DNA from: an uncultured Spirochaetota bacterium | GTDB taxonomy: Bacteria; Spirochaetota; Spirochaetia; SZUA-6; Fen-1364 | Length of the DNA stretch: 64,000 nt | Assembly (NCBI GenBank): GCA_963768665.1 | Contig: CAVYIU010000009.1 | Location: 434,821 to 498,820, forward strand | Reading direction: 5' to 3' | In this document: positions 1-64,000 of the stretch, in pieces | Layout: each line of letters opens with the position of its first letter | How positions within the stretch are numbered: the stretch's first letter is position 1 | The notes under the pieces: generated by a model | What the model saw: the letters and a program-made list of their open reading frames with translations, nothing else | The model's database searches: none | What the model was told of the DNA's origin: nothing | Translations under genes and position numbers: made by a program

Positions 1-437
1 TGACGGACGTGAACGTGAAGGACTGCGGGAGCTCGAGGAGCATCTTGGAGGACTGCTGGTTGGGATCGAGGGCCGTCGCCGCGAAATCTTTCAGGAAATC
101 AGCCCCCAGCAGGACCTTGAGGTCCTTCGCCAGCTTCTTGCTCTGGACGATCGCCGAGCTGTCCTTCAGGGAAGGCCAGAGGTAGAACACGTCGGGCATC
201 TGGCCCGCGGCGATGTACGCCGTCAGCTTGTCGTGGTACGCGTTGCTGAACAGGATCTCCTGGTTCAGGTTGATGTCAGGGTTGTCCGCCTTGAACTTCT
301 GCCAGATCTGCCACGTCGGTCGAGTACCCTGCCGAGGTGGCGTCCTGGTACCACAGGAAATTGAGAGTCGTCTGCGCGCCGGCACCGACCGCGGTGAGGG
401 CGAGCAACACGAGTGCGAGGAGAAGATATTTCTTCAT
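1..437 (-). CDS. ABC transporter substrate-binding protein (family 1 sugar SBP); 5' portion only, with an apparent 1-nt frameshift near 325-335
   Basis: Minus-strand ORF starts MKKYLLLALVLLALTAVGAGAQ (signal peptide) 6 nt after RBS AAGGAGG. After ...WYQDATSAG the SBP-like translation (TRPTWQIWQKFKADNPDINLNQEILFSNAYHDKLTAYIAAGQMPDVFYLWPS...) continues in a shifted frame to the window edge. Confidence 0.6.
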
Positions 438-463
438 CTTCCCTTCCTCCTTACGAAATCTCT

Positions 464-1648
464 TCAAACCGCCCCAACGGAGCGGACCGAGCCCGAGAGA
501 AAACTAGAAGCCGATGCGGTGCACCTGCGCCTCCCGTGCCACCGGGAAGCTGTCTGACCGCATGAGCCGTCGAAGAGCATGCCCGCGGCGCCGTAGGCCA
601 CCGCCTGGTCGCCGAGACTCGAGAAATGCACCCGGCAGCGCACCTCGTCCGGGTACGGCCAGTTGCGCTGGATCTCTTCGCGAAGGATCGCCGCCACCTT
701 CTCGCGGTAGCGCTCGATGTGCCCCCCCAGGAAGACGTCCGCCATGTTGAAGGTGTTCACCAGGAGCGCGATGTTCTTGGAAAGCTCGCGAAGAAAACAG
801 TCCAGGACGACGGGGTCTTCCTCCACGCGCGCAGATTCCTCCGGACCGAGGGAGAACTGCCCGAGGCTTGCTTCCGTGCGCATGACGCTGCGGAACTCGC
901 CGGCGGAGAAGTCGTGCCCGTAATGCACGCGGCTGTTGACCACCACACCCATGCCGACCGCGGTGCGCTCGTGGATCCTCCGCGGCTCCGACACGCTGCG
1001 GAACTCCACCAGCACAAACAGGAAATCGCGGAGGTGCCGCGAGCGGTGGAAAGCGAGCTCACCCCACGCGCACGCGTTGGCATCGTTTTCGATGAAAAGG
1101 GGGAGGTCGTATCCCTCGGAGACCAGGCGGTGAAAATCCCAGGGCTTCTCGATCTGCAGCGGTATGGAGTAGCGGATGATGCCCTTCTGCGGGTTCACGA
1201 CGCCGGAGAGCCCGACGCCGACACCGAGGAGCGCCGGGCTTCCTGCCATCTCGCCCCGCAGCCGCTCGGAGACGCCGAGGAACACCTCGCGCAGGTTACT
1301 GCCGTTGATCCGCATTTCCCCGGTCCATGCGCCGATGACCTTGCCTTCCAGGTCAACCGCCACGCCGGCGTAGCCCTCGGGGCGAAGCTCGATGCCGAGG
1401 ATGCTCCCCCAGGCAGCGTTCAGCCGCAACAGGACGGGCTTGCGCCCCCCCTGGGGCCCGGCAGCGCCTTCCGTGGCCTCACTGATGATACCGATCCCGA
1501 GAAGCTCGTTGACGATGCTGCTGATGGTGGACTTGTCGAGCTCCAGGTTCTTGGCGATCTGGATCCGGCTGATTTCGCCATGCATCCAGATCTGCCGCAT
1601 TACCTGACTTGTGTTTATGTACCGCGTTCTTTTCAGCTTTGCCATCAA
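464..1648 (-). CDS. ROK family transcriptional regulator (NagC/XylR-like repressor)
   Basis: 394-aa ORF with an N-terminal HTH (LDKSTISSIVNELLGIGIISE) followed by a ROK sugar-kinase-like fold with glycine-rich segments. It sits directly upstream of, and co-oriented with, the SBP gene. Confidence 0.75.
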   Translation of the reverse strand: MMAKLKRTRYINTSQVMRQIWMHGEISRIQIAKNLELDKSTISSIVNELLGIGIISEATEGAAGPQGGRKPVLLRLNAAWGSILGIELRPEGYAGVAVDLEGKVIGAWTGEMRINGSNLREVFLGVSERLRGEMAGSPALLGVGVGLSGVVNPQKGIIRYSIPLQIEKPWDFHRLVSEGYDLPLFIENDANACAWGELAFHRSRHLRDFLFVLVEFRSVSEPRRIHERTAVGMGVVVNSRVHYGHDFSAGEFRSVMRTEASLGQFSLGPEESARVEEDPVVLDCFLRELSKNIALLVNTFNMADVFLGGHIERYREKVAAILREEIQRNWPYPDEVRCRVHFSSLGDQAVAYGAAGMLFDGSCGQTASRWHGRRRCTASASSFLSGSVRSVGAV

Positions 1649-1837
1649 TTATCTTCTGCTGCTTCGTTGGTTTAGAGCCCAACCAACAACCAACGTTGTT
1701 GATGGTTGGATTATAAACCAACTATCTGCCTTGTATCATGCCGGCATTGCGCTGTCAAGCTTTTTGTGATCTTTCGTAAATAATTAATATAAAAAGAATT
1801 ATACGATTTCAGGCCACCGGGCTGCTGTTCCTATTTC
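1649..1837. promoter_or_regulatory. AT-rich intergenic region with inverted repeats; putative promoter/operator for the ROK-SBP operon
   Basis: GC drops sharply here. Imperfect palindromes CCAACAACCAACG/TTGTTGATGGTTGG and GGTTTAGAG...TATAAACC lie immediately upstream of the ROK gene; ROK/NagC operators are palindromic. Confidence 0.4.
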
Positions 1838-2910
1838 TCAGCATCTGCCGTTTGCAGCTGGTTTTTCCGCCTGAGACGGGCCAGGCGGTACCGCAACTCC
1901 TCGCGCGCCCTGCGGTCGAGAGGCAGGTCCCAAGAGAGAACGGTCTCCACCATCTGCAGCGCCCGATCCGGCTCTACGTTTCCTGTGCTCCCAGTACTTC
2001 GCGAGCTCGACCGCAGCGAACATGCTCCGGGAGCGGCCAAGCATCGACTCCCATATGGCGACTGCCTTGTCCCATTCCCTTCGCTTCTTGTGGTGAAGGC
2101 TGAGGGCGAGGCCGGCGTCCGTGTTCCCGCGCGCGAGAGCGCCCGTCAGGATCACCGCGCCGGAATCGGGAACGCGCCGGAGCATCCAGGTGCCGAACGC
2201 CCGCTCGTCGACCGGAGCCGCTGTGAGGTCGCCGCCGAGCACCCTCCCGATCAGCGTGTGCACCCTGGCCAGCGACACGATGTCCAGGACATTGTGGTCG
2301 AAGACAACGGGGAGCGACCCTGGTACGCCGGTGCGGAGGAAGTCCAGCCAGACCAGCGGGATGTCCTCCCCGGCGATGTCCCGTTCCCGGTCGAAACCGA
2401 GGATCTTCGACTCGATGGTCTTCAGGTGGCAGTCGCCGATGAGCGACTTCCAGAGCCGCCGGGCGTGGTGAAGGAGGTCCACCTGGGGACCCGGCTCCCA
2501 CGGGATCCGGTTCATGAGAAACCGCGTCCTCAACAGGTGCGAGTCGAAGGTCTTCCCGTTGAAAGAGACGAAAGCGTTGAAACGGGCGAACAGCTCCTTG
2601 ACGGCGAGGAGGAAGTCGGGCTCCCCCGGGAAATCGGAGAGAAAGAGCTGCTCGACGACGAGGTCCGGCCCCTCGCCCCACGCGGCGCCCACCAGGAAGA
2701 TGACGCTCCCGGCCCCGCCGGACAGCCCGGTGGTCTCCGTGTCGTAGAACACCAGCTGCTCGGCGCCTGACGCCTCCGGAGAGAACGGGTGGGGCCAGGC
2801 TTCGACGCCGCGTCCCTCGAAGCGCTGCCTCCTGCGAAAGAGGTACTCCCCTTCCCTCGTCCAGCCCGGGAACCGTGTGTCGGGGCCGAGGCGCGCGCGA
2901 GGGTCCTCCA

Positions 2911-2911
<1 letters not shown>
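1838..2911 (-). CDS. RNase H-like 3'-5' exonuclease, YprB/MrfB family
   Basis: Motifs VFYDTETTGL ... FNGKTFD ... H typical of the DnaQ/RNase_H_2 fold, followed by a helical C-terminal region. The start ATG overlaps the stop of the upstream helicase (TGATG). Confidence 0.6.
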
Positions 2912-5244
<2,333 letters not shown>

Positions 5245-5379
5245 CCCCCCTCCCCCGGAGGGATAGTACCACGGGCCCGAGGGCCGGGACAATCCAGCGG
5301 CCCGAAGGGCTCGCGGTTCGGCGCGGCTCCGCCCTTGACCCGGCAGAGCGCCGGGAATACAATTTTCCTTGGGGCCCAT

Positions 5380-6660
5380 GTGCAGAAAATAGTGTCAATC
5401 ATCCTGGGGGGCGGGAGGGGGCAGCGCCTCTACCCGCTCACGGCCAAGCGCGCCAAGCCCGCCGTGCCGTTCGGCGGGAAGTTCCGGCTCGTCGATATCC
5501 CGATCTCCAACTGCATCCATGCCGGGCTTCTCGAGATCTACATCCTCACGCAGTTCAACTCGGCCTCGCTGCACAGGCACATCAACCGCACGTACCGTTT
5601 CGACACGTTCAGCAAGGGCTTCGTCGAGGTCCTGGCGGCAGAGCAGACCCTGGAGTCGGACGACTGGTACCAGGGAACGGCGGACGCCGTGCGGAAGAAC
5701 TTCGTGCACTTCGCCGACCAGTCTCCCACGCACTACCTCATCCTTTCCGGCGACCAGCTCTACCGGATGGACCTGATGGACATGTTCCACCGCCACGTGG
5801 AGACGGGATCCGACGTCACGGTTGCCGCCATCCCCGTGTCACGGGCAATGGCGAGCGGCCTGGGCATCCTCAAGGCCGACGCGGGCTACCGCGTCAGGCG
5901 CTTCGTCGAGAAGCCGTCCCCGGAGGAAGACATCACGTCCATGGCCATTCCGCCCGGCATCCGGGCGAAGGAGGAGCTGGACATCGAGGGAGACGCCTAC
6001 CTCGCGTCCATGGGGATCTACATCTTCACCGCGGCGGCCATGGTCAAGGCGGTGGACAACGCCTTTACCGATTTCGGCTCCCAGATCATTCCCGCGTCGC
6101 TGGACGACATGAAGGTCTCCACGTACGTCTTCAATGATTACTGGGAAGACATCGGGACCATCCACAGTTTCTACGACGCCAACATCGGCCTCGCCGCCAT
6201 CAACCCCGACTTCAACCTCTACCTGGAGAACGCCCCGATCTTCACCAATCGCCGCGATCTCCCGCCGTCGAAGATCAACTACAGCACGATATCGACCTCC
6301 CTCGCATCGGAAGGGAGCATCATCACCAACGCGAGCATTTCCAACTCCATCGTGGGCATCCGCACCATCATCGAGAGCGGGGCCAACCTGGACGGCGTGG
6401 TCTGCATGGGCGCCGACTACTACGAGACGCCGGAGGACCGAGAGGCCAACGCGGCCGGCGGCCGGCCGAGCGTCGGCATCGGCCGATCCTGCATCATCAA
6501 GCGCGCCATCATCGACAAGAACGCGCGGATCGGGGAAAACTGCCGCGTGGGCATCGACGCCCTCCCGCGGCCCGACGGGGATTTCGAGACGCATTCCATC
6601 CGTGACGGGATCATCGTCATCCCGAAGGACGCGGTGCTGCCGCCCGGGACGGTGATCTGA
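5380..6660 (+). CDS. glgC: glucose-1-phosphate adenylyltransferase
   Basis: GTG start. IILGGGRGQRLYPLTAKRAKPAVPFGGKFRLVDIPISNC and the remainder of the sequence are colinear with GlgC (426 aa). Confidence 0.85.
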   Translation: MQKIVSIILGGGRGQRLYPLTAKRAKPAVPFGGKFRLVDIPISNCIHAGLLEIYILTQFNSASLHRHINRTYRFDTFSKGFVEVLAAEQTLESDDWYQGTADAVRKNFVHFADQSPTHYLILSGDQLYRMDLMDMFHRHVETGSDVTVAAIPVSRAMASGLGILKADAGYRVRRFVEKPSPEEDITSMAIPPGIRAKEELDIEGDAYLASMGIYIFTAAAMVKAVDNAFTDFGSQIIPASLDDMKVSTYVFNDYWEDIGTIHSFYDANIGLAAINPDFNLYLENAPIFTNRRDLPPSKINYSTISTSLASEGSIITNASISNSIVGIRTIIESGANLDGVVCMGADYYETPEDREANAAGGRPSVGIGRSCIIKRAIIDKNARIGENCRVGIDALPRPDGDFETHSIRDGIIVIPKDAVLPPGTVI

Positions 6661-6681
6661 GCCCTGCGCCGGGCCGCCCCA

Positions 6682-9600
6682 TCAGTTCAGCAGCAGCGAG
6701 AGCCTGTCTTTCAGGAACTCCGATTTCTCCCGCAGGCCGATGGCGCCTGTCTTGAGGAGGAGGAAGTTGGGCATCTTCGGGTCCAGGGAAACCTTCCCCG
6801 CCCCTTCGCGGACCATGCGGACCACGCGGTCCACCGACACCTTGGACAGCCGGGAGAACTCGATCCGCAGCGTGCCCTTCTCCTCCTTTATGGAGGTGAT
6901 GAAGAGCTTGCGGCAGATGATGCGGATCTCCGCCAGCGCGAGCACGCTCTGCACCTCGTCGGGGACCGGCCCGAACCTGTCCTCGATCTCGCGGAAAACC
7001 CGGTCCAGGTCTTCCTCGGTGCTGACCGACGCGACCTTCTTGTAGACCTCCATCTTCTCCATCGCATCCGGGATGTACGCGTCGGGGATGAATCCCGAGT
7101 ACTCCAGGTCCATGTAGACCTCGGGCGCCTCGTCGCGGGCCTCCCGCGAGAGGGCGGCCACCGCCTCGTCCAGCATCTTCAGGTACAGGTCGTATCCCAC
7201 GGACAGGATGTAGCCGTGCTGCTCCCGGCCCAGGATGTTGCCGGCACCGCGGATCTCCAGGTCCTTCAGGGCGATCTTGAATCCGGATCCCAACTCGGTG
7301 TGGTCGGAGATGATGCGCAGTCGTTTCATCGCCATCTCGGAGAGGGCCCGCCTGTCAGGGTAGAAGAGGTAGGCATAGGCGGGGATGCCGGCGCGCCCCA
7401 CCCGGCCCCTGAGCTGGTAGAGCTGGGAGACGCCGAGCATGTCAGCGCGGTCGATGATGATGGTGTTCACGTTGGGGATGTCGAGGCCGTTCTCGATGAT
7501 GGTCGTGGAGAGGAGCATCTGGCGTTCCCCGTGCACGAAGCTGCGCATCACCTCTTCCAGCTCGTCGTCGTCCATCTGGCCGTGGCCGACAGCGATGGAT
7601 ACCTCCGGCACGAGGCCCTGCAGGAAGATGTGGATGGGCTGGATGGTCTCCACGCGGTTGTGGAGGTAATAGACCTGGCCGCCGCGCTCGATCTCCTGGC
7701 GGATGGCGCGCGCCACCATCTCCTCGTTGAACTCCATGACGTGGGTCTCGATGGGGAGCCGGTTCTGCGGCGCCGTGTTGAGGATGGACATGTCGCGGAC
7801 CTTCATGAGCGACATGTTGAGCGTCCGCGGGATGGGCGTGGCGGTGAGGGTCAGGCAGTCCACCGAGCTCTTGATCTGCTTCAGCCGCTCCTTGTGCTTC
7901 ACCCCGAAGCGCTGTTCCTCGTCCACCACGAGGAGGCCCAGGTTCCTGAACTTCACGTCCTTCTGGATGAGTCGGTGCGTGCCGATGGCGATGTCCACGC
8001 CGCCTTCGGCGATCGCCCTGATGGAGGAGTTCACCTCTTTCGCCGAACGGAAGCGCGAGAACATGGCGATCTTGACCGGGAACCGCGCGAAGCGCTCCTT
8101 GAACGTCTCGAAGTGCTGCTCCACGAGGATGGTGGTCGGTGCCAGCAGGGCCACCTGCTTGCCGCTCATGACGGCCTTGAACGCGGCGCGCAGGGCGATC
8201 TCCGTCTTCCCGTATCCCACGTCACCGCAGACCAGCCGGTCCATGGCGACGGGCTTCTCCATGTCGCGCTTCACTTCCTCGATGCAGCGCAGCTGGTCCT
8301 CGGTCTCCTGGTAGGGAAAGGCAGCCTCGAACTCGCTCTGCCAGTCCGTGTCGGGGTTGAAGGCGAAACCCGGCTCCGCCTTGCGCCGGGAATAGAGGTC
8401 GAGCAGGCCCTGCGCCAGCTCCTCCACCGCCTTCTTCGCCTTCTCCTTGCGGTGCTGCCAGCCCTTGCCCCCGAGGCTGTCGAGCCTGGGCCGCTTGCCC
8501 TCCTGCCCGATGTAGCGCTGGATGAGGTTGACCTGCTCGATGGGGATGAACAGCTTCTCCCCGTCGGAGTACTCCAGAGTGATATAGTCCCGCTCGTTGC
8601 CTGCCGCCGAGATCCGCTCGATGCCGAGGAACTCGCCGATGCCGTAGTTCACGTGCACCACGAAGTCCCCCGGGGAGAGCTCCACGAAGCTTTCGATGGC
8701 GGCGCTGCGCGCGGTGCCGACGGAACGCGGGATGCGCCGCTTGCGGCCGAAGATCTCCGCCTCCTGGACGGCGAGGATCTTGTCCCCCGGCAGCGAGAAC
8801 CCGGCGGAGATGCTCTGCGGCAGGATCGTAACGGGGAGATCCTTGAGGATATGGCGCAGGCGCTCGGCCTGCACGTCGTACACGGCGAAGACGAAGACCT
8901 TGTAGCCGTTCTTCAGCGAGGACTCGATCTCTTCCCTGAAGAAGGTGAAGTTGCCGAAGAACGAGCGCGGCCCGTCCGACGGGAGGTGGTAGGTGCCCGG
9001 TTGCGGTGCAGCGGCGCTGTCCGGCAGCGCCGGGAACTCCACGCGGGCCCGCAGGCCGTCGTGCAGGGCCTTGTAGTCCAGGAGGATCTTCTGGGGCCCG
9101 GGGACGACCAGGCCCTTGCCCCGCGCCCGGCGGAAAAGCTCGAGGTATTCCTTGCGCAGGGCCGCGGCGCCGGCATCGAGACGGTCGCCGTCGACGAGAA
9201 ACACCAGCGGCTCGGCCCCCAGGTAGTCCAGCAGGGAGTACGGCGCGGGAAAGCACAGGGGGTAGAAGAGCTCGACGCCGCCGGCCTCGGGGTCGCTCTC
9301 CATGGCCGAAACCCGGGCCGCGGCCTCGGCCGGGGAGAATCCCTGCGCCTCCAGGCCGGCGCGCACCGCCGAGAGCAGGGACGCATCCATCACTACTTCG
9401 CGGCACGGCGTGATGGCGGCGGTGTCCACGCTGCCGGTGGAGCCCTGGTTCAGGGGGTCGAAAGTGCGTATCGCGGTGACATCGTCGAAATCGAGGGTGA
9501 TCCGGAAAGCCTGCTCCATGCCCGGGCAGTACACGTCGATGACCTCACCGCGCACGGCGAACTCCCCGTGGACGGACACCGAGGGCACCCTGAGGTAGCC

Positions 9601-10092
9601 CGCACGGGCCAGGCGGTCCGCCGCCGCCTGCGGGTCCAGCTTCTGCTTCCTGGTCACCGTGAAGATGCTGCCCGCCACGTGCGCCGGGGCGGGCACGGGC
9701 GTCAGGAGGGCGCGCAGCGGCGCCACCACCATGAGCGGCTCGCCGGCGAGAAGGCGCGTGAGGATCCTGACGCGGTCGCCGAAGATCGACGCGAGGGGGC
9801 TCGCCGCCTCGTAGGGCGCCGCGCCCCACCACGGGAACAGGACGGTCCCCTCGGATCCCAGCGACTCGATATCCTGGACGATGCTCTCCGCCTCCCGTTC
9901 CGTGGGAGTGATGACGATGGAAGAACGCCCGCCCTTGCGGCGCAGGAGGTCCAGCACGAGCGAGAGGTAGGCACCCTTCGGTCCCGTGACGCGCAGGGTC
10001 GCGCCGCCTTTCGCCACGGCCGCGGAAAGCGCCAGGGCCTGCCGCGAGCCGGCGAAATGCCGCTCCACCTGTTTTCCAAACAAGTTTGTCAC
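6682..10092 (-). CDS. mfd: transcription-repair coupling factor
   Basis: Intact 1136-aa ORF with a UvrB-homology N-terminus, an RNAP-interaction domain, DEAD-like translocase motifs (LVCGDVGYGKTE, DEEQRFG) and a TRCF C-terminus. Confidence 0.9.
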   Translation of the reverse strand: MTNLFGKQVERHFAGSRQALALSAAVAKGGATLRVTGPKGAYLSLVLDLLRRKGGRSSIVITPTEREAESIVQDIESLGSEGTVLFPWWGAAPYEAASPLASIFGDRVRILTRLLAGEPLMVVAPLRALLTPVPAPAHVAGSIFTVTRKQKLDPQAAADRLARAGYLRVPSVSVHGEFAVRGEVIDVYCPGMEQAFRITLDFDDVTAIRTFDPLNQGSTGSVDTAAITPCREVVMDASLLSAVRAGLEAQGFSPAEAAARVSAMESDPEAGGVELFYPLCFPAPYSLLDYLGAEPLVFLVDGDRLDAGAAALRKEYLELFRRARGKGLVVPGPQKILLDYKALHDGLRARVEFPALPDSAAAPQPGTYHLPSDGPRSFFGNFTFFREEIESSLKNGYKVFVFAVYDVQAERLRHILKDLPVTILPQSISAGFSLPGDKILAVQEAEIFGRKRRIPRSVGTARSAAIESFVELSPGDFVVHVNYGIGEFLGIERISAAGNERDYITLEYSDGEKLFIPIEQVNLIQRYIGQEGKRPRLDSLGGKGWQHRKEKAKKAVEELAQGLLDLYSRRKAEPGFAFNPDTDWQSEFEAAFPYQETEDQLRCIEEVKRDMEKPVAMDRLVCGDVGYGKTEIALRAAFKAVMSGKQVALLAPTTILVEQHFETFKERFARFPVKIAMFSRFRSAKEVNSSIRAIAEGGVDIAIGTHRLIQKDVKFRNLGLLVVDEEQRFGVKHKERLKQIKSSVDCLTLTATPIPRTLNMSLMKVRDMSILNTAPQNRLPIETHVMEFNEEMVARAIRQEIERGGQVYYLHNRVETIQPIHIFLQGLVPEVSIAVGHGQMDDDELEEVMRSFVHGERQMLLSTTIIENGLDIPNVNTIIIDRADMLGVSQLYQLRGRVGRAGIPAYAYLFYPDRRALSEMAMKRLRIISDHTELGSGFKIALKDLEIRGAGNILGREQHGYILSVGYDLYLKMLDEAVAALSREARDEAPEVYMDLEYSGFIPDAYIPDAMEKMEVYKKVASVSTEEDLDRVFREIEDRFGPVPDEVQSVLALAEIRIICRKLFITSIKEEKGTLRIEFSRLSKVSVDRVVRMVREGAGKVSLDPKMPNFLLLKTGAIGLREKSEFLKDRLSLLLN

Positions 10093-10122
10093 GGATTCTT
10101 CCGATGCAATGGAGGGGGAGCC

Positions 10123-11129
10123 ATGTCCGTGAGAAAGACCCTTTTCATCGTCCTTACGCTCTTCGCCGCGTCACGCCCGTTCGGGGCGATCGCCCAGGAC
10201 GCGTCCCTGGTCAGCTCGGCCCCTGCCGCGGCGACCGCGCAGGCGGCGGCCGCCCCGGCGGGGGCTTTCTCGATCCGCTTCTTCGACCAGAAGGTGTACT
10301 TCCTCGGCGACCCGATACAGGTGGAAGCGGTCATTGCCAATACCGGCACCGACACCCTGCGCTTCAAGGTGGCGGACAACCGCTTCTTCAACCTGGACTT
10401 CGACGTGCGCACGACGACGAACGTCGGTCTCGACCACGCCCGGGAGTTTATCACAGGCCGCAACTCGGATCAACCGGTGTTTTTCCGCGAGGTCGACCTG
10501 GAGCCGGGGGAGAAGTACAGCATCGTGGTGGATGTCGAGCAGTACGCCGCTCTTGCCACGGCGGGCCAGTACGTGCTGCAGGGCTCGTTCTACCCCGAGC
10601 TCTTCCGCGGGCCGGACTCGATCGCCATGAAGTCCAACAGGCTCACGCTCAACGTGAAGCCGGCCCTCGCGACCGCGGAGGAGCGGGCCATCGTGGAGGC
10701 CGAGACCGGCGCCCTGCTCGCGCGCCAACCCCTGCCGCCGGATGAAGTGGTGAGCGCCACTATCGAGGCGCGCCAGAAGAGCCAGTGGGAGAAGTTCTTC
10801 CTCTACCTCGACCTGGAAGCCCTTATGCGGAAGAGCCCCGAGAGAGACAGGGCGTTCCGCAACTCCACCGAGGCCGCCCGCGCCAGATGGTGGACGCGTT
10901 CCGCCAGCAGCTTCGCCAGTCCAACCTCGAGCAGGACATCAGCGTGATCCCCACGTCCTACGAGGTGCAGAAGACCACCTACGACGCGTCCGACGCGACG
11001 GTCCAGGTGCTGGAGAAGTTCAAGTATCCCGGCTACACGGAGCTCAAGGGATACACCTACCACTTGAAGAAGAGCGACCGGTTCTGGATAATCGACGACT
11101 ACGAGATCAGGAATCAGGGCACCGAGTAG
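10123..11129 (+). CDS. hypothetical secreted protein (signal peptide); frameshift near 10870-10890
   Basis: RBS GGAGG then ATG. MSVRKTLFIVLTLFAASRPFGAIAQD is a signal peptide. Coding continues in a second frame (ORF 10785..11129) after ...RAFRNSTEAA. Confidence 0.45.
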
Positions 11130-11142
11130 GGGCACCGCGTAG

Positions 11143-11883
11143 ATGAAGATGCTTCTCGTGGCGGCCGGTGGCGAGTTCGCCGCCTCGCTCGCCTACCATC
11201 TCAAGCCGCTGGGGTTCACCCTCGAGCATTTCAGCGATCCCGTCCGGGTGGTGGACCTGCTCGACGAACTCGACCCGCAGGCCATGCTCATCCATGCCGG
11301 GGATTTTCCCCGCCAGTGGAAGCCCCTGCTGAAGCTGGCCCGGGAGAAAAAGCCCCGCGAGGAGCTCATCTTCCTCCTCGTGGTCCCCGAGGATTTCCCC
11401 GTCGAGGATGCGGCGAAGGCCGCGCATCTCGGGGTGAACGGCATCCTCGGCGAAAACCTCACGGAGAAGAACGAGCTCTACCGGCTGGAGGAGATCGTGC
11501 GGCGCTACCGCTCGGTGAGCGACAAGCGCAACTTCACCCGCCTCGTCCCCCCACCGGAGGACGAGATAGGCTTTGCCTTCACGCATCCGCGCCGCCTCGC
11601 CCTCGTCACGGGCACGGTGCGCGAGATATCCATCCAGGGATCGAGCTTCCTCGCGGCGCGGCCGTCAGCGGTTGCCGATCTCGCCGTGGGGAGCGAGATC
11701 CGCAACTGCTCGCTGAAAGTGGACACCCGCATCATCTCTGTCACCTGCAGGGTGACACGCAACCGGGAGGAGCTGGGCTTCCAGTTCCTTTCCTTCGAAG
11801 AGGGCGGGCACCAGGCTCTCCTGGCCTACATCCAGGCCCGCTCGGAGCGGGCGCTGAAGACCGCGGCGACCCGCGGCGACTAG
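11143..11883 (+). CDS. CheY-like receiver-like domain protein with C-terminal PilZ-like domain (putative c-di-GMP effector)
   Basis: N-terminus MKMLLVAAGG...MLIHAGDFP has a receiver-like fold. The C-terminus has the PilZ-like motif EISIQGSSF. Motif matches are imperfect. Confidence 0.4.
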   Translation: MKMLLVAAGGEFAASLAYHLKPLGFTLEHFSDPVRVVDLLDELDPQAMLIHAGDFPRQWKPLLKLAREKKPREELIFLLVVPEDFPVEDAAKAAHLGVNGILGENLTEKNELYRLEEIVRRYRSVSDKRNFTRLVPPPEDEIGFAFTHPRRLALVTGTVREISIQGSSFLAARPSAVADLAVGSEIRNCSLKVDTRIISVTCRVTRNREELGFQFLSFEEGGHQALLAYIQARSERALKTAATRGD

Positions 11884-11992
11884 GGCCTCGCTCTCGGACT
11901 TCCCTGTCCTCGGGCTCCCGCGAATCCGCTCCGCGGATCGCTGCCACCCCGGGCCCGGCCTCGCCCTCCCGCCGCGCTACCGCGCGGCTGGG

Positions 11993-13809
11993 CTAGGACG
12001 TCTTCCCGTCCACCAGGGCCAGGAACTCGTCCCGATCCACGACTTCCTTGTCCAGGAGCAAAGCAGCCAGTGCCTCGACGGTGGTCCGCTTCTCCTCGAT
12101 GATGCCCCGGGCGGCAACGTAGGCCTGGTCCAGGATCCGCTTCACCTCGTCATCGATCTCCGCGGCGATCTTCTCCGAGTATTCTTTCTCGGTCGGGAAG
12201 TACGAATCGCCCTTGAGGAACGGGTTGTGCGGGCGTTCGTAGGAGGACAGCCCCATGCGGGAGCTCATCCCGTATTCCTTCACCATGGCCCGCGCGATGT
12301 CGGTTGCCTTGAAGAGGTCGTTCTGGGCGCCGGTGGAGACGTCCTTGAAGAAGACCTCCTCGGCGACCCTGCCCCCCAGGAGCGTTGCCAGCTTCTCTTC
12401 CAGCTCCTTCTTCGTGACGAGGTAGCGGTCTTCCGTGGGAAGCTGGATGGTGTACCCCAGCGCGGCAATGCCGCGGGGCACGATGGAGATCTTCTGCACC
12501 GCGTCCGCGCTCCCGAGGCTGTGCCCCACGATGGCGTGACCCGACTCGTGGAACGCGACGATCTTCTTCTCGTGCGGGTTGATGAGGCGCTTCTTCTTCT
12601 CCAGCCCGGCGACCACGCGGTCGATGGCCTCGCTGAACTCCGAGGTCGTGACTTCCGTCTTGGAACGCCGCGCCGCGAGGAGCGCGGCCTCGTTCACGAT
12701 GTTGGCGAGGTCGGCGCCGACGAAACCGGGGGTCCGCTGCGCGATGACCTTCAGGTCGACATTACCGGCGAGCTTCACGCCCTTCGCGTGGACCTTGAGA
12801 ATCTCCTCCCTGCCCAGCAGGTCGGGCCGATCAACGACCACCTGCCGGTCGAAACGGCCGGGGCGAAGGAGCGCCGGGTCGAGGATTTCGGGCCTGTTGG
12901 TGGCGCCCATGATGATGACGCCCTTGCGGGTGTCAAAGCCGTCCATCTCCGTGAGGAGCTGGTTCAGCGTCTGCTCGCGCTCGTCGTATCCGCCCATGGG
13001 GTTGTAGCCGCGTGCCTTGCCCAGGGCGTCAAGCTCGTCGATGAAGATGATGCAGGGCGCCTTGGCGCCTGCCTGGTTGAAGAGATCCCGCACGCGCGCG
13101 GCGCCGACACCGACGAACATCTCCACGAACTCGGAGCCCGAGATGCTGAAGAACGGCACCCCCGCCTCCCCGGCCACCGCCTTCGCAAGGAGCGTCTTGC
13201 CCGTGCCGGGCGCGCCCACCAGGAGAATGCCGCGCGGGATGCGTCCCCCGAGCGTCTCGAACCGGGCGGAGTCTTCAGGAAGTCCACGACCTCCTGCAGC
13301 TCCTCCTTTGCCTCGTCGATGCCCGCGACGTCGCCGAAGGTGATGCGCTTGGCCCCCGTGTCGGCGACCAGCTTCGCCTTGCTCTGCCCGATGCTGAGCA
13401 CGCCCGGGCCGCCGCTTCCCATCCGCATCATGAAGAAGTTCCACAGGGCGAACATGATGGCCACCGGGAGGATCCAGGAGAGGATGTTGCCGAGGAACGA
13501 GCCCTGCGCCACGCCGCGGAATGTCACTCCCTTGTCGGTGAGCTGCTTCACGAGATCCGGCTCGTCCACGCGCAGCGTGTGGAACGGCACCGTCTGCCCG
13601 TCCTTCGCCTTCAGCGTGCCCGAGATGTCCGTTGCCGAGACGGCGACGTCCTGGATCCGTCCCTCGGCGAGAGCCTGCTTGAAGTCGCTGTAGCTGATGT
13701 CAGGCTTTGTGCCGCCGGCGATGTACCATTGAAGACCGAGAATGAGGAGAAGGCCCGCCACCACGTAGAATATGGAAAACTGGGTCTTCTTGTGCTGATC
13801 AGGATTCAT
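11993..13809 (-). CDS. ftsH: ATP-dependent zinc metalloprotease FtsH; 1-nt frameshift near 13268-13275
   Basis: N-terminal TM and periplasmic domain, then the AAA module ([27 protein letters not shown]), the HEXXH motif (HESGHAI) and the C-terminal helical domain. The reading frame switches between ORFs 12964..13809 and 11993..13444 at ...FLKTP / [11 protein letters not shown]. Confidence 0.85.
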
Positions 13810-14152
13810 ACGAAATTTCTCCCCGCGATCGGCTGCGGGCGGCGCGGTGCATGCGCGGGATCCATCCTGTGGACTCCCGTCGCTCCGTCTCTCGCGTGTA
13901 TCACCGCCGGGCCGTCACCGGCCCCTGCCCTTCCCGTCATCGCGTATCCACTCACAATTTAACGATGGATGGCTCGTAATACAAGTCAGCGCGGCGCAGC
14001 CGTCGCGTCAGGGCTACGCGTCGCGCGCTACTGCGTCGCGTCTGACGCATGACTGCTGCGTTGACACGCATAAGCAGGCCGGACACAATCGACGCAGCGC
14101 GCCACGCGCGGCCCTTTCGAGGCCCGCTGAGTCGCCGCGCAAGGAGCACGTC

Positions 14153-15151
14153 GTGAAGGTCCTGTTTACCGGCATCCAGCCCACGGGCGAGATACACCTT
14201 GGCAACTACTTCGGGGCGATAGCAAACTGGGTGCGTCTCCAGGGCCAGTACCGCTCCTTCATCTCCGTGGTCGACCTGCACGCCATCACAATCCCGTACG
14301 AAGCCGCCGAGATGCCCCGCAAGGTGATGGACCTCGCTACCACCCTCTACGCCTGCGGGCTGGACATGGATAGCACCACGCTCTTCGTGCAGTCCGAGGT
14401 CCCGGGACACGCCGACCTGACGTGGATATTCAACAGCATCACGCCCCTGGGGGAGCTGGAGCGGATGACGCAGTTCAAGGACAAGCGCGAACAGTTCCGC
14501 GCCTCCGTGAACGTCGGCCTTCTCGACTACCCGGTGCTCCAGGCCGCCGACATCCTCATCTACAAGGGCGAGGTGGTGCCCGTCGGCGAGGACCAGGTCC
14601 AGCACGTCGAGTTCACCCGCGAGGTTGCCCGCCACTTCAACGCGCGCTACGGTGACACGTTCCCCGAATGCCAGGCCCTCCTCACGGCAACACCCCGCGT
14701 GCTCGGCGTCGACGGGGACGCGAAGATGAGCAAGAGCAAGGGAAACTCCATCGGCGTCCTGGAGACGGCGGAACAGATCTGGGCAAAGGTCGGACCCCGC
14801 GAAGACCGACCCGGCGCGCGTTCGACGCACGGACCCGGCACGCCGGAAAAGTGCACCATCTGGTCCTACCACCTCCTCGTGACGCCTGAGGCCGAGCGCA
14901 AGGACGTCCATGACGGCTGCACCACGGCAGGCATCGGCTGCATCGACTGCAAGAAGCGCTTCCAGGGCAACCTGATGAAGGTCCTCGATCCGATCCGCAC
15001 CCGCTACGCGGAGCTCGCCGGTGACGGGCGAAAGTCCGTCGAGGAGCATCTGGAAGCGAACGCGGCGCAGTGCCGCGATGTCGCCTCGAAGACGATGCTC
15101 GAGGTCAAGGGAAAGATGGGGTTGAAGAAGGTATGGAAAATCCAGAACTGA
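14153..15151 (+). CDS. trpS: tryptophan--tRNA ligase
   Basis: RBS AAGGAG then GTG. The class I HIGH-type motif appears as TGEIHLGNY and the KMSKS motif is present. 332 aa. Confidence 0.85.
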   Translation: MKVLFTGIQPTGEIHLGNYFGAIANWVRLQGQYRSFISVVDLHAITIPYEAAEMPRKVMDLATTLYACGLDMDSTTLFVQSEVPGHADLTWIFNSITPLGELERMTQFKDKREQFRASVNVGLLDYPVLQAADILIYKGEVVPVGEDQVQHVEFTREVARHFNARYGDTFPECQALLTATPRVLGVDGDAKMSKSKGNSIGVLETAEQIWAKVGPREDRPGARSTHGPGTPEKCTIWSYHLLVTPEAERKDVHDGCTTAGIGCIDCKKRFQGNLMKVLDPIRTRYAELAGDGRKSVEEHLEANAAQCRDVASKTMLEVKGKMGLKKVWKIQN

Positions 15152-16470
15152 AAGCGGCGGACCTCGCCATCGACTCCCTCGGCGAGGCGAAGGTCACTTC
15201 GCCCCTGGGGCTGGGCACGCTCTCGGGGGACGACACGGCGAACTACGTGACGGACACCAGGACGGTGCTCATGGATTTCGACCGTGACGACCTCATGGCC
15301 CGCGTGAAGGCCGGCCGGGAGGTTCCCGCTTTCCAGATGGCGGGGCCGCGGCAGTACATCTTCTTCGAGCCCAGCCGCGTGAAGGCGGCCATCGTCACCT
15401 GCGGGGGGCTGTGCCCCGGCATCAACAACGTCATCCGTACGCTGGTCTTCGAGCTGCACTACCGCTACGGGGTGCGCACCACGTACGGCATCCGCTACGG
15501 CTACCGCGGCTTCATCCCCAAGTACGGCTACGAGCCGTCGACACTGACCCCCGAGCTCGTTGCGGACATCCACGAGCGCGGCGGAAGCGTCCTCTCCTCC
15601 TCCCGCGGCGGACAGGATGCAGGGGAGATCGTCGATTTCCTCCAGCGCAAGGGCATCAACCTCCTCTTCACCATCGGCGGGGACGGCACCCTGCGCGGCG
15701 CGCTGGACATCTACCGCGAGGTGAAGAAGCGCGGCCTGCCCATCGCCGTGATCGGCATCCCGAAGACCATCGACAACGACATCGCGTTCGTGGAGAGGAC
15801 CTTCGGGCTGGAAACCGCATTCTCCGTGGCGGCGGAATCCATCCGCAGCGCGCACACGGAGGCCATCGGCGCACCCAACGGCATCGGCATCGTCAAGGTG
15901 ATGGGGCGCATGTCGGGCTACATCGCGGCCAACGCCGCGCTCGCCCTCAACGAGGTGAACTTCTGCCTGATACCCGAGGTGGCCTTTGGACTGGAGGGAA
16001 GCTTCGGCCTGTACGCCCTGCTCGAGCAGCGCCTGCGCCAGCGTGATCACGCGGTCATCATCGTCGCCGAGGGGGCCGGACAGGAGTTCGTGAAGAACAT
16101 CGACGGGAAGAAGGACGAATCGGGAAACCCCGCCCTGGGCGACATCGGGGTATTCCTGAAGGATTCCATCAAGAAGTACTTCAAGGAACACACCGACCTC
16201 TACGTCAATATCAAGTACATCGACCCCAGCTACATGGTCCGCTCCGTGGCAGCCAATGCCCACGACGCCATCTACTGCATCCAGCTGGCGCAGAACGCGG
16301 TGCACGCGGGCATGGCCGGCAAGACCGGCATGATCATTGGCCAGTGGAGCGGGCAGTTCACCCATGTGCCCATCGCGCTTGCCACCTCGCGGCGGAAGGT
16401 CCTTTCGCCCGAGGATCCCCTCTGGCTCTCGGTGCTGGAGGGCACCGGGCAGCCCTACAAGATCGGGTAG
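15133..16470 (+). CDS. pfkA: 6-phosphofructokinase, long form (PfkA family)
   Basis: IVTCGGLCPGINNV, GGDGT and PKTIDND motifs. The N-terminal ~90-aa extension is typical of long-form PFKs. The start overlaps the trpS 3' end by 19 nt. Confidence 0.8.
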   Translation: MENPELKAADLAIDSLGEAKVTSPLGLGTLSGDDTANYVTDTRTVLMDFDRDDLMARVKAGREVPAFQMAGPRQYIFFEPSRVKAAIVTCGGLCPGINNVIRTLVFELHYRYGVRTTYGIRYGYRGFIPKYGYEPSTLTPELVADIHERGGSVLSSSRGGQDAGEIVDFLQRKGINLLFTIGGDGTLRGALDIYREVKKRGLPIAVIGIPKTIDNDIAFVERTFGLETAFSVAAESIRSAHTEAIGAPNGIGIVKVMGRMSGYIAANAALALNEVNFCLIPEVAFGLEGSFGLYALLEQRLRQRDHAVIIVAEGAGQEFVKNIDGKKDESGNPALGDIGVFLKDSIKKYFKEHTDLYVNIKYIDPSYMVRSVAANAHDAIYCIQLAQNAVHAGMAGKTGMIIGQWSGQFTHVPIALATSRRKVLSPEDPLWLSVLEGTGQPYKIG

Positions 16471-16679
16471 ACAATCGACTGCTCCCGGCACCGCGGCTTC
16501 GGCCCGCCCACCTGCCTTGACGCTCCCCGCCCCCCCTCGGTATTCTTCTTTCCGGACGAGAGTCCTCGTGGAGTGATTTGCGGTGTATTGCAACCACGTA
16601 AAAAAAGGCTAAAAAACCAGGACCGCCCGCAAGAGCCCGCCTGTGTTTGACTAGCCCGACAGCAAGGGGGGATTCACAC

Positions 16680-17840
16680 GTGTCACAGAGAAAAGATTAC
16701 GTCTTCACGTCGGAGAGCGTCGGCGAAGGCCACCCGGACAAGATATGCGACCAGGTCTCCGACTCGGTCCTGGACGAGGCGCTGAAGCAGGACGCGGCAT
16801 CGCACGTCGCATGCGAGACCTTCACAACCACCGGCCTGGTGCTCGTGGGCGGTGAGATCACCACCACCGGTTACATCGACCTGCCGCAGCTCGTGCGCGG
16901 CGTGCTGAAGTCCATCGGGTACACCGATCCCAGCTTCGGCATCGACTACGAATCGTGTTCCGTGATCTCCACGATCCAGCGCCAGTCACCCGACATCGCG
17001 CAGGGCGTCAACGGCACCGGCCTCCACCACGAGATGGGTGCGGGGGACCAGGGCATGATGTTCGGCTACGCGTGCACCGAGACGCCGAGCCTGATGCCCG
17101 CGCCGATCAGCCTCGCGCACAAGATCATGCAGATCGCAGCAAAGGCGAGGAAGGACGGGACGCTTGAGTTCCTGCGCCCCGACGGCAAGTGCCAGGTGAC
17201 CGTCCAGTACGTCGACAACAAGCCTTCGCGCGTTTCCACAGTGGTGCTCTCGCACCAGCATTCGGAAGAGGTCACGCACAAGGATCTCTCCGAGGCGCTC
17301 ATCGATACCGTCATCCGCAAGGCCATCCCCAGGGAGCTCCTTGACGGCACCACGAAGTACCTGATCAACCCGACAGGCCGGTTCGTGATCGGCGGGCCGC
17401 ACGGGGACTCGGGGCTCACGGGCCGCAAGATCATCGTCGACACCTACGGCGGCATGGCGCGGCACGGCGGCGGCGCTTTCTCGGGCAAGGACCCCTCGAA
17501 GGTGGACCGCTCGGCCTCCTACATGGCGCGCTACGTCGCGAAGAACGTCGTGGCGGCGGGACTCTGCGAGCGCTGCGAAGTGCAGGTGGCCTACGCTATC
17601 GGCGTCGCGAAGCCCGTCTCGCTCTTCGTCTCCACGTTCGGCACCGGCAAGGTGCCCGATGAAAAGATCGAGAAGGCCGTTTCCGAAGTATTCGACCTGA
17701 CGCCCCAGGGCATCATCAAGACACTCGACCTCCTGAAGCCGATCTACCGGGAGACCGTCAACTACGGCCACTTCGGCCGCGAGGGGTTCACCTGGGAGAA
17801 GACCGACAAGGTCGATGCTCTCAAAGCAAGGTTGGTCTAG
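16680..17840 (+). CDS. metK: S-adenosylmethionine synthase
   Basis: GTG start after a purine-rich [23 protein letters not shown] and [19 protein letters not shown] are MetK signatures. 386 aa. Confidence 0.9.
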
Positions 17841-17843
17841 GCG

Positions 17844-18857
17844 ATGAGCGAAGGGGGCGGCAGCGCCGCGAGGCGCGCGGCACGTTGGTTCGAGACGCGG
17901 ACCGACGGCAGGGTGTCCTGCCTGCTCTGCCCCCACTCGTGCGTCATCCGGGAAGGTCACCCCGGCGTGTGCGGTGTCCGCTTCAATCGCGGCGGCACGA
18001 TGGAGATCCCCTATTACGGCATGGGGTCCAGCACGGCAGTGGATCCCATCGAGAAGAAGCCTCTCTACCACTATCGCCCCGGTGAGCGCATCCTGTCGGT
18101 CGGGTTCGTGGGGTGCTCGTTTCACTGCAAGTTCTGCCAGAACTGGCACATCTCCCAGGGCAGGGACGCGCGCACACGGTACCTGAGCCCGCGAGCCATG
18201 GTGGACGCGGCAAAGCGGGAGGGCTCCTTCGGGATCGCGTACACGTACTCCGAGCCCCTCATCCACGCCGAGTACCTGCTGGATACTGCCGCCATTGCGC
18301 GCAGCGAAGGGATCAGGAACGTGCTCGTCTCGAACGGCTTTCTCAACGAGGGTCCCGCGGCGGAGGTCCTGGGCCTCATGGATGCCGCGAACATCGACCT
18401 CAAGGCGTTCAACGATGACTTCTACCGCACGGAGACGGGCGGAAGCCTGCCGGAGGTGAAGCGCTTCCTGGGACAAGCGGCCCGCACGACGCACCTCGAG
18501 GTGACCACCCTTGTCATCCCGGGCAGGAACGATGACCCCGGCGAGATCGAGGCACTGGCGCAATTCGTCGCCTCGCTCGGGCTCGACGTACCGCTTCACC
18601 TCTCCGCCTACCACCCCGACTACAAGTACGAGGTGCCGTCCACTCCCGCGGAGGCGCTCCGCTCGCTCGCTGTCATCGCCCGACGGCACGTGCGTTACGT
18701 GTACACCGGGAACATCGGGGAAGACTCGACCACCGCGTGCGCGACCTGTGGGAGCATACTGGTCCGGCGCCAGGGGTACTCGGTGCAGGTGACGGGTCTG
18801 CGCGGCTCCGCCTGCGCGAAATGCGGCGCGCTGTCGCCGATCGTGATGGAGGCCTGA
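17844..18857 (+). CDS. radical SAM enzyme (AmmeMemoRadiSam-system-like / PflA-type activase family)
   Basis: GCSFHCKFCQNW fits Cx3Cx2C. The N-terminal CLLCPHSC and DPIEKKPLYHY match the AmmeMemoRadiSam radical SAM pattern. The gene starts 4 nt after the metK stop. Confidence 0.65.
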   Translation: MSEGGGSAARRAARWFETRTDGRVSCLLCPHSCVIREGHPGVCGVRFNRGGTMEIPYYGMGSSTAVDPIEKKPLYHYRPGERILSVGFVGCSFHCKFCQNWHISQGRDARTRYLSPRAMVDAAKREGSFGIAYTYSEPLIHAEYLLDTAAIARSEGIRNVLVSNGFLNEGPAAEVLGLMDAANIDLKAFNDDFYRTETGGSLPEVKRFLGQAARTTHLEVTTLVIPGRNDDPGEIEALAQFVASLGLDVPLHLSAYHPDYKYEVPSTPAEALRSLAVIARRHVRYVYTGNIGEDSTTACATCGSILVRRQGYSVQVTGLRGSACAKCGALSPIVMEA

Positions 18858-18906
18858 GGATTCAGCGGGACGCCAACGGCCTTTCCTGGCCCACCGGTAT
18901 GGAGCC

Positions 18907-20163
18907 ATGACCGGGCGACAAGCCACATCGGTCAACGCGAGTGATGCGGCCCTGTTGCGGGACTTCGCGCGGCGGGTCGCGGAGATTGCGGCGCGTGACG
19001 AGCAGGCAGCAAAAAGGCAGCTCTGGATTGATCACAACGCCCTGAAGGCCACCCGGCCGTTGATCTTCTGCGACCCGGAAAAAGCGTGGTACGAGATCAT
19101 TGCCCCGGAATCCCTGCAATGCCAGGGCGCGCTGGCGCGCATCTGGGAGTTCAAGCTGCGCAAGGAACTGTTCTGGGCGGAGCAGATCCGCGACGATCGG
19201 GTCATAGAGCGGGTGCTCAGGATACATCACGTCTCAGCGGAGAGCGATCGAGGGCTTAGCGCCACGATCATCGGGGACGTGGAGGCGGGGGGCTCCTATC
19301 GTTGGGATGCTCCCCTGAAAGACTACGCCGATGTGGCGCTCCTCAAGCCAAGACAGACCTTCGTTGATTCCGAAAAGACCAACGCCCTTCTTGCCCTCGC
19401 TCAGGACGTTTTCCAGGGGATTCTCGAGGTGAGGCTCGAGGGTGCGTGGTGGTGGTCCCTGGGCATGACGAGCGACCTGATCCTCCTGCGCGGCTTCGAG
19501 CAGGCGCTCCTCGACCTGTACGACTTTCCGAAAGAGCTCCACGCGCTCATGGCGTTCCTCCGCGACGAGAACCTGTCAAGACTCGATTTCCTGGAGAGCC
19601 GGGGACTCCTCTCGCTGAACAACGGCGGCGACTTCATCGGCACCGGCGGGTACGGCTGGTCGCGCGAGCTGCCCTGTCCGGGTTTCGATGGGACCCACGT
19701 GCGCACTCGGGACATGTGGGGATTCTGCGAGAGCCAGGAAACGTCCAGCGTCTCGCCGCAGCTGTTCGAAGAGTTCGTGTTCGCCTACCAGCTGCCGATC
19801 CTCGAGCGCTTCGGGCTGAATATCTATGGATGCTGCGAGCCCCTGGACAGCCGGTGGGACATCATCCGGCGGATACCGCGCCTGCGAAAGGTGACCGTTT
19901 CGCCCTGGTCGGACATGCGCCTTATGGCCGCGAGGCTCGGCGAGCGCTACATCACGTGCAGGAAAGTGAATCCCGCCCCTGTCTCTGTCGCCACCTTCGA
20001 CGAGGAAGGCGTAAGAGCCGAGCTTCGCGGAACCTTTGCGGCGGCCGCCCTGAACCGCTGCCGGCTCCAGGTGCTCCTGCGGGACATCGTCACCCTGGCG
20101 GGCAATCCGGAGAACGCGGTACGGTGGACCCGGATTGCGCGGGAGGAGTCGGAAAGGGTGTGA
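18907..20163 (+). CDS. hypothetical protein (possible URO-D-like TIM-barrel fold)
   Basis: 418-aa ORF with core-like GC. I recognise no diagnostic motif. Confidence 0.4.
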   Translation: MTGRQATSVNASDAALLRDFARRVAEIAARDEQAAKRQLWIDHNALKATRPLIFCDPEKAWYEIIAPESLQCQGALARIWEFKLRKELFWAEQIRDDRVIERVLRIHHVSAESDRGLSATIIGDVEAGGSYRWDAPLKDYADVALLKPRQTFVDSEKTNALLALAQDVFQGILEVRLEGAWWWSLGMTSDLILLRGFEQALLDLYDFPKELHALMAFLRDENLSRLDFLESRGLLSLNNGGDFIGTGGYGWSRELPCPGFDGTHVRTRDMWGFCESQETSSVSPQLFEEFVFAYQLPILERFGLNIYGCCEPLDSRWDIIRRIPRLRKVTVSPWSDMRLMAARLGERYITCRKVNPAPVSVATFDEEGVRAELRGTFAAAALNRCRLQVLLRDIVTLAGNPENAVRWTRIAREESERV

Positions 20164-20233
20164 CCCAGCTGACCCCAACTGGCGCCCTGCCCTTGACAAT
20201 CCCGCCCGTTTTTGGTGTCCTTTGGCTGCACTT

Positions 20234-20306
20234 TCCCCTGTAGCTCAGTCGGTAGAGCGGGTGGCTGTTAACCACTAGGTCGGCGGTTCGAGTCCGTCCG
20301 GGGGAG
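20234..20306 (+). tRNA. tRNA-Asn (anticodon GTT)
   Basis: Hand-folded cloverleaf: acceptor TCCCCTG/CGGGGGA, D-arm GCTC-AGTCGGTA-GAGC, anticodon stem GGTGG/CCACT with loop CTGTTAA, 5-nt variable loop, T-arm GGCGG-TTCGAGT-CCGTC, discriminator G. CCA is not encoded. Confidence 0.8.
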
Positions 20307-20335
20307 CGATAAGTCCTTTTATAATAAGGACTTAC

Positions 20336-20369
20336 AGGCCCTCGACGAAATCGAGGGCCTTTTTGTTTT
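20336..20369 (+). terminator. rho-independent terminator (GGCCCTCGA-cgaaa-TCGAGGGCC followed by a T-tract)
   Basis: Perfect 9-bp GC-rich stem followed by TTTTTGTTTT. It is preceded by a second AT-looped hairpin (AAGTCCTT-ttataata-AAGGACTT, 20311-20334) directly after the tRNA. Confidence 0.6.
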
Positions 20370-20405
20370 CGCCATTGGTATCAGATTGGTATCAGGGGGA
20401 AAGAG

Positions 20406-21607
20406 TTGAGAAGAAAGTATCCCGAACCGTGGAAGAGGCCAGGCAGTCCTTACTACCAGTGGTGGTACACAGATGCAGGCGGTAAGCGAGTGAGGATCTC
20501 GACCGGCCAGGTCTTGAAGGAAAAAGCGCGGGAGGAGATCAGAAGATACGTAGATAGGCTGACCGCAACGGCTGGCTTGACCACAACCACTTTTCGGGCC
20601 TATGCCGAACCATTCTTCCTATGGCAGACCTGCCCTCGTGTTGCACGTCTTCGTGATGAGGGCAAGAGCATCGGCAAGACACACGTGGCGAAAAGCCGTC
20701 GATGGCTTGAGACGTACGTCTTCGAGGACAAGGTGTTCTCCGACCTATCAATCAAAGAGATCAGGCGCGCAGACATCCTCGACCTGCGAAATAGGCTACG
20801 CGCAGCAAAGGAAGGCCGAACAAACACCGTGAATAAGGTGATCGCAACCATAAAGACCATCCTTAGTGAGGCAGCGTTCCGCCAAGACATTGATTTCAAT
20901 CCCGGGGCAGATGTCGGCAACATCAATTATCACAACTTGAACGAGGGACCTTCACTGTGGATGAGGTACGTCTGTTGCTTTCAGCGCGTCCAGGCGAGAT
21001 GAAGAATAGCCCTCTTGTTGATGTTGTCGTGACTGCTCTGCTTTGCACCGGTTGCAGGGCCGGTGAACTGCGAGCGCTTCGATGGGCCGCGGTAGATCTA
21101 AAGAGCGGAAGGACATCGATTTGCGAAGCATTCAAGAACGAGAAAGAAATCGGCGACCCCAAGTGGGGCAAGAAGCGCGAGATTGTTCTTCCTGGAATTT
21201 TACTGCAACGACTGAAGAAATGGCGAGAAACCAGCAGATTCAACTCGCCTGATGATTTCGTCTTCTCGACTCTTGATGGAGCTCCCCCCGGGCAAACTTG
21301 GATTCGGAATAATATGCTGAGGGTTCTTAAGAGCGCCGATGCCGACAAGGAACTGAACTTCAAGATCGGGGACCGATGGCTTACGCCTCATGCTTGTCGC
21401 CACACCATCAATAGTCACCTACTGGCCGCCGCGGTCCCAGCCTTGCTTGTACAGACCTTCCTCGGCTGGAGTTCGGAAGAAAATAGAATCCTAACCCGAG
21501 TCCAACGCTCATACACTGAGCTTAAGCTCTTCCGTCTCGAAGAGGTTGCTTCAAAGATCGACGAACTCTACGGTAAGAGAAAGGAACTGAAGTCGAAAAA
21601 CGCTTGA
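20406..21607 (+). CDS. tyrosine-type site-specific integrase (phage integrase family); frameshift near 20950-20960
   Basis: N-terminal SAM-like/arm-binding region, then a catalytic domain with TGCRAGELRALRW, HACRHT and a C-terminal Tyr. It is split between ORFs 20406..21002 and 20957..21607 and lies immediately downstream of the tRNA-Asn 3' end. Confidence 0.75.
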
Positions 21608-21713
21608 CCAGCCAGCGGCCGCAGACGACGGTCCTGCGCGAAAGCGCATACCTTGATAGGCGCGCTTCAGGAGAAGGGCGCTCGTACTCCGCCAGTTTGC
21701 CCTACGCTGAAAG

Positions 21714-21917
21714 TCAACCCTGCTTCTTGCTGCCTTGCGAGTTCTTGATTATCCACTCTGCGAGTCTGCCTTCAGGCACGCGTCGAGCTCGACCCAAGGT
21801 GACACTGGGCAATTCGCCCGATTCACACATGCGGTACACGGTTATGGGGGAGACGGCGAGCATCTCAGCCGCTTCTTTAATGCGAAGAAGCCGGATCGAG
21901 GACTTGCCGTCATCCAT
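21714..21917 (-). CDS. AlpA/excisionase-family helix-turn-helix DNA-binding protein
   Basis: 67 aa. LRIKEAAEMLAVSPITVYRMCESGELPSV is an Xis/AlpA-type HTH. Confidence 0.65.
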   Translation of the reverse strand: MDDGKSSIRLLRIKEAAEMLAVSPITVYRMCESGELPSVTLGRARRVPEGRLAEWIIKNSQGSKKQG

Positions 21918-22187
21918 TGCTTTCGCCTAGCAACCGGGTCCGAACTGAACGCTCCCAGAAGTCCGCTAAGATCCAAGATAGAAGGGAGCTGTCACTTCGG
22001 CAGATTTGCGTCTTGACCTTACGACCACAAGCCCTACGCGATAATTTGACATCGCTCATGCATTAACCTTACCAACATCTTCCTCGAGAAAAGCTAAACC
22101 GGTTAACGCCTAGACATAGCATTCTTGACTCAAGGTTGTCTGACCTGCCCGCGTTTCAGCTGCATCCGTCACGAGCGGTGCACCCAA

Positions 22188-22270
22188 ACGGATCTGCTGA
22201 GCGGGAGAGGTGCCAGCTTGAGGGGCTAGTGCCCGAAAGGGTGTGCTGGTTCAAGTCCAGTCCGCAGCAT
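22188..22270 (+). other. tRNA-like 3' fragment (T-arm GCTGG-TTCAAGT-CCAGT plus acceptor 3' strand CCGCAGC-A); putative att-site remnant
   Basis: A canonical T-arm and 3' acceptor half sit ~100 nt upstream of the second integrase. No complementary 5' acceptor strand (GCTGCGG) was found upstream, so it is not a complete tRNA. Confidence 0.35.
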
Positions 22271-22369
22271 CGCAAGTCTTTACGTCGTATTGACTTGCCG
22301 GGAGGGACCGAAAACGGACCTCCATGAACGCATCAACTGTGACACTATCTGTGACATTATTTCACGGAC

Positions 22370-23566
22370 GTGTCAGCCCAGAGGTGCTCCATGGAGAAGC
22401 CCAAACGTCCCTACTCGCTCTTCAAGCGACCCACCGCCAAACAGCAAACGTTCATCTACTACTGCCGATTCCGCGACGAGAACGGCGCCTACATGTCACC
22501 GATCTCCACGCTCCAGTTCTCCAAGGCTGCCGCGCGAAACTGGGCCGATCAGAAGCTGAAGGAAGGCAAAATCGTCCTTCCCGGCAAGCGAGGTACCCCG
22601 TTCGAGACCTTCGCCGCTGGCTTCTGGGACTACGAGGGAGAGTACATTCAGCGCAAGCTTGCTCGAGGCGGCCATTTCTCGAAGATCTTCGCCGAGATTC
22701 GGGCGGGACATGTCAAGAAATGGATCCTCCCCTACTTCTCAGGCCAACCAATCGGCAGCATCCGCCGCCACCAGATTGAGTCCTGGATCATGGGGCTGTA
22801 CAAGGACTCGGGGCTGGTCGGCGCAAGTGTCAACCGCGTGCTCGATTGCATGAAGGTAATGATGAAGGAAGCTCTTCGCCGCGGCTACATCAACACTGAT
22901 CCAGCAGCCGGCATAGAGTCCTTCACTGAGAAGTACAAGGTACGGGGAATCATCACACCGGAAGAGATCCAGGCTCTCTTCAGCAAGGAAGCGCTCTCGT
23001 TGGTCTGGAAGGAACAGCGTGTGCACTACGTCGCCTCGATGCTCGGGGTTGCTACTGGTCTGCGGCAGGGTGAGATCCGGGGACTTCGGAATCAGGATAT
23101 CCATCCAGATTACGTGGCTGTTTGCGGATCTTGGGAGGAGCGAAACGGTCTTCACGGCGCGAAATGGGGCTCGGAACGAATCGTCCCGATACCGTCCCGC
23201 GTTGCCGAAGAGGTCGACCTACTCGCACGGGCAGGAATGTACTCGGCCGCTGACGACTTGGTCTTTGCCGGCGAGGCCCGCGGAAAGCCAGTCCGGAAGG
23301 AAGAACTTGAGGCTCACTTCTACGCTGCTTTGGAGGCTATTGGGATCAACGATGAGGCGAGGAGGAGGCGTGTCCTCGTCTGGCATTCGCTGAGGCATAC
23401 GTTTTACTCCATCATGAAAGGCAGGATCGATTCGGCCAAGCTCATGAAGGTTGTCGGGCACCGCCAGGAGTCTACGAACCTCCAATACACTCATGCGCTC
23501 CCTCGGGACCTCGAGGAGGTCAGGGCGCTTCAGGAAGACCTTATCGGCAAAGCAGTCGGGAATTGA
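22370..23566 (+). CDS. tyrosine-type site-specific integrase (intact)
   Basis: 398 aa. It has an N-terminal arm-binding region and a core-binding domain. The catalytic domain carries R (LRQGEIRGLR), HSLRHTF and a C-terminal Y. The likely real start is MEKPKRPY at 22391. Confidence 0.8.
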   Translation: MSAQRCSMEKPKRPYSLFKRPTAKQQTFIYYCRFRDENGAYMSPISTLQFSKAAARNWADQKLKEGKIVLPGKRGTPFETFAAGFWDYEGEYIQRKLARGGHFSKIFAEIRAGHVKKWILPYFSGQPIGSIRRHQIESWIMGLYKDSGLVGASVNRVLDCMKVMMKEALRRGYINTDPAAGIESFTEKYKVRGIITPEEIQALFSKEALSLVWKEQRVHYVASMLGVATGLRQGEIRGLRNQDIHPDYVAVCGSWEERNGLHGAKWGSERIVPIPSRVAEEVDLLARAGMYSAADDLVFAGEARGKPVRKEELEAHFYAALEAIGINDEARRRRVLVWHSLRHTFYSIMKGRIDSAKLMKVVGHRQESTNLQYTHALPRDLEEVRALQEDLIGKAVGN

Positions 23567-23567
23567 A

Positions 23568-23942
23568 CTATTGATCCAGGTCCAGGCCCGGGCGATCCCG
23601 TACCGCCCGGGCAACACTCCTCGGGTCAGCTCGCTCCTCGGTCCGGGACATCACCAGAGCGTCAACGACCTCTTTGTAGCCCATGCGCACGGCAATCGAG
23701 TGCTCAAACACCTCCAGCGAGGTCGACCAGTCTGGCAGCGTGTCCAAGCCTTGGAGCCGCCCTCGCATGAACTGCAGCGGGTCCGTCCCAATCTGCGTAG
23801 CCTTCTCCAGGTCCGCGCGCGCCTGAACGACACCACTCAGTTCCGCGTCGTACTGCTCTCGCCAGTATTTGTCGGCCACCGACTGTCGCCTTCCCTTCCC
23901 GATCAGCCGCTCGATTTCACTTATGGCCTTCTCGACGTGCAT
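23568..23942 (-). CDS. hypothetical protein
   Basis: 124-aa ORF directly abutting the next ORF (23944..24417). No recognisable domain. Confidence 0.3.
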   Translation of the reverse strand: MHVEKAISEIERLIGKGRRQSVADKYWREQYDAELSGVVQARADLEKATQIGTDPLQFMRGRLQGLDTLPDWSTSLEVFEHSIAVRMGYKEVVDALVMSRTEERADPRSVARAVRDRPGLDLDQ

Positions 23943-23943
23943 G

Positions 23944-24417
23944 CTAAGGCCTCGCCCCGTTCGGCTCTGCGCTCATTTTCTCCAGCTCATGGACGAGGCG
24001 GTAGTACCCTACTGAGAAAGCCATTCCCTTCTTGAACCGAACGGGATCGCTCCATGCGCCGCTATCAAGCCACCGCAGGTATCGCTGCTTGAGGGCCTGG
24101 CAGATGAAGGCATGATTGCACCCTTTTCCCGCAAGCCTATGTAGAGCTGACAGAGCATCTTCCAACCCCCTCTCCTCATAGGTCTTGTACTCCAAATAGT
24201 AGGCATCCTCTTCGCCTCCGCCAGCGCTGAGACGCAGCCGAAGCACTGTTTCAAGGTCATGGTAGACGCCCACCAGATCCATTTCCTCTACCGTCCTAAT
24301 CGCTTCCTGGCATCGCAGGTTCGCTCCCTTCTCAGAGGTTGAGAATCGGCTCGCCCCTGAAGAAATGCACCACAGCCCAGAACAGCCACGGAGCTCGCCA
24401 ATAGACCATCCCAACAA
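23944..24417 (-). CDS. hypothetical protein
   Basis: 157-aa ORF with island-like GC and no recognisable domain. It may form one unit with 23568..23942. Confidence 0.3.
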   Translation of the reverse strand: MLGWSIGELRGCSGLWCISSGASRFSTSEKGANLRCQEAIRTVEEMDLVGVYHDLETVLRLRLSAGGGEEDAYYLEYKTYEERGLEDALSALHRLAGKGCNHAFICQALKQRYLRWLDSGAWSDPVRFKKGMAFSVGYYRLVHELEKMSAEPNGARP

Positions 24418-24874
24418 TGAAGGCCAGCGGAATCAGGATCTCGGCGATGCCCAAAGTGATCTGCCCAAGAAGGTGTCCCCAGGTCACCTGAAGCGGCAGG
24501 TGATTCCGTTCCATCCGGCCCGACGACAGCGTCATTTTCGTCCCCCTCCTTTCCAGCATGCTTGTCGGAATTCCCTGACCATGAGCACTGGGAGAACTCA
24601 CCTATCACTTGCCAATTATATACCAATGCTTTATATTCGTCAAACGCGATCTACATTTGAAGGCTCGGGATTCGGGCCGAAGGTGATCCAGGCGCTTGAG
24701 AACAAGAGACATTTGGGCTAAGCGAACCATGTCGATCACATGCCACGCTTCGGCCACCATCCACCATCCGTGGTAGGACGTCGTTGATTGTATCGCCAGT
24801 TATCGTCAACGAGAGATGCATAGCGACTATAGAAGGGACCTCCGCCCGCCACGATCTCTGCCAGTGGCATGTAT

Positions 24875-27656
24875 TTACCACCCCTTTCTTAGCACCTCCA
24901 ACACCTCGATCGGATCGATGACTCTAGGGTTGCTGTCCCAATCCTCGTCTAGGACTGCACTGTACTTCGCATCGAAAGGATTCACTTTCAAGGCCGTTGC
25001 CTGATCGATTCGCTTCGCTGCTTCCTGAGAATCGCCTACGGCCATGTCGATCCAGACGTCCTCGAGCGTGTCCGGAATCTGCCCGAACAGGCCGTGGATT
25101 GCCTCCAGTCTCTGCGAGAGAAGCTCATGGACTCGATCTTCTACGGAATTCCGATAGCGAAGGTTGGCGATCCACACATCAGGGAAGCGTTGGCCGATGC
25201 GCTGGATCCGGCCTTTTCGTTGTTCCAGCCGCGTCGGATTCCACGGCAAATCGATATGGATTAGGCTCCCAAGGCGCTGCAAATTCAGTCCTTCGGAAGC
25301 GGCATCAGTTCCGAGCAGAATCTTGATCTGGTTGTCCGCGACCATCCCCTTGATTTCGTCGCGTTCTGCTCGGCGGAAATTGCCACTCTCCCAGATGCCA
25401 GACCGACCTGAGCCGGCGTAGAGACCGATCATCTGTCTTCCGGTCAGTGGATGTGATGAGAGCCTTCGGCCGATCCAGGACACCGTATCGTAATACTGCG
25501 AGAAAAGGATGCAGCCACGATCCATCCAGGGGCCCGTAGCTGCCGATTGCTCATGAGATCCTTCGAGGAGATACCGGAACACTTCAGCGAGCTTGGGATC
25601 CTCCTCGTTCCCAGACTCAAGAAGCGTCTGGCAGCGATGCAGAGATTCGATTTCTTTCCCGGTAAAGTCGGAAAAGGAAGATTGTAGAGCCACGTCATCG
25701 AATAGATCTTCATCGTCTTCGGCATCCTCCGCTTCGCCCGCTTCAGCTTTGTCCAGCAAACGCCTAATCGTGATCCTGCCGGCCTACTAGGGAGCTTCCG
25801 GCCCGGCGAAGGAGGAGGGTCTTGAAAAAGCCTGCCGACTGCACTCGCTGCGCGAGAAGGCGACAGAAGGTCTCCGCTTCCCTGTAGGCGTCGGCGAGAT
25901 ATGGTCCCAGATCCAGCGCATCAGCTTTGCTTTCCCCGTACAGGACCACATGCACCGCAGGCAGGAAAGGCTCTTTTGTCACTGGATTCGTTGTGTTTTC
26001 CAGGTACTGCCTCGTCCGGCGGACAATGCACCGCAGGAGGGGATTATGCTTTGGTGGATATTCCTTGAGCCAAGGACCCTCAATCTTGTTCCTTCCCGGA
26101 AGGCCAGGGGGATACGGCCATAGTCCTCCGGGAGAAGCGTCCATTTTCCCGGGTCCATTTCAAACCTGTCACGAATATAGCGGATCACATCTGCGCCGTC
26201 CTCGCTTGCGTAGATTACTGGGTCCCGAATGTAGTTCCAAGCATCACCTGGGTGGTCCGGAAGGGGCTTTGCCCTGGTGGCGATGTCCAAGCATTCGGCG
26301 GGCCTCCACCATGGACTGATCCTCATGACCTGCTCCCCCAATACCGAAGGATGTCCGAGGGCCAGCACACTCAAGAGGTCCCATGCCTCGACTGGATGCA
26401 ACTGAACGGGGGTCGCGGTTGCGAGGAGCATGGAACGAGCCCTAGGAGATATTTTCTGAAGGAACTCCATGAGCTTGTTCGGATCGGCTTTTTCATTCAC
26501 TTCGTCGGCGACAGCGCCGACTTTTGGTATCTTCCGTCGGCGCGCCCTATGTGCCTCATCCGCGATGATACAGAGATAGTCGCGGCCAAGGAGGATATCC
26601 CAGACCTCCTTCCGCCCTCGGGTGACGAGCCCTTGCGAGACGAGACCGAAGCGGCGCGGACAAGAGGCGAGTCCCTCAATCCCCCGTGAGGGATATTCAA
26701 CTCCGTTCTCGTCGATCCATGCGTTTCCCGACCAGCGCGCCGATGGCATCCTCAATAGGTCCAGCATTTCTACCTGCCACTGCCCGAGTAGAGCCTTGGG
26801 AGCCAGAATCAGGATCGGCCCTGGGCCTTCGAGGGCCATGAGGAGGGGCTGCCATGGCCAGTTGTACGGTTTTGCCGAGCCCCACCTGGTCCGCCAAGAC
26901 CAGCCTGGCGGAAGCGCGGCGGTGTCTCTCAATCGCAAGTCGAATGAAGTACTTCTGGTGAGGCCAGAGCCCCTGCTCGCGTCGGTAGACCGGACTTTCA
27001 ACCGCCACTACCGATGGTTCGGGTTCCTCCTTCCACGCTTTGATGGCAATGACCTTCCGGCGGGCCAAACGCCCGAGGTCGGCGCACACGAAGGGGCAGC
27101 AGGCAAGGTCTACCGCCCGTTTGTCGTGCCATAGTGCATCAAATTCTCTTGCAACCCAAGACACCGCGTCAGGGCTATCGTCTTCCCAAAGAAGCTCATA
27201 GTTCAGTTTCCACGCCGTAGCACTTTCATTGACGCTGCCCAGGAATGCGGTTGCTCGACCGTCGGGGTACCGGATGAGGCCGGCCTTCCCGTGGATAAGG
27301 CCAAAGACCTCGTCTGGCAGGACCTTAACCTGGAGACGACCACTCGACAGGAAGCGATACAGTGCTTCGATTCGGGGCTGAGCGGCCGCGGGCAACTTCT
27401 CCGGCTCCCCTCGACACCAACTTGATCGCATCGCCTGCTGCGCAGCCTGGGCGGTCATAACGTCCCGAGCATCAAGGTCTGAATTGCAGACGATCCTAAT
27501 CGGGCCTGAAACCGCATCTAGCTCCTCGCCTGCGATTTCAAAAAGGCTGGAGCGGAAGTAACCGGCGATGCGGTCGTATGAGGAGGCGCCTGTCAACCGC
27601 GCACGGAGGACGTCAGTACCAAGGGCTTTGCTTCGCGAGGAGTGGCGCGTGATCAT
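24875..27656 (-). CDS. PLD-family nuclease domain fused to SNF2-family helicase (defence-cassette helicase); multiple frameshifts; the N-terminal boundary is approximate
   Basis: N-terminus has IAGYFRSSLFE, HGKAGLI and GSVNES (PLD-like HxK...GSxN). It is followed by SNF2 motifs LADQVGLGKT (I), DEAHRAR (II), LLATATPVQ (III), and helicase-C motifs LLGTDAASEGLNLQ and QRKGRIQRIGQ. The gene is spread over ORFs 26697..28649 (distal part), 25979..27001, 25764..26144 and 24875..25759. Confidence 0.7.
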
Positions 27657-30592
27657 CCGTGGTCCCCGCGCAGCAGGCCGGGCAAGCAAGCGGGCAGACT
27701 CCGTATCCTCCTTCCAATCCTCCATCCCTACGATTTGACCGAGAGGAGCAAGCCAGTCCAGGATGGAAATGAGCCTTTGAGCTGACTGCCAGTAGTCGGG
27801 CAGCTCAGTCTTCAGGTAGCGAAGGCCTGCACCCGGGTTCTCGTCCCGGACAGAAGCCTGGATGGCAAAGAGCAGTTGTCGCAGGACGCTCCCTCCGAAA
27901 CCGTCGGCTCCCAAAGGGCCCAGATCGCGGTTGCCAAATTCGGAAGCGGTTTTTATGCGGGTTTGGTTCGCAGTGCCAGAAGCTAGGATAGGCTTCACCT
28001 CCCGCACGCCGAAACCACGGGCAAGCTCCTGGTAGACCCCTTGGCGTCGCTCGCCCCGGCTTTCCACGTCCAAGGCCCGCAGATACAGCCGCTCATCGGG
28101 ATTGAGGCGTTTCCATACATCCTCAAGGCCACGCGGCACGAGGTAGTCGCAGGCGATCGCGATGGCCCGATCAATAACCTGCTCGAAGCGCGGCTTCGGC
28201 GGCAGGTCCGCCTTTGATCGGCCCTTCCCGCGGGGGCGTTCCGGCACCGCCCGGAAAAGCTCGTAACTCACATCTTGCCCGTCTAAGGTTTGATACTGGG
28301 TAAGAACACGGAGAGCGGCTGCATAGGCCGCAAGCTGGTAGTCGGTGTCCCCAAAGTTCGGATCTGACGCGTCGTCTAGGGCACGCATCGTGTCGATCTG
28401 ACGTTTCACCTCGTCTTCTACGACCGGGTAAAGCTCATCAAGAAAGGCGTTCTCCGCGTGGAGCCGCTTGCGGAGCACGAGAAGCACCGTGCCCTGAACG
28501 TAGTTGCCCTTTTTGATGCCCCCGGCGGGCGTCTCCGTAGCGATTGTCCAAGCCCCGCTAACCTTGAGTCCGGATGCCCAGAGGATCATGCCGAGGTCGG
28601 CCCAGACTGCCCGGACTCTGATGCGTGAACATGACGAGTTGAAGTCCATTGTCGGGCATGTGTTTGGTCAGGTTTGCATAAACGTCCACCATCCCATGCT
28701 TGAAGTCATCGCCGGAGCCCTGCACCGCCAAGGCCTTGCGGCCATCGGGAATCCATTCGGGGAAGGCCTTGGGAAGTAGTTTTTCATACCAAGCCAGAAA
28801 ATAGTCGGCCAGTTCGTGGTAATTGACCGCGTCAGCATAAGGCGGGTCGGTAATCCAAATGTGGTTGGGGACAGTAATAGAGCGGGCGTCCATAGGCTCA
28901 GTCTTGCCGACAGTAACCTCCAAATCATTAGCTCTATCAAATAGTGGCCAGGCTGTGCTAAGTTTAGAAATCGGGCGTACGCTGAAGTTATAGAAGGTGT
29001 TCAAGGCTTGGTTGCTGAAGACGTGAGAACCACCTTCATTCGCGGCATTTGACATCCAAATGCATAACTTAGAATTCCAGTCAACGACCCTTCCAATACC
29101 CAACATCCCTGCGGCCAGGAGTCTGCCTCGCGACATGTATTCGGCCGCAATCAGCCCATTCACTATCAACTGGCGCGGTGTAAAAAGATGATGCCAGTGA
29201 GTCCATCCACGTGTTCGTATCGGCTCATCGGTCTTCTCCCCATCCGTTGGGATGGCCATGGAGGGGAGGTATCCTTCCCCCCACCATTCCTCGAGGCGCT
29301 CTCTCAGAAGCCTAAGAACCTTCTGCTCATTTTTCAGATCAAATTCGCTGGGAGCCCGATATTCCTTTGTCCCGTCGGGCTTCCGCCAGCGGATGCAGTA
29401 GAGGCGCTCCTGGAACACATCAGTAGGGCGCGGAACGAGGTCGTTCTTTTCCCAGCGGCGAAGACCCCCCGGACCCCGAAGGCTTTCCATCGGCCAGGAG
29501 CGATCACGGTTGGTAGGATCGATCACCCGACTGTCTATTGCTGTGCCAGTGCTGCCACTCGCGGCTGCAGTCCAACTGGCCTTGTCAGGTTTGGTGATGA
29601 TCTCAATATCAATGTGATCGCTTCCCTTCCGTTTCAGTTTCGCAATGACCTTCGTCCGCTCCCCTATCATCCAACTCGGTGCCAAGGGGATGTGGTATTG
29701 GCACCCTTCGGGCTTAACTTCCACGCAATACAAGTACGCTTCCGCCTGCCAGCCTTCCTCGCTTCTTTCGATTCCCCAGGCCGCAACTTTCTCTTCGGCT
29801 GCACGGAAAGCCGTTTCCTGCGCAGCGATTACCTGTTGCTGTATCTCTTTGCCGCCGCCCACAAGGTTGAGGCTGGCCCAGGTAAGGAGCGCGGCCACGG
29901 GATTGAGGTCGCTCCCGTATGCCTCGCAGCCTAGCCGCGCAGCTTCGAAAGGGATTGAGCCCCCGCCGCAGAAGGGATCTCCGACCTTCGGCCTCTGACC
30001 GAAGCTCCGTTTCCCCAATTCAACAACGAGATCCTGGAGCGTAGATGCCTTCGTGCCCAGATGGGCGTTGATCTCGGCCCAAGCAGATACATCCGGCCCG
30101 GTATGCTGTTCAGGCCTCACGCAAAAGCTGATACGTTCTGCGTAGGGCAAAGCCCTGAACTCTTCTCTTGAATAAGGGAAGCGCCGAAGTGCATCAAGCT
30201 CTGTTCTTGCAGTGCCATCCAAGGACTCCCAGATCTCCGAGCGCATTTCCTCGCGCCGCTCCTCGTCGGCTTCTTTCCATTCTTCTCTGTAGGACGGCGC
30301 CCGGTTGAGCAATTCCCGGTCCGGGATGCTGGCCTTGCGCCTCTCCCACAGGCCATCGTCGTCCATCGTTAGGAGCTTAAGAAAGACATCACGGTCCTTT
30401 GCCGGATCCCCGGCTTGCGGGCATGAGAAGCCCCAAAATGCTCGCCCTGACCAGGATCAGAGGCTTGCGCCCCCACCACTTCCCTAAGCCAGTGAGAGTT
30501 TGCCCGAGATTCGCCTTCCGCTCCTTGTAGCTTTCTGCGGAGAGACGGGCGATGGGGAACTGGCTTTCAATGAAGGTACGATCGTCTGTCAC
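27657..30592 (-). CDS. DUF1156-family putative N6-adenine DNA methyltransferase; at least 2 frameshifts; boundaries approximate
   Basis: N-terminal DUF1156 signature RTFIESQFPIARLSAESYKERKANLGQTLTGLGKWWGRKPLILVRASILGLL. MTase motif I is DPFCGGGSIPFEAARLG and motif IV is ITDPPYADAVNY. The frame is broken near 30370-30390 and near 28560-28650, and the C-terminal region continues into the first ~330 codons of ORF 26697..28649. Confidence 0.7.
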
Positions 30593-30873
30593 TCCGTGAG
30601 TCCTCGCTTCGGCAGCGTTCGGATTTGCCAATTCGAAGAGAATCCGAGAGATTGGGGGTGACTTGGTCGAAGGCGTGTATGAAGGGGCCCGGGTCGTGGA
30701 GGTCATGCCCTCATACGGCGAACAATGTGTCAACACAAGAGGCAGTGTGCTTTGAGTTGTGCCCACGCGGCTCCGATCAGGGCCCTTCGAAGGCTGTGAG
30801 TATCTCGATGCTCCGGCAACGAGAGCATCCTCGCTCCACCCGCTCTGCGTCGGCATGCCGCCAGGGCCCACGG

Positions 30874-31491
30874 CTAGAAAAGGCTCATCTGGCTTGCCCG
30901 CAGGAGCTCTTTGCGCGCCTTTGGAGGAATGCCTTCGCCCTTTACAATGGGGTTCTCCGTTAGTGCGAATCGCAGGGCTTTTCGCCAGCCAATCCCTCTT
31001 TGTTGCGCCTGACCCGTGGCCGCGGCCGTCATTGTGTAAAGCCACCAACGCTCCTCGGGCGCTAGACCTTCCCAGTTGCGGATAGCCTCAGGAATGAGTG
31101 AGGAATCAGCATCTTCAATTGCCCACAGCAGAACGCAAAGCTCCTTCCCAAGAGAGGCATGCAGAGGAACTGGCCCCTTCTTTGGCTGGCGGGGGACCGC
31201 GAGCCCTGAGTTCCTCAATCTGTGGCCAGCTTCTTCCCAAAAGACTGGCCCAACCTCCTCCCAGCGGAACCGCTCTACGATGGCGCGGAGTGAGGGATCG
31301 TTAGGACCAAGGTTGAGAATCTCGGTCCCTCCCTCAGCGACGTCCAGGGCTCGGTGCTCTGAAAGCGTGACGAACGCCGTTTCCTCCTGGCTTGGGGGCA
31401 ATCGGAGGAGAAAACCGTGACTGGCCTCTTCGGGAAGGAAGCCAAGGCCAATGCAGAGCCGTCCTTTTCTCGCGATAGTCATTCTGGCCAT
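30874..31491 (-). CDS. hypothetical protein, DUF3780-like by position and size
   Basis: 205-aa ORF wedged between the DUF499 and DUF1156 genes, as in the conserved DUF499-DUF3780-DUF1156 arrangement. I cannot confirm sequence-level identity from memory. Confidence 0.4.
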   Translation of the reverse strand: MARMTIARKGRLCIGLGFLPEEASHGFLLRLPPSQEETAFVTLSEHRALDVAEGGTEILNLGPNDPSLRAIVERFRWEEVGPVFWEEAGHRLRNSGLAVPRQPKKGPVPLHASLGKELCVLLWAIEDADSSLIPEAIRNWEGLAPEERWWLYTMTAAATGQAQQRGIGWRKALRFALTENPIVKGEGIPPKARKELLRASQMSLF

Positions 31492-31495
31492 TTTT

Positions 31496-34400
31496 CTAGT
31501 CCTGCACCACTTCCTCCGGTACGAGGTCGCTTCCCGCGGCCTTCAGCCAGTCGAGTAGGGCTTGACCGGTGCCAAACCAAGAGTGGGCACATTGCAGACG
31601 GATGACTCCGTCTTTTATGAGACCCTGAAGGACATCACAGATCGCTCGCAAGTCGGCCGCGCCGTAACCGGTAGAACTACTGCCGAGGTACTCTACAGAT
31701 TGATCCCCATTCGAGCTTTCCACTCTTAGGGTTACATCGAAGGACTTCACTCCGTACTTTTCCATTGCCTCAATAAACTTCCACGTGGATCCCGAATCGT
31801 CGAACTTCTGCCGCCGCGTCCACTTGCATGGCCTGTGCGGATCGATCTGAAAAAGACTTGGTCCCCCTGGAGTGGGGATGGCGATCTTAAGCTCATTCGA
31901 CTTGATTCCCTCGACCTCCGCAACGGCCAATACATACTTGCACCCTACAGGCGGCACAAATGGCCCGGCGTAGCTGCCCCCGCTTTCCGGCGACCTTCCA
32001 TCTGTGCTGTAGCGAATCATGCCTTCAGGCAGGCTGCGCAAAGTCACTTTTCTGGTCGCGGATTCTATACCGTACTTGAGCTTCGGCTCGCCCACCCACT
32101 CCACAGAGACGCCGGTAGGGTGCTCCCCGCTTGAGTCGACGCACAGGAAACTGTATCGCAGGCCTTTGGCCTCGAATCGTTGGAAATCGCCCACCCTGGA
32201 GCTTGCCTCCGTCGGTTTGTTCCTGCCCGCTTCATAGTAGACACGGTCCCCGTGCAGAGCCTCGATCTTGAGCCAACTCACGCCGCGGTCGTCCCGTGAA
32301 AGGAAGTATGGTTTGACTCCTGTTTCTGGTTTCGGGAAAGGGCCTTTGAGCACATACGTCCCTTGCTCGCGCCAATAGTCCTTTCGGATCGCCTCCGCTT
32401 TCAGTGTGTCCAGCGCATCGGGCCGATGAAACTGCCAAGTAGTGTTCGTGGCTGCCTGTCGTTTCACCTCGGCCCATTGAATCGGGCTCGAAATGAAAAG
32501 CCTTTGTTCACACTTCTGGCGGAACTGATCGCTTGCGACCTCTACGGTGAATTTCTGAGCGTCGAGAAGGGTCTTTCTGAGAACTTCCTCTCCCCGCCAA
32601 GCGTTTCCCTTGAATTCGAGGATGATAGACGCCTGCCGGAGCGCACCGCCAACATGCGGATACACCAGGATGTCGAAGGCCTGCGTGAGGGCTGAAGAAA
32701 ACTGGAAGAGGATCCTGTCCTTAAGCATATCGAGGGCCTTCATTTGCGGATCACCAGCAGGTGTGTTCTCTGCGTTCAGTTCCTCCTCAATGCTCTGCAA
32801 GGCTCGATACTGGCGTGCCGTGTCCTTGACGTTCTCCATCACCATTTTCGATCCAGTGAGAAACATGACTCGGTTTTTGAAGGTCTGTTGGGACCACCAA
32901 TCCTGCCACTCCTTTGACAGCGCCAAGTTGCCCGAAGCGCCCAAGGGTTCCGCAAGGATGAGGCACACGCGGTCCTGCTCAACCTGGACCTCGCTCAAGG
33001 CCGGAAGAGCCTCCAAGGTCTGGTAGAGGTCTTTCAGTACAGGGTCGAAACGCTCCTTCAGGAAGCGCCTGAGCTCCTTGGTCACGGACTCCTGATGTAG
33101 TCCCACCGCTGTGCTGCGCAGGCGCGCCGCCAGGTTCTGCTGGTTCTTGAAGAAGAGCCGCCCGTCCTGGGAGCGATGCAAGTACCATGCCCGGATGTCG
33201 AGGCTATCCAGTACCTTAGATTTGAGCCCGGAAAGGTCCCTGCCGGGCCGCTGGAGAAAGTCGTAGATTTCGTATTCGCGCAGGCCGTGAACGGCGCCTG
33301 CCGTGGTGGAAAGCGAGGAGAGAAGTATGAGCTTCGCTGTCTCGCTTCCGTCTGAGTTTCCGTTCTTCGAATCGAGGACTTCAGCTTCTGCCGTCCCCTC
33401 GTGGCAGATGTCGTGCGCGATCGCCTCCGAGAGATTTTGGTTAATGGTCCGAATCTCCGAGGAGATCTCCTGGTCAGAAAGGTCAATGTCATAAGGATGG
33501 ACCAACAACAGTTCATCCGCCTTCCCGGAATTCCACAAACTCGATACGACCATCTGCAGCAGCCTTATGACACCCCGTGTCTGCTGAAAACCTTCGTTTT
33601 CTTTGAAGCGCCCCAGCAGTTCTCGCCATGCTGGATGGAAGGGATAGGCAACCTGGACGTTTTGATAGATTCCCTCGGATGTGCTGGATGTCAGACCCAT
33701 CTTGACCGCTTCGGCATGACTGCTTCGATAGTCGTCCGCTACCGAGTTTCGTACGATTTCTGCAGGTAAGGAATCAAAAAGACGACACTGCAGTATCCTG
33801 AACAGCTCGTCTCCTTGCGGATTCACGGGGGTTATGGGCAGCGCGCCGCGCCGCGCCTCGTTTCTTAGATCTGGCAAGAGCCTTGTTGATCAGGTCCCCG
33901 CCCTCCTGGTAGCTTGCCCCGCTCAGGTCGCTCAACACAACAATGGCGTTTGGCATATCGGAAACGGCTATCATGAGGTTGGCGAGAGCTGTGGTAGTGA
34001 CGACGGACAAGTCGGAGTTGCCTATGGCCACGGAGCGAGCATTTTCCATATAGGGCGACAGCTCATCCATGAGGATGATGATCGGGGAATCGCCAAGTAG
34101 GGTCCGCCACGCCTCTGGTCCGGGTGCGGAGAGTGGCTTGTAGTACGGGTTGAAGAGTTCCTTGTTTGCCAGTTGCCCGGCTATGCTCCCCCAGATGCCC
34201 AATGGTGCATCAGACTGCCGGCCGTTGAATCCGACGACCCGAACTGCGCCGAGATTCTTAGCAGGATTCCAGTCGGCAAGTATCCGCTTCCTCAATCCTG
34301 CGTCTCGTGCGAGGATTCCAAGCGCTATCATGGAGTGCGTCTTGCCGCCACCCATCGCTTGGGAAAGCTGGAAGATGGAAGATCCGGTGGCATCGCCCGC

Positions 34401-34583
34401 CAGATGGCGAAAAGCCCTGTCGATGAGTGTCTTCATGCCTTCAGTCATGTAGTTTTCGAGAAAGAACTCTGCGCCGTTCACTTGTCCATTTAGAAATGTG
34501 TCCAGGTTCAGGACAGTGGCGCGGCGATCCTGACGAAACACAGATGGCCGAGGCTTGCAGACTGATGACAGTGAGTTTGACAC
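31496..34583 (-). CDS. DUF499-family P-loop ATPase (large, about 1029 aa); frameshift near 33830-33880
   Basis: Walker A QAMGGGKTHSM and Walker B IIILMDELSP near the N-terminus. Coding continues in ORF 31496..33877. The size matches DUF499 proteins (about 1000-1100 aa). Confidence 0.7.
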
Positions 34584-35386
34584 TGGCTACTCCAAATCTG
34601 AAGGCATCCTGTCTGCCAGAGATTTGTATCATCGTGAAGCATTAGAACCCGGTCTGTCAATATTGGGTACTGGTTGGACTGCGGCCGCTTCCAAGAACGA
34701 GAAAGAGAAGACAAGAATGCGAGCCCAGGATGTCCCGACGTGCCCCGCAGAGTCGCCGGTCTGACGGTAAGTGGCAAGAACTGACACGCCTGCCATAGCG
34801 TCAAGCCTGCGAACTTGTCGCTTTGTGCAACGGTGCTGCTGGGACCAGCGAAGGCCCGAGGCGCAGCTCTGCAACGACGGTGTGCAGTGAATATCCTTTC
34901 ACCCTATGCCGGCTTCCATCAGGCCCAGGGTGTGGCATGGCGAAAACCGCAGGTAGACAACAATTTCTTTCGGGGAAACCAGCTCTGCTCAACCACCCCG
35001 ATAGTGGCAAGGACGTCGACGCCTTACTGCATCTACGGCGCGGCCAGATTCGGCGCCTTGGGGAGGTGACTGCACCTTGCGAATAGCCAAGGGGTGAGAT
35101 CAAATGTCTCGACGGCCCGCCTCCTGGTCTTCGAACTCCTGCTACTATCCTTCTCTCGGCACGAAGTGGCCAAGGTGCCCTTGGATGACGAAAAGCCACG
35201 CGATCGGTTCCGGACATGATGGCCAGTGCAAAGCCTCCCAACGAGCGCGAGCAACTTGTGCACACGCGAAGAGGAGCGCGCACTGTGGTAAAGATCGCAA
35301 GAAGCTCAACTAACGGCTGATCCTGGCTAATCGGTCCACGGAGGTCCTGCAGTCTGAACCCGCGGCTTCGTGCAAGGTGCCTTTCA

Positions 35387-36523
35387 ATGCAGAGTGCCTC
35401 TCAGGAGCCACCAACGAGCAAGTCTTATCGCCTGCCCAAATTGTTTACAGAAGGCGTGCGATCCTCTAAACTCGTTGCCGACGAAAGAGGGGGCTGCACA
35501 ATGAGATCGCCTACGAAACAACTGTCCTTCCCGGTCTTGAAGTTTCTTCAAGGCAAGTACTCGTTAGTGGTGTTCTCTGCCGACGCCCGTACTATATGGA
35601 ATCACTTCGCAATCAATCGGCGCTTAGAGGACAAGGACGAGGGTTACCAGAGGACGCTAAAAGAAGGCCGCGTGAGGAAAATCGCCCGATACATAGAAAG
35701 CGGCAACGCACTTCCCCTTGGTATCCTCGTCTCTATGGAGAAAGGAAAATACAAGATCGAGGATGACCATATCGAGATAGTCGACGAGCCAGATGTTGGA
35801 TGGATTATTGACGGGCAGCATCGGGTTGCAGGTGCGCATGAGGCCAAGATCGAGATTGACATTCCGGTTGTCGCCTTTCTTGAGCTAGATCTCGAGGAGC
35901 AGATCAGACAGTTCGTAACGGTCAATAGGGAAGCCAAGGGAGTACCTGCTTCACTCTATTACGACCTCCTCTCACATCTTCCAGCGGTTAGTCCGGCGAA
36001 CAGAGCAAAGGAACGAGCAGTTGACATTGCGCATAGCCTGAGGGACAACGAGGAATCCCCGTTCTATTCCCGAATCGTTGCAATAACCAGCCCCAAACGG
36101 GGCGAACTGTCCTTGAGTACGTTTGCTTCCAAGGTCTCATCGCTCGTTGTCACGGACAAGGGGATCCTGTCTTCATACACTTTCGAAGAACAGAGCAGAA
36201 TTATCGACAATTACTACCGCGCAATGAAGAATGTCTTTCCAGCCCACTTCAAGGAAGAGGAGTCCGTATTCTTCAGGACTACCGGGTTTCGGGCACTGAT
36301 CCGTGTCTTTCCCTCGGTGTTCTCTTATGCCCTTAAAGCGCAGAAGGGATTCACTGTTGCAGATGTAATGCACGTATTGGGCAACATCAAAGACTTTGAC
36401 TTCGACACCTGGAAGAAGATCGGCACCGGGAATGCAGCTGAAATACAAGCTGCCGACGAACTCCGAAGCGAGATGGAGGACATGTATACCGAGAGCGGCG
36501 ACGCCGCAAAAATACGCCTGTGA
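35387..36523 (+). CDS. DGQHR-domain protein (DndB/ParB-like nuclease superfamily)
   Basis: Exact DGQHR motif in WIIDGQHRVAGAHEAK, with a preceding acidic strand. About 50% GC, well below the core. An alternative start is MRSPTKQ at 35498. Confidence 0.7.
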   Translation: MQSASQEPPTSKSYRLPKLFTEGVRSSKLVADERGGCTMRSPTKQLSFPVLKFLQGKYSLVVFSADARTIWNHFAINRRLEDKDEGYQRTLKEGRVRKIARYIESGNALPLGILVSMEKGKYKIEDDHIEIVDEPDVGWIIDGQHRVAGAHEAKIEIDIPVVAFLELDLEEQIRQFVTVNREAKGVPASLYYDLLSHLPAVSPANRAKERAVDIAHSLRDNEESPFYSRIVAITSPKRGELSLSTFASKVSSLVVTDKGILSSYTFEEQSRIIDNYYRAMKNVFPAHFKEEESVFFRTTGFRALIRVFPSVFSYALKAQKGFTVADVMHVLGNIKDFDFDTWKKIGTGNAAEIQAADELRSEMEDMYTESGDAAKIRL

Positions 36524-37446
36524 GAGATCTCCAACGAACAATTGGGCGCGTAGGATCGAGGGACTGGAAGGAAATATTCGGCTATTGGCAAAACGCGCTA
36601 TCGTCAATGTCATTCCCCATCGAAGACTTTGAGTCCCCTGGCTGTGGTCAGACCGATCTTATGGACCGCATTGGAGATGAGCTGGCCGAAATCGAGGCTA
36701 TCTCAACGAACAAGACGCACTTCAGGGGAGTGGAAGGAATTGAGTACAAGGTAATGACCGACGCTGTCGCGCTATTCTACAAATCACAAAATGCGATAAA
36801 GTCGGGGCAGTCCGATTTGCTTGCAGGCCTCAAGACGTGGAGCATCACGAACTACTACGAGGCGTCCTATCTCTCGACCAGATGCCTGCTGAATATGTTA
36901 GGCCTTCATGTGTGGCGAACTACAACGAATAGAGAACTCCTTATCGACCTATTTCCTCGAATTGAGAAGCGTCGCGGAGTTTTCATAGAGTCCCAGTTTC
37001 ACATTATTCGCCAAATGGACCACTGGGAAGTATGGGGTCTTCTTCAGAGGGTGCTTCGCACAACTGCAAATCTGCCGTTTGGGCGCGAGCTAATTGAAAG
37101 CGTTGGGAAAATCGAGTCGAAAGCGTTTGCAAAGCAGCGAAATCGAATCCTATATTCCGCACCACAATGGGTGTTCGGTGACCTAAAGAGCGAGTCACTC
37201 CCCCAGAACCTCGCAGAACTTGTGGGGACGGCAGAACTGAAGGATCTACTCGAAGGAGATCTTTCAACAGTAGTGATAGCCACAATGATGTTCATCGCAA
37301 CGGTCAAGCTGTTCCAGGCAATCGCTGAGGATAATCCGTCTCTCCGAATTGAGTTTTCCAAGATGACGGAAAGCTACTCCTCGGCCAGTAATGCAATGAC
37401 CTCGCAGTTCGAAGCATCGATTGCGGGCTTGTTCGCCACGACCTGA
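36520..37446 (+). CDS. hypothetical protein translationally coupled to the DGQHR gene
   Basis: GTG start overlapping the upstream stop (GTGA). 308 aa, about 50% GC, no recognisable domain. Confidence 0.5.
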   Translation: MRDLQRTIGRVGSRDWKEIFGYWQNALSSMSFPIEDFESPGCGQTDLMDRIGDELAEIEAISTNKTHFRGVEGIEYKVMTDAVALFYKSQNAIKSGQSDLLAGLKTWSITNYYEASYLSTRCLLNMLGLHVWRTTTNRELLIDLFPRIEKRRGVFIESQFHIIRQMDHWEVWGLLQRVLRTTANLPFGRELIESVGKIESKAFAKQRNRILYSAPQWVFGDLKSESLPQNLAELVGTAELKDLLEGDLSTVVIATMMFIATVKLFQAIAEDNPSLRIEFSKMTESYSSASNAMTSQFEASIAGLFATT

Positions 37447-38279
37447 CGCCAACAGCTCTTTCGTCTGGAACTATCCTTTACCTCTGGGCCTCGAGTACTT
37501 TCTCAATTCCCCTCCTCGGCGTGCAGATGCGGCGGATCTCGCTCAACGTGACGGGCGTGCGTCCCGACGGCGTCCCTCACGGCCGACCAATTGTGAAAAC
37601 TCGCTAAATGCCGTTGTTTTCTCTGGCGCAACCAACTTTAGCCCTCGCTGACGACATCAAGTGAAATAGTCAGCGGGCCACCGTAATGAGCGGTGACAAG
37701 GGAACTGCGGTTCCTCGTGCTCCGCGCGATGCGATAGGGCCATCGGGTGTGAGGCAGCCCTCTCAGAACCCGTTCTCAACGCCCGAAGGTATTGATGGCG
37801 GGCTTGCAGCGAGCCCGCCGGGGTGTTGCCACGTGATTTGATGGGGAGTCTGCTGGGTCGCTCCAAACATTGCGGCGCGCCGCGGGGGGCGCAGTGGCTG
37901 ACCAATGCCAGATGCACCAACGCAGCGCCGCGAGTTGACAACGGTCTGTACGCCTTTGCTCACGCTCGCAACGCTCTCTTCGGATGAGGATTTCGATCTC
38001 CTTCGTTGAACCCCTTCCATGCTCGCCTGCCCTTGCCGCCTCGACGGATGCGTTGAGGGCGAGGAAGTTCGTCGGTGTTTCGTCTTCCTATGCAGGATCC
38101 GCAAATCTGAGGATCACGTCGTGCAAGCGACGCAAGCTGAGTGCAGGCCAAGGCGAGCTACGATCGGCCGCCTTGCTCACTTCGTCGGCGCCCCGGGCGA
38201 CTGTTCGCCCGTAGCAAATGTCCTGAGGAGTCGCCCCGCGGCGCGGGGCTTCAAAGGACTCGGTTTCGGTGAGGATCGC

Positions 38280-39101
38280 TTATCGGGCGGACTTCAAAGC
38301 ATCTAAGGCGAGACCGACTGCCGTGACATGGATGGAGGCGCCGGAAATCGCGTCGGAGGTACCGTCAGCCCTTACAGCGATCTTGGCTGGATCCTGGGCT
38401 TTCAGAATGGCGTCTTGCACCGCGGCGGCCTGGACATTCCACTCGCCCTTTTTGGCTGCCGCGGCCAGTCCGTAGCGACCTCCGAGGGCTTCCACGAGCT
38501 TCGATTTCTTGGTGGCGTCCTTGTAGGTGGCGTTCCACAGCACATCGACAATGGTGCCATTCACCACGGTAATAAGCACCGAGTCCTTCCACCCCGAGGT
38601 GGCGTCGAACGTCGCCTGCTCTTTGAAGAACCAGCCGTCCTTCCTGTAAATGCCTTTAGCGACAGGGCCCGCAGCGATGGCCTTATTCACAAGAACGAAA
38701 AAATTGGCTACGTGAAGTGAGGCGCCAGAAATCGCGTCAGTGGTTCCGTCGGTCTTGATCTTGTTGAAAGCCACGTCCTGCGTCTTGATCAAGTATGCTT
38801 CGACGTTTGCCGCCTCTTGGTTCCATTCCAGCCCGAGCTTGGACGCCTTGATCATTCCGTAGCCCCCCGCAGCCGCCACGGTCTTCTTGTCCGCTACGCC
38901 CGTGTTGGAGACTCCGTTCCAGTTCACCTTAATGATCTTGCCACCTGAAACGGTGACCACGACCTGCTCTTTCCAGCCGCTGTCAGGAGCGAAGTTCGCG
39001 TCCTGCGCGAAGTACACGCCGTCCTTTGCTTTGGCCTGCGCGAAAGTAAGGCCGGAAGCAACGACCGCAAAGAGCAAGCCTATTGCGATGGTCTTTTTCA
39101 T
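38280..39101 (-). CDS. secreted/lipoprotein with two FMN-binding domains (PplA-like extracellular flavoprotein)
   Basis: Signal/lipoprotein peptide MKKTIAIGLLFAVVASGLTFAQA. Two repeats each carry the flavinylation-type motif TDAISGASLH / SDAISGASIH. The likely real start is at 39101. Confidence 0.65.
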   Translation of the reverse strand: MKKTIAIGLLFAVVASGLTFAQAKAKDGVYFAQDANFAPDSGWKEQVVVTVSGGKIIKVNWNGVSNTGVADKKTVAAAGGYGMIKASKLGLEWNQEAANVEAYLIKTQDVAFNKIKTDGTTDAISGASLHVANFFVLVNKAIAAGPVAKGIYRKDGWFFKEQATFDATSGWKDSVLITVVNGTIVDVLWNATYKDATKKSKLVEALGGRYGLAAAAKKGEWNVQAAAVQDAILKAQDPAKIAVRADGTSDAISGASIHVTAVGLALDALKSAR

Positions 39102-39968
39102 GAAACAGTCCTCCTCGGGGGGTGTAGGCCCCAACGATAGTGCAAAGAGTGGAACGTGTCAACCGCAAAGGAGGCAGCGAGTGCCGAGTTGCGAACGGTT
39201 TGCCCAACGAATATACAACGCTGCGGTCAGCCGCTAAGTAGGAAGGCCAGTAATGACTGCGGCTTCATGGTTCCAAACATATCGACGTCGAAGGACTGGA
39301 CGACACATTCCTCTCTCCAGACTGCTGGGACTTTGCCCATTCTACTTTCCTCCCGCAGGAACTCTCCGTCGCAGGGTCTGCGCTCATCAATTCGGCTGAG
39401 CCCGATTCGCCAAAACAACTGGTATTTCAGAGCTTGCGCCCAGGTACCCCAACGATCGTGTTGGGCAGTGGACGGCTTAAATCACGGTCTCTCCAATCCT
39501 GTGCTAGGTCAAGTCGCCTTTTTCGCAGTTGGGCGATTTCGCCCATTTGGGGCAGCGCTTTTTCCTTGCCCGCCGGGGACTGTTTTGTCGCATGGATGCC
39601 GAGATCGCTGAGTCGTTCTCCCCTGCCTTTGGACACGACGTCCGACGTGGTGCGGACGGGCGTCCCTCCCATTGCAACGGTTCGGCGGTAGTGGCAAGAA
39701 CAAGTTCGCCATGGTGACGAACACCTTGTAGCTCGAGCAGAAACTCGTCGGTTAGGGTTGGGTGTCATATTCCGCGGGTTGTCGTCAACGTAGCCAGGTT
39801 GCGGCGGCACGCCCACCCTTGGATACACCCTTTCCCATGACAGGAGTGCCACTTGAAGGGCTTGGCTCATCTCTTGCTGCCTTCCGATAGGTCGACCTCT
39901 CCAATAGCTTGATATCCTACAACCACTGAATATGATGTTAGGCTGCCCCAAGAAAAGGACTGCACACA

Positions 39969-40880
39969 ATGCCAAAAAGGACGAACGCATTCCAGCGGCT
40001 AATCCTCGCCATATACGAGCAACTGAGCGCGCCGGGTGGCTCGATCACCGAGTCGGCCATGCTACCCGAGCGCTCTGGCGGAACCCTCCGCGAGGTAGAC
40101 ATCCTGCTTCAATCTCGGCTCTTCGGCATCGACCTTAAGATCGCGGTCGAGTGCAGAGGACGCAAGGACCGAGATGACGTCACATGGATCGACGACCTAA
40201 TAGGCAAGTACCACGACTTGCCGGTCGACAAGGTCATTGCCGTATCAAAGTCAGGCTTCAGTGCCGGGGCAGCCGCCAAGGCTGCAGCATTCCGTATAGA
40301 GACACTTACCCTGACGAAGGCGTTGGAGACCAACTGGCCGGCTCAGTTCGCAAAACTGGGCCTCGCCCTGTTGACCCGACAAGACATACCAGTGTCGGTC
40401 GCCATAGCTACTTCCCCAGCGGCGCCTCTTACCCTGACGCCATCGACAATCGTCTTTGGTGGGGACGGAACTCCTTTAGGTGGAATAGAAGGATTGGGCC
40501 AAGCCCTGTATCGGCAAAAGCTTCCCGACATACACAAGGCTGTGCTCGAAAACGCACCCCGCCTTCTCAAGACGCTGCAAGACGTAAAGGAGAAACGCCT
40601 GTCGCTCGAGATGACGCATGGCCTCTCATCGCCGTGCTATGTCGTAGCGGATGATGGTAGCACCAAGCTTTACATACAGACCGTTACCGTGCAGCTGCAA
40701 TGTGCCTTCACCGTTGAACTGCTGAAAGTCGACCATTACGTTCTTGGGAACTCTCAGATTACGACGGCTACCGCGGGGCCGCCAGGACAACCAGTATCGC
40801 TCGTGGCTGTCCAGTCTACAGACAAGCCAAACCAGGCAACCTTCCGGATAACCGGACAGCCGAACTGGCCCTCCACATAG
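39969..40880 (+). CDS. restriction-endonuclease-like (Mrr-cat, PD-(D/E)xK) domain protein with uncharacterised C-terminal domain
   Basis: N-terminal EVDILL ... IAVECRGRK ... fits a PD-(D/E)xK core. It is flanked by low-coding sequence. Confidence 0.45.
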   Translation: MPKRTNAFQRLILAIYEQLSAPGGSITESAMLPERSGGTLREVDILLQSRLFGIDLKIAVECRGRKDRDDVTWIDDLIGKYHDLPVDKVIAVSKSGFSAGAAAKAAAFRIETLTLTKALETNWPAQFAKLGLALLTRQDIPVSVAIATSPAAPLTLTPSTIVFGGDGTPLGGIEGLGQALYRQKLPDIHKAVLENAPRLLKTLQDVKEKRLSLEMTHGLSSPCYVVADDGSTKLYIQTVTVQLQCAFTVELLKVDHYVLGNSQITTATAGPPGQPVSLVAVQSTDKPNQATFRITGQPNWPST

Positions 40881-41096
40881 AGATCACCCAAGTATAGCGT
40901 AGTCGAGGGTCAGCCTAACACCTATAACAACGCCGCTTGTCAATGAGTATCTGGTGCACCTCCTCGTACGTCCTCAACTACGAATCACGCCGGTCTTCGC
41001 CGTAAACACCTATGCGCCCTCTCTGGGGCATGATCACCTGCAGCAGGAGAGTCACAATCATGTCGCGTGTCTCGTGGACACATGTTAGGCACGTGC

Positions 41097-42155
41097 TCAC
41101 CCCTGCCTCGGTGAGACCTTTTCTGGTTCTTTGTACGGCTCGTTCTTCTTCAGCACCCAGAACGCGGACTCTGCCAGGTGCCGAGCCACAGCACCTATGG
41201 CTACCGAGGAGCCCTTTCGCCCGCGAACATGAAGGTACAGCCTGGCGCAGTGTCGCGTGCTCCACCCCCGCTGAGCATGGTGAGCGGCCACCGCATTGGC
41301 CGCTTCGATGAAAGCCCACTTCAGGTACTGGTTGCTTTCGGTTCTCATCCTGCCGTAGTGTGTCTTGCCTCCGCTGGAGCTCACGCGGGGGGTCGTGCCC
41401 GAATAGCTGGAGAACTGTGGGGCACAGGGAAAGCGCTCGATGGTGCCCACCTCCCGCTCGATGACGATGGACAGGATGTCTGCCACCCCTGGCAGACTCT
41501 TCAGCAGCCGCATGTTCGGGGTAAGGGCAATCTGCTCGCGAATGCGCTCTTCCAGTTCAGCGATCTGCAGGCTGAGGAAGTCCAGCAGTTGCAGGTGCTG
41601 CGACAGACAGCGCCCTGTCTCAGAAGGGAGGCGGGCAACAGTTGTCTCAAGCCATGCTCGACCCCCCTTGGAGAACACGCTCACCCCCTCCGCGGGTGAC
41701 AGGGCGTACTTGGAAAGCAGAGAGTGGATACGATTTTTGATGGATGTACGCCACGCGCACAGAGCCACGCGCGTACGAGGCAACTCGCGTTGGTCACGGA
41801 GATTCGCCGGTGGCAGCCAGACCGAGGGCAGGCTGCCGAGTCTCAAAAGAGTGGCCAGTCCGTTGGCATCCAGTTTGTCGGTCTTGTTGACGTGACCCAT
41901 GAGAAGCTTTGCCTTGGAAGGGTTGGTGAGCAGGGGCTGGCACCCTGCAGCTTCGATCTCATCGGCGATCCAGTACCAGTTGCCCACGCACTCCAAGGCC
42001 ACGGGGGTGCCGCTGGGAAAGCGAGAGAAGAATGAGGACACCGCACCGGGCTGGTGGTTGAGGCGGACACGATCAAGGACTTGGCCCGCGGCGTCCTGGA
42101 CCTCAAGCTGGGAATAGTGCTTGTGCGCGTCACACCCGATGGAAAGCGATTGCAT
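41097..42155 (-). CDS. IS110-family transposase
   Basis: N-terminal DEDD-type LSIGCDAHKHYSQLEV. C-terminal Transposase_20-like LLKSLPGVADILSIVIEREVGTIERF. About 350 aa. Confidence 0.8.
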   Translation of the reverse strand: MQSLSIGCDAHKHYSQLEVQDAAGQVLDRVRLNHQPGAVSSFFSRFPSGTPVALECVGNWYWIADEIEAAGCQPLLTNPSKAKLLMGHVNKTDKLDANGLATLLRLGSLPSVWLPPANLRDQRELPRTRVALCAWRTSIKNRIHSLLSKYALSPAEGVSVFSKGGRAWLETTVARLPSETGRCLSQHLQLLDFLSLQIAELEERIREQIALTPNMRLLKSLPGVADILSIVIEREVGTIERFPCAPQFSSYSGTTPRVSSSGGKTHYGRMRTESNQYLKWAFIEAANAVAAHHAQRGWSTRHCARLYLHVRGRKGSSVAIGAVARHLAESAFWVLKKNEPYKEPEKVSPRQG

Positions 42156-42401
42156 AGCGAACCTCCTCGCGGGCACAAAAGGCCCGACTACGCTCGACTG
42201 TAGCGAGGAATGCCGCGCTGTGATATTATCATGTCGTTGCAGTTGTCGCCTTAACGTGGTTATTCGTGCGGCGGGGGCGGTCTAGGAGCGCGTAGGGTAT
42301 AGCAGGGACGCGATGGACCTCTGCGGCAGCTGGCTGCCGATCGAGCCCAGGGCGCCGCGTTCATCTGGTAGTGAACTCTCACATCCCGTCCTCTTTGGTG
42401 G

Positions 42402-43916
42402 CTACCCCATGCACGGAAGCTCATGCAACGCGTTTTCAGGGCCTTCAATCATCCTGTGACGGAACAGTTTCAGCAGATTGTGCGTCAGGCAGACGAAGGC
42501 CCATTCGCGGCGCACCTTCGCGCGCCCGCGTTGTGAGAACCTACGGAAGCCGCGCGCCTGCTCAATCTGCCCGAAGACGGGTTCCACGATCACCTTGCGC
42601 CGTGAATACACCAACTTGCCCGCGCTCCCTTTCAGTTTCTCACGCATGAGAGTCTTGGGACTCTGCTGCCCAGCAGAACCCCCCGATGGGACGGCGGCCT
42701 CAGTCCTCTCGCGGCCGACGGCGATGTAGGGATCAATCCCACGCTCCTGCACCTTTTGCACGTTGTCTGCTGAAAAGTAGCCGCTATCAGCCAGAAGCCT
42801 CTGGGGCCGCTGGGCATGCATGCTGAGCATTCTCTCCACCATCGGCACCAGGTACTCCTGGTCGGGAGACTGGTTGCTCACCCCGTGGGCGATGATCACC
42901 TGGTGAGCTGCATCCACGATGACCTGTGCGTTGTAGGCCTGGATGTAGGCCCCGTCCTTGACCATGATGCAGCTCTCTGGATCTGTGAAGTTGCGTTGCG
43001 CTGCCGCCTTGGGCTTGCCGTCCATCTCGCTGGCTACCCGATGCAAGGGCAACTCTGGCTGCCTACTTCCCTTCTTCTTTTCGCTGTTCCTCTCGGGAGC
43101 AAGGGCGTCGGCCTGCTGGCTGGCTTTCGCCGCGCGGGTGCGTGCACGTTTGCGCTCGTGGTCCGCCAGCGCTTCGCCCTCGCTTTTGGCGCTCTGCCGC
43201 TGGGCCTGCTCGCGCAACTCCTCAGCTCTGGTTTCGGCGGCTTCCTTTTCCAAGGCGGCCTTCGCCTCGCGAAGCCGCAGCAAGCGTGTCTCCCGTCGGG
43301 CCAATTCCTCAGGCAGATCCTCTTTGTCCTGCCCGGGCCCGTACAACTCATCCTCCTCCCGATCCACCTCATCGGCGCGTCGCAGCAGCTCCGCCACCTG
43401 CTCCTGTAGACGTTTCTCTTCCTCGTTCATCCGCTTGTAGCTCATCGCCTTGTGCTTGCTCGCTGCCGCCTTGATCTTCGCCCCATCCAGCGCTACTGCC
43501 CCCAGCTTCACCAGTCCGGCCTCCTGGCACAGGCGCAGCGCCTCCACGAACAGCCTGCCCAGCGCTTCCCCGTGCTCCAGTCGAAACTGGTTGATCGTGG
43601 TGAAGTGCGGATGCTGGCCACCACTGATCACTCGAAAAGCCACATCTTCATGCGTGGCCCGCGCAATTCGCCGAGAGGAGAACACCCCAACACTATATCC
43701 ATACACCAGAAGCCCCGTCATCATTCCGATCGCGTAGGGCCTCTCCCCGCGGTGATCCTTGCGTTGGACCTCATCCTCGATCTCGCCCAGATTCATCTGC
43801 TCCATCACATCCAGCACGAAGTAGGCCAGGTGTTTCGGGGGCAGCCATTCCAGCGGAGACGGGGGCAATAGGTATGGTTGTCGCGGCTCCCAAGGGCGAT
43901 AGTTTTTCTCTCCCAC
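42402..43916 (-). CDS. IS1182-family (IS5-related) DDE transposase
   Basis: N-terminal DUF772-like region (LLPPSPLEWLPPKHLAYFVLDVM ... MMTGLLVYGYSVGVFSSRRI), a K/E-rich coiled-coil middle, and a C-terminal DDE region (LLADSGYFS). 504 aa. Confidence 0.75.
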   Translation of the reverse strand: MGEKNYRPWEPRQPYLLPPSPLEWLPPKHLAYFVLDVMEQMNLGEIEDEVQRKDHRGERPYAIGMMTGLLVYGYSVGVFSSRRIARATHEDVAFRVISGGQHPHFTTINQFRLEHGEALGRLFVEALRLCQEAGLVKLGAVALDGAKIKAAASKHKAMSYKRMNEEEKRLQEQVAELLRRADEVDREEDELYGPGQDKEDLPEELARRETRLLRLREAKAALEKEAAETRAEELREQAQRQSAKSEGEALADHERKRARTRAAKASQQADALAPERNSEKKKGSRQPELPLHRVASEMDGKPKAAAQRNFTDPESCIMVKDGAYIQAYNAQVIVDAAHQVIIAHGVSNQSPDQEYLVPMVERMLSMHAQRPQRLLADSGYFSADNVQKVQERGIDPYIAVGRERTEAAVPSGGSAGQQSPKTLMREKLKGSAGKLVYSRRKVIVEPVFGQIEQARGFRRFSQRGRAKVRREWAFVCLTHNLLKLFRHRMIEGPENALHELPCMG

Positions 43917-44258
43917 ATCAAAAGAGAACCAGATCCAGGTGAGAAAGTAAAATCCCCGGGCGTTCCCTTGGGGTCGCCACGGGCATCTACGCCCTACGCG
44001 CTCCTAGCGCAGACCCTGATCGTAAGCCTTGTCCTTGCTCGCTGGGCTCTCCCGGCTATGGGCGTTCATCGAAGTATCTACTTCATAGCGCATCTTATAG
44101 GCGTCGCCTTTCCTACCGTCACGAGCTTTGTGGGGCACGAGTATATCACTTTTGGACGCTATTCTGTCGACGCTCTGGTTGGAGGTTTTTTGAAAGCTTT
44201 TGGAAAATCACGGCAGGGTGGACATTCGTAGGTGCCGCGAGCCATCGACCACGAGGGT

Positions 44259-44800
44259 CTACAGAAAATCATGCAAATAGGACAAGGTCGCTGATTTTTT
44301 CCTCATGTCCGTTGCCCCGGGACGAACGAAAACCCGAGCGCCCTTGACCTCATCTGAGTATTGGCCGAACGAAAGGGGGCTTCTGCAGGGTTGAAATTTA
44401 TAGTACGCTGATATTGAATGATCAAGATTGGTAAGGCGACGATTGCGCTCGCTCTCCTCGAAGTTTTGGCTCCGTCTTTCGGACATGATGGCTTGGGCAT
44501 TGCTTTCGCTCGGGCGGATCTTTCGGACCTCTTGAGCGATTCGCTTGCACAGCCCTCGCAGGCCAAGTTGCCTGATCGTGGAGGACCTCCGGATTCCTCT
44601 CGCTCCGTTATGGCTGCCCCAGCGGTCCGGCCATTCGATGTTGTGGTGAGCAACCATCCAATTGTGCCCAGGGCATCTAGCGCAGAATTTTGGAGCGGCC
44701 CAGACCCAAGAGACTATGTTCAGCGTCTCCGCATGCGCTGGAGAATACGTGCTGGTATCGGCGCTCGTCCATGCTCTGCAAGCCGTGTCCAATCTGACTG
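44259..44800 (-). CDS. HNH endonuclease-like protein (start uncertain)
   Basis: FCARCPGHNWMVAHHNIEWPDRWG fits CxxC...HH.I.P...G. It partly overlaps the N-terminus of a plus-strand ORF, so one of the two is mis-delimited. Confidence 0.35.
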
Positions 44801-46215
44801 TCACTTCCTCTAGCTTGGTGTCTTCGGCGGGAATCGTGATTCCCGCCTCAAGTGTGGATGTGAAGGTCCTAAAATCATGGTTCCAGGGGAACCCCAGTAG
44901 CGTCGCCGCAACAGCCCAAAAATACCTCGTCCCGGAACTCTTGCTCAAGGATGACAATCTGGTGAAAGTAGATATAGGCTCGCAAACGAATTACCTGCGA
45001 AGCACAGGAGTCGACGGTTCAGAGACTTACCTGATCTGCAGCAATCCGGATAGTTCCAATCTATCCGGCGTTCGTCCCCGTGATGCGAAAAGTCTTCAGC
45101 CTGTGGATCTGGTCGCGGGGGATATTCGAGAGTTCTGGATCACCATTCACGTCGCTGATACGGCACCTCCGGGAGCCTTTAGTGGATCGCTCCTGTTCAG
45201 TTCATCTCAGGGAGCAATCACCCTTCCGATTCATTTGATCGTTCGCCCCTTCGTTTTGCTTCCGCCGCGACTTATATACTCGCTGTACTATCGCGGCACA
45301 TTGACGGCTGACGGGGCACCTACAATCAGCAGCGAGGGCAAATCCGAAGAACAGTATCGGGCCGAGATGGAAGACCTTAAGGCCCACGGTGTTCCTTTCC
45401 CGACCAACTATCAAGGTCACGACGAGAGAATCCTGCGCCGCATGCTGCAGATCCGCAGGGAGGTCGGCCTGCCGACAGACCGTTCCTTCAACCTCGGGTA
45501 CGGCCTTGGACCCCAGGTGACAAGTGATATTCCAGCGCTCCAGGGCGAGGTGAAGTGGTGGCTTCAATTCCTCAAGCCCTTTGGCTATACAAGTATCTAC
45601 TTCTATGGGAAAGACGAAGCTTCGGGGCCAGCCTTACGCCTCGAGCTGCCCTTCTGGCAGGCATGCCGAAAAAGTCGGCGGCAAGACTTTTGTAGCCTGC
45701 TATGCAGGAGCATTCGAGACAGTCGGCAACGCGCTTGATCTTGCGGTCCTTGCCAGCCCGCCGGATCCAATGAAGCAAAAAAATGGCATTCCGTCGGTTC
45801 GCTGGTATTCTGCTATGCCAACCCGCAGGTGGGGCTGGAAAATCCGGCCATTTATCGCCGCAACTACGGGCTTGTTCTTCTGAAAGCAGGGTTCGATGGC
45901 GAGATGGATTATGCCTACCAGCACGGTTTTCACCAGATCTGGGATGATTTCGACGACCCGACCTACCGTGATCATGTCTTTGCGTATCCAACGATAAATG
46001 GTGTGGTGGATACAATCGAGTGGGAAGGATTTCGTGAGGGAGTAGACGATGTGCGATACGCAGCAACCCTCGAAACGGCGATCGCCCATGCGCCTGAAAG
46101 CAAGAAAGCAATCGTTGTTCAAGCTCGTTCATGGCAGGAGCACCTTGACCCAGAGACGGCCGACCTAGATGCTGTGCGCGAAAAGATGGCAGAGTGGATC
46201 GAGAAGCTCCAGTAG
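44731..46215 (+). CDS. hypothetical protein (possible glycoside-hydrolase-like fold); frameshift near 45700-45830
   Basis: ORFs 44662..45738 and 45829..46215 read as one protein (FGYTSIYFYGKDEASGPALRLELPFWQA ... GFDGEMDYAYQHGF...). The N-terminal boundary is uncertain. Confidence 0.4.
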
Positions 46216-46564
46216 GCATTGTCCGTGGCACCCGCGATGCCGATGACGATAGGTCTGATCAGAGAAAGGACGAAGAAGCGGTAACTCGATGCATCGCGAT
46301 TGCGGAAACTTACCCGCCCGCCCGTGAAAGTCCGGCCTTGGCGAATGCCAGTTTCCTTTGAGAGCCGCCACCGACACGCAGGGGTTCGTCGATCAGACTG
46401 GCGTAACCCTGGACCGACGTCAACGGGCCTTGAATCCGGGACCGTTTGGAACCTGTCCATTTAGAAAGGAGCGGCGACGCGGGGCATGGAGCGGGCGGCA
46501 GCGGTTGAAAAGGCGCTGCTCCTCCGGCCGTCGTGGACGAGCGCTTGCGCAAGGAGTGAAGAAC

Positions 46565-47448
46565 GTGAAAGGTATTATACTCGCTGGTGGATCAGGAACA
46601 CGGCTCTATCCTGCGACAAAGACGGTCTGCAAACAGCTTTTGCCCGTCTACGACAAGCCCATGGTCTACTACCCCTTAGCAACGCTGATGTTGGCCGGTA
46701 TTCGGGAGATCCTTATCATTTCCACGCCGTCAGACCTGCCGCATTTTCGTGAGCTTTTCGGCACGGGGGAGCAACTGGGCCTATCGTTCACTTACATTGT
46801 TCAAGACAGCCCTCGCGGGCTTGCAGACGCCTTCCGCGTCGGTGCTCCGTTTATCGACACCGACGGCGTCTGTCTGGTTCTGGGTGACAACATTTTCTAC
46901 GGGCACGGTCTCTCGGAGATGCTTCGTGATGCCTCCCTGCGCAAACAAGGGGCAACTGTCTTTGGCTACTACGTTAATGACCCGGACCGCTATGGTGTTG
47001 TGGAGTTCGACTCCGCGCATAAGGTTCTTTCGATCGAAGAAAAGCCGGTCAAGCCGAAATCGAACTACGCTGTTGTCGGTCTCTATTTCTACGACAACGA
47101 TGTGGTAAGGATCGCTCGCGACCTGAAGCCTTCCGCTCGTGGAGAGCTGGAGATTACCGACGTCAACCGGGTGTACCTGGCGAAGGGCGCACTGCAGTGT
47201 AATCTCATGGGACGCGGGTACGCCTGGCTGGACACGGGAACGCACGCGTCTCTCGTTGACGCTACACTCTTCATCAAAACGATCGAGGACCGGGAGGACT
47301 GAAGATCGCTTGCATCGAAGAAATCGCCTTTCAAATGGGCTATATAGATGCCCATCACCTGAAGGCTCTTGCGGAACCTCTGCGCAAGTCAGGCTACGGC
47401 GAGTACCTGCTGCGGGTACTTGACCAGTCAAAAGCTGCGGGCGCTTGA
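46565..47448 (+). CDS. rfbA: glucose-1-phosphate thymidylyltransferase; 1-nt deletion near 47293
   Basis: GTG start. [17 protein letters not shown]; colinear with RmlA. The premature stop after ...TIEDRED is bypassed in the adjacent frame ([17 protein letters not shown]...). Confidence 0.8.
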
Positions 47449-47451
47449 GCG

Positions 47452-48015
47452 ATGCCCTTTTCTTTCGAGCACCTGGATATTCCGGGCCTCGTTGTGATCC
47501 AGCCGAAGGTATTTCCTGACGGCCGGGGATTCTTCATGGAGTCCTACAAGGCCAGCGAGTTTGCGCGGGCGGGTATCCCGGCGCAATTTGTTCAGGACAA
47601 TCATTCCTCTTCCGTGAGAGGCGTGCTGCGAGGCCTTCACTACCAGCTTCCCCCATTCGCACAAGGCAAGTTGGTGCGGGTGCTCGAAGGGAGAGTCTGG
47701 GACGTTGCGGTGGATATCCGGACCAACTCTCCGACGAAAGGAAAGTGGTTTGGAACTGAGCTTTCTGCTGACGATCGTCGCATGCTTTACATTCCAGAAG
47801 GATTTGCGCACGGGTTCGTAACGTTGAGCGATCGCGCCCAGTTCTTCTACAAGTGCACTGCCGAGTACAACAAGGAGTGCGAAGCGGGAATCCGCTGGGA
47901 CGATCCCAAGCTCGGCATCCGCTGGCCTATCTCGGAGGTGACAGTGTCGGAAAAGGATCGGGCGCTTCCGCTTTTGCGCGACGCCGTTTCTTTTCCAGAA
48001 GCGGGGTTGTCATGA
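47452..48015 (+). CDS. rfbC: dTDP-4-dehydrorhamnose 3,5-epimerase
   Basis: 187 aa. PDGRGFFMESYK and VLRGLHYQ are RmlC motifs. Confidence 0.85.
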   Translation: MPFSFEHLDIPGLVVIQPKVFPDGRGFFMESYKASEFARAGIPAQFVQDNHSSSVRGVLRGLHYQLPPFAQGKLVRVLEGRVWDVAVDIRTNSPTKGKWFGTELSADDRRMLYIPEGFAHGFVTLSDRAQFFYKCTAEYNKECEAGIRWDDPKLGIRWPISEVTVSEKDRALPLLRDAVSFPEAGLS

Positions 48016-48887
48016 TCTGGGTGACGGGTGCAGGGGGAATGCTAGGGCACGAGGTGACCAGCGCACTCGACCGTCTCGGTCGTGAGCACGTCGACACGGA
48101 TATGGACTGCGACATCACGGACGCCGCCGAAGTTGAGCGCTTCGCGGCACATCACCCGATCCAGTGGATTGTGAACTGCTCGGCGTACACCGCGGTTGAC
48201 GCGGCGGAAGATGAGGAAGAGAAAGCGGAGGCCGTGAACGCAAAGGGTCCGGAAAACCTCGGAGCGGCTGCCGCGCGACTGAGCGCGAAGGTTCTCCATA
48301 TCTCGACGGACTACGTATTCGATGGAGAGGCGTCGGCGCCTTACGTGGAGTCACAGCCTACGGCACCGCGGAGCGCCTATGGAAGGACGAAGGCAAAGGG
48401 GGAGGCGAGCCTCGCGGCCGCGAATCGTCGCTCTTTCATTGTGCGGACGGCCTGGCTGTACGGCGTCCATGGAAAGAATTTCGTGGCCACGATGCTCCGC
48501 CTGATGCGAGAAAGGGATGAAGTCTCGGTGGTTGACGATCAGCGCGGGACGCCGACCTATGCAGTCGATCTCGCCTCGGCCATAGGCGCCATCATCCAGA
48601 CAAACTCCGAAGACTATGGCTTCTACCACTTCACGAACGAGGGAGAGACGACCTGGTACCAATTCGCCTGTGCGATCCAGGAGATGGGTCTCCGACTTGG
48701 GCTGCTGAAGAAGCAGTGCAAAGTGCTGCCAACCACCACTGAACGCTATCCCACAAAAGCAGTGCGGCCGAAGTATTCAGTCCTCTCGAAGAGCAAGATA
48801 ATCGGCACATTTGGGCTTGCCATCCCAAGCTGGCAGAATGGCCTTGAGCGGTGCATAAAGGAACTGGTGGAGGAGGCGCGGTCGTGA
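48012..48887 (+). CDS. rfbD: dTDP-4-dehydrorhamnose reductase
   Basis: [12 protein letters not shown] Rossmann motif; colinear with RmlD. ATGA overlap with rfbC. Confidence 0.85.
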
Positions 48888-49920
48888 GCGTGAACCGATC
48901 GTTTCGCACGATTCTTGTAACGGGCGGAGCGGGATTCATCGGGACCAACTTCATCCGCTATCTGTTCCGGCAGCCGACGTTCATCGGGAGGGTTGTCAAC
49001 CTCGATAAGCTCACCTATGCCGGGAATCCGTCGAGTCTCAAGGACATCGCATCAGATAAGGGTGACCGCTACCGCCTGGAGCGGGGCGACATTTGCGATC
49101 CCTCGCTCGTGGAATCGCTTTTCGAGCGGTATCAGTTTGACGCGGTGGCGCACTTTGCCGCAGAAAGCCACGTTGACCGCTCGATCCTTGGTCCGCGGGA
49201 GTTTGTGAATACGAATGTGCTCGGAACGTTCACGCTCCTCGAGGCAGCGCGCGCCCAGTGGAAGGAGCGACGCGACGTGCTCTTCCACCACGTGAGCACC
49301 GATGAGGTCTACGGCTCCCTCGGCGCGGAAGGGCTTTTCGTCGAAAACACGCCCTATTCCCCTCGGAGCCCCTATTCTGCCTCAAAGGCCGCTTCCGACC
49401 ACCTTGTCCGCGCGCTTTTCCACACGTATGGCCTGCCGGTGACCATCTCCAACTGCTCCAACAACTACGGTCCATACCAGTTTCCAGAAAAGCTCATTCC
49501 CCTGATGATCCTCAATATGCTCGAAGGAAAAGCCCTCCCGATCTACGGGGAGGGAAAGAACGTGCGGGATTGGCTCCACGTCGAGGATCATTGCTCCGCA
49601 ATCTGGACGATCATGTCACGCGCGACGGCCGGGAAACCTATAACGTGGGCGGTGAGACGGAGAAGCGCAACGTCGACATCGTTCAGCGCCTCTGCGAGAT
49701 TGTTGCCGAGGAAACCGGCGTGCCAACGGCGAAGTATACGCAACTTATGCGCTTTGTCGCCGACCGGCCTGGACACGATCAGCGCTACGCCATCGACTGT
49801 TCGAAGCTGAAACGTGAGCTCGGCTGGAGCCAGTCTCGCGGATTCGATGACGGCCTCCGCCACACCGTCCGCTGGTACCTCGATAATCAGGACTGGGTGA
49901 ACAGCGTCCAGGACGGGTGA
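48884..49920 (+). CDS. rfbB: dTDP-glucose 4,6-dehydratase; frameshift near 49590-49620
   Basis: [14 protein letters not shown] and the YSASKAASD catalytic YxxxK. The C-terminus continues in ORF 49570..49920. GTGA overlap with rfbD. Confidence 0.8.
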
Positions 49921-49980
49921 ATACCGAAAGTGGATCGAAGCAAACTACGCAGCCGCCGGGCGTACGTGAGTCCGACCGAG

Positions 49981-52590
49981 CTATCGGCCCGGACTGCGTA
50001 TCCCCTCCATCCGCCTCAGGAGGCCGCCCTTCCCCGGATCCTTGGCCCCTGACCGCTCCGTCCCCATCCCCACGAACAGCACCCCCGCCACCGCGTAAAG
50101 CACCGCCACCCCCCAAACGTCCCCCGTAAATCCCGCCGACGTCGAAATCACCCTCGCAAGCACTGCACCGGACACGGACAAGGCCCCGTTCACGCCCCAG
50201 GCCCACGGGACGAGCGCCCCGGCGCGCCCAGACAGCTGCGAAAGGCCCGTGGGGAACGGAATGCCCAGGCACAACCCGAGCGGAGCTACCAGGACGACGC
50301 GTCATCGCGGCACGCAGGGCGAGGGGCAGGCCGAGTGTCGTGCGGAGCAGCGGGGACAGGCCGAACAGGAAGAATGCTGAGTAGACAACGATGCCGCCAA
50401 CCGCGGCCAGGACCACGACGCGTGGCCTCGCGTGGCGCCTCCCCGCGAGGAGACTGCCTGTTCCAGAGGCTACAAGCAGGACGGTTATAATGATCGTATT
50501 TGCATATGCGGGGTCAGCGAGGTAGAAGACGAAGCGCTGGATCAGGCTGATCTCGGCCAGCATGTAGCCCAGGCCCAGGCACGCGAAGTAGGCGAGGATC
50601 CGGCCCACACGACCACCCGCGGTCAGCAGCTGCCTCGGGCGGGTGAGAAGCGGAAGGAGGATGACTACGGCCCCGAAGATGATGGCCTGCAGGAGGGTTC
50701 CAAGGAGAAGGAGATAGCCCCATTCCTCGGGGAACTCCCCGGCTCGGGAAAGCATCTGAGGCACCGTGCGAGGCTTGAGATAGCCCGAGTAGTACGGCCG
50801 GTCGTCTGTAGCAGGCCGAATGTCGAAGATGTACCTGGCGTACAAGTTGGCGTCTTGACCACTTTCCAGGGCGCCCATAATGCCGCGGTAGAGGTCGGCA
50901 GGGCGCAGCGCGGGGCCCGCGTCAGCCGCCGCGGCTTCCTGGGCAGAAGTGACGCCCGTGCCATATGCCTGCTGGTAGCCCTTTAGCATGTCGTCCAGGG
51001 AAACGCCAGCGGCAGGGATACCCGGGTACCAGTCGATGTCAAAAGACATTCGCTGGCTGAACCGGTTCAGCGCGGCAATCTCGCGTGCCGTGAAGTCGCC
51101 GTTCTTCACGAGCACCGTGGCCGTCGAGAGCAGGAGGCTGAACGCGTACATGCTCTTCCCGGGTCGCGGACTCCCTGTGCGCGCAGGGATTGGACGATCG
51201 TCGTCAGGAGCTTCGGCACGTTGCGCGGCGGGCTGAGCCGGTCCCACACCGTGATGGAAAGGATCCCGCCGGGCGCAAGGCATCGGACGTAGTCGCTTAT
51301 CGCTTCCGACGTATATGTATAATTCTCGTCCACCGAGTATCCGCCCGCCTGCGAAAGCCCTACCGAATCGATCAATCCAATCTCCACGAGGTCGAACCGC
51401 TCAGAGGTCGAGCCTGCGTACGCCCGCACCTCGGAGCGCACCGTTTTCACTCGGGCGTCTGCAAGAAGGTCACCCGTGTAGGACCTGACATAGGCGTTCC
51501 CTTGCAGAAGGCCCAGCACGTCGCCGTTTGACTCGACGACGGTGACGGAGCGGGCAGAGTGGTGCAGCGCGGTGTGGACGCCGGCGCCGCCGCCGAGCTT
51601 CAGGATCAGAACGCGCGGCTTGGAAAGGAGCTGGTAAGGCGCGGACATCGGGAGGTAGTCGATGTACGCCTCCTCGGAGGCATCGAGCTTCCGCATGATT
51701 CCCACGGGCCCGTTGCCATCGACGAACATTCCCAGGAAGGCATTCTGAGGCATCTTTGACAGGGATGCGGCGGCGTTGTCGCTTAGTCCCGGGGCGAAGT
51801 GGAAATAGGAGCTGGCAAAGACGTGGGTCTCCCCCAGCGGGCTGAACGCGGAGGCTACCTGAGACGCATCAGGGTATGCCCGCGCGTAGCTCTCGGACTT
51901 GAAGTCGGATACCTGCACGGCGCCGAAACGCGCCAGGAGGACAAGGCTTGCGGCAAGTGCGACGAGGCACGCCGTCAGCTCCGGAATGCGCAGGTGATAG
52001 CGGCCGCGCTGGACGTTCCACTGCATGCAGCAGAGGAGCGAAGGGAGCCCCGCGATCCCCACAATCGGAAAGATGAGGAACGCCGGCGGGAACAGGAACA
52101 TGAAGCCCAGGATGATCAGGCCGCCCAGGCCGGAGCCCAGCATGTTCCAGAAATAGATGCCGTGCGCGTGGCTGGCAAAGAGAGTGAACATCGTTCCGAT
52201 GAAGACGCCGGCGAAAAAGAACGGGAGGCCATAGAGGGCGTAGTACGCGGCAATCCACCACAGCTGCGACGGGTCCGAGGCAATGAGCACGGGGTTGAAG
52301 GGCACCCGCTGCGCAAGGGTGTGGGCGAGTGCCACGGATGGCGCCAGGGCGAACGCCGACGCCAGCGTCCAGGCATCCGGCCGCGCCCGGACGCTTCGAT
52401 CCACCAGCGTCAGGAGCGTCCCGGCGAGGCCGAAGCCGAGCAGCGCGATGCTGATGACCATGGAGCCAAAATTGGACCAGCTGGCAACGGAAAAGACCCG
52501 CATGACCTCGATTTCAAAGGCGAGGATGGTGAGCGACACCAGGAGCAGCGCGGCGACACGTGTGTCGGCGAGCTTCATGGGCCGCAGCAC
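49981..52590 (-). CDS. polytopic membrane protein with spermidine/spermine-synthase-like domain; at least 2 frameshifts
   Basis: N-terminal part has about 8 TM helices (ORF 51106..52590). It is followed by an aminopropyltransferase-like Rossmann region (VLILKLGGGAGV, FDLVEIGLIDSVG). Coding continues in ORFs 49745..51283 and 49981..50274. Confidence 0.55.
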
Positions 52591-53861
52591 TACTGGGTGG
52601 CTCCCGTAGTTCCCGCAGCCGGGAGGGTTGTGGGGCTGGCTCCCGTCGCCTCCGTTGATCCCGGCACCGCACCGCTGTGGACCCCGCCGCGACTGGTAAA
52701 CGGAACGAAGATCTCCTTCCGCTTGCCCTTGAAGATGTCCTCCCGGTCAAGCGTGACTGTCCCGTCAGGCGCTACGTGCTTGGTGATCTTGAGGATGGTC
52801 TGCCCGGAAGGTGGACCCACCGGGATGACCATGATCCCATCCGGGGCGAGCTGCTTCAGGAGCTCGGGTGGGACGTGGTCGATGCCGCAGGTGACGATGA
52901 TGCGGTCGAAAGGCGCATGCTCGGCCCAGCCGAAGTAGCCGTCGTCGATCTTGCGGTCGATGTTGCCGAACTCGGGGTAGGCGGCTTCGTGCTTGCGGTA
53001 GATGGCGTCGGTCTCCAGCGCAAGCGGGCGCACGATCTCCACCGTGTAGACGTGGCGGCACAGCTCCGAGAGGAACGCGGACTGGTAGCCCGATCCCGTC
53101 CCGATCTCCAGGACCTTCTGGTCGGGCTGCGGGTTGAGGTTGTCGGTCATGCGGCCGACCATGAGCGGGCCCGAGATCGTCTGCCCATAGCCGATCGGAA
53201 GCACCGCGTTCTCGTATGCGCGGCGGGTATCGCGGGCGAAGAACTCCCGGGGGGCCCTCAGGAACGCCTTGAGGATGCGCGAATGGGTGATGGCGCCGGT
53301 GGAAAGCTCCACGAGCGCCAGGTCCCACTTCTGGGCTAGGAACTTCTCCTTCTGGTCCGTATGGGCCAGCATCCATGCCACGAACGCGGCCTTGCTCGTT
53401 GTTGGAGGAGCCTCGCTCCGGGCGGCGATGTTGTAGGACTGCGGACCGTCGTTCAGGATGATCGTCCCCGACTCGCCGATGGGGAAATCCAGCCCCAGGA
53501 CGGCCGACTGGTCGGCACCCGGCTTCTGGGAAACGGCCGCGGGCGCCGCGGGAACCGCCTGCACAGCGGGGGTCGTTGTCACATCGGCAGGAGATCCCTG
53601 TACGAGCGCGGAGGAAACCCCGGGATCGACGATGAGAAGCAGGGCGATGAGAACGACGAGCCCGCCTGCTCCGGCCACGGCCGCGGCCAGGAACCTGCGT
53701 TTCCGGGGCCTGCGGGCGACAGCAGCGACCACGGGGGTCGACACGGCAAGTTGTGCGACGGCTGACGGCGCGTGCCCCGCCTTCTCGTCCTTGTATCCGC
53801 ACACAGGGCAGACGCTGCCCTCTGGCAGATCAAAGCCGCATTCGGGACATGGGTTGCTCAC
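52590..53861 (-). CDS. protein-L-isoaspartate O-methyltransferase (Pcm) domain protein with N-terminal zinc ribbon and TM segment
   Basis: N-terminal CPECGFDLPEGSVCPVCGY, a TM helix, then the Pcm-type SAM-binding motif VLEIGTGSGYQSAFLSEL. It overlaps the downstream gene by 1 nt. Confidence 0.65.
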   Translation of the reverse strand: MSNPCPECGFDLPEGSVCPVCGYKDEKAGHAPSAVAQLAVSTPVVAAVARRPRKRRFLAAAVAGAGGLVVLIALLLIVDPGVSSALVQGSPADVTTTPAVQAVPAAPAAVSQKPGADQSAVLGLDFPIGESGTIILNDGPQSYNIAARSEAPPTTSKAAFVAWMLAHTDQKEKFLAQKWDLALVELSTGAITHSRILKAFLRAPREFFARDTRRAYENAVLPIGYGQTISGPLMVGRMTDNLNPQPDQKVLEIGTGSGYQSAFLSELCRHVYTVEIVRPLALETDAIYRKHEAAYPEFGNIDRKIDDGYFGWAEHAPFDRIIVTCGIDHVPPELLKQLAPDGIMVIPVGPPSGQTILKITKHVAPDGTVTLDREDIFKGKRKEIFVPFTSRGGVHSGAVPGSTEATGASPTTLPAAGTTGATQ

Positions 53862-53909
53862 GCGCTCACCGACTCCTTCAACATCACCTGCATTCTTATC
53901 GACCAGCCG

Positions 53910-54308
53910 TCACGCGGAATCGAGCGGTATGGAGATGACGGCGGGAATCCTTTGAAAACGCTCGTCCAATGAAAGCATGCGCGCGCCGGTGTCTATGGCA
54001 ACGGACGCGATCCAGACGTCGTTGGTGGGAAGCGGGGTTCCGAGCTTCCGGAGGGTCGTCATCAGCGTTCCGTACCGCTCGGCAACCCGATCGGAGACGG
54101 GCACGATAGATACGCCGGGGAGGTGCAGAAAGCTCCCGAGCTCCTTGAGATTCGCACCTTCGCGGCTGCCGCTCGCGAACCCTGCGTACAGTTCGCCGAG
54201 GACGATTGTCGGGACCACGACTTCGTCAGCCGCCTCAAGGAGAGCCTGGATCTGCGGATGCCCGCGCTTGAACGCCGCGTACGCGCTGGTATCCAGGCAG
54301 AGCGTCAT
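53910..54308 (-). CDS. vapC: type II toxin, PIN-domain ribonuclease VapC (pair 1)
   Basis: MTLCLDTSAYAAF with a PIN acidic-residue pattern. ATGA overlap with the upstream antitoxin. Confidence 0.7.
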   Translation of the reverse strand: MTLCLDTSAYAAFKRGHPQIQALLEAADEVVVPTIVLGELYAGFASGSREGANLKELGSFLHLPGVSIVPVSDRVAERYGTLMTTLRKLGTPLPTNDVWIASVAIDTGARMLSLDERFQRIPAVISIPLDSA

Positions 54309-54559
54309 GATTGCCAGTTCTCCGCATCGATGGCGTCAAACAGTGAGGTCGCTTCGCGAAACGCGGCCAGCTCGGCTTCGTTCCACGTCCCCGCAAGCGC
54401 AGCGAGGTCGCGCTTTTTCTCCTGGTCGGGGCTCATTCCCAGGCCCTTTTCCAGCAGGCTGATGATCACCCTGTTGAGACTGGATCCCCGGCGCTTGGCC
54501 TCTTTGCGGATCTCTTTCTCAACGGGTTCTGGAAGGTCCCGAAGCGTTATTTGACTCAT
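54305..54559 (-). CDS. type II antitoxin (ribbon-helix-helix, VapB/FitA-like) (pair 1)
   Basis: MSQITLRDLPEPVEKEIRKEAKRRGSSLNRVIISLL. RBS GGAGG lies 6 nt upstream of this ATG. The ORF track extends it to a TTG at 54592. Confidence 0.65.
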   Translation of the reverse strand: MSQITLRDLPEPVEKEIRKEAKRRGSSLNRVIISLLEKGLGMSPDQEKKRDLAALAGTWNEAELAAFREATSLFDAIDAENWQS

Positions 54560-54683
54560 GATCTGCCTCCATGCATGCATGATCTGAGTCAATTTATATC
54601 TGCTTCTGATTCGCCTGTCAACTCATATATTCCATCCAGCAGTGACATTGATGTCAATCAGGCGGCGATGCATATTTATAGGC
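54560..54683. promoter_or_regulatory. divergent intergenic region between two VapBC pairs, with palindromes TGACATTGATGTCA and CATGCATGCATG
   Basis: The palindromes lie between divergent antitoxin starts. Type II antitoxins autoregulate at such operators. Confidence 0.45.
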
Positions 54684-54929
54684 ATGAAAAGAACGCAGGT
54701 CCAGATACCTGATCCACTCTACCGCGAAGTCAAGCGGGTGGCAGATCTTCAGGATTGGAGCGTCTCTGAGGTATTCAGACGTGCTGCCGAGCTGCTGGTG
54801 GCTCAGTTCCCTCCCCATAAGCAGCAGGGCGCCTGGACTCTCCCGGTTCCCCGAAAAATGGGCTTGCGGTTGATCCCCCCGGCGGACTGGGGGGACCAAC
54901 TGACGGCGGATGAAGCGGGTCGCGCGTAG
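54684..54929 (+). CDS. type II antitoxin (RHH/CopG-like) (pair 2)
   Basis: MKRTQVQIPDPLYREVKRVADLQDWSVSEVFRRAAELLV is a RHH antitoxin pattern. It is followed 10 nt later by a PIN gene. Confidence 0.6.
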   Translation: MKRTQVQIPDPLYREVKRVADLQDWSVSEVFRRAAELLVAQFPPHKQQGAWTLPVPRKMGLRLIPPADWGDQLTADEAGRA

Positions 54930-54938
54930 GCAGCACCG

Positions 54939-55373
54939 ATGATTTCAGTGGACGCGAACATTATGGTCTACGCGCTGAACGAAAACATGCCGGAACAGCA
55001 GCGGGCGTGGAACCTTCTCCTCGATCTGAGCGCGCGTGATGACGTGGTGATCGCGGAGCAGGTGCTCGTCGAAGTCTACCTGCTGATTCGCAACCCCGTC
55101 GTGTTTCCCCGGCCTTGCTCGTCAGAAGATGCTGCGCAGGTCTGCCAGGTTTTCCGATCGAATCCCAGGTGGAGGCTGGTCGACTGCGCGCCCGTGATGG
55201 ACGATGTGTGGCGCCATGCCGCAGCACCATCATTCGCGCGTCGCCGAATCATCGATGCGCGGCTTGCTCTGACACTGCGAGCAGCCGGAGTAACAGAGTT
55301 CGCCACTCAAAATGCAAAGGATTTTGCGGAATTCGGTTTCGATCGCGTCTGGGACCCGCTGGAGCAGGAGTAG
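54939..55373 (+). CDS. vapC: type II toxin, PIN-domain VapC (pair 2)
   Basis: MISVDANIMVYAL has the PIN N-terminal Asp. 144 aa. Confidence 0.7.
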   Translation: MISVDANIMVYALNENMPEQQRAWNLLLDLSARDDVVIAEQVLVEVYLLIRNPVVFPRPCSSEDAAQVCQVFRSNPRWRLVDCAPVMDDVWRHAAAPSFARRRIIDARLALTLRAAGVTEFATQNAKDFAEFGFDRVWDPLEQE

Positions 55374-55440
55374 CCCGGCAACTGACAGCCGGGCTACTGC
55401 AGCTTGAATATTCCCCGGTATTCGGCTAAGCAGAGCGGAC

Positions 55441-56625
55441 ATGGAAAGCGAACGCGTCAGGCTGACAGTTGGTGAGAGAGAGCTGATCCTCGTGGGCACG
55501 GCACACGTTTCGCGTGACAGCGTGGACGAGGTGAAGGCCGTCATCGCCGAGGAAAAGCCTGACCGGGTGTGCGTCGAGCTTGACGACGGGCGGCACACCT
55601 CGATGAGCCAGGGAACGAGCTGGCAGAATCTCAACATCGGGAAGGTAATCCGGGAGGGGAAGGGGTTCCTCCTGATGGCGAACCTCGTCCTGGCTTCCTT
55701 CCAGCGCAGGCTGGGACGCGACCTTGGCGTGAAGCCTGGCGAGGAAATGCTTGCCGCCGTGCAGGCTGCCCAGGAGCTGGGGATCCCCTATTCGCTCTGC
55801 GATCGGACCATCCAGGTCACCCTGCGCCGCGCGTGGGGGAAGACTGGCTTTTGGGGCAAGATGAAGATGATCTCCGCGATGCTGGCCTCGGTCTTCACGA
55901 ACGAGAAGCTCACGGCGGAAGACATCGAGAAGCTCAAGCAGAAGGACGTGCTGCAGAGCATGATGGAGGAGCTCGCCGACTTCCTGCCTGCGGCCAAGGC
56001 GGTCCTGATCGATGAGCGCGACCTGTACCTCGCCGCGCGCATCCTGGAGGCCCCGGGGCGCAAGGTCGTGGCGGTCGTGGGCGCCGGGCACATGGCAGGC
56101 ATCGTGCGGCAGATCAACGAGCTGGCCGCTCGCAAGGAACCCATCGATCTTGCTCCCCTGGATGAGCTGCCGACGCGCGGCCTGGTCAGCAGGATAATCC
56201 CCTGGACCATCCCCGCCGCCATTGTCGTCATCTTCGGCCTGGGGTTCCTTCGAGCCGGTTGGGTCAAGGGCCTGGACCTTTTTCTCCTCTGGGTGGTGGT
56301 GCACGGAGGCCTGGCTGCTATTGGGTCCCTCCTGGCATTGGCGCACCCGCTGACTATCCTGGTGGCGTTCGTCGGCGCGCCTATCGGCACGTTCAACCCG
56401 TTCGGGAAGATCGGGCTCTTTACCGGCTTGTCGGAAGCCTTTCTCCGAAAGCCACGCGTAAGAGACGTGGAAAGCCTGACCGACGACGTGCTCACTTTCA
56501 AGGGCTTCTACACCAACAGGGTCACCCACATCCTGATAGTCTTCTTCCTGTCCACGCTTGGCGCAGCCATCGGCAACCTTGTGGCCTTTCCTCTCCTCGC
56601 GACGCGCCTTTTCGGGGGAACCTGA
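55441..56625 (+). CDS. TraB/GumN-family protein
   Basis: LILVGTAHVSRDSVDEVKAVIAEEKPDRVCVELD and GAGHMAGIV are TraB-family motifs. C-terminal TM helices. Confidence 0.65.
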   Translation: MESERVRLTVGERELILVGTAHVSRDSVDEVKAVIAEEKPDRVCVELDDGRHTSMSQGTSWQNLNIGKVIREGKGFLLMANLVLASFQRRLGRDLGVKPGEEMLAAVQAAQELGIPYSLCDRTIQVTLRRAWGKTGFWGKMKMISAMLASVFTNEKLTAEDIEKLKQKDVLQSMMEELADFLPAAKAVLIDERDLYLAARILEAPGRKVVAVVGAGHMAGIVRQINELAARKEPIDLAPLDELPTRGLVSRIIPWTIPAAIVVIFGLGFLRAGWVKGLDLFLLWVVVHGGLAAIGSLLALAHPLTILVAFVGAPIGTFNPFGKIGLFTGLSEAFLRKPRVRDVESLTDDVLTFKGFYTNRVTHILIVFFLSTLGAAIGNLVAFPLLATRLFGGT

Positions 56626-56645
56626 ACCAGTACGCACGTACGGTG

Positions 56646-56674
56646 TTGACATAGCGTACGTACGTTGTTACAAT
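56646..56674 (+). promoter_or_regulatory. consensus sigma70-type promoter (TTGACA-17 nt-TACAAT) with flanking GTACG palindromes, driving a near-leaderless antitoxin transcript
   Basis: Exact -35 TTGACA (56646-51), 17-nt spacer, exact -10 TACAAT (56669-74). The ATG at 56681 lies about 7 nt downstream. GTACGCACGTAC and CGTACGTACG palindromes overlap the -35 and spacer. Confidence 0.55.
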
Positions 56675-56680
56675 CGTGGA

Positions 56681-56920
56681 ATGAAGAAGCTCAGCGCTAC
56701 CAAGTTGCGGGAAAATCTCTATGCAGTGCTGGACGAGGTGCTCGAAACGGGGTCGGCGACAATAGTCGAGCGGAAAGGTCGACTGATCAGGATCGTCCCC
56801 GATTCAGCCCCCAGCAGGATATCCAGGCTCGAGCGGCACGATACCATCGTTGGTGACCCGGATGACCTGGTACATCTCGATTGGTCATCGACCTGGGGTG
56901 GGGAAGTGACGCTGTCGTGA
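56681..56920 (+). CDS. type II antitoxin, Phd/YefM family (pair 3)
   Basis: MKKLSATKLRENLYAVLDEVLETGSATIVERKGRLIRIVP matches the Phd/YefM N-terminus. GTGA overlap with the downstream PIN gene. Confidence 0.65.
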   Translation: MKKLSATKLRENLYAVLDEVLETGSATIVERKGRLIRIVPDSAPSRISRLERHDTIVGDPDDLVHLDWSSTWGGEVTLS

Positions 56921-57291
56921 TTCACCTCGACACTCACGTGGTGGTCTGGCTGTACCAGGGCGCGGCCGAGCGTTTCCCTGCGTCAGTGCGTGCAACGCTA
57001 GATACAGAGCCGCTGGCAATTTCTCCGATCGTTCTGCTCGAGATGGCGTACTTGCAGGAGATCGGCCGGATCCGAGCCTCGGCAGGAGAGATATTCGCTT
57101 ACCTCCACGAGGCAATCGGCCTGGATCAGGACCCCACATCATTTTCGGCGGTCGTCGCGCGTTCTCTTGGCCAGACGTGGACCCGTGATCCTTTTGACCG
57201 AATCATCGTGGCTCAATCCATCGCGGCTGGAGTCGGGCTCCTTACGCGTGATGAGGAGATCCGGAGGCACTTTTCCTTCGCCGTGTGGTAA
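56917..57291 (+). CDS. vapC: type II toxin, PIN-domain VapC (pair 3)
   Basis: VIHLDTHVVVWL ... ILLEMAYLQE ... THDPFDRIIVAQS PIN pattern. GTG start overlaps the antitoxin stop. Confidence 0.7.
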   Translation: MIHLDTHVVVWLYQGAAERFPASVRATLDTEPLAISPIVLLEMAYLQEIGRIRASAGEIFAYLHEAIGLDQDPTSFSAVVARSLGQTWTRDPFDRIIVAQSIAAGVGLLTRDEEIRRHFSFAVW

Positions 57292-57355
57292 TTCTCTTGC
57301 GCAATCCGGTCGGCTGATTTATTGTCCAGCATCAGAAAAGTCAAGGAGATGAAAA

Positions 57356-58231
57356 ATGAAAAAGGCTCTTCTCGTCGGCATCAATGACTACCCCGGTTCC
57401 CAGAATGATCTCCACGGATGCGTGAACGACATTACCAATGTCTATGACGTGCTCGTGAAGTACTTCGATTTCGCATCCACGGACGTGGCGCTGCTGCAGG
57501 ACAAGCGGGCCACGAAGGCGGCCATCCTGGACGGGCTGAAGGCGCTGGTGGCGCGCGCGGCGAGCGGCGACACCCTTGTCTTCCACTACTCGGGCCACGG
57601 CTCGCAGGTCAGGGACACGGAGGGAGACGAGCTTGCGGACGGCTTGGACGAGATCATCTGTCCCGTGGATTTCGATTGGGATGGCGGTTTCATCAAGGAT
57701 GACGATTTCGCCTCGCTTTTCTCCGAGCTCAAGAAGGGTATCGCGCTGGAAGTGATCCTCGACTCCTGCCATTCGGGAACCGGCACCCGGGAACTGATCC
57801 TGGACAGGACGACCCTTGGATGTGTGTCGGCCGCGGGGGCAGCGCTCTTGCTGGACGAGCAGGCCCTCTGGTCGAGCAGCCACTGCATCAGGCCGCGCTA
57901 CCTGCGGCCGCCTGCGGATATAGCGCACCGCGCTGACGAGGTGTTCGGCGGAGAGCTGAAGCGCACGCGGGCAGGGGAGGAAGTCGCCCTCAACCACGTG
58001 TTGTGGTCCGCATGCAAGTCGGACCAGTACTCGGCGGACGCGGACATCGGGGGAAAGCCGGCAGGCGCGTTCAGCTACTACTTCTGCCGCCACATCAGGG
58101 ACACGGCCGGAAAAGCCACCCGTTCCGAGCTGTTGAAGCTCGTCCGCGCGTCGCTGAAGCATGAAGGGTTTTCGCAGGTGCCTCAGCTGGAATGCGCGGC
58201 TTCCCGGAAACAGGCAGGCATCTTCAGCTGA
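57356..58231 (+). CDS. caspase-family peptidase (C14; bacterial orthocaspase/metacaspase-like)
   Basis: RBS AAGGAG. KKALLVGINDYPGSQNDLHGCVNDI. Catalytic His in HYSGHGSQ and catalytic Cys in DSCHSGT. Confidence 0.75.
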   Translation: MKKALLVGINDYPGSQNDLHGCVNDITNVYDVLVKYFDFASTDVALLQDKRATKAAILDGLKALVARAASGDTLVFHYSGHGSQVRDTEGDELADGLDEIICPVDFDWDGGFIKDDDFASLFSELKKGIALEVILDSCHSGTGTRELILDRTTLGCVSAAGAALLLDEQALWSSSHCIRPRYLRPPADIAHRADEVFGGELKRTRAGEEVALNHVLWSACKSDQYSADADIGGKPAGAFSYYFCRHIRDTAGKATRSELLKLVRASLKHEGFSQVPQLECAASRKQAGIFS

Positions 58232-58305
58232 GAGGGGTTGGGTGGGGCGGGCGGCGCCGGCGGTCTGGCCGCAGTGCCACGCAGGCGCGAGATGTCAGTC
58301 GTCGC

Positions 58306-58815
58306 TCATCCGGTCCGGTATCGGTAGACGTTCCCCTGGACACGCTCCGGGCGGAGTCCCGGAAACCGCCAGTAATGGGACACCACGCGGCTGCCGGGCT
58401 TGAGCTCTTTCTGCAGTTTTGCCTCGAGCCTTCCCATGACGAATCCCACTTGGAACACGGTGATCACGCCGTACCGGGACAGGTCGCATCTCCAGAAGCT
58501 GCCCCAGTGAATGTAGGCGCGCCCCTGGAGGCCGTTCTCCCTGATGTTGCGCCGCGAGCGGGCCACGAGGAACGGGTTGACCTCGTACCCGTGGGCTTCT
58601 GCTCCGCGCTGGGCGAGGGCGATGACAACGCGTCCGTCACCGGATCCGAGATCGGCGGCGACATCGCCCTGCGTGATATCGGCGATCTCCGCCATGACGC
58701 GGGTTTCTTCCGCGCTGCTGGGGTCATAGATGGCTCCGCGGCCAAGGGGAAAAAAAACGAAAAACACCAGGTAGGCTGCCACGGCGATGATGGCGAGCGT
58801 CACGAGCGCTGTCAT
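58306..58815 (-). CDS. small membrane-anchored class I SAM-dependent methyltransferase
   Basis: N-terminal TM helix, then motif I VAADLGSGDGRVVIALAQRG. 169 aa. Confidence 0.55.
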   Translation of the reverse strand: MTALVTLAIIAVAAYLVFFVFFPLGRGAIYDPSSAEETRVMAEIADITQGDVAADLGSGDGRVVIALAQRGAEAHGYEVNPFLVARSRRNIRENGLQGRAYIHWGSFWRCDLSRYGVITVFQVGFVMGRLEAKLQKELKPGSRVVSHYWRFPGLRPERVQGNVYRYRTG

Positions 58816-58985
58816 TGGCGGCTACTCTATCAAGGATTGGCCATGCCGTACAGCGGAGGAAGGCGGGCCTGTCGGCTCGCCCTGCGCCTTCATTCACACT
58901 GAAGCCTCCGAAAACCCGCAATTGTCTTCGTGAGGAACCGGCCGAGGGATGCTGCCTTTACATGGCTATCTATATGGCCTACTTT

Positions 58986-59240
58986 ATGGTCATGATTATT
59001 GCTAATATCGCGGACTTCAAGAATCGAATCAGCGAGATGATTTCCGCCGTGGAGAATGGTGAGGAGATCGAATTGCGCAAGCGTAACGTGCCGGTGGCTC
59101 GCATCCTCCCTGTGGCCAGGACAACTGAAAACAGGACCCAACTCGGCTGCGGGAGAAAAACGGGGAAGATCCTCGGGGACATCACGAAACCGCTGATGCC
59201 GGAGCAGGACTGGCAGATGCTTCGGACGGACGACACGTGA
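58986..59240 (+). CDS. type II antitoxin, Phd/YefM family (pair 4)
   Basis: MVMIIANIADFKNRISEMISAVENGEEIELRKRNVPVARILPV. It sits in a locally AT-rich stretch. GTGA overlap with the downstream PIN gene. Confidence 0.6.
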   Translation: MVMIIANIADFKNRISEMISAVENGEEIELRKRNVPVARILPVARTTENRTQLGCGRKTGKILGDITKPLMPEQDWQMLRTDDT

Positions 59241-59629
59241 AGATTGTCCTGGACACGTGCGCAGTGCTTTGGGCGGTTCTCGACCCGGAGAAACTGAGCA
59301 CCGCGGCGAAGCAGGTACTCACGGAGGTCTCGACCGAAGTGTACGTCTCCGCCATAAGTTGTGCGGAGATCGCCTGCGGCGTGGAGCGGAAACGCCTCGA
59401 GCTTGACCGCCATTGGAAACCGTGGTTCAGGCATTTTACCCAGTTGAACGGCTGGCGGGTCGTGCCCATGGAGCCGGCTACCGTTGAGGAGGCCTATTCT
59501 CTTCCCGAATATGCGCAGCGCGACCCGGCGGATCGCCTGATCGTGGCCACGGCGCGCATCCTCCGGTGCGCCGTAGTCACAGCGGACAGGTTGATGCAGG
59601 CGTACCCTCACGTGGACTGCGTCTGGTAA
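59237..59629 (+). CDS. vapC: type II toxin, PIN-domain VapC (pair 4)
   Basis: KIVLDTCAVLWAVLDPEKLS ... DPADRLIVATARILRCAVVTAD is a canonical VapC pattern. Confidence 0.75.
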   Translation: MKIVLDTCAVLWAVLDPEKLSTAAKQVLTEVSTEVYVSAISCAEIACGVERKRLELDRHWKPWFRHFTQLNGWRVVPMEPATVEEAYSLPEYAQRDPADRLIVATARILRCAVVTADRLMQAYPHVDCVW

Positions 59630-59852
59630 GGTCCGTGGGAAGCCACGCTGGGCGGTGAACGCAGTCGCCCAGCCGTGAAGGCGGCCGCACCATCCACTCC
59701 CTGCGCGCTCTCGGCTGCTCTCCTCCTTTACCCGGCCGCGGGTGTCTGCTATGCTTGGCCAGCGTCAAGGGAAAGGTCGACGGGGTCTGATCGTCGAAGC
59801 GCCTAAGTGGTGATCAGACGCGCAAATGGCAGTGCATTAAAAAGGAAACATC

Positions 59853-60128
59853 GTGCAGGAGACTCTCAGAACTGCAATCACGGCATTCTGCGACAACAGC
59901 GAAGAGTGGTTCTCGGGCAAGGATATTCTTTTGTTTGTCAGGGAGCTTCGAGGCATTCTCGACGCCCACCCCGCAGAGCAAGAATCCGCAGTCGACGATA
60001 TCGCCGTCGGGAAGGTGCTCGATTCGATGATCAAGGCGACCGAGAAGGCCTCGAGCGCCCTGCGGGCTGCAGCCGCGGAGTTGGACAAAGCAATCGAACA
60101 GGCGAAGAACACGCTCGCCTCCCGCTGA
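59853..60128 (+). CDS. hypothetical small protein
   Basis: 91-aa ORF after a purine-rich RBS. Predicted helical. No domain recognised. Confidence 0.35.
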   Translation: MQETLRTAITAFCDNSEEWFSGKDILLFVRELRGILDAHPAEQESAVDDIAVGKVLDSMIKATEKASSALRAAAAELDKAIEQAKNTLASR

Positions 60129-60269
60129 TTCGTGCGTCTCCATTTCAGGATGTTCGCATGACATCTCCCACGTGCACGGCAAGCATGATGATGGGTATCG
60201 CCGCAAGCAGATGAACATCATGGGTGAATTGCAGGCCGCAGGGGTATCCCGCGCACACAGGAGGAAAAC

Positions 60270-61835
60270 ATGAATCGATTCCACAGACGGCCGCAACTGG
60301 CGTTCCTGATTGTTTTTACGTTCCTCGCGATACCGCCGGTGGGCGCTGTGGCGGCAACCACGGGAGGGCCGAGCCTCGTGTTCGATCCGAGCGCATTCAC
60401 CTTCAAGTCGTTGGCAGTGGACGGCACAACCGTCACCTTCCGTGCTTACGAAAACATCGTGTGCGTAAAGAATCCCGTCGACACCAGGTATGAGACCATC
60501 AACATCTACATTCCCACGCAATACTTCGAGGGCAAGTCCGTTGGCTCCTACAACGCGGACACCGCGCCGATCTTCCTGCCGAACTCGGTCGGCGGCTACA
60601 TGCCCGGACCCGCCGGTGGGCCGGGCATGGGCCGCGATGGCGGAGCGAATGCCGCCCTGGTGGCCCTGGCCAGGGGATACGTGGTGGCAGAGCCTGGCGC
60701 CCGGGGCCGTACGAATGTTGACGCGAATGGGACCTATACCGGCAAGGCTCCTGCCGCCATCGTCGATCTCAAGGCGGCGGTCCGCTACCTCCGTTTCAAC
60801 GACAAGGTCATGCCCGGCAACGCTGAAAAGATCGTTTCCAACGGAACAAGCGCGGGCGGTGCCCTCTCCGCCCTTCTGGGAGCCAGCGGCGACAACGCAG
60901 ACTATGAGCCGTACCTGAAGGCCCTCGGCGCGGCCGATACCCGCGACGACATCTATGCAGTCTCCGCGTACTGTCCCATCACGAATCTTGACAACGCCGA
61001 CGCGGCGTACGAGTGGTTGTTCAACGGAATCAATACGTACGCCCAGATGTCATTCCAGGCTCCGCCCTCGGGCGCAGATGCTGCTGGGATGCCTGTTGAC
61101 GCAGGCACTCCCCCCGCCGACGGGACGGCGGACCAGGGCGGCCCGAATGGAGCCGGCGCAACACAGGCGTCCTTGACTCCCGACCAGGTCATGCTGTCGA
61201 GCCTGCTGAAGGCCCGGTTCCCCGCGTACCTCAACAGCCTCGGGCTCAAGAAGAGCGACGGCTCCGCCCTGACCGTCGATGCGAACGGGAACGGATCGTT
61301 CAGGGACTACGTCAAATCCTTCGTAATTGCCTCCGCGCAGAAGGCGTTGAAAGCCGGCAAGGACCTGACTTCGCTCCCCTGGATCACGATCAAGAGCGGA
61401 GTCGTCAAAGATATCAACTTCGACAGCTACGTGGCCTACGCCACCCGCATGAAGACCCCCCCGGCTTTCGATGCGGTAGACCTCTCGAACCCCGAGAACC
61501 AGCTCTTCGGCACCGCCACTACCAATGCGCTTCACTTTACCCAGTTCGGGATGGACCACACGACCAATGGTGGGTCGCTCGCCAATTCCTCCATCGTGAA
61601 GATGATGAACGCTATGAACTACATCGGCACGAAGGGGACGACCACCGCGAAGTACTGGCGCATTCGGCACGGTACAGCGGACCGGGACACCTCGCTTGCC
61701 ATTCCCGTCATGCTGGCGACAAAGCTGTCGAACAACGGCGCCGCGGTCGACTTCGCAATGCCGTGGGCCCAGCCTCACAGCGGCGACTACGACCTGGATG
61801 AGCTCTTCGCCTGGATCGCCCAGGTCTGCAAGTGA
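60270..61835 (+). CDS. secreted alpha/beta hydrolase, subtype-B tannase-like esterase
   Basis: Signal peptide LAFLIVFTFLAIPPVGAVAA. Nucleophile elbow GTSAGG. The architecture resembles bacterial tannases/feruloyl esterases. 521 aa. Confidence 0.5.
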   Translation: MNRFHRRPQLAFLIVFTFLAIPPVGAVAATTGGPSLVFDPSAFTFKSLAVDGTTVTFRAYENIVCVKNPVDTRYETINIYIPTQYFEGKSVGSYNADTAPIFLPNSVGGYMPGPAGGPGMGRDGGANAALVALARGYVVAEPGARGRTNVDANGTYTGKAPAAIVDLKAAVRYLRFNDKVMPGNAEKIVSNGTSAGGALSALLGASGDNADYEPYLKALGAADTRDDIYAVSAYCPITNLDNADAAYEWLFNGINTYAQMSFQAPPSGADAAGMPVDAGTPPADGTADQGGPNGAGATQASLTPDQVMLSSLLKARFPAYLNSLGLKKSDGSALTVDANGNGSFRDYVKSFVIASAQKALKAGKDLTSLPWITIKSGVVKDINFDSYVAYATRMKTPPAFDAVDLSNPENQLFGTATTNALHFTQFGMDHTTNGGSLANSSIVKMMNAMNYIGTKGTTTAKYWRIRHGTADRDTSLAIPVMLATKLSNNGAAVDFAMPWAQPHSGDYDLDELFAWIAQVCK

Positions 61836-62065
61836 TCTGAAGTAGGCGCACCGGCGCCAATGATTCGATCCTGCGCCGGAGGCTGGTCGCTGATTTCTCA
61901 TGCGTCCTGTACACGGCCAGCAAACGGACAAGTCCGGACGACATTCGTCTGTCTGGTAAGCAGAGTGAACGGTTCACGGTACCGCATGTTCCCTCCTGGT
62001 CGCACAGGTGGTCACAGTCACCGCTACCCGATTCTACTCCGCTCCCCACATGCAATTATGTATAG

Positions 62066-62413
62066 TGGAGGTGGCGGGAGTCGAACCCGCGTCCTAGAGT
62101 GTTGACCAAGAACCTCTACAGGTTTATCCGCCTATTAGCACCTCGATGGGGAGTTTGGGAGGCGGCATCCCGTTCCCCGCCAAAGCCTGCTTTAGTGTCC
62201 CCTGCCGCCCACAGGCGTGCGGAAAGGTGAGTACCGGTTCGTTACAGGCACCCCTGGATGTTCGCTACCCGACTCCAAGGACCCGTCGTCGCAACTAAGC
62301 GGCGAGTGCGTAATCTGCGTTGTTGGCAGTTGTTTTTTTGCCATTTTTAGGAGACTGGCGCTCCACCTGCAGCCCAGGGCCGAACCGACCCCAGTCGAGA
62401 CCGTTGCACCCCC
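62066..62413 (-). ncRNA. ssrA: tmRNA (ssrA); tag reading frame encodes ANNADYALAA*
   Basis: On the minus strand, the 5' end GGGGGTGCAACGGTCTCGAC pairs with the 3' end CACCTCC-A. T-arm GCGGG-TTCGACT-CCCGC. Internal ORF ...GCC AAC AAC GCA GAT TAC GCA CTC GCC GCT TAG. CCA is not encoded. smpB is adjacent. Confidence 0.85.
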
Positions 62414-62516
62414 AGCAATTTCCCGAAGGGAAATTGCGAAGCGCGGCAGCTATTTGCGCAGCAAATAGCGAGAGCGCCTCATGACGGGCCAAGCGCGCGA
62501 ACCGGCGCGCCCGGGC

Positions 62517-62981
62517 TCACTTCACCCGGTACTCGCGCTCCAGTTCCCGCTTCTGGTCTCTCTTGCGAATGTCATCACGCTTGTCAAAGAGCTTCTTGCC
62601 CTTGGCTATGCCAAGCTCGCACTTCACTATTCCTCTTTTAAGGTAGAACTTCAAGGGAACCAGGGTCAAGCCTTTCTCGTCGACGAGCCGCTTCAGGCGC
62701 TTGATCTCCTTGCGGTGCACGAGGAGCTTCCTCTTCCGCAAGGGGTCGTGGTTGACCCTGTTGCCGAAGGCGTATGGTGTGACGTGGAGGTCGATGAGCC
62801 ACAGCTCGTCGTTCTGCACCAGCGCGTAGGAGTCGGCGAACGAGATGCGCCCGTCCTTGATGGACTTCACCTCTGTTCCCACGAGGGAGAGACCGCACTC
62901 GAACGTCTCGTCTATGGAGTAGTTGAACCGCGCCTTGCGGTTGACGCCGAGGACCTTTATGCCCCCGCCTTCTTTTGCCAT
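62517..62981 (-). CDS. smpB: SsrA-binding protein
   Basis: 154 aa. NRKARFNY, LVGTEVKSI and the basic C-terminal tail KRKLLVHRKEIKRL are SmpB signatures. Confidence 0.9.
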   Translation of the reverse strand: MAKEGGGIKVLGVNRKARFNYSIDETFECGLSLVGTEVKSIKDGRISFADSYALVQNDELWLIDLHVTPYAFGNRVNHDPLRKRKLLVHRKEIKRLKRLVDEKGLTLVPLKFYLKRGIVKCELGIAKGKKLFDKRDDIRKRDQKRELEREYRVK

Positions 62982-62993
62982 CGGTTACCCGGT

Positions 62994-63992
62994 CTATTGC
63001 CGCGCCAGGGCGACCCTGAAACCGAGGTAGGGCGTGCACCAGTCGGCCGGCTGAGATCCCCGGGTGGAGACCTTCTCGGCGCCTGACTGGTTGCCCCATC
63101 CGCCGCCTCGCACCGATCTGTCCGGGCCGACCGGCAAAGCCCGCTCCATTGCCGCGTTCGCCGCGGGGTCAAAGGAGCTCAGGAGAAAGGAGGTGCGGTT
63201 GAACGGGTCAGCGCACCACTCCCAGACGTTCCCGATCGTGTCACGCAGGCCATAGCCGTTGGGCTCCGACGCACCGACAGGGGAGGGTCCCGTGATTCCC
63301 TTGGAGGCGAAGACGGCGCTGCCGATTTTCGTTCCCAGGGGGTAGGGCATGCCGCGCAGCCCGCCGCGCGCAGCCCACTCCCACTCTGATTCCAGCGGGA
63401 GCCGGGCGACGTATCCGGGGAGGGCGGATGCCGCGCGCCGCGTGAGCCACTCGCAGAAAGCCTGCGCCGCGTACCAGGAGACGCCGGCCACCGGAAGGTT
63501 CTCGCCGCCGGCAGCGGGGCGGCCATTGCTCCATGCCGCCAGGTAGCCGTCGGTGACGAGTCCTTTCGCCATGAGAGCGCTGGTATTCGCCGGCGCCCAG
63601 TCCGCGTTCTCCGCGAGGAAACGCTGGTACGATGCGTTGGTCACCTCGGTCGTGCCGAGGTAGAAACCCTGGACGCGGACCGGGTGGAGGAGATCCCTTC
63701 CGAACGATCTTCCCAGAGAGGCGGCGTCCATGTCGGCACCCATGACGAGGTCACCCGGGGGCACCGACTGGAACGGGATTCCCGCCACGGCGATCGAGCC
63801 GCCCCCGCCGCCGCTGCTCGTGCCCGGGTGGTACAGGACGCCGAGGGACTTCACGTAGGCGGCGGCATAGGACTGCACCCACGCTGTTTTTGCAAGGACG
63901 TCCTGGTTCTTCCTGGACAACGTGAGGAGGAGATACGCGGGCAGGTTGTCCATCCCGGCGGTCATGCGTGCCGCGTTCTGCGCAAGGGACAC
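62994..63992 (-). CDS. formylglycine-generating enzyme (SUMF1/EgtB/PvdO) family protein; N-terminus may extend past the window end
   Basis: GYGLRDTIGNVWEWC and RSVRGGGWGN are FGE-sulfatase family motifs. Confidence 0.7.
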   Translation of the reverse strand: MSLAQNAARMTAGMDNLPAYLLLTLSRKNQDVLAKTAWVQSYAAAYVKSLGVLYHPGTSSGGGGGSIAVAGIPFQSVPPGDLVMGADMDAASLGRSFGRDLLHPVRVQGFYLGTTEVTNASYQRFLAENADWAPANTSALMAKGLVTDGYLAAWSNGRPAAGGENLPVAGVSWYAAQAFCEWLTRRAASALPGYVARLPLESEWEWAARGGLRGMPYPLGTKIGSAVFASKGITGPSPVGASEPNGYGLRDTIGNVWEWCADPFNRTSFLLSSFDPAANAAMERALPVGPDRSVRGGGWGNQSGAEKVSTRGSQPADWCTPYLGFRVALARQ

Positions 63993-64000
63993 GAGGGAAG

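What the first reader, a model, noticed from the sequence alone, without database searches (positions are those of the whole stretch)
20234..44000. Genomic island inserted at the tRNA-Asn 3' end, with two tandem tyrosine integrases
The core-like region (67-68% GC: metK, rSAM, tRNA-Asn) ends exactly at the tRNA 3' end (20306).

Downstream, in order:
- two stem-loops;
- a frameshifted integrase (20406..21607);
- an oppositely oriented AlpA/Xis gene;
- a tRNA-like 3' fragment;
- a second intact integrase (22370..23566);
- then lower-GC cargo: the DUF499/DUF1156 defence cassette, the DGQHR pair, the PplA-like flavoprotein, the Mrr-like gene, and the IS110 and IS1182 transposases.

This looks like serial, piggy-backed integration, with a decayed older element and a newer one carrying defence cargo. 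I could not locate the attR direct repeat of the tRNA-Asn 3' end, so the distal boundary is unresolved. It lies somewhere between about 37.5 kb and about 46.5 kb.
Basis: partly seen in the sequence, partly recalled or inferred. Interest (0 to 1): 0.6.

Follow-up and report, generated by a model that had tools for sequence, protein, structure and literature searches.

The report
Mosaic genomic island at tRNA-Asn
About 30 kb of foreign-looking DNA sits next to a tRNA-Asn gene and joins the integration modules of two unrelated mobile-island families, one specific for tRNA-Asn and one for tRNA-Leu; this is an ordinary kind of genomic island, and the "decay" seen in it is probably an assembly artefact.

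Summary
This includes tRNA-Asn(GTT), two hairpins, a split integrase (int1), an AlpA-type excisionase gene, a tRNA-like fragment, an intact second integrase (int2), and defence and IS cargo. There is no attR copy of the tRNA-Asn end.

Three corrections:
1. The fragment (22212-22269) is the exact 3' part of tRNA-Leu(GAG), from the anticodon stem to the 3' end. In four other genomic contexts, int2 homologues (72-80% nucleotide identity to the window here) sit directly after a complete tRNA-Leu(GAG). So int2 belongs to a tRNA-Leu island family with defence cargo. This is not a tandem array at tRNA-Asn.
2. int1 and alpA form a tRNA-Asn module shared with related genomes. Two of these are collinear with the window up to the tRNA and differ after alpA, so this is a recurrent integration hotspot.
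3. Single-base frameshifts also break ftsH and another conserved core gene, at a similar density to the island. The split int1, the six breaks in the DUF499/DUF3780/DUF1156/PLD-helicase system and the break in rmlB are therefore probably assembly indels. "Decayed older element" is unsupported.

Composition places the distal edge at about 49.9 kb (the rmlB stop), not 37.5-46.5 kb. Verdict: a new member of a known kind, of low to moderate interest.

The parts
20234..20307 (+). tRNA-Asn(GTT), the left anchor (attL side) of the island
   Evidence: ARAGORN and Rfam RF00005 at 67.8 bits. The same tRNA precedes int1 homologues in L069-L073.
20310..20365 (+). Two conserved stem-loops after the tRNA. 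The second is followed by a T-run and looks like a terminator.
   Evidence: Fold of -29.4 kcal/mol, z = -6.5. Compensatory changes are seen in relatives.
20375..20394 (+). Direct repeat TTGGTATCA-N2-TTGGTATCA just upstream of int1. These are candidate arm-type integrase binding sites (inferred).
   Evidence: These are the only exact copies in the window. The repeat is conserved in L069, L072 and L073.
20406..21607 (+). int1, a tyrosine integrase of a tRNA-Asn-associated family. It is read in two frames, with a shift near 20940-20948 at GAGGGA.
   Evidence: Pfam Phage_int_M and Phage_integrase. Frames are shown. The repaired protein aligns with int2 across the junction and with full-length 400-401 aa homologues. 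tblastn with the L069 protein gives frame +3 then +2.
21714..21917 (-). AlpA/excisionase-type HTH protein (67 aa), linked to int1 in relatives
   Evidence: TIGR01764 and phrog_66. Homologues lie next to int1 in L069, L071, L072 and L073. Homology to L072 runs to about 22167.
22212..22269 (+). 3' part of tRNA-Leu(GAG), from the 5' strand of the anticodon stem to the 3' end. It is the att core of the int2 element.
   Evidence: It matches 55 nt of the complete tRNA-Leu(GAG) genes of L058, L059, L061 and L063 exactly. All homology to int2 loci starts at 22212. ARAGORN and Rfam do not call it as a tRNA.
22338..22356 (+). TGTGACA-N5-TGTGACA pair, candidate arm-type (P') sites for int2 (inferred)
   Evidence: It is present about 120-135 nt after the core, upstream of every int2 homologue. 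It occurs nowhere else in the window.
22391..23566 (+). int2, an intact tyrosine integrase of a tRNA-Leu(GAG)-specific island family
   Evidence: Pfam and phrog_1. Protein homologues of 391 aa reach 76-87% identity. Only 23% identical to int1.
23568..24485 (-). Two small ORFs (23568-23942 and 23944-24417) that complete the conserved left-end module of the int2 element
   Evidence: Nucleotide homology to L056/L057 (86.6%) and to L074 ends at 24485. They have no family matches.
24875..34583 (-). Four-gene DUF499 ATPase / DUF3780 / DUF1156 N6-methyltransferase / PLD(HKD)-helicase anti-phage system, with six frame breaks in the sequence as given
   Evidence: PADLOC and NCBIfam NF042961-NF042964. 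tblastn of the intact Thermomicrobium roseum cassette maps breaks near 33876-33919, 30413-30432, 28607-28612, 26842-26847, about 26066 and about 25788. The system is described as the Type-2 BREX-related system in PMC12839542.
35387..37446 (+). DGQHR-domain (DndB/DpdB-like) protein plus an overlapping 308-aa partner of unknown family
   Evidence: TIGR03187 at 149.8 bits and Pfam DndB. The partner has no match.
38280..39134 (-). FMN-binding, PplA-like protein (weak match)
   Evidence: Pfam FMN_bind, E = 3e-4. NF041941 PplA at 33.8 bits, far below its cut-off.
39969..40880 (+). Mrr_cat-domain restriction-endonuclease-like protein
   Evidence: Pfam PF04471 at 24.6 bits (cut-off 21).
41097..42176 (-). 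IS110-family transposase
   Evidence: Pfam DEDD_Tnp_IS110 and Transposase_20.
42282..44007 (-). IS1182-type insertion sequence with 21-nt terminal inverted repeats and a 504-aa DDE transposase
   Evidence: Inverted repeat I13, 90% complementary. Pfam DUF772 and DDE_Tnp_1.
46358..49920 (+). rmlA-rmlC-rmlD-rmlB (dTDP-rhamnose synthesis), still in the low-GC block. rmlB has a frame break near 49620 and its true stop is near 49920.
   Evidence: Pfam. Three-frame translation and a fine GC profile show GC rising from 0.60 to 0.66-0.70 at 49.9-50.0 kb. Tetranucleotide profile.

Best explanation
Window 20308 to about 49920 is a roughly 29.6-kb mosaic accessory region at a tRNA-Asn integration hotspot. 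It is built from at least two unrelated integrative islands.

- Module 1 is tRNA-Asn, two hairpins, TTGGTATCA repeats, int1 and alpA, ending at about 22167. It is a tRNA-Asn-specific integration/excision module also found at the same tRNA in related genomes.
- Module 2 abuts it and starts at 22212. It is the left end of a second island family: the tRNA-Leu(GAG) 3' fragment, TGTGACA repeats, int2 and two small ORFs, ending at 24485.
- The native target of the int2 family is the anticodon-loop region of tRNA-Leu(GAG). Its members carry variable defence cargo. Here the cargo is a DUF499/DUF3780/DUF1156/PLD-helicase system, a DGQHR pair and an Mrr-like gene (inferred to belong to module 2 from position only).
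- Homology to every int2 locus breaks exactly at the anticodon-stem edge, and the window has no int2 P-arm repeat pair to the left of it. The junction is therefore most likely a recombinant att junction (inferred). It would have been made by int2 acting on a non-tRNA-Leu partner inside or next to the resident tRNA-Asn element, or derived from a composite that once had an intact attP.
- Neither module has a recognisable right-hand att site in the window. IS110 and IS1182 insertions suggest later remodelling. The block is probably no longer a cleanly excisable unit (inferred).
- The frame breaks in int1, the defence genes and rmlB are most likely assembly indels, not decay.
For: - **Composition.** GC and tetranucleotide content switch at 20.3 kb and back at 49.9 kb.
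- **int1 family and tRNA-Asn.** Five loci have tRNA-Asn(GTT) followed by an int1 homologue. L069 and L073 are collinear with window 9136-18769 at 68-83% nucleotide identity. They share int1 (74.5% and 69%) and alpA, but nothing of window 22.2-49.9 kb. GC also drops after the tRNA in both. L072 shares 85.9% identity across 20190-22167 but has a different upstream gene.
- **int2 family and tRNA-Leu(GAG).** A complete tRNA-Leu(GAG) lies directly upstream of int2 homologues in L058, L059, L061/L063 and L074-L076. The window carries only the 3' 58 nt, of which 55 nt are identical. Homology starts at 22212 in every comparison.
- **Arm-type repeats.** The TGTGACA-N5-TGTGACA pair is conserved after the core in all loci. 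A second pair lies left of the core only in L056/L057/L060. The window's left flank is not homologous to that arm (z = 0.6).
- **Defence cargo in the family.** L058 carries a type I R-M system. L074 carries a methyltransferase, GmrSD_N, RelA_SpoT and a second methyltransferase.
- **Assembly quality.** ftsH and a second conserved core gene are frameshifted relative to L069.
Against: - No right-hand att site for either integrase was found, so neither element's extent is demonstrated.
- The right edge rests on composition alone. The rml genes could be a native low-GC polysaccharide locus rather than island cargo.
- The left core half-site GCCAGC is shared with L056, where attP looks intact. The window junction could therefore descend from an unrecombined attP with a lost P arm, not from a secondary-site integration.
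- No close relative (over 90% identity) with an empty site was available.
- Assigning the defence cargo to module 2 is positional only, because homology to other int2 islands stops at 24485.
- That the frame breaks are assembly errors is inferred from the core-gene breaks. It was not shown with reads.
Confidence: 0.55

Rival explanations
1. A single composite element with two adjacent integration modules, attP(Asn)-int1-alpA and attP(Leu)-int2. It entered here through int1 at tRNA-Asn, leaving the int2 attachment site unused. The element could choose either tRNA target depending on the host.
For: L056/L060 shows the same stacking behind a different tRNA. It has tRNA-Arg(CCT), a 465-aa integrase, then an int2 att site that keeps TGTGACA pairs on both sides of the core, which is an intact attP. 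The window shares the GCCAGC left core half-site with L056.
Against: The window lacks the left TGTGACA pair, and its left flank is not homologous to the L056 arm. int1 and alpA occur in L069, L071 and L073 without int2. No attR(Asn) was found in the window.
Confidence: 0.2
2. A chromosomal rearrangement. An int2 island originally at tRNA-Leu(GAG) and a separate tRNA-Asn island were joined by an inversion or deletion. One endpoint was at the int2 attL core, produced either by int2 or by illegitimate or IS-linked recombination.
For: The junction lies exactly at the att core. IS110 and IS1182 are present in the block. Gene order to the right of the tRNA differs completely from L069 and L073, and the only shared gene type (PCMT) is in the opposite orientation at 44% identity.
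Against: It would destroy a tRNA-Leu(GAG) gene unless a second copy exists. There is no reciprocal junction in the window. This cannot be told apart from the best explanation with 64 kb.
Confidence: 0.15
3. One reading: a classical tandem (accretion) array at tRNA-Asn, with an older, decayed int1 element and a newer int2 element that integrated at the same site.
For: Two co-oriented integrases follow one tRNA with a tRNA-like fragment between them.
Against: The fragment comes from tRNA-Leu(GAG), not tRNA-Asn. int2 homologues use tRNA-Leu(GAG). No tRNA-Asn fragment exists anywhere in the window. The 'decay' is matched by frameshifts in ftsH and another core gene.
Confidence: 0.03
4. The low-GC block is not an island but native, vertically inherited DNA of unusual composition, or a mis-join in a metagenome assembly.
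For: int1 and alpA diverge from relatives about as much as the flanking core genes do. int1 is 72-75% identical at the protein level, against 63-88% for core proteins. There are no att repeats. The rml genes are ordinary cell-envelope genes.
Against: Two integrases, an excisionase, two IS elements and defence genes are concentrated in the block. The composition break falls exactly at the tRNA end. The cargo is absent from the syntenic relatives L069 and L073. The left junction (tRNA-int1) is reproduced in independent assemblies, so it is not a mis-join.
Confidence: 0.07

Closest known systems
tDNA-integrated genomic islands as defined by Islander (Hudson, Lau and Williams 2015, PMC4383910), with the anticodon-centred 'A' class of att sites
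   Same: An intact tRNA gene is followed by a co-oriented tyrosine integrase, and the composition is atypical. The int2 module carries the tRNA 3' part from the anticodon stem onward, as in class A attP sites (for the definitions).
   Different: No displaced fragment of the same tRNA marks the far end. The internal fragment belongs to a different tRNA.
Tandem island arrays and accretion at one attachment site (Islander 'tandems'; SGI1 tandem and secondary-site integration, PMC2297512, listed but not read)
   Same: Two integrase modules lie head to tail after a single tRNA.
   Different: In true tandems each member has a fragment of the same tDNA. Here the two modules have different specificities (tRNA-Asn and tRNA-Leu(GAG)).
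Islands with a tRNA-integrase-AlpA layout, such as E. coli CP4-57 (ssrA-intA-alpA) (from my own knowledge)
   Same: A tyrosine integrase next to the tRNA plus a small AlpA/excisionase-type HTH protein.
   Different: alpA is oppositely oriented here and in L072, but co-oriented in L069, L071 and L073. Membership of the P4 integrase subfamily was not tested phylogenetically.
Type-2 BREX-related (DUF499-centred) defence system (PMC12839542), related to Hma; NCBIfam NF042961-NF042964
   Same: The same four genes in the same order as the intact Thermomicrobium roseum cassette: DUF499 ATPase, DUF3780, DUF1156 N6-methyltransferase and PLD/HKD-helicase.
   Different: There are six frame breaks in the sequence as given, and no stop between the methyltransferase and PLD frames. 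Whether these are real is unknown.

Membership tests
tDNA-integrated genomic island (Islander definition) | Intact tRNA/tmRNA gene at one end with an adjacent tyrosine integrase gene | tested here: met
   tRNA-Asn is at 20234-20307 and int1 starts at 20406.
tDNA-integrated genomic island (Islander definition) | Displaced fragment of the same tDNA, in direct orientation, at the other end | tested here: not met
   There is no second copy of the tRNA-Asn 3' end in 64 kb at up to 3 mismatches in 18-24 nt, or by blastn-short. The rest of the contig could not be searched.
tDNA-integrated genomic island (Islander definition) | Atypical composition and absence of the cargo from related genomes | tested here: met
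   GC and tetranucleotide content break at 20.3 and 49.9 kb. The syntenic relatives L069 and L073 share nothing of 22.2-49.9 kb.
Tandem island array at one tDNA | Each member has its own integrase and its own fragment of the same tDNA | tested here: not met
   The fragment between the integrases is tRNA-Leu(GAG), with 55 of 55 nt identical to complete tRNA-Leu genes.
int2-family tRNA-Leu(GAG) islands (defined here from related loci) | int2 homologue preceded by the tRNA-Leu(GAG) 3' segment and the TGTGACA-N5-TGTGACA pair | tested here: met
int2-family tRNA-Leu(GAG) islands (defined here from related loci) | Complete tRNA-Leu(GAG) gene at the left junction (canonical integration) | tested here: not met
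   The first 27 nt of the tRNA are absent. ARAGORN and Rfam find no tRNA there.
Type-2 BREX-related / DUF499-DUF3780-DUF1156-PLD-helicase system | All four genes present, adjacent and in the conserved order | tested here: met
   PADLOC and NCBIfam hits cover the profiles end to end across the ORF pieces. tblastn with the T. roseum proteins agrees.
Type-2 BREX-related / DUF499-DUF3780-DUF1156-PLD-helicase system | Uninterrupted reading frames (a functional system) | tested here: inconclusive
   There are six frame changes. Core genes ftsH and another are broken in the same way, so sequence error cannot be separated from decay.
Prophage or integrative conjugative element | Phage structural or packaging genes, or relaxase and type IV secretion genes | tested here: not met
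   Pfam, NCBIfam and PHROG scans of the ORFs gave only integrase and excisionase as mobility functions, plus IS transposases. Many small ORFs have no match.

The most novel reading that the evidence does not exclude
int2-type modules may be recurrently 'stacked' directly behind a resident integrase of a different tRNA specificity: tRNA-Asn/int1 here, and tRNA-Arg(CCT) with a 465-aa integrase in L056, where the int2 attP is still intact with both arm-site pairs. This could reflect islands that carry two alternative integration modules for two tRNA targets. It could also reflect an integrase family that preferentially lands next to other integrase modules.
Probability: 0.15. Interest if true: 0.55.

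Novelty: new member of a known kind. Interest (0 to 1): 0.3.

Why it matters
As an island it is ordinary. Three things are useful:
1. It gives a worked example of how a 'tRNA-like fragment' between two integrases can mislead. Identifying which tRNA the fragment comes from changes the model from tandem accretion to a mosaic of two island families.
2. It defines a tRNA-Leu(GAG)-specific integrase family from uncultured bacteria. The family has a conserved att core, candidate arm sites and variable defence cargo, and could be used to map such islands.
3. It warns that frameshifts in this assembly cannot be read as pseudogenisation, which affects any other finding from this contig.

Tried and rejected
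- **Genome scan for an empty site.** I scanned genome contigs with the protein just upstream of the tRNA (18907-20163). There were 49 loci, none with a tRNA-Asn nearby and no synteny. That gene is itself an insertion relative to L069 and L073.
- **Exact look-ups.** Look-ups of window proteins found nothing, although identical proteins are listed on a 654-kb contig. The source contig could not be read beyond the window.
- **Contexts of the closest homologues** of that protein (79% and 75%) showed no synteny.
- **Viral-contig scans** with int2 and int1 gave no relatives.
- **Relaxed Rfam search** of 21900-22400 did not recognise the tRNA fragment. Comparison with related loci was needed.
- **P-arm test.** I tested whether the window's left flank is a diverged copy of the L056 P arm. 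It is not significant (z = 0.6). An apparent TTTGACATCG match is part of the int1/alpA-module homology shared with L072.
- **att and arm-site searches.** I searched for paired arm-type motifs or att cores that would mark a right end. None was found.
- **Phase variation** as a cause of the frame breaks was rejected, because the G/C runs are only 3-5 nt long.
- **tmRNA gene.** I checked whether it anchors a second island. There is no integrase and no repeat of the tmRNA 3' end.
- **NCBIfam and PHROG scans** of the unknown ORFs returned nothing informative.
- **The second recombinase of L069** is unrelated to int2.

Full report
**1. What is in the sequence**

ARAGORN and Rfam place a tRNA-Asn(GTT) at 20234-20307 on the + strand. 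GC is 0.62-0.71 in every 1-kb window up to 20 kb. It falls to 0.50-0.62 from 20 to 50 kb and returns to 0.63-0.66 at 50-54 kb.

A tetranucleotide comparison assigns every 3-kb window from 19-22 kb through 47-50 kb to the 'island' profile. Windows before 19 kb and from 48 to 54 kb get the 'core' profile. The 44-50 kb stretch was in neither training set.

Directly after the tRNA are two stable hairpins (-29.4 kcal/mol, z = -6.5). Both are kept by compensatory changes in relatives. A TTGGTATCA-N2-TTGGTATCA direct repeat follows and occurs nowhere else in the window.

Next come these features:
- **int1** as two ORFs in different frames, 20406-21002 and 20957-21607.
- **A 67-aa excisionase/AlpA-type HTH gene** on the minus strand, 21714-21917.
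- **A tRNA-like segment.**
- **int2**, an intact integrase at 22391-23566.

No second copy of the tRNA-Asn 3' end exists in the 64 kb.

**2. The fragment is tRNA-Leu(GAG), and int2 belongs to a tRNA-Leu island family**

Homologues of int2 at 76-87% protein identity were found in metagenomes, and their contigs were read.

In four independent contexts a complete tRNA-Leu(GAG) gene lies immediately upstream of the integrase. These are L058, L059, L061/L063 and L074-L076. Here their integrase regions are 72-80% identical to the window at the nucleotide level.

The window's 22215-22269 is identical over 55 nt to the 3' part of those tRNA genes, from the anticodon stem to the 3' end. Nucleotide homology between the window and every such locus begins at exactly 22212. 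The first 27 nt of the tRNA are absent from the window.

A TGTGACA-N5-TGTGACA pair lies about 120-135 nt after the core in all loci. I interpret it as arm-type integrase sites; this is inference.

The module shared with L056/L057 (86.6%) and with L074 ends at 24485, after two small ORFs of unknown family. Beyond that point each island has different cargo, much of it defence-related:
- L058: a type I R-M system.
- L074: a methyltransferase, GmrSD_N, RelA_SpoT and a second methyltransferase.

This matches the anticodon-centred class of tDNA att sites described for Islander (PMC4383910).

**3. Non-canonical contexts of int2**

Besides the window, two other contexts lack the tRNA 5' half.

- **L056/L057/L060.** The int2 module follows tRNA-Arg(CCT) and a 465-aa integrase. 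A second TGTGACA pair lies 147 nt to the left of the core. An att core with arm pairs on both sides is what an unrecombined attP looks like.
- **L065/L068.** These have a third, unrelated left flank.

In the window there is no left-hand pair. The left flank is not homologous to the L056 arm (z = 0.6). Up to about 22167 it is instead 86% identical to the int1/alpA locus L072.

The window junction (22167-22211) is therefore better read as a recombinant junction at the int2 core than as an intact attP. Descent from an L056-like composite with later loss of the arm cannot be excluded.

**4. int1 and alpA form a tRNA-Asn module shared with relatives**

The repaired int1 is 401 aa. It matches full-length 400-401 aa proteins at 88% and 74% identity over 99-100% of its length. 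It aligns with int2 across the frame junction at only 23% identity.

All five contigs read for int1 homologues have tRNA-Asn(GTT) immediately upstream.

L069 and L073 are collinear with window 9136-18769. The shared genes are mfd, ftsH, a class I aminoacyl-tRNA synthetase (PF00579) gene, pfk, metK and a radical-SAM gene, at 68-83% nucleotide identity. Both share int1 (74.5% and 69%) and an alpA homologue. Neither shares anything of window 22.2-49.9 kb. GC drops after the tRNA in both relatives too.

L072 shares the module at 86% identity, but its upstream gene has no similarity to the window.

None of these loci has a repeat of the tRNA-Asn 3' end within the 3-10 kb available downstream.

So tRNA-Asn is a recurrent hotspot in this group. 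It has a conserved integrase/excisionase module and variable DNA behind it.

**5. The frameshifts are probably not biology**

Using the L069 proteins as references, ftsH in the window changes frame at about 13265. The sequence is CCGCCCGG where CCGGCCCGG would keep the frame. A second conserved gene changes frame at about 10881.

That is 2 breaks in 8.75 kb of verified core coding sequence. The low-GC block has 8 breaks in about 18.6 kb of verified coding sequence:
- int1: 1
- DUF499: 1
- DUF1156 methyltransferase: 2
- PLD-helicase: 3
- rmlB: 1

A binomial comparison of the two densities gives p = 0.52.

All the breaks sit in short G/C-rich runs. A related assembly with similar contig naming (L073) also has fragmented metK and radical-SAM genes.

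An essential gene broken in the same way argues that these are consensus indels of the assembly. The contrast between a 'decayed older' and an 'intact newer' element has no support.

**6. Cargo and right edge**

Window 24875-34583 (minus strand) encodes a known four-gene anti-phage system: DUF499 ATPase, DUF3780, DUF1156 N6-methyltransferase and PLD-helicase. NCBIfam NF042961-NF042964 and the PADLOC models match it, and it has the same order as in Thermomicrobium roseum. A 2026 survey describes it as the Type-2 BREX-related system (PMC12839542).

The rest of the block contains:
- a DGQHR (DndB/DpdB-like) protein with an unknown partner;
- a weak PplA-like FMN-binding protein;
- an Mrr_cat protein;
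- an IS110 transposase;
- an IS1182-type element with 21-nt inverted repeats at 42282-44007;
- a glycoside-hydrolase-like ORF;
- rmlA, rmlC, rmlD and rmlB.

After repairing its frame, rmlB ends near 49920. There GC jumps from 0.60 to 0.66-0.70.

No phage structural genes and no conjugation genes were detected.

The right edge rests on composition only. The rml genes could be native.

**7. Verdict**

It is a real, roughly 30-kb accessory block anchored at tRNA-Asn and composed of two unrelated island modules. It is not a tandem array at tRNA-Asn. The 'older decayed versus newer' ordering is unsupported, and the boundary lies further right than proposed.

It is a new member of a known kind.

The one mildly unusual point is that an int2 module also sits directly behind a different tRNA-linked integrase in L056. 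This leaves open a dual-module or 'stacking' behaviour that the present data cannot establish.

Noticed in passing
window 12005-13809 (-) and 10267-11126 (+): ftsH changes frame at about 13265, and a conserved 353-aa-type gene changes frame at about 10881, relative to the L069 orthologues. This points to indel errors in the assembly and affects every 'pseudogene' call on this contig.
   Followed up: yes
window 18907-20163 (+): The 418-aa gene between the radical-SAM gene and tRNA-Asn is absent from the syntenic relatives L069 and L073, where the tRNA follows the radical-SAM gene directly. It has host-like GC and no Pfam domain. Its homologues (up to 79% identity) are scattered over many phyla, in sugar-utilisation contexts.
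   Followed up: partly
window 21714-21917 (-) compared with L069 11431-11619 (+) and L073 12129-12323 (+): The alpA gene is inverted relative to int1 in the window and L072, but co-oriented with int1 in L069, L071 and L073. No flanking inverted repeats were identified.
   Followed up: no
window 54000-62413: A stretch of about 0.59-0.63 GC with an intermediate tetranucleotide profile abuts the 3' end of the tmRNA gene (62065-62413, minus strand). It holds an RHH/PIN toxin-antitoxin pair (54642-55373) and a caspase-like peptidase C14 gene (57356-58231). It has no integrase and no repeat of the tmRNA end. It may be an old tmRNA-linked island remnant.
   Followed up: partly
L056 7686-10000: tRNA-Arg(CCT) and a 465-aa integrase are followed by an int2 attachment site with TGTGACA pairs on both sides of the tRNA-Leu core. 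This is an apparently intact attP inside a chromosome.
   Followed up: partly
window 27656-27700 (-): The reading frame carrying the C-terminus of the DUF1156 methyltransferase runs into the PLD-helicase start without a stop. An ATGA stop/start overlap is visible in another frame, which suggests one more indel or a real fusion.
   Followed up: no
window 40989-41066 compared with L069 18363-18439: A 78-nt segment next to the 3' end of the IS110 transposase gene is 86% identical to a non-IS position in L069. It may be an IS110 end or target repeat.
   Followed up: no
window 20281-20300: The T-stem of tRNA-Asn differs from the relatives at three positions with pairing kept (GGCGG/CCGTC against GCTGG/CCGGC). 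The first 48 nt of the tRNA are identical in all.
   Followed up: no
window 7216-10947 (+): The longest ORF here (1243 aa, no Pfam match) overlaps minus-strand coding sequence that matches an mfd-like (TRCF) gene of L069. It is probably a spurious high-GC ORF.
   Followed up: no

Follow-up and report, generated by a model that had tools for sequence, protein, structure and literature searches.

A run of four co-oriented genes on the minus strand, at positions 24875-34583 of the 64,000-nucleotide stretch of DNA analysed here (the window), raises two questions: to which system does it belong, and do the single-base frameshifts that interrupt it as assembled reflect the organism or the assembly? 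The genes encode, in order, a DUF499 AAA+ ATPase, a DUF3780 protein, a DUF1156 N6-adenine methyltransferase, and a PLD nuclease fused to a SNF2 helicase. We put a probability of about 80% on the reading, drawn from sequence comparison, that this cassette is a member of the MANTIS/Gao_RL family (Type-2, DUF499-centred, BREX-related) with the order mtsA-mtsB-mtsC-mtsD, that it lies in a tRNA-Asn-linked defence island, and that its indels are likelier artefact than real.

In a 2026 NAR survey, Gao_RL is the Type-2 DUF499-centred system related to BREX and is found in 1120 taxa, with DUF3780 inside the locus in 98% of them. Its mechanism in Pseudomonas aeruginosa AZPAE15024 was elucidated in a 2026 preprint, which calls the system MANTIS (MtsA-D) and notes that Gao_RL/Gao_29 was analysed earlier for restricting a subset of DNA phages. 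The original prediction had held that this gene content was known from bioinformatics only and that its mechanism was essentially uncharacterised, a view not supported in the light of the preprint, the survey and four dedicated NCBI models. Judged by its genes and proteins, the cassette is a further example of a system already known, Gao_RL (Gao_29), which is MANTIS (MtsA-D).

Domain content and conserved residues

Four minus-strand genes with these domains had been predicted at this position, and Pfam and PADLOC searches recovered them there, Pfam being run both on the raw ORF fragments and on the frame-corrected proteins (MtsA, 1028 aa; MtsB, 205 aa; MtsC, 978 aa; MtsD, 926 aa). Pfam scores, with gathering scores in brackets, were 89 bits (23) for DUF499, 127 (27) for DUF3780, 75 (24) for DUF1156, 39 (27) for PLDc_2, 37 (24.9) for SNF2-rel_dom and 48 (23.5) for Helicase_C. 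The PADLOC models DUF499, DUF3780, DUF1156_MTase and PLD_Helicase matched with E-values of 1e-31 to 1e-160. All four corrected proteins aligned end to end with the consecutive NCBIfam "anti-phage-associated" models NF042961-NF042964, MtsC and MtsD scoring above the equivalog cut-offs, and MtsA and MtsB below them though aligned over the full model length.

The assignment to MANTIS/Gao_RL was made because gene order and domain content match, because of these end-to-end alignments, and because the residues essential in MANTIS mutagenesis are conserved. In P. aeruginosa those residues are MtsA K80/E174, MtsC D621/Y624 and MtsD H122/K260; their counterparts here, MtsA K81/E174, MtsC D582/Y585 and MtsD H122/K262, are all retained, as are all the motifs quoted in the original prediction. 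The earlier reading of the locus as a methylation-based defence resembling restriction-modification is supported.

The four genes

The mtsA gene (31496-34583, minus strand) is split as assembled into ORFs 33774-34583 and 31496-33877. The corrected DUF499 AAA+ ATPase carries Walker A GGGKT (K81) and Walker B IIILMDE (E174), and aligns with NF042962 from residue 5 to 1027 (model 3-1025 of 1025) at 738 bits, against a cut-off of 1200. PADLOC DUF499 matched this gene at 199 and 411 bits. Downstream, mtsB (30874-31491, minus strand) encodes a standalone DUF3780 protein (PF12635, 127 bits vs a gathering score of 27), the feature by which Type-2 systems are marked out. Along its whole length the protein shares 75% identity with its homologue in locus L005, and it scored 116 bits with NF042961, whose cut-off is 200.

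The DUF1156 methyltransferase gene mtsC (PF06634; minus strand) had been placed at approximately 27657-30592. Its GTG start at 30592 was confirmed, the first 60 residues being 93% identical to the closest homologue, but the corrected end is 27653, where a TGA stop overlaps the mtsD ATG at 27656. MtsC has motif I DPFCGGG (205) and motif IV DPPY (582-585), and residues 8-974 cover positions 1-959 of the 960 in NF042963, with a score of 1224 bits (cut-off 1000). Its conservation profile is lowest at approximately residues 480-570, the presumed target-recognition region, and since this region differs from those of its relatives, the specificity of MtsC is probably new.

In mtsD (24875-27656, minus strand) an N-terminal HKD/PLD nuclease is fused to a SNF2-type SF2 helicase. 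Pfam placed PLDc_2 at residues 52-176, SNF2-rel_dom at 233-433 and Helicase_C at 758-821, and found no TUDOR or REase domain. The nuclease motifs are H122, K124 and GSVN at 140, and those of the helicase are GLGKT with K262, DEAH at 366 and QRKGRIQRIGQ at 812. Residues 1-926 aligned with positions 2-895 of the 895 in NF042964, and the score of 1136 bits exceeds the cut-off, which is 1100. In sequence searches of a PDB copy lacking the MANTIS structures, MtsD matched generic SNF2 motors only (RapA, ISWI, INO80), and MtsA, MtsB and MtsC gave no match.

Relatives and genomic surroundings

The same cassette was present in five fetched loci and in one metagenome contig annotated with Pfam. All relatives examined, which come from unrelated phyla and include plasmid-borne loci, had the identical gene order; DUF499-DUF3780-DUF1156-HKD helicase was seen in L001, L003, L004, L005 and the P0003 contig. 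The proteins of relatives measured 1030, 206, 980 and 927 aa, vs 1028, 205, 978 and 926 aa here. In the searched collections the closest relative was only 73-79% identical, and relatives on plasmids reached at most ∼51%. The window had no counterpart of the genes that border the cassette in L001 and L005; only the four-gene core was common.

Cassette genes overlap or abut in most relatives, and mtsB and mtsC do so in four of five, the exception being L005, which has an accessory gene between them. Here the two are separated by a spacer of 281 nt (30593-30873, minus strand). This spacer had no copy elsewhere in the window, no repeats, no homology to the L005 accessory gene, and no significant RNA fold (z = -0.34). 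A leader of 803 bp (34584-35386), predicted earlier as about 800 bp of non-coding DNA, lies between mtsA and a divergent DndB/DpdB-like gene. It contained no ORF matching any Pfam family and no MtsR-like (Arc/CopG) ORF, and it presumably holds the promoter; promoter and terminator scans gave background levels. Rfam searches returned only tRNA and tmRNA, and the leader matched no family at gathering score.

The predicted island context was also found. At the left edge (20234-21607, plus strand), tRNA-Asn (20234-20307) is followed by a tyrosine integrase (20406-21607) that is itself split by a frameshift into 20406-21002 and 20957-21607. An att-like repeat of the 3′ end of the tRNA was found nowhere else in the window. 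The GC content of the cassette was 57.5%, vs 62-65% in the flanking core, so that the predicted difference was there but smaller than the 50% against 67% first given.

Frameshifts in three of the four genes

The original prediction held that every gene carried a 1-nt indel. Seven such indels were mapped, one in mtsA and three each in mtsC and mtsD, whereas mtsB had none and was full length against its homologues. Bases were gained (+1) near 33872 in mtsA, and at GGGG 30408-30411, GGG 28610-28612 and CCC 27680-27682 in mtsC, the last of these masking the stop codon. In mtsD, insertions at CCCC 26845-26848 and near 25786 accompany a single deletion (-1) at AA 26093-26094. Five of the seven are in short runs: the deletion falls in an A run, and four insertions fall in tracts of 3-4 G or C bases. 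Seven single-base corrections gave four full-length ORFs with no in-frame stop. Programmed frameshifting or phase variation would be an implausible explanation, given the seven sites, run lengths of no more than 3-4 nt, and the absence of the indels from relatives.

The seven indels are probably sequencing or assembly errors rather than real mutations, because in-frame stops are absent, amino acid change is not in excess, and other genes in the window are frameshifted too. The earlier attribution to assembly error is thus plausible and the likelier reading, while still unproven. If the indels are errors, the MANTIS system predicted from these genes is probably intact in the organism.

The alternative that fares best keeps the MANTIS/Gao_RL identity and takes the cassette as a genuine, recently inactivated array of pseudogenes, whose loss may have been favoured because the system imposed a cost or autoimmunity on its host. 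We consider this possible but unlikely. Three of the four genes are broken as assembled, the integrase of the island is frameshifted as well, and indels are denser in the cassette (7 in 9.7 kb) than in the other genes tested (5 in ∼26.5 kb). This excess is ∼3-4 fold (binomial p ≈ 0.02; 0.05 if the C-terminal indel is left out), in a comparison where detection was more sensitive in the cassette, for which close homologues existed. On the other side, the cassette contains neither nonsense codons nor larger deletions, and its conserved positions show no excess of replacements: corrected MtsC is altered at 1 of 247 columns invariant among 42 homologues, which themselves differ at 0-6. In a relative-rate test with L005, whose genes are intact, as the sister locus, there was no acceleration (89 vs 77 lineage-specific replacements, p = 0.39). 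Similar defects were found elsewhere in the window, in the integrase near 20960-21000, in a DEAH helicase twice, near 4555 and near 3945, and in ftsH near 13268 and rmlB near 49620, which are housekeeping genes. The direction of the changes also argues against decay, since pseudogene decay in bacteria is biased towards deletion, whereas six of the seven events here are insertions. A point against the artefact reading is that the type of indel differs between the cassette and the rest of the window, with insertion-to-deletion ratios of 6:1 and 1:4 respectively (Fisher p = 0.07).

The indel excess and the insertion bias could instead both come from a real and very recent MANTIS knock-out, through several slippage events at short G/C runs and favoured, for example, by selection against autoimmunity, in an operon variant that has no MtsR and has the unusual 281-nt spacer and 803-bp leader. 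We regard this as rather doubtful, and treat the indels below as probable artefacts in a MANTIS cassette.

Proposed mechanism

In the P. aeruginosa system, MtsABC hemimethylates adenine in a short asymmetric site, and restriction of phages and plasmids needs MtsABCD and both ATPases; the Walker A lysine and Walker B glutamate of MtsA are each needed for methylation and for restriction. MtsA is a DUF499 relative of BrxC, the methyltransferase resembles those of Type-3 BREX, and the repressor MtsR is optional in the family. By analogy, the variable target-recognition region of MtsC here would read a short asymmetric site, in which the enzyme would methylate one adenine on one strand. This would require both the loading of MtsC on DNA by the AAA+ ATPase MtsA and stimulation by MtsB, with ATP hydrolysis by MtsA allowing turnover. 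On incoming DNA, MtsABC would recognise unmodified sites, inverted pairs especially, and recruit the dimeric helicase-nuclease MtsD. This protein would then use ATP to translocate and its HKD nuclease, which needs no metal, to cut, as is proposed for the reference system too. The division of labour first suggested for this locus, in which the methyltransferase marks self DNA and the ATPase and helicase-nuclease restrict, agrees with the MANTIS literature.

This cassette is a divergent addition to MANTIS/Gao_RL, integrated into the chromosome of a high-GC bacterium within a defence island at tRNA-Asn. The practical value lies mostly in annotation, in that the fragments can be described as one four-gene system and the assembly flagged as indel-prone. 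The mechanistic questions that it raises are those of MANTIS itself: what MtsB does, what nuclease activity MtsD has, and how the system is regulated without MtsR.

Comparison with known systems

The original prediction had suggested the conserved core of MADS and a system like BREX or DISARM. That the cassette should be a subtype of BREX or DISARM, or the core of MADS, is highly improbable. The points in favour are that MtsA is related to BrxC, that the methyltransferase is like those of Type-3 BREX, and that the C-terminal part of the MtsD helicase matches DrmD and BrxH models weakly. MADS, in contrast, is an operon of eight genes (mad1-8), of which Mad6-8 are mandatory, with a bipartite recognition site, and has been described as a separate system by overlapping authors; only four genes are present here, and their immediate neighbours do not recur in the relatives compared, so that MADS is set apart by gene content and description. 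No PglZ, DrmA, DrmB or DUF1998 domain was found in the cassette. BREX combines the phosphatase PglZ with BrxC and PglX; here PglZ was absent from all proteins of the cassette and PglX models matched weakly (25 bits). For DISARM (the helicase DrmA, DrmB/DUF1998, the PLD protein DrmC), the DrmD and DrmA models matched only the generic C-terminal lobe of the helicase and scored no more than 110 bits, where PLD_Helicase reached 230-250; similarly, DUF499 scored 411 bits vs 89 for HmaC.

A chance juxtaposition of an orphan methyltransferase, helicase and ATPase with no joint function, for which only the broken reading frames speak, is exceedingly improbable given the synteny conserved in all relatives examined, the overlapping or abutting genes of most, and the presence of DUF3780 in nearly all loci of the NAR survey.

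The locus can be compared with its neighbours among known systems as a MANTIS/Gao_RL cassette. The three-gene Hma, or Type-1, BREX-related systems resemble it in having a DUF499 ATPase (HmaC), a DUF1156-type N6-methyltransferase (HmaB) and a helicase-nuclease (HmaA), but Type-1 has no DUF3780, and its helicase has TUDOR at the N-terminus and, in place of HKD/PLD, a nuclease of the REase fold. We rejected this identity, since DUF3780 and HKD are present here and HmaA matched at 84 bits, HmaB at 81 and HmaC at 89, where the Gao_RL-type models gave 230, 532 and 411. Type 3 BREX (BrxC, PglXI, BrxHII and others) resembles the cassette in its AAA+ ATPase, which is a homologue (BrxC/DUF499), and in the core of its methyltransferase, and like MANTIS it hemimethylates asymmetric sites of 6 bp. 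In contrast to Type 3 BREX, the cassette lacks PglZ, BrxA, BrxB and BrxL and has a fused HKD nuclease-helicase as its effector, and MANTIS restriction favours inverted pairs of sites. SauUSI and the Type III and Type ISP enzymes are like MANTIS in pairing an SF2 translocase with a nuclease, of the PLD or another type, and in ATP-dependent communication between sites with a preference for site orientation. MANTIS differs in that its methylation and targeting depend on DUF3780 and a separate AAA+ loader, and its orientation requirement is graded rather than absolute.

Compared with P. aeruginosa MANTIS itself, the cassette, whose sequence is divergent from the relatives found, lacks an upstream gene for MtsR (Arc/CopG) and has in addition the mtsB-mtsC spacer and the long leader, and three of its genes are interrupted as assembled. 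The likenesses are the same four-gene order and domain architecture, all tested catalytic residues kept at nearly identical positions, an overlap of the mtsC stop with the mtsD start (ATGA), and a variable segment of the methyltransferase between motifs I and IV.

Identity of the four-gene cassette

The ORF listing showed a co-oriented chain of minus-strand ORF fragments running from 34583 to 24875, which corresponds to four genes, mtsA (DUF499 ATPase), mtsB (DUF3780), mtsC (DUF1156 N6-adenine methyltransferase) and mtsD (PLD-nuclease/SNF2-helicase). In Pfam searches, DUF499 (on two fragments), DUF3780, DUF1156, PLDc_2 and Helicase_C all exceeded their gathering scores on the raw fragments and again on the frame-corrected proteins, while SNF2-rel_dom reached its gathering score on corrected MtsD only. 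Consecutive fragment parts matched the PADLOC models for DUF499 (PDLC02192), DUF3780 (PDLC02191), DUF1156_MTase (PDLC02189) and PLD_Helicase (PDLC02193), with E-values from 1e-31 to 1e-160. Pfam and PADLOC agree with the domain assignments of the original prediction, and every sequence motif it quoted was found in the cassette. The GC contrast it described is real but smaller than the stated 50% against 67%, with 57.5% in the cassette and 62-65% in the flanks.

NCBIfam holds four consecutive equivalog models (NF042961-NF042964) for "anti-phage-associated" DUF3780, DUF499 and DUF1156 proteins and a "phospholipase D-like domain-containing anti-phage protein", and all four corrected proteins aligned over essentially the full model length. 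MtsC (1224 bits; curated cut-off, 1000) and MtsD (1136 bits; cut-off, 1100) scored above the thresholds, whereas MtsA (738 bits; cut-off, 1200) and MtsB (116 bits; cut-off, 200) scored below them. The cassette is a divergent, previously undescribed member of the MANTIS/Gao_RL family, a system that is itself already known.

BREX, DISARM and Hma (a Type-1 BREX-related, or BR, system) failed on gene content and relative model scores. The suggestion that the genes may form the core of MADS is likewise not supported, since MADS is a distinct 8-gene system with a bipartite site, listed separately by the MANTIS authors.

Reconstruction of the reading frames

When the central MtsC fragment was used to search reference genomes, intact cassettes were recovered at three loci, with 60-65% identity. 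Indels were mapped by tblastn of the proteins of one relative locus (L001) against the window, combined with three-frame inspection, and seven single-base indels were located across mtsA, mtsC and mtsD; mtsB, which was also thought to be interrupted, has none. These are a +1 near 33872 in mtsA; +1 insertions in GGGG (30408-30411), GGG (28610-28612) and CCC (27680-27682) in mtsC; and, in mtsD, a +1 in CCCC (26845-26848), a -1 in an A run (26093-26094) and a +1 near 25786. The indel at 27680-27682 hides the mtsC stop, and once it is corrected the mtsC TGA overlaps the mtsD ATG. Comparison with a closer homologous locus, L005 (75-79% identity), confirmed all six internal junctions as well as GTG 30592 as the mtsC start, and the seventh indel, 8 codons before the mtsC stop, is based on the C-terminal sequence "...ARLLAGLLRGDHG", which is conserved in L001 and in the nearest homologues. 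With seven one-base edits the frames are open throughout and encode proteins of 1028, 205, 978 and 926 aa with zero internal stops, and these align end to end with homologues from five loci.

Origin of the indels

We consider it roughly 70% probable that the indels are artefacts. That the assembly is prone to indels is argued mainly from ftsH (11993-13914, minus strand), where the frameshift reported in the original prediction was seen: a 1-nt deletion splits the gene into two overlapping ORFs, with the junction near 13268, reading FLKTP, and TIGR01241 model positions 19-184 on one ORF and 183-597 on the other. Frameshifts also occur in the island integrase, in a DEAH-box helicase (TIGR03817; 2911-5394, minus strand), which a deletion and an insertion divide into three ORFs (junctions at about 4555 and 3945), and in rmlB (dTDP-glucose 4,6-dehydratase; 48848-49810, plus strand), where the model match shifts frame after position 238 of 321, implying a 1-nt deletion near 49620. 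The adjacent genes rmlC and rmlD are unbroken, as are mfd, glgC, trpS, pfk, metK, smpB and others in the window.

The alternative, that the indels are real and record a very recent inactivation of the cassette, is less likely. The distribution of the indels does argue against errors spread evenly over the window. Indel density is higher in the cassette (7 in 9.7 kb) than in the other tested genes (5 in ∼26.5 kb; binomial p ≈ 0.02, with more sensitive detection in the cassette; p = 0.05 without the C-terminal mtsC indel), and the insertion to deletion ratio is 6:1 there and 1:4 elsewhere (Fisher p = 0.07). Against inactivation, the cassette carries no nonsense codons or larger lesions, and most of the indels sit in short homopolymers. 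Among 247 alignment columns invariant across 42 homologues, corrected MtsC departs at only 1, which does not exceed the departures seen in the homologues, and none of the four proteins showed accelerated change in a relative-rate test against L005, an intact sister locus (outgroup L001-L003; 89 against 77 lineage-specific replacements in total, p = 0.39). Because of the indels, the activity of MtsABCD in its host is uncertain.

Relatives and extent of the unit

The same annotated cassette is present on RefSeq plasmids, such as that of Desulfosarcina sp. BuS5 (L004), and the nearest proteins in a collection of 5.8 billion are 73-75% identical. The metagenome contig of the third-closest relative, P0003, carries a tight DUF499, DUF3780, DUF1156, PLD/SNF2 operon (1030/206/980/927 aa). 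The window has no counterparts of the genes that flank the cassette in L001 and L005, and in L004 and the P0003 contig the annotated neighbouring genes belong to other types; therefore, the four genes are the unit.

The 281-nt mtsB-mtsC spacer is featureless and peculiar to the window locus. Internal junctions in relatives sometimes hold accessory genes: L005 has a 478-aa protein with no Pfam match between mtsB and mtsC (6008-7444) and a Fic-domain protein between mtsC and mtsD (10526-11701), and L004 has extra genes at 9943-11400 and 14529-15485, annotated in BuS5 as an ATP-binding protein between mtsC and mtsD and a TIR-domain gene just downstream of mtsD. In the BuS5 annotation, MtsA is split into two CDS, one DUF499 and the other FN3-associated. 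In L001 (15474-16961) and L003 (15466-16953), a 495-aa ORF without an equivalent in the window overlaps the mtsD end, which suggests translational coupling.

Island surroundings

The island starts at a tRNA-Asn (20234-20307), followed by two plus-strand tyrosine integrases (20406-23566), the first frameshifted and the second (22370-23566) intact, which bears out the predicted tRNA-linked integrase; no att repeat of the tRNA-Asn 3' end was found within the window. The proposed non-coding leader of ∼800 bp likewise held up, as the 803 bp upstream of mtsA contained no recognisable ORF, RNA family or repressor resembling MtsR, the Arc/CopG-type protein that is optional in MANTIS. Beyond this stretch, divergent from mtsA, lies a gene for a DGQHR-motif DndB/DpdB-like protein (Pfam DndB, 57 bits; PADLOC DpdB, 101 bits), followed by an overlapping 308-aa ORF without a family match. 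Together spanning 35387-37446 on the plus strand, the two may form a second module of the island, associated with defence or DNA modification. The Mrr_cat restriction-endonuclease-domain protein (39969-40880) and the IS110 (41097-42176) and IS1182 (42402-44003) transposases are a typical mobile defence-island neighbourhood. Elsewhere in the window are a caspase-like (EACC1-associated type) domain protein (57353-58231, plus strand) and a tmRNA (62063-62413, minus strand; tag ANNADYALAA) adjoining smpB (62517-62984, minus strand).

Comparison with characterised MANTIS

A 2026 NAR survey places Gao_RL among the DUF499-centred BR systems as Type-2, a variant marked by a standalone DUF3780, present in 98% of 1120 taxa, and by an HKD-helicase effector, present in 83%. 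A September 2026 preprint renamed Gao_RL/Gao_29 as MANTIS and dissected it in P. aeruginosa, where MtsC hemimethylates an asymmetric 6-bp site, and methylation requires MtsA (Walker A K80, Walker B E174) and MtsB. For restriction, all four proteins and both ATPases are needed, and it is most effective at inverted unmodified sites. MtsD (PLD H122, Walker A K260), a putative nuclease, resembles a SauUSI dimer, and site specificity, for methylation and restriction alike, is determined by the target-recognition region of MtsC. Among close homologues, MtsC residues ∼480-570, just upstream of DPPY, are the least conserved part of the protein, which fits a divergent target-recognition region, and from this divergence a different recognition site is predicted. 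The residues equivalent to those of the P. aeruginosa system at the window locus are K81 and E174 in MtsA, D582 and Y585 in MtsC, and H122 and K262 in MtsD.

Follow-up and report, generated by a model that had tools for sequence, protein, structure and literature searches.

A DGQHR-domain protein and its conserved partner probably form an undescribed restriction-modification-like defence module, of which the window carries a variant without the methyltransferase

DGQHR/ParB-fold NTPases recur in modification-based immunity, including the Dnd, Dpd, Ssp, and GmrSD systems and add-ons to BREX, and their mechanism is still debated. DpdB has a DNA-stimulated ATPase activity that is needed for DNA modification by preQ0 insertion (PMC10164549), DndB has been described as an ATP-modulated repressor (PMC4507180; PMC10853773), and a DndB-like protein binds both ATP and GTP (PMC12704722). 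GmrS/GmrD, SspE, and BrxU join a ParB-fold NTPase carrying DGQ(Q/H)R to a second unit, the two being encoded by separate genes or fused, and the DGQHR motif is the counterpart of the ParB Box II/P-motif for NTP binding (PMC4619093, which also defines the motifs). Next to modification systems, ParB-like domains are repeatedly found together with nuclease or HEPN effectors (PMC3632139; PMC4619093). The Hma or DUF499-centred Type-2 BR systems are methylation-based, restriction-modification (RM)-like defence systems, and the published catalogue of BR/BREX auxiliary effectors has no entry for a DGQHR pair (PMC12839542). No description of the module reported here was found in searches of the literature on DGQHR and DndB-like (PF14072) proteins.

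The window, that is, the whole 64-kb stretch of DNA analysed here, contains two plus-strand reading frames joined by a GTGA overlap, as the sequence-only reading had described. The longest ORF of the first, or DGQHR, gene (35387..36523) encodes 378 aa, and the second, or partner, gene (36520..37446), defined by its ORF and by homologue alignment, starts with GTG and encodes 308 aa; stop and start overlap at 36520..36523 on the plus strand, a junction of the translational-coupling type. Because a promoter-like site, a ribosome-binding site, homologue lengths, and the public annotation agree, the true start of the DGQHR gene is more likely the ATG at 35501, which gives a 340-aa protein (35501..36523, plus strand) and leaves the ATG at 35387 as an alternative start. 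The homologues span 333 to 344 aa, and the same protein is publicly annotated with 340 aa. The putative sigma-70-like promoter (35444..35472, plus strand; TTTACA, a 17-nt spacer, and TAAACT) is located within the 5' extension of the 378-aa ORF and is a consensus match only, at 9 of 12 positions, with 4 sites of such quality in the scanned region versus 1.8 expected by chance. A Shine-Dalgarno-like GAGGGGG (35487..35493, plus strand) stands 7 nt 5' of the ATG at 35501.

The product of the first gene is a member of the DGQHR-domain/ParB-Srx superfamily, as the sequence-only reading had held. It scored 149.8 bits against TIGR03187 (DGQHR domain; cut-off, 58.85) and 57.2 bits against the Pfam family DndB (PF14072; cut-off, 29.1), and its DGQHR motif occupies D104 to R108 of the 340-aa form (35810..35824, plus strand). 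The QR pair (Y49 Q50 R51) and the FxxxN motif (F138...N142) are likewise intact, and the columns of all three motifs are invariant in the subfamily alignment A3 (36 sequences). The protein belongs neither to DndB proper, with 16.9 bits against TIGR03233 (cut-off, 328) and 16.7 bits against the PADLOC DndB model, nor to DpdB proper, with 99.5 bits against NF041060 (E 2e-28, residues 47-334; equivalog cut-off, 300), although DpdB was the best-scoring characterised family, reaching 101.5 bits with the PADLOC model. The ParB-N fold was confirmed at the level of predicted structure, with an AF2 model of pLDDT 85.7 for which Foldseek matched ParB-N domains at probabilities of 0.75 to 0.99. A likeness to ribosomal protein uS15, seen when the DGQHR profile was compared with PDB sequences (E about 0.003), was weak and was judged spurious. 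In agreement with the claim that cognate dnd and dpd genes are missing, none was found in Pfam scans of the 18- to 52-kb section, and none was found among the PADLOC matches listed, which covered 25 of 36 families across the 61 gene calls of the window.

The partner represents a protein family without existing annotation, which comprises at least 264 cluster representatives at E<=1e-3. Profile scans gave no Pfam (E<=1), NCBIfam, or PADLOC family match, which agrees with its earlier description as domain-less and leaves it without a family assignment; comparison of the partner profile with PDB sequences gave no match either. Its public annotation is shorter, at 279 aa, and the GTG start within the GTGA junction is preferred because residues 1 to 29 are conserved among homologues, whose alignments begin at residue 3 to 10. 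The AF2 model is of high confidence (pLDDT 93; pTM 0.92) and predicts a mostly alpha-helical fold with a small three-stranded sheet and no clear structural relative, the sole likeness being a weak one to a HEPN-like fold (Foldseek E 0.37). The most conserved block, R207-N208-x3-Y212-x4-W217-x3-D221 (37138..37182, plus strand), emerged from column statistics on alignment A1 (88 sequences) and on the partner sequences of the loci that were retrieved; the window partner retains every invariant residue of this block, and R207 and Y212 are conserved in the sister-clade partner too. The block departs from the catalytic HEPN motif Rx4-6H, reading R207-N208-x-x-(H/L/I)211-Y212 and thus Rx3H, with His at position 211 in only 61% of partner sequences and Leu in the window copy. 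No HNH-like or PD-(D/E)xK motif was found in the partner by Pfam scan or among its conserved residues. Two possible origins of the family were rejected by hhalign, namely, homology to the C-terminal domain of the DGQHR protein (probability, 0.5%) and derivation from the HEPN domain of 750-aa DGQHR fusion proteins by splitting (0.2-0.4%). The canonical HEPN C-terminus of those fusion proteins carries Rx4H, and the partner has no profile similarity to it.

Further loci were retrieved by way of the DGQHR alignment, the partner alignments being too divergent for a pattern search, and the family was defined by a DGQHR protein of at least 375 bits against profile A3 with a partner-family gene following at the junction. 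The window pair scored 539 bits (DGQHR) and 249 bits (partner), with the GTGA overlap. In all of the about 47 loci that have a DGQHR protein of at least 375 bits and downstream sequence (L002 to L049), which represent more than 12 phyla, the partner lies downstream of the DGQHR gene on the same strand, and L049 is the single locus of this set in which it is not adjacent; the same arrangement was found in 8 further metagenomic loci. The junction is tight, being a 4-nt overlap in 8 of 53 loci and placing the partner start between -12 and +15 nt from the DGQHR stop in 39 of 53, such that 47 of 53 show either the 4-nt overlap or a distance not exceeding about 15 nt; ATGA or GTGA overlaps are present in L082, L084, L086, and L087. 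In addition, pairwise identities of the DGQHR proteins and their partners co-vary (Spearman rho 0.46; 780 locus pairs), with divergence about twofold faster for the partner (median identity, 22% versus 45% for the DGQHR protein), and in a more distant sister clade of DGQHR proteins the partner persists as a diverged homologue (hhalign 96.2%, E 2e-9). Chance juxtaposition falls far short of explaining the pairing, and the earlier view of a genuine two-gene unit was borne out: the two genes are best explained as one functional unit, a single operon with coupled translation that forms a horizontally mobile module.

The pair usually has a third gene beside it. A beta-class N6/N4 DNA methyltransferase gene lies directly 5' of the pair in the same operon in 40 of 57 loci; among the 49 loci scanned with N6_N4_Mtase (PF01555), 38 had this domain directly upstream (176-181 bits, with a TSPPY motif). 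In 6 of those 38, a BglII-family endonuclease gene (PF09195) lies between the methyltransferase and the DGQHR gene, and with L086 and L088, which also have the methyltransferase and this endonuclease, the combination was seen in 8 loci altogether. About 30 loci have the methyltransferase and the pair in a tight operon without the endonuclease. The linked methyltransferase is absent from 17 of the 57 loci, the window among them: a six-frame search of its 64 kb with the methyltransferase profile A4 (hmmsearch --max) gave a best E of 3.3, with no trace of such a gene, and the BglII-family endonuclease is likewise absent from the window. Within the window's own subclade (at least 50% identity), stand-alone pairs make up 10 of 16 loci, and the methyltransferase, where there is one, is accompanied by a complete BglII-type RM pair in 5 of 6 cases. 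Other operon variants contain an SNF2 helicase and a NOV_C protein, or a radical-SAM protein and a GHKL ATPase. In more distant relatives, the DGQHR protein is fused to a canonical HEPN domain, and genes for B12-binding radical-SAM enzymes follow. The description of the pair as stand-alone thus holds for the window copy and for much of its subclade and fails for the family as a whole, because a methyltransferase heads the operon in 40 of 57 loci, a context that the window itself could not have revealed.

Because a DNA methyltransferase gene usually precedes the pair, it is probably an undescribed RM-like defence module, of which the window holds a variant without the methyltransferase. A different role suggested by the same linkage is that of a modification helper or regulator, in which the DGQHR protein and its partner would have no restriction activity and would instead use NTP hydrolysis to load or assist the methyltransferase on DNA, as DpdB does for DpdA, or would repress the operon and so adjust methylation levels, as DndB does for dnd. 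The methyltransferase immediately 5' in the same operon would suit such a role, as would the position of DpdB as the best-scoring characterised relative, the ATPase requirement of DpdB and the repressor activity of DndB described above, and the location of distant DGQHR relatives next to candidate modification enzymes of another kind, the B12-binding radical-SAM proteins. This role nevertheless appears unlikely. Stand-alone pairs are common and form the majority in the window's subclade, co-variation between the DGQHR protein and the methyltransferase is absent (rho 0.05), and a strictly conserved, fast-evolving two-protein machinery of about 650 aa exceeds the needs of a typical regulator. 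Moreover, beta-class methyltransferases of the CcrM/YhdJ type act without helpers. The missing co-evolution also bears on the RM-like reading, since it implies that the methyltransferase link may be looser than that of a dedicated three-part system.

In the window, the pair lies in DNA of unusual composition, and its placement as the lowest-GC segment was correct: GC falls to 0.504 at 36-37 kb, the window minimum, with 0.508 for the DGQHR gene and 0.502 for the partner gene, versus 0.575 for the adjoining cassette and 0.63 to 0.65 for the host flanks. An imperfect 16-nt inverted repeat (35474..37471; arms 35474-35489 and 37456-37471; no strand assigned; 88% complementary) brackets both genes exactly; 5.5 kb of sequence contain 7 inverted pairs of comparable quality, this one included, and it may have arisen by chance. 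The adjoining Hma cassette of the Type-2 BR kind (DUF499-DUF3780-DUF1156-HKD helicase; 24875-34583, minus strand) is divergent from the pair, from which the end of its DUF499 ORF at 34583 is separated by about 800-900 bp, close to the 800 bp noted before. No cassette homologue was found near the pair in the other approximately 56 pair-bearing loci, as assessed by gene clustering against 48 other loci and from database gene calls of 8 more, and an accessory or regulatory role of the pair for the DUF499/DUF1156 cassette finds no support in this result. The adjacency is read as island co-location because the pair-cassette linkage was seen in no other locus; the best explanation is that the pair entered an island linked to tRNA-Asn and came to lie next to an unrelated Hma/Type-2 BR cassette.

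The state of this island raises the prospect that the window copy is an inert, decaying remnant of a methyltransferase-DGQHR-partner cassette. The cognate methyltransferase is missing from all 64 kb, the adjacent cassette genes and an integrase are each split into several ORFs, and in L002, the closest genomic relative, the partner gene is broken by an insert of about 100 nt. The apparent frameshifts of the cassette mostly do not fall at homopolymer runs, which were checked for long-read assembly error; frameshifts in the neighbouring genes may nonetheless be assembly errors. Both genes of the window pair are full length and free of frameshifts, keep all invariant residues of their families, and are preceded by the promoter-like site and the ribosome-binding site, and intact stand-alone pairs recur among their relatives. 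Decay of the window copy is very unlikely. Among the retrieved loci, loss of the methyltransferase showed no relation to loss of conserved partner residues.

The phylogenetic distribution of the pair is patchy, and at each of the loci checked its AT content exceeds that of the flanking DNA. Cultured carriers include Chitinophaga, Halomonas alimentaria DSM 15356, Acinetobacter, Sulfitobacter undariae DSM 102234, and Guyparkeria, and in the sister clade, Geobacter argillaceus. The operon with the methyltransferase is present in H. alimentaria DSM 15356, Chitinophaga sp. YIM B06452, Acinetobacter sp. TWP2-2-3, and S. undariae DSM 102234, the last of which carries the BglII-like endonuclease as well. 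The flanking genes are heterogeneous; a subset are defence genes, comprising Type I, II, and IIG RM systems, MADS, OLD-like ATPases, toxin-antitoxin genes, and integrases, and the stand-alone pairs of the window's subclade are often near integrases, toxin-antitoxin genes, or RM systems. Enrichment in defence islands is only partial, because many flanks are housekeeping genes. The homologue survey upheld the joint conservation of the two genes, found no co-occurrence with DUF1156 cassettes elsewhere, and gave a divided answer on defence islands. An anti-defence function, also raised by the sequence-only reading, received no backing: the partner had no plasmid matches and only two weak phage matches, on large contigs that bear the label Acinetobacter phage, and no structural relative of viral origin was found. 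The pair is not included in the PADLOC v2 defence models, which is consistent with novelty and equally with a role outside defence.

The surroundings of the stand-alone pairs also suit a sensor-effector system that is independent of self-methylation and resembles Type IV or abortive-infection systems, such as a split GmrS/GmrD or SspE/BrxU. In such a system, the ParB-like NTPase would sense modified or foreign DNA or a phage trigger, the partner would nick DNA, cleave RNA, or arrest growth, and the linkage to methyltransferases or RM systems would reflect co-location of a "backup effector" rather than self-protection. Stand-alone pairs are intact and recurrent, and their neighbours are Type I RM genes, an MmeI-like Type IIG enzyme, an OLD-like ATPase, toxin-antitoxin clusters, or an integrase with AlpA; where the subclade methyltransferase belongs to a complete BglII-type RM pair (5 of 6 cases), the DGQHR pair looks like an add-on. 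The existence of DGQHR-HEPN fusions points the same way, and published proposals assign a backup or suicide effector role to ParB modules that have nuclease or HEPN domains and lie beside modification systems (PMC3632139; PMC12839542). The approximately 30 endonuclease-free tight operons of methyltransferase and pair have, by contrast, the look of dedicated self-protection, the partner lacks an HNH, PD-(D/E)xK, or canonical HEPN motif, and some stand-alone pairs sit in plain housekeeping surroundings. A methylation-independent sensor-effector is regarded as improbable.

The preferred reading, to which about an even chance is given, is that the two genes make up the half other than the methylase in an RM-like defence cassette that senses the modification state of DNA, an NTP-switch scanner together with a new effector or specificity subunit. 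This proposal is made because the pair mostly lies directly behind a beta-class amino-DNA-methyltransferase gene, sometimes with a BglII-type endonuclease gene. The DGQHR protein, as a likely ParB/Srx-fold NTPase of the DpdB/DndB/SspE kind, would bind and scan DNA by means of an ATP- or GTP-driven switch or clamp, and the 308-aa partner, an apparently obligate and fast-evolving companion, would contribute effector activity or target recognition. The window variant, which is the commonest form in its own subclade, would have to rely on a methyltransferase encoded elsewhere in the genome or else act independently of methylation, like Type IV or abortive-infection systems. A more specific version is tentative and is considered possible but doubtful: the DGQHR protein and partner would together form the restricting or effector half of an RM-like immune system that is widespread and previously undescribed, in which the place of the classical endonuclease next to a BglII-type methyltransferase is taken by an NTP-driven DNA clamp of ParB fold and an effector of new fold, and stand-alone pairs would be derived forms that plug into the methylation system of the host. 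The 17 of 57 loci without a methyltransferase are awkward for a classical restriction enzyme held in check by methylation. Two further points count against the RM reading, namely, that loci with a complete BglII-type RM pair need no further restriction activity and that the partner has no recognisable catalytic motif.

The DGQHR-partner family offers a minimal system of two or three small genes, one of which encodes an ordinary SAM-dependent methyltransferase, and the role of the ParB-fold switch is directly testable in it because the system is this small and is found in cultured strains. Should the pair prove to restrict DNA, RM-like defence would gain a new type of effector; should it prove to aid or control methylation, the DpdB/DndB principle would cover ordinary methyltransferases as well.

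Among described systems, DndB shares with the DGQHR protein the DGQHR domain (PF14072, TIGR03187) and the attachment of a ParB-like protein to a DNA-modification operon, whereas dndACDE do not accompany the pair, either in the window scans or in the flanks of homologous loci, and DndB is reported as a transcriptional repressor without a dedicated partner protein. The likeness to DpdB extends to architecture, since in both proteins an N-terminal ParB/Srx-type NTPase domain with DGQ(H/Q)R is followed by a C-terminal helical domain, and both are genomically tied to a DNA-modifying enzyme. However, dpdA (TGT-like), dpdC, and dpdD-K are missing from the window matches listed, and dpd genes are absent among the most frequent flank families of 40 homologous loci; the enzyme linked to the pair is a SAM-dependent amino-methyltransferase and not a transglycosylase, and Dpd systems have no counterpart of the obligate 308-aa partner. 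GmrS/GmrD, SspE, and BrxU resemble the pair in that their halves co-evolve and other defence systems adjoin, and SspE is a weak structural match to the DGQHR protein (Foldseek), but these Type IV or modification-sensing restriction enzymes combine a DUF262 ParB-like NTPase with a DUF1524 HNH nuclease, and the partner has no HNH/DUF1524 or otherwise detectable nuclease motif. The DGQHR-partner family also differs from Type IV enzymes in being usually operonic with a methyltransferase, an arrangement that is not typical of Type IV. The Hma/Type-2 BR cassette next to the pair differs from it in GC content (0.575 versus 0.505 for the pair). The DGQHR protein and partner belong to no described Type II system, and both the methyltransferase and the endonuclease of such a system are absent from the window; elsewhere, the pair lies directly 3' of a BglII-type methyltransferase-endonuclease pair in 8 loci and behind the homologous methyltransferase alone in approximately 30 further loci.

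The sequence-only reading described a DGQHR gene overlapping a domain-less partner by GTGA, and both genes were recovered as described on the forward strand: the DGQHR ORF at 35387-36523 (378 aa from the most upstream start) and the partner ORF at 36520-37446 (308 aa), the GTG start of which lies in the GTGA overlap with the DGQHR stop. The first ORF matched the DGQHR-domain model TIGR03187 with 149.8 bits (cut-off, 58.85) and the Pfam DndB model PF14072 with 57 bits; its product belongs to the DGQHR/ParB-Srx superfamily and has intact QR, DGQHR, and FxxxN motifs. The predicted model of the protein has a ParB-N fold (pNOB8 ParB-N, probability 0.99; Caulobacter ParB, 0.91; Noc, 0.75) and also matched SspE, weakly. 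Because a promoter-like site (35444-35472, +) and a GAGGGGG ribosome-binding site on the same strand precede ATG 35501, and because the protein is about 340 aa long both as publicly annotated and in every homologue, the gene probably starts at that ATG, giving 340 aa. At the C terminus (36401-36520 in the window), the subfamily has in common a conserved glycine-rich block, W..K.GTGNAAEIQA, and a conserved terminal IRL that reaches the stop codon; these may reflect a phosphate-binding loop, a partner docking tail, or a translational-coupling constraint. Residues 21 to 72 of the 340-aa form (35561-35716) gave weak, consistent uS15/S13 profile matches (E, 0.003-0.09), and the segment matched by the subfamily profile belonged to the eukaryotic and archaeal ribosomal protein (NRK-DKD...RLILVESRIHRLARYY); this resemblance is probably due to chance. 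A 16-nt imperfect inverted repeat (arms at 35474-35489 and 37456-37471, 88% complementary) brackets the pair almost exactly and may represent cassette ends or chance.

Profile scans of the 308-aa partner ORF gave no Pfam, NCBIfam, or PADLOC match. The public annotation begins 29 codons later, giving 279 aa; the overlapping GTG is the better start, since residues 1 to 29 are conserved and homologues align from residue 3-10 onward. The partner is a real, widespread family: in an exhaustive HMMER search, 264 cluster representatives passed E<=1e-3 and 117 of them E<=1e-10, almost all being about 300 aa long and aligned end to end. The invariant or near-invariant residues, every one of which is retained in the window copy, are R14, W16, W23, K88, G103, W107, Y113, G128, D143, H168, W172, R177, R207, N208, Y212, W217, and D221. 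AlphaFold2 with the family alignment gave a very confident model (pLDDT 93, pTM 0.92) with a predicted mainly helical fold and a small three-stranded sheet. Foldseek returned no PDB match to this model at E<1e-3, and a BFVD structure search returned none. The best PDB matches were proteins with HEPN domains (2hsb, probability 0.97; 3o10; 7bxo) and covered the query poorly. The partner's conserved "RNxxHY" block differs from the Rx4-6H motif of HEPN proteins; 61% of sequences have its His, and the window copy has Leu instead. "HEPN-like" is therefore a lead rather than an assignment. In membership tests, the partner qualified neither as canonical HEPN nor as DUF1524/HNH.

Pattern searching with an alignment of 36 DGQHR sequences retrieved 80 genomic loci, all ORFs of which were profile scanned. 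Wherever the DGQHR score was at least 375 bits and downstream sequence was available, a same-strand, downstream partner-family ORF was present (L002-L049; L numbers denote other loci, genomic or metagenomic, with DGQHR homologues). The sole partial exception was L049, in which a 421-aa ORF (L049:11144-12406) separates the DGQHR gene from a truncated partner gene. Hosts included Nitrospirota, Deltaproteobacteria, Fibrobacterota, Bacteroidota, Ignavibacteria, Alpha-, Beta-, and Gammaproteobacteria, Acidobacteriota, Verrucomicrobiota, Planctomycetota, Spirochaetia, Cyanobacteria, Chloroflexota, and Polyangia. The genes overlapped by 4 nt in 8 of 53 loci, and the partner start lay -12 to +15 nt from the DGQHR stop in a further 39. 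Independent database gene calls placed 8 further metagenomic relatives in the same arrangement, and the 4 partners profile checked among them scored 270-299 bits. Between loci, the pairwise identity of the DGQHR protein correlates with that of the partner (Spearman 0.46, 780 pairs), with the partner diverging about twice as fast (median identity, 22% versus 45%). In a sister DGQHR clade (180-275 bits), a conserved gene of 280 aa lies downstream, the product of which is a diverged partner homologue (hhalign profile-profile probability 96.2%, E 2e-9) with W107, Y113, H168, W172, R207, and Y212 in common; the pairing is therefore old. In four loci of this clade (L061, L063, L064, and L066, about 6100-13400 in each), the pair lies inside a conserved seven-gene cluster, in the order uncharacterised 338-aa gene, uncharacterised 135-aa gene, SNF2 helicase, paralogue of the 338-aa gene, DGQHR, partner-like gene, and radical-SAM enzyme, which may represent another DNA-modification or defence system. 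In the closest genomic partner homologue, from a Nitrospirae MAG (JACRHB010000151; L001/L002:9925-10030), an insert of about 100 nt divides the gene into ORFs of 175 and 192 aa; the insert has terminal inverted repeats (GGGGTATGCAC...GTGCATACCCC) and resembles a MITE or REP-type element.

In 38 of 49 loci, neighbour clustering placed a same-strand gene of 310 aa directly upstream of the pair, so the label "stand-alone" does not hold for the family; it does for the window copy, for which HMMER with filters off found no methyltransferase remnant in the 64 kb (best E, 3.3). The upstream gene encodes a beta-class DNA methyltransferase (PF01555, 176-181 bits; TSPPY motif), whose nearest curated families, YhdJ- and CcrM-type adenine methyltransferases, scored well under their cut-offs. 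Between it and the DGQHR gene, six loci carry a BglII-family endonuclease (PF09195), as do two more, L086 and L088. By the established reading of methyltransferase motif IV, the SPPY motif, with the BglII-type partner, would point to methylation at N4-cytosine. Among loci with at least 50% identity to the window DGQHR protein, the pair stands alone in 10 (the window, L002, L004, L006, L082, L084, L087, L089, L090, and L091), accompanies methyltransferase and BglII-like endonuclease in 5 (L003, L007, L008, L086, and L088), and accompanies the methyltransferase without endonuclease in L005 only; absence of the methyltransferase is not unusual for this subclade. Other variants had an inserted SNF2 helicase and NOV_C protein or, in one locus, an upstream radical-SAM protein and GHKL ATPase. 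Distant DGQHR proteins (L073-L079, e.g., L074:1599-5086) are fusions of about 750 aa with a C-terminal canonical Swt1-type HEPN (Rx4H), each followed by a B12-binding radical-SAM protein.

The methyltransferase and DGQHR protein showed no co-variation (rho 0.05); the pair is therefore the co-inherited core and the methyltransferase a more exchangeable module. By analogy with published relatives, the DGQHR protein may be an NTP-switch DNA binder or scanner and the fast-evolving partner may supply an effector or recognition function; together they would be what a restriction-modification-like cassette contains besides its methylase, a reading to which we give an even chance. Two alternatives stay in play because of the stand-alone forms and of the loci in which a BglII-type restriction-modification pair is already complete: a methylation helper or regulator akin to DpdB or DndB, which we regard as rather improbable, and a Type IV/abortive-infection-like sensor-effector independent of self-methylation, to which we assign the same low likelihood. 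The pair is compact, experimentally tractable, and found in cultured strains, and could settle the role of DGQHR proteins.

The pair has the lowest GC content in the window, as had been noted (0.505; adjacent cassette, 0.575; host flanks, 0.63-0.65). A tRNA-Asn gene (20234-20307) and two integrase genes, one split into two pieces (20406-21607, +), form the left edge of a low-GC island of about 20-50 kb. The divergent neighbouring cassette (24875-34583, -) encodes a DUF499 ATPase, DUF3780, a DUF1156 methyltransferase, and a PLD(HKD)-SNF2 helicase, an architecture published as Hma or "Type-2 BR" (PMC12839542). Every large cassette gene is broken, with at least eight ORFs in total (DUF499 in two pieces, the methyltransferase in two or three, and the helicase in three); most break junctions in the cassette and integrase lie away from homopolymer runs, so pseudogenisation and assembly error are alike possible. 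That this copy of the pair is an inert remnant is quite unlikely, since both of its genes are intact. Genes for DUF499, DUF1156, and DUF3780 were found in no other pair locus, which argues for island co-location and against the earlier suggestion that the pair is an accessory or regulator of this cassette. To the right lie a PplA-like FMN-binding (FMN_bind) lipoprotein gene (38280-39134, -) with an internal duplication at 384-nt spacing (repeat families D2 and D3); a gene, 2.5 kb beyond the pair, for a 303-aa protein with an Mrr_cat-like restriction-endonuclease domain (39969-40880, +; 24.6 bits; no NCBIfam name) that may be another island defence gene; IS110-family and DDE transposase genes (41097-43916); and, beyond these, rml sugar genes. 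One of 61 window gene calls matched the PADLOC "caspase" model (E 3.5e-24), and a tmRNA gene (62065-62413, -) encodes the tag peptide ANNADYALAA.

Elsewhere, stand-alone pairs adjoin an integrase and AlpA (L082) or a Type I restriction-modification system (L084), lie in toxin-antitoxin-rich stretches (L087 and L002), 3' of an NmeDI_C-like protein (L089), or between an OLD-like ATPase and an MmeI-like enzyme (L090), or have plain housekeeping surroundings (L091). Defence-island enrichment was partial: a subset of flank proteins across 40 loci matched defence models, but the flanks were heterogeneous, with 162 Pfam families in 131 proteins and none in more than three loci. The partner was not found in annotated plasmids and was essentially absent from phages.

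The DGQHR protein fails as DndB or DpdB by both score and gene context: it scored 99.5 bits against the DpdB equivalog cut-off of 300 and 16.9 bits against the DndB cut-off of 328, and, as first read, cognate dnd and dpd genes were missing from Pfam scans of 18-52 kb and from the PADLOC matches listed (25 of 36 families). The mechanism considered for the pair draws on published relatives. DpdB is a homodimeric, DNA-stimulated ATPase that DpdA needs to insert preQ0 into DNA (PMC10164549), a DndB-like protein binds ATP and GTP (PMC12704722), and DndB is, by published accounts, a repressor modulated by ATP (PMC4507180; PMC10853773). In GmrS/GmrD and SspE, a ParB-like NTPase is paired with a nuclease (PMC4619093), and ParB-like domains are repeatedly joined to nuclease or HEPN effectors next to modification systems (PMC3632139). 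PADLOC v2, Pfam, NCBIfam, and the searchable literature held no description of the methyltransferase-DGQHR-partner operon or of the partner family. What is new is this protein family without existing annotation; what is already known is the general theme of a ParB-fold NTPase tied to DNA-modification immunity.

Follow-up and report, generated by a model that had tools for sequence, protein, structure and literature searches.

A probable toxin-antitoxin accretion hotspot within a conserved gene backbone of an uncultured Spirochaetia lineage

Four PIN-domain ORFs are packed into a 5.7-kb block (positions 53910-59629) of the window, the 64-kb stretch of DNA from an uncultured Spirochaetia lineage that we analysed. 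These are PIN1 (53910-54308, minus strand), PIN2 (54939-55373), PIN3 (56917-57291) and PIN4 (59237-59629), the last three on the plus strand. We propose, at a probability of roughly 80%, that the region is ordinary chromosome in which four unrelated VapBC cassettes fill gaps in a conserved backbone of genes, forming a lineage-specific hotspot of toxin-antitoxin (TA) accretion. The gene calls agree with those in public assemblies, and independent contigs from run ERR11594402 support the assembly, being 99.8-100% identical over 53992-55382, 55921-58052 and 58363-61461.

Four VapBC-like toxin-antitoxin pairs

The original prediction of four PIN/VapC modules, two of them divergent RHH pairs and two Phd/YefM-VapC pairs with a small antitoxin ORF ahead of the toxin, is confirmed. 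RHH1-PIN1 lies on the minus strand and RHH2-PIN2 on the plus strand, followed by Phd3-PIN3 and Phd4-PIN4. Against Pfam PIN the four toxins score 67.1, 20.2, 42.9 and 68.2 bits, the second being below the cut-off and recognised instead through TIGR00028. The conserved acidic residues of the PIN domain, which had been proposed as a check, are kept in all four. The sequences support the assignment of the modules as bona fide type II VapBC-like pairs.

PIN1 (132 aa; acidic residues D6, E39, D96 and D114) aligns to Mycobacterium tuberculosis VapC5 (3dbo), Rickettsia VapC2 (3zvk) and NTHi VapC1 (6nkl), and falls far below the cut-off for the tRNA(fMet)-specific VapC equivalog (42 bits against 140). 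Its antitoxin, the FitA/VapB-like RHH1 (54305-54559, minus strand), is called as the same 84-aa product in the public collection and overlaps the toxin gene through an ATGA at 54305-54308; its scores of 24.3 bits for FitA-like_RHH and 20.2 bits for VAPB_antitox are each below the cut-off. Homologues of PIN1 in relatives are 67-86% identical and paired with the same 84-aa partner, the RHH1-PIN1 pair being kept in loci L172-L177. In the divergent control region between the RHH1 and RHH2 genes (54560-54683), we infer an operator from two features. An inverted repeat, TTGACTCA/TGAGTCAA, at 54551-54558 and 54585-54592 surrounds the RHH1 start and is kept in L174, and the RHH2 start is preceded, at a distance of about 28 nt, by the palindrome TGACAT-TG-ATGTCA (54643-54656).

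RHH2 (54684-54929, plus strand) is an 81-aa RHH/CopG-type protein that scores just above the RHH_1 cut-off (21.3 against 20.5 bits). An alternative start at 54651 would yield 92 aa, and public assemblies call both lengths. Its partner PIN2 (144 aa) passes TIGR00028 Mtu_PIN_fam, the NCBIfam 'TA system VapC family ribonuclease toxin' model, with 95.5 bits (cut-off 73.6), weakly matches VapC43 (7vwo), and carries D5, E45, D106 and N125/D128 at the acidic site. RHH2-PIN2 homologue pairs are present in L175-L177, and a hairpin at 55363-55404 is found after the PIN2 stop codon. The RHH2 stop codon (TAG, 54927-54929) and the PIN2 ATG at 54939 share a common frame and are separated by a 9-nt spacer; reading the sequence upstream of PIN2 reveals no possible earlier start codon. 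Therefore the claim that antitoxin and toxin genes overlap at every junction is wrong for this pair, although it stands for the other three.

Phd3 (56681-56920, plus strand; 79 aa) is Phd/YefM-like, with a PhdYeFM score of 24.9 bits that is below the cut-off, and overlaps PIN3 through a GTGA at 56917-56920. PIN3 (124 aa from a GTG start; D5, E42, D93 and D112) is identical to P0001 and has 916 homologues under the name 'PIN domain nuclease of toxin-antitoxin system'. A predicted promoter and operator (56631-56680, plus strand; TTGACA-17-TACAAT, 11 of 12 positions matched, plus a TG extension) is overlapped by GTACG palindromes. DNA homology to copies of this cassette elsewhere begins at 56631, 6 nt past the stop codon of the preceding TraB gene. 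Copies of the cassette with its promoter (56631-57230), about 70% identical in nucleotide sequence, lie in unrelated contexts, inside an rml cluster in L162 and in other TA clusters in L163, L165 and L175, and in these four loci the 79-aa partner beside the PIN3 homologue is kept at 77-79% identity.

Phd4 (58962 or 58992 to 59240, plus strand; 82-92 aa depending on the start, and called as 92 aa in L170) is above the cut-off for both PhdYeFM (30.6 bits) and TIGR01552 (28.7 against 20.8 bits). It overlaps PIN4 (130 aa; D6, E44, D99 and D116) through a GTGA at 59237-59240. PIN4 is absent from the corresponding position in the close relative L168, whose synteny with the window stops at 58839.

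These pairs resemble the characterised VapBC systems (M. tuberculosis VapBC5 and VapBC43, Rickettsia felis VapBC2, NTHi VapBC1 and Neisseria FitAB) in joining a PIN toxin with conserved acidic residues to a small RHH or Phd/YefM antitoxin gene immediately 5' of it, in the 4-nt stop/start overlap of three of the four pairs, in their promoter palindromes, and in direct matches of window toxins to the solved VapC5, VapC2, VapC1 and VapC43 sequences. They differ in that identity is low, PIN3 and PIN4 lack a sequence match in the PDB, and one pair has the 9-nt spacer. By analogy with these systems, each cassette would be a two-gene operon in which the DNA-binding antitoxin is translated first and the PIN ribonuclease second. 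The antitoxin would block the metal-binding acidic site of the toxin, and the complex of the two would repress its own promoter via the upstream palindromes. Should the labile antitoxin be lost, the free RNase would be expected to halt growth by cleaving tRNA or rRNA. Such cassettes might also have a stabilising or anti-phage role.

Variable cassettes in a conserved backbone

As predicted, the genes between the modules encode a TraB-family protein, a C14 caspase in which the motifs HYSGHG and DSCHSG are present, and a membrane-anchored methyltransferase, as judged by profile matches and motifs. The TraB protein (55441-56625, plus strand; 394 aa) scores 348.8 bits against TIGR00261 and has homologues at 51-83% identity in at least 80 metagenome loci; in relatives its gene is syntenic with pcm and the small methyltransferase gene. 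The latter (58306-58815, minus strand) encodes a 169-aa class I SAM methyltransferase with a hydrophobic helix at its N-terminus and weak matches to Methyltransf_25/31. Its best NCBIfam match, archaeal protein-lysine N-methyltransferase, reaches 82.7 bits and is below the cut-off.

These genes had been regarded as typical island cargo, a view that the related genomes do not sustain. Related uncultured Spirochaetia share a syntenic backbone of caspase, SpeE-like membrane protein, pcm, TraB and small methyltransferase genes, conserved at 65-94% amino-acid identity over many contigs. The TraB and methyltransferase genes are directly adjacent (at most about 120 nt apart) in 21 related loci, versus a 1.68-kb insert in the window, and the gap between pcm and TraB is at most about 230 nt in 10 loci, versus 1.58 kb here. 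The original prediction held that a conserved core context in relatives would speak against it; this is what we find for the non-TA genes, while TA content varies. The comparison of synteny near ssrA therefore counts against an island, yet bears out the proposal of a hypervariable region, since relatives differ from genome to genome in their TA content.

Indeed, relatives fill the same gaps with different TA and Abi sets. L174, whose TraB is 99% identical in amino-acid sequence, retains pcm-PIN1-RHH1, and RHH2-PIN2 is replaced there by an AAA_14/DUF4143 ATPase gene. L172 has PemK-DUF7120 between TraB and pcm and, past the membrane gene, MNT-HEPN, RHH-PIN1, HicB, AbiEii and HigBA, and L175 has homologues of modules 1-3, in a different order. 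TA clustering in the block exceeds chance: the remaining 58 kb of the window contain 77 coding-like small ORFs, in none of which a TA-type Pfam domain was found. The hotspot reading compares about four TA-bearing with about seven TA-free lineages, all of them metagenomic contigs, and takes its baseline of TA density from the 64-kb window.

GC content falls to 0.56-0.59 over modules 1-3, and GC3 is 0.64-0.79 in TA genes versus 0.79-0.83 in backbone genes. Values of dN/dS are 0.05-0.12 for TA genes, indicating purifying selection, and 0.09-0.17 for backbone genes. Measured against the L172 and L175 homologues, dN is 0.14-0.22 for TA genes and 0.18-0.25 for the backbone, which is about equal divergence. 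Thus some modules may be old residents that were shuffled rather than recent acquisitions, gain and differential loss being inseparable for any single module. The cassettes are probably selfish, addictive units that enter and leave the locus, replace one another and change order across the clade, and it is this turnover that would make the locus a hotspot of TA accretion. The metacaspase gene and the Phd3-PIN3 cassette upstream of it would have moved jointly, in the window lineage, from an ancestral site at the membrane gene to the TraB/methyltransferase junction.

The locus shares with known TA and defence accretion hotspots, TA-rich superintegrons and islands among them, its conserved flanking and interleaved core genes and its variable cargo, with VapBC, PemK, MNT-HEPN, HicAB, HigBA and AbiE in the same gaps of related genomes. 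It differs from them in distributing this cargo over several gaps of a five-gene backbone rather than one slot, and in lacking an integron integrase, attC-like repeats and recombination sites of any other kind; we found no recombination sites or repeats flanking the cassettes.

The metacaspase and its toxin-antitoxin neighbour

The metacaspase-like C14 peptidase (57356-58231, plus strand; 291 aa; Peptidase_C14, 121.3 bits) has a p20 and a p10-like region. Its residues 2-280 align to yeast Yca1 and also to AtMC4, with both motifs matched. In Spirochaetia it has more than 120 homologues, with identities of 63-87%. In relatives the gene is convergent with the SpeE-like membrane gene, which it adjoins in L085-L088, L102, L103 and L169. 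By these comparisons, the metacaspase gene is vertically conserved in the clade.

The Phd-VapC-metacaspase arrangement, the one mildly interesting lead at this locus, is common to three lineages (the window, L168 and L175). Phd3, PIN3 and the metacaspase might form a co-transcribed, functional three-gene unit serving as a growth-arrest or abortive-infection switch triggered by the protease, which would cleave the Phd antitoxin (or another substrate) and so release VapC. Order and orientation of the three genes match between the window and L168 (caspase 87% identical), and L175 is arranged likewise, but with an extra 0.9 kb or so in between. Moreover, the gap between PIN3 and the caspase gene is only 64 nt in the window, no terminator-like site is predicted within it, and the trio apparently relocated together. 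The MaOC1 orthocaspase of Microcystis aeruginosa, which cleaves the antitoxin of an adjoining ParE/ParD-like module, offers a precedent (PMC7935541). Both systems place a C14 caspase homologue gene beside a type II TA pair. Here, however, the pair is Phd-VapC rather than ParDE, lies upstream of the protease gene and lacks flanking direct repeats, and the protease is a clade-conserved p20+p10 metacaspase-like protein mostly without TA neighbours.

Several observations make such a unit unlikely. The caspase gene has no upstream TA gene in most relatives whose context is readable (L086/L087, L088/L102 and L169), L162 and L163 carry the Phd3-PIN3 cassette with no caspase, and homology of the caspase gene to its orthologues begins just 25 nt or so ahead of the start codon. 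The caspase is also conserved far more widely than the cassette, and chance adjacency is to be expected at a TA hotspot. Likewise, the suggestion that a stand-alone caspase beside TA genes hints at defence does not hold up when most relatives carry the caspase without a TA neighbour; of the genes that accompany the caspase in known defence systems of this type, none is present.

Decaying modules and an ssrA island as alternatives

The modules might instead be decaying, inactive relics, that is, orphan or inactivated TA genes. Several antitoxins score under their family cut-offs, and in L171, an independent assembly of the same population, RHH1 and PIN2 would be frameshifted by 1-nt indels at 54490 and 55284, respectively. 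Nevertheless, the window versions match the family profiles end to end and the L171 versions do not. All eight TA ORFs are intact in the window with the acidic residues of every toxin in place, homologues preserve both the toxin-antitoxin pairing and the 4-nt overlaps, and the low dN/dS of the TA genes likewise makes decay very unlikely.

Islands and prophages such as E. coli CP4-57 and Vibrio VPI are integrated at ssrA (the tmRNA gene). The block had been placed between pcm and the 3' end of ssrA. The tmRNA gene is indeed present (62063-62413, minus strand; Rfam RF00023, 147.4 bits; ARAGORN), but the block does not abut it: a variable filler (59853-61835, plus strand), consisting of a 91-aa ORF and a 521-aa BD-FAE alpha/beta hydrolase gene identified with Pfam, intervenes, and neither has a homologue in any related locus. 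Were the block, including the TraB, caspase and methyltransferase genes, a degraded island left by a tyrosine-recombinase element whose integrase has since disappeared, one could account for its closeness to the ssrA 3' end and for the end of synteny with relatives exactly there (blastn breakpoints at 62062-62066 in 9 of the 12 closest loci). The lower GC over the TA modules would also fit, as would the 3.2 kb from the methyltransferase gene to ssrA (Phd4-PIN4, the 91-aa ORF and the hydrolase gene), which has no counterpart in relatives. We nonetheless judge this reading highly improbable, and for 53910-58839 largely refuted. The interval from pcm to ssrA has no integrase, as had been noted, and the ssrA 3' end was not found a second time in the window (at up to 3 mismatches, or with blastn-short), both of which leave the degraded island unsupported. 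Furthermore, most of the supposed island genes are conserved core, with TraB, methyltransferase, pcm and caspase genes syntenic in relatives and host-like in GC3, and in L004, L007 and L099 the backbone lies near ssrA without TA genes. The locus is best read as a typical variable TA hotspot rather than as what is left of a mobile island.

The integrases of the window, rejected as parts of the block, lie some 30 kb from it in another island, which is linked to tRNA-Asn.

Four VapBC-type modules in a probable hotspot of toxin–antitoxin genes

We read this region as a toxin–antitoxin (TA) accretion hotspot of an uncultured Spirochaetia clade, rather than as a degraded ssrA island or a defense island centered on the caspase. 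As judged from the sequence, four bona fide VapBC-type modules, which are probably active, occupy intergenic gaps in a conserved backbone near ssrA. The ORF listing and the raw sequence place 11 genes within positions 53910-59629, and four of these encode PIN-domain proteins (PIN1 through PIN4), just as originally predicted. Specifically, PIN1 (53910-54308, minus strand), PIN3 (56917-57291, plus strand) and PIN4 (59237-59629, plus strand) match the Pfam PIN model above its cut-off, with 67.1, 42.9 and 68.2 bits, respectively. PIN2 (54939-55373, plus strand) falls below this cut-off at 20.2 bits, and is recognized by the NCBIfam model TIGR00028 ('TA system VapC family ribonuclease toxin') with 95.5 bits versus a cut-off of 73.6. 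When aligned to sequences in the PDB, PIN1 matches the solved toxins VapC5, VapC2 and VapC1, and PIN2 weakly matches VapC43. The same search gave no match for PIN3 or PIN4, and a tblastn search of plasmids gave none for PIN2.

Loss of the acidic, Mg2+/Mn2+-binding residues of the PIN active site would have spoken against these assignments, and a four-way alignment reveals that all four proteins retain them. The first aspartate (position 5 or 6) and the glutamate (position 39-45) are invariant, the third acidic position is an aspartate within TND, IID, FDR or ADR, and the fourth lies within LDE, TRD or TAD, with PIN2 carrying TQNAKDF (N125, D128). This last motif resembles the TNNxxEF of VapC proteins from Shigella and NTHi. 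Pairwise identity among the four toxins is just 15-26%, so they are not recent duplicates, and we rejected paralogy.

A small RHH or Phd antitoxin ORF precedes each toxin, and this pairing is kept in homologs. The two RHH and two Phd/YefM partners that had been proposed are upheld by profile matches, which exceed the cut-off for RHH2 (54684-54929, plus strand) and Phd4 (58962/58992-59240, plus strand) and fall below it for RHH1 (54305-54559, minus strand) and Phd3 (56681-56920, plus strand). The start codons chosen agree with products called in the public collection. Antitoxin–toxin spacing is -4, +9, -4 and -4 nt in modules 1 through 4, such that the statement that every junction overlaps is true of modules 1, 3 and 4 (ATGA at 54305-54308, GTGA at 56917-56920 and GTGA at 59237-59240) and wrong for module 2, because RHH2 and PIN2 are separated by a 9-nt spacer. 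The RHH2 stop codon (TAG) is at 54927-54929, PIN2 begins in the same frame at 54939, and reading of the sequence reveals no possible upstream start codon for PIN2.

RHH1 and RHH2 diverge from a 124-nt region that includes the palindrome TGACAT-TG-ATGTCA (54643-54656), and an 8-nt inverted repeat surrounds the RHH1 start. Directly upstream of Phd3 is a near-consensus promoter, TTGACA-17-TACAAT (56646-56674), overlapped by GTACG palindromes. Promoter and palindromes fit the pattern typical of autoregulated TA operons, and the palindromes in both regions may serve as operators. By analogy with other members of these families, the modules would be expected to exhibit toxicity, neutralization and autoregulation, and might have a stabilizing or anti-phage role. 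The palindromes overlapping the promoter and the purifying selection described below favor growth arrest, neutralization and autoregulation indirectly.

A conserved backbone with variable gaps

Related loci on metagenomic contigs (designated by L numbers) were fetched through SmpB, which is 93-96% identical to its counterparts in uncultured Spirochaetota metagenome-assembled genomes (MAGs), and through TraB, and were compared by tblastn and blastn. In these relatives, the caspase gene converges on a gene for a SpeE-like membrane protein (~850 aa), followed by pcm in the same orientation as the latter, then by TraB and methyltransferase genes that face each other, and finally by PilZ. TraB is a full-length member of TIGR00261 (348.8 bits). 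It is chromosomal, is conserved beside pcm and the methyltransferase gene in at least 80 Spirochaetota loci, and has no transfer genes nearby, and on these grounds we rejected a conjugative-plasmid or mobile-element function. The methyltransferase has 169 aa with an N-terminal hydrophobic helix, and its nearest NCBIfam models, below cut-off, are those of archaeal protein-lysine methyltransferases.

The gap between TraB and the methyltransferase gene is no more than ~120 nt in 21 loci, compared to a 1.68-kb insert (Phd3-PIN3 and caspase) in the window. Likewise, the gap between pcm and TraB is no more than ~230 nt in 10 loci and reaches 1.58 kb in the window, where it holds two TA pairs; in three other loci (L085, L096 and L103) it is occupied by sugar-metabolism genes. 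L004, L007 and L099 carry the backbone near ssrA without TA genes, and the intervening genes there are ordinary ones that encode FMN reductase, aquaporin, MFS, PilZ, FtsW and FecR proteins. Because the TraB, methyltransferase, pcm and caspase genes are conserved and syntenic in relatives, comparison of the loci identifies them as core genes of the clade. The original prediction regarded TraB, caspase and methyltransferase as mobile- or defense-island genes, a view that cannot be sustained for this conserved scaffold, in which only the TA pairs are accessory. A conserved core context in related genomes had been named as evidence against the prediction, and such a context indeed holds for the non-TA genes, whereas the TA pairs are variable.

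The five-gene neighborhood is also seen in L085-L088, L102, L103, L169 and L172. Its PCMT combines a Cys-rich, zinc-ribbon-like segment at the N terminus with a hydrophobic stretch, TraB is TraB/Tiki-like, and several of the backbone members resemble protein-modifying or proteolytic enzymes. In relatives, a single ORF of 844-869 aa encodes the SpeE-like membrane protein. Its counterpart in the window (49745-52590, minus strand) is split into ORFs of 494 and 512 aa that overlap at 51106-51283, and has a non-homologous tail. The split marks either a sequencing error of the long reads or a frameshifted gene or pseudogene. Near 9000-10465 of L001, L004 and L009, tblastn hits to an FGE-sulfatase are split, as is SmpB in L009. 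Such split hits in several of the closest MAGs suggest frequent frameshift errors in long-read assemblies, and apparent pseudogenes of this clade therefore need caution.

The TA content of the backbone gaps differs among relatives, in agreement with the earlier description of the region as hypervariable. In L174, whose TraB has 99% amino-acid identity, pcm-PIN1-RHH1 is kept and an AAA_14/DUF4143 gene stands exactly at the place of RHH2-PIN2. In L168, where caspase identity is 87% and methyltransferase identity 94%, the end of PIN3 and these two genes are arranged as in the window. The locus then continues into PilZ in place of Phd4-PIN4, with synteny stopping at 58839. L172 and L173 carry PemK-DUF7120 between TraB and pcm and, beyond the membrane-protein gene, MNT-HEPN, a RHH-PIN1 homolog, HicB, AbiEii and HigBA. 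Homologs of modules 1 and 2, and in L175 also of module 3, are found beside the caspase gene in L175-L177 in another order and orientation, with 67-77% amino-acid identity. Copies of Phd3-PIN3 elsewhere lie inside a rml cluster (L162) or amid other TA genes (L163, L165 and L175), and the homology they share with the window (56631-57230) begins 6 nt past the TraB stop codon, promoter included. Outside the block, the window has 77 small ORFs that look coding, and none of them has a TA-type Pfam domain. Neither general repeat searches for cassette-flanking repeats nor comparison of the L174 boundaries revealed recombination sites.

An origin of the TA genes by recent foreign acquisition holds only in part. 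GC content drops to 0.56-0.59 across modules 1 through 3, and GC3 is 0.64-0.79 for TA genes versus 0.79-0.83 for backbone genes. Yet divergence equals that of the backbone genes: in Nei-Gojobori comparisons with L172 and L175 homologs, dN is similar in both groups, and dN/dS ranges over 0.05-0.12 (TA genes) and 0.09-0.17 (backbone genes). The low dN/dS values indicate that the TA genes are kept by purifying selection. At least modules 1 through 3 may thus be long-term residents of the hotspot that were shuffled in place, rather than recent arrivals. For each module, the variable presence would fit gain or differential loss alike.

Beyond annotation, the result is of minor importance. It puts on record a hotspot of TA accretion from a clade of Spirochaetia that is uncultured and has received little study, and it corrects an over-reading, in that a TraB-named gene, a caspase and a methyltransferase amid TA genes mimic a defense or mobile island.

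The metacaspase-like protein and its TA neighbors

The caspase (Pfam C14, 121.3 bits) has a p20 domain with the catalytic His-Cys dyad, whose HYSGHG and DSCHSG motifs align with those of AtMC4 (6w8s) and Yca1 (4f6o), with E values of ~1e-34. Its alignment with Yca1 spans residues 2-280, and a p10-like segment, SACKSDQYSADA, is aligned with SGCQTDQTSADA of AtMC4. From these alignments and the p10-like segment, we conclude that the protein is metacaspase-like and not a p20-only orthocaspase. Thus, the His/Cys dyad of the original prediction stands, and its orthocaspase class does not. More than 120 homologs (63-87% identity, ~287-300 aa and up to 309) were found, many of them from Spirochaetia MAGs. 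GC3 of the gene is host-like (0.81), the membrane-protein gene adjoins it in most relatives, and orthology reaches from the stop codon to only ~25 nt ahead of the start codon. The window and L168 share the order Phd3-PIN3-caspase, as does L175 with 0.9 kb of additional DNA. In the simplest reading, these three genes were transferred together to the junction of TraB and the methyltransferase gene, a direction that we infer.

Might the trio also be a functional unit? A co-transcribed metacaspase would in that event cleave the Phd3 antitoxin of the VapC3 pair, forming a three-component module, and the caspase gene might anchor the hotspot. There is a published case in Microcystis, where the caspase homolog MaOC1 cleaves the antitoxin of the adjoining ParDE pair (PMC7935541); the likeness is a caspase homolog beside a TA pair, although here the toxin is a PIN protein. 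Anchoring would be in keeping with duplicated caspase 3´ ends that delimit successive TA/Abi insertions in relatives. However, most relatives have the caspase gene without a TA neighbor and the Phd3-PIN3 cassette also occurs without the caspase, and we regard this proposal as improbable. It nevertheless offers a small lead toward a functional tie between a bacterial metacaspase and a VapBC module, of a kind reported once for a cyanobacterial orthocaspase.

The duplicated ends are seen in L172 (also L173), which has three partial direct copies of the caspase 3´ end (7774-8066, 10528-10629 and 11937-12679) that are 83-93% identical to the full gene (13670-14536). The first and third begin at the caspase stop codon, and the first and second share an end point 292 nt into the gene. 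Segments bounded by these copies carry RHH-PIN, HicB, AbiEii, DUF2442 and HigBA genes. This pattern resembles successive rounds of insertion or duplication at the 3´ end of the caspase gene. We saw no integrase with the L172 copies, and the window is without such fragments.

The original prediction pointed out that prokaryotic caspase-like proteases are increasingly implicated in abortive-infection and programmed-death defense. The neighbors of the caspase here are PIN3 and the methyltransferase, with no gasdermin, SAVED/TPR-CHAT or EACC1 partner gene, and the caspase_w_EACC1 model (NF047832) gives 42.9 bits, far below its cut-off of 140. PADLOC assigned no defense system, and its hits were limited to a generic caspase domain and a methyltransferase. 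Given the absent partner genes and the failed model, gasdermin-protease, CRISPR-associated CHAT and EACC1-associated systems were rejected.

The ssrA and tRNA-Asn regions

The block had also been described as a degraded island at ssrA (62063-62413, minus strand), and in nine of the twelve closest loci, DNA homology around smpB does end exactly at the ssrA 3´ end (62062-62066). The accompanying remark that the block lacks an integrase is correct: Pfam finds no recombinase domain in 53862-62062, and there is none between pcm and ssrA. A 21-nt query for the ssrA 3´ end, allowing up to 3 mismatches, hits only itself in the window, and blastn-short yields just chance matches of 10-13 nt. Among related loci, variation is confined to the TA pairs and 58840-62062, and pcm, TraB, methyltransferase and caspase genes are conserved and syntenic. 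With no recombinase, no ssrA repeat and a block that is not missing as a unit in relatives, we rejected an ssrA-integrated island.

The integrases of the window are at 20957-23566, adjoining tRNA-Asn. They comprise tyrosine recombinases at 20957-21607 and 22370-23566, with a Xis-like HTH_17 protein at 21714-21917. The low-GC3 stretch after tRNA-Asn (20234-49810) also encodes a PLD-domain protein, DUF499 and DUF3780 proteins, rmlA/C/D/B, and IS110 (41097-42176) and DDE_Tnp_1 (IS5-like, 42402-43916) transposases. No tRNA-Asn 3´ repeat (att duplicate) was found in the window. This stretch is probably a genomic island separate from the TA block, ending against the SpeE-like gene.

Assembly and strain variants

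The gene order is not an artefact of mis-assembly, because independent ERR11594402 contigs reproduce 53992-55382, 55921-58052 and 58363-61461 at 99.8-100% identity, a support that leaves out the PIN2-TraB joint (55383-55920). L171, which was assembled independently from the same population, has a 1-nt deletion in RHH1 (54490) and a 1-nt insertion in PIN2 (55284), each of which would cause a frameshift, whereas the window carries full-length, family-matching versions. These indels are either errors of assembly or strain variants in which antitoxin 1 and toxin 2 are inactivated. Between PIN4 and a BD-FAE hydrolase gene is an ORF of 91 aa (59853-60128, plus strand) that has no Pfam or PADLOC hit. 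Its product is predicted to be helical, its GC3 of 0.74 is coding-like, and it is conserved in L170.
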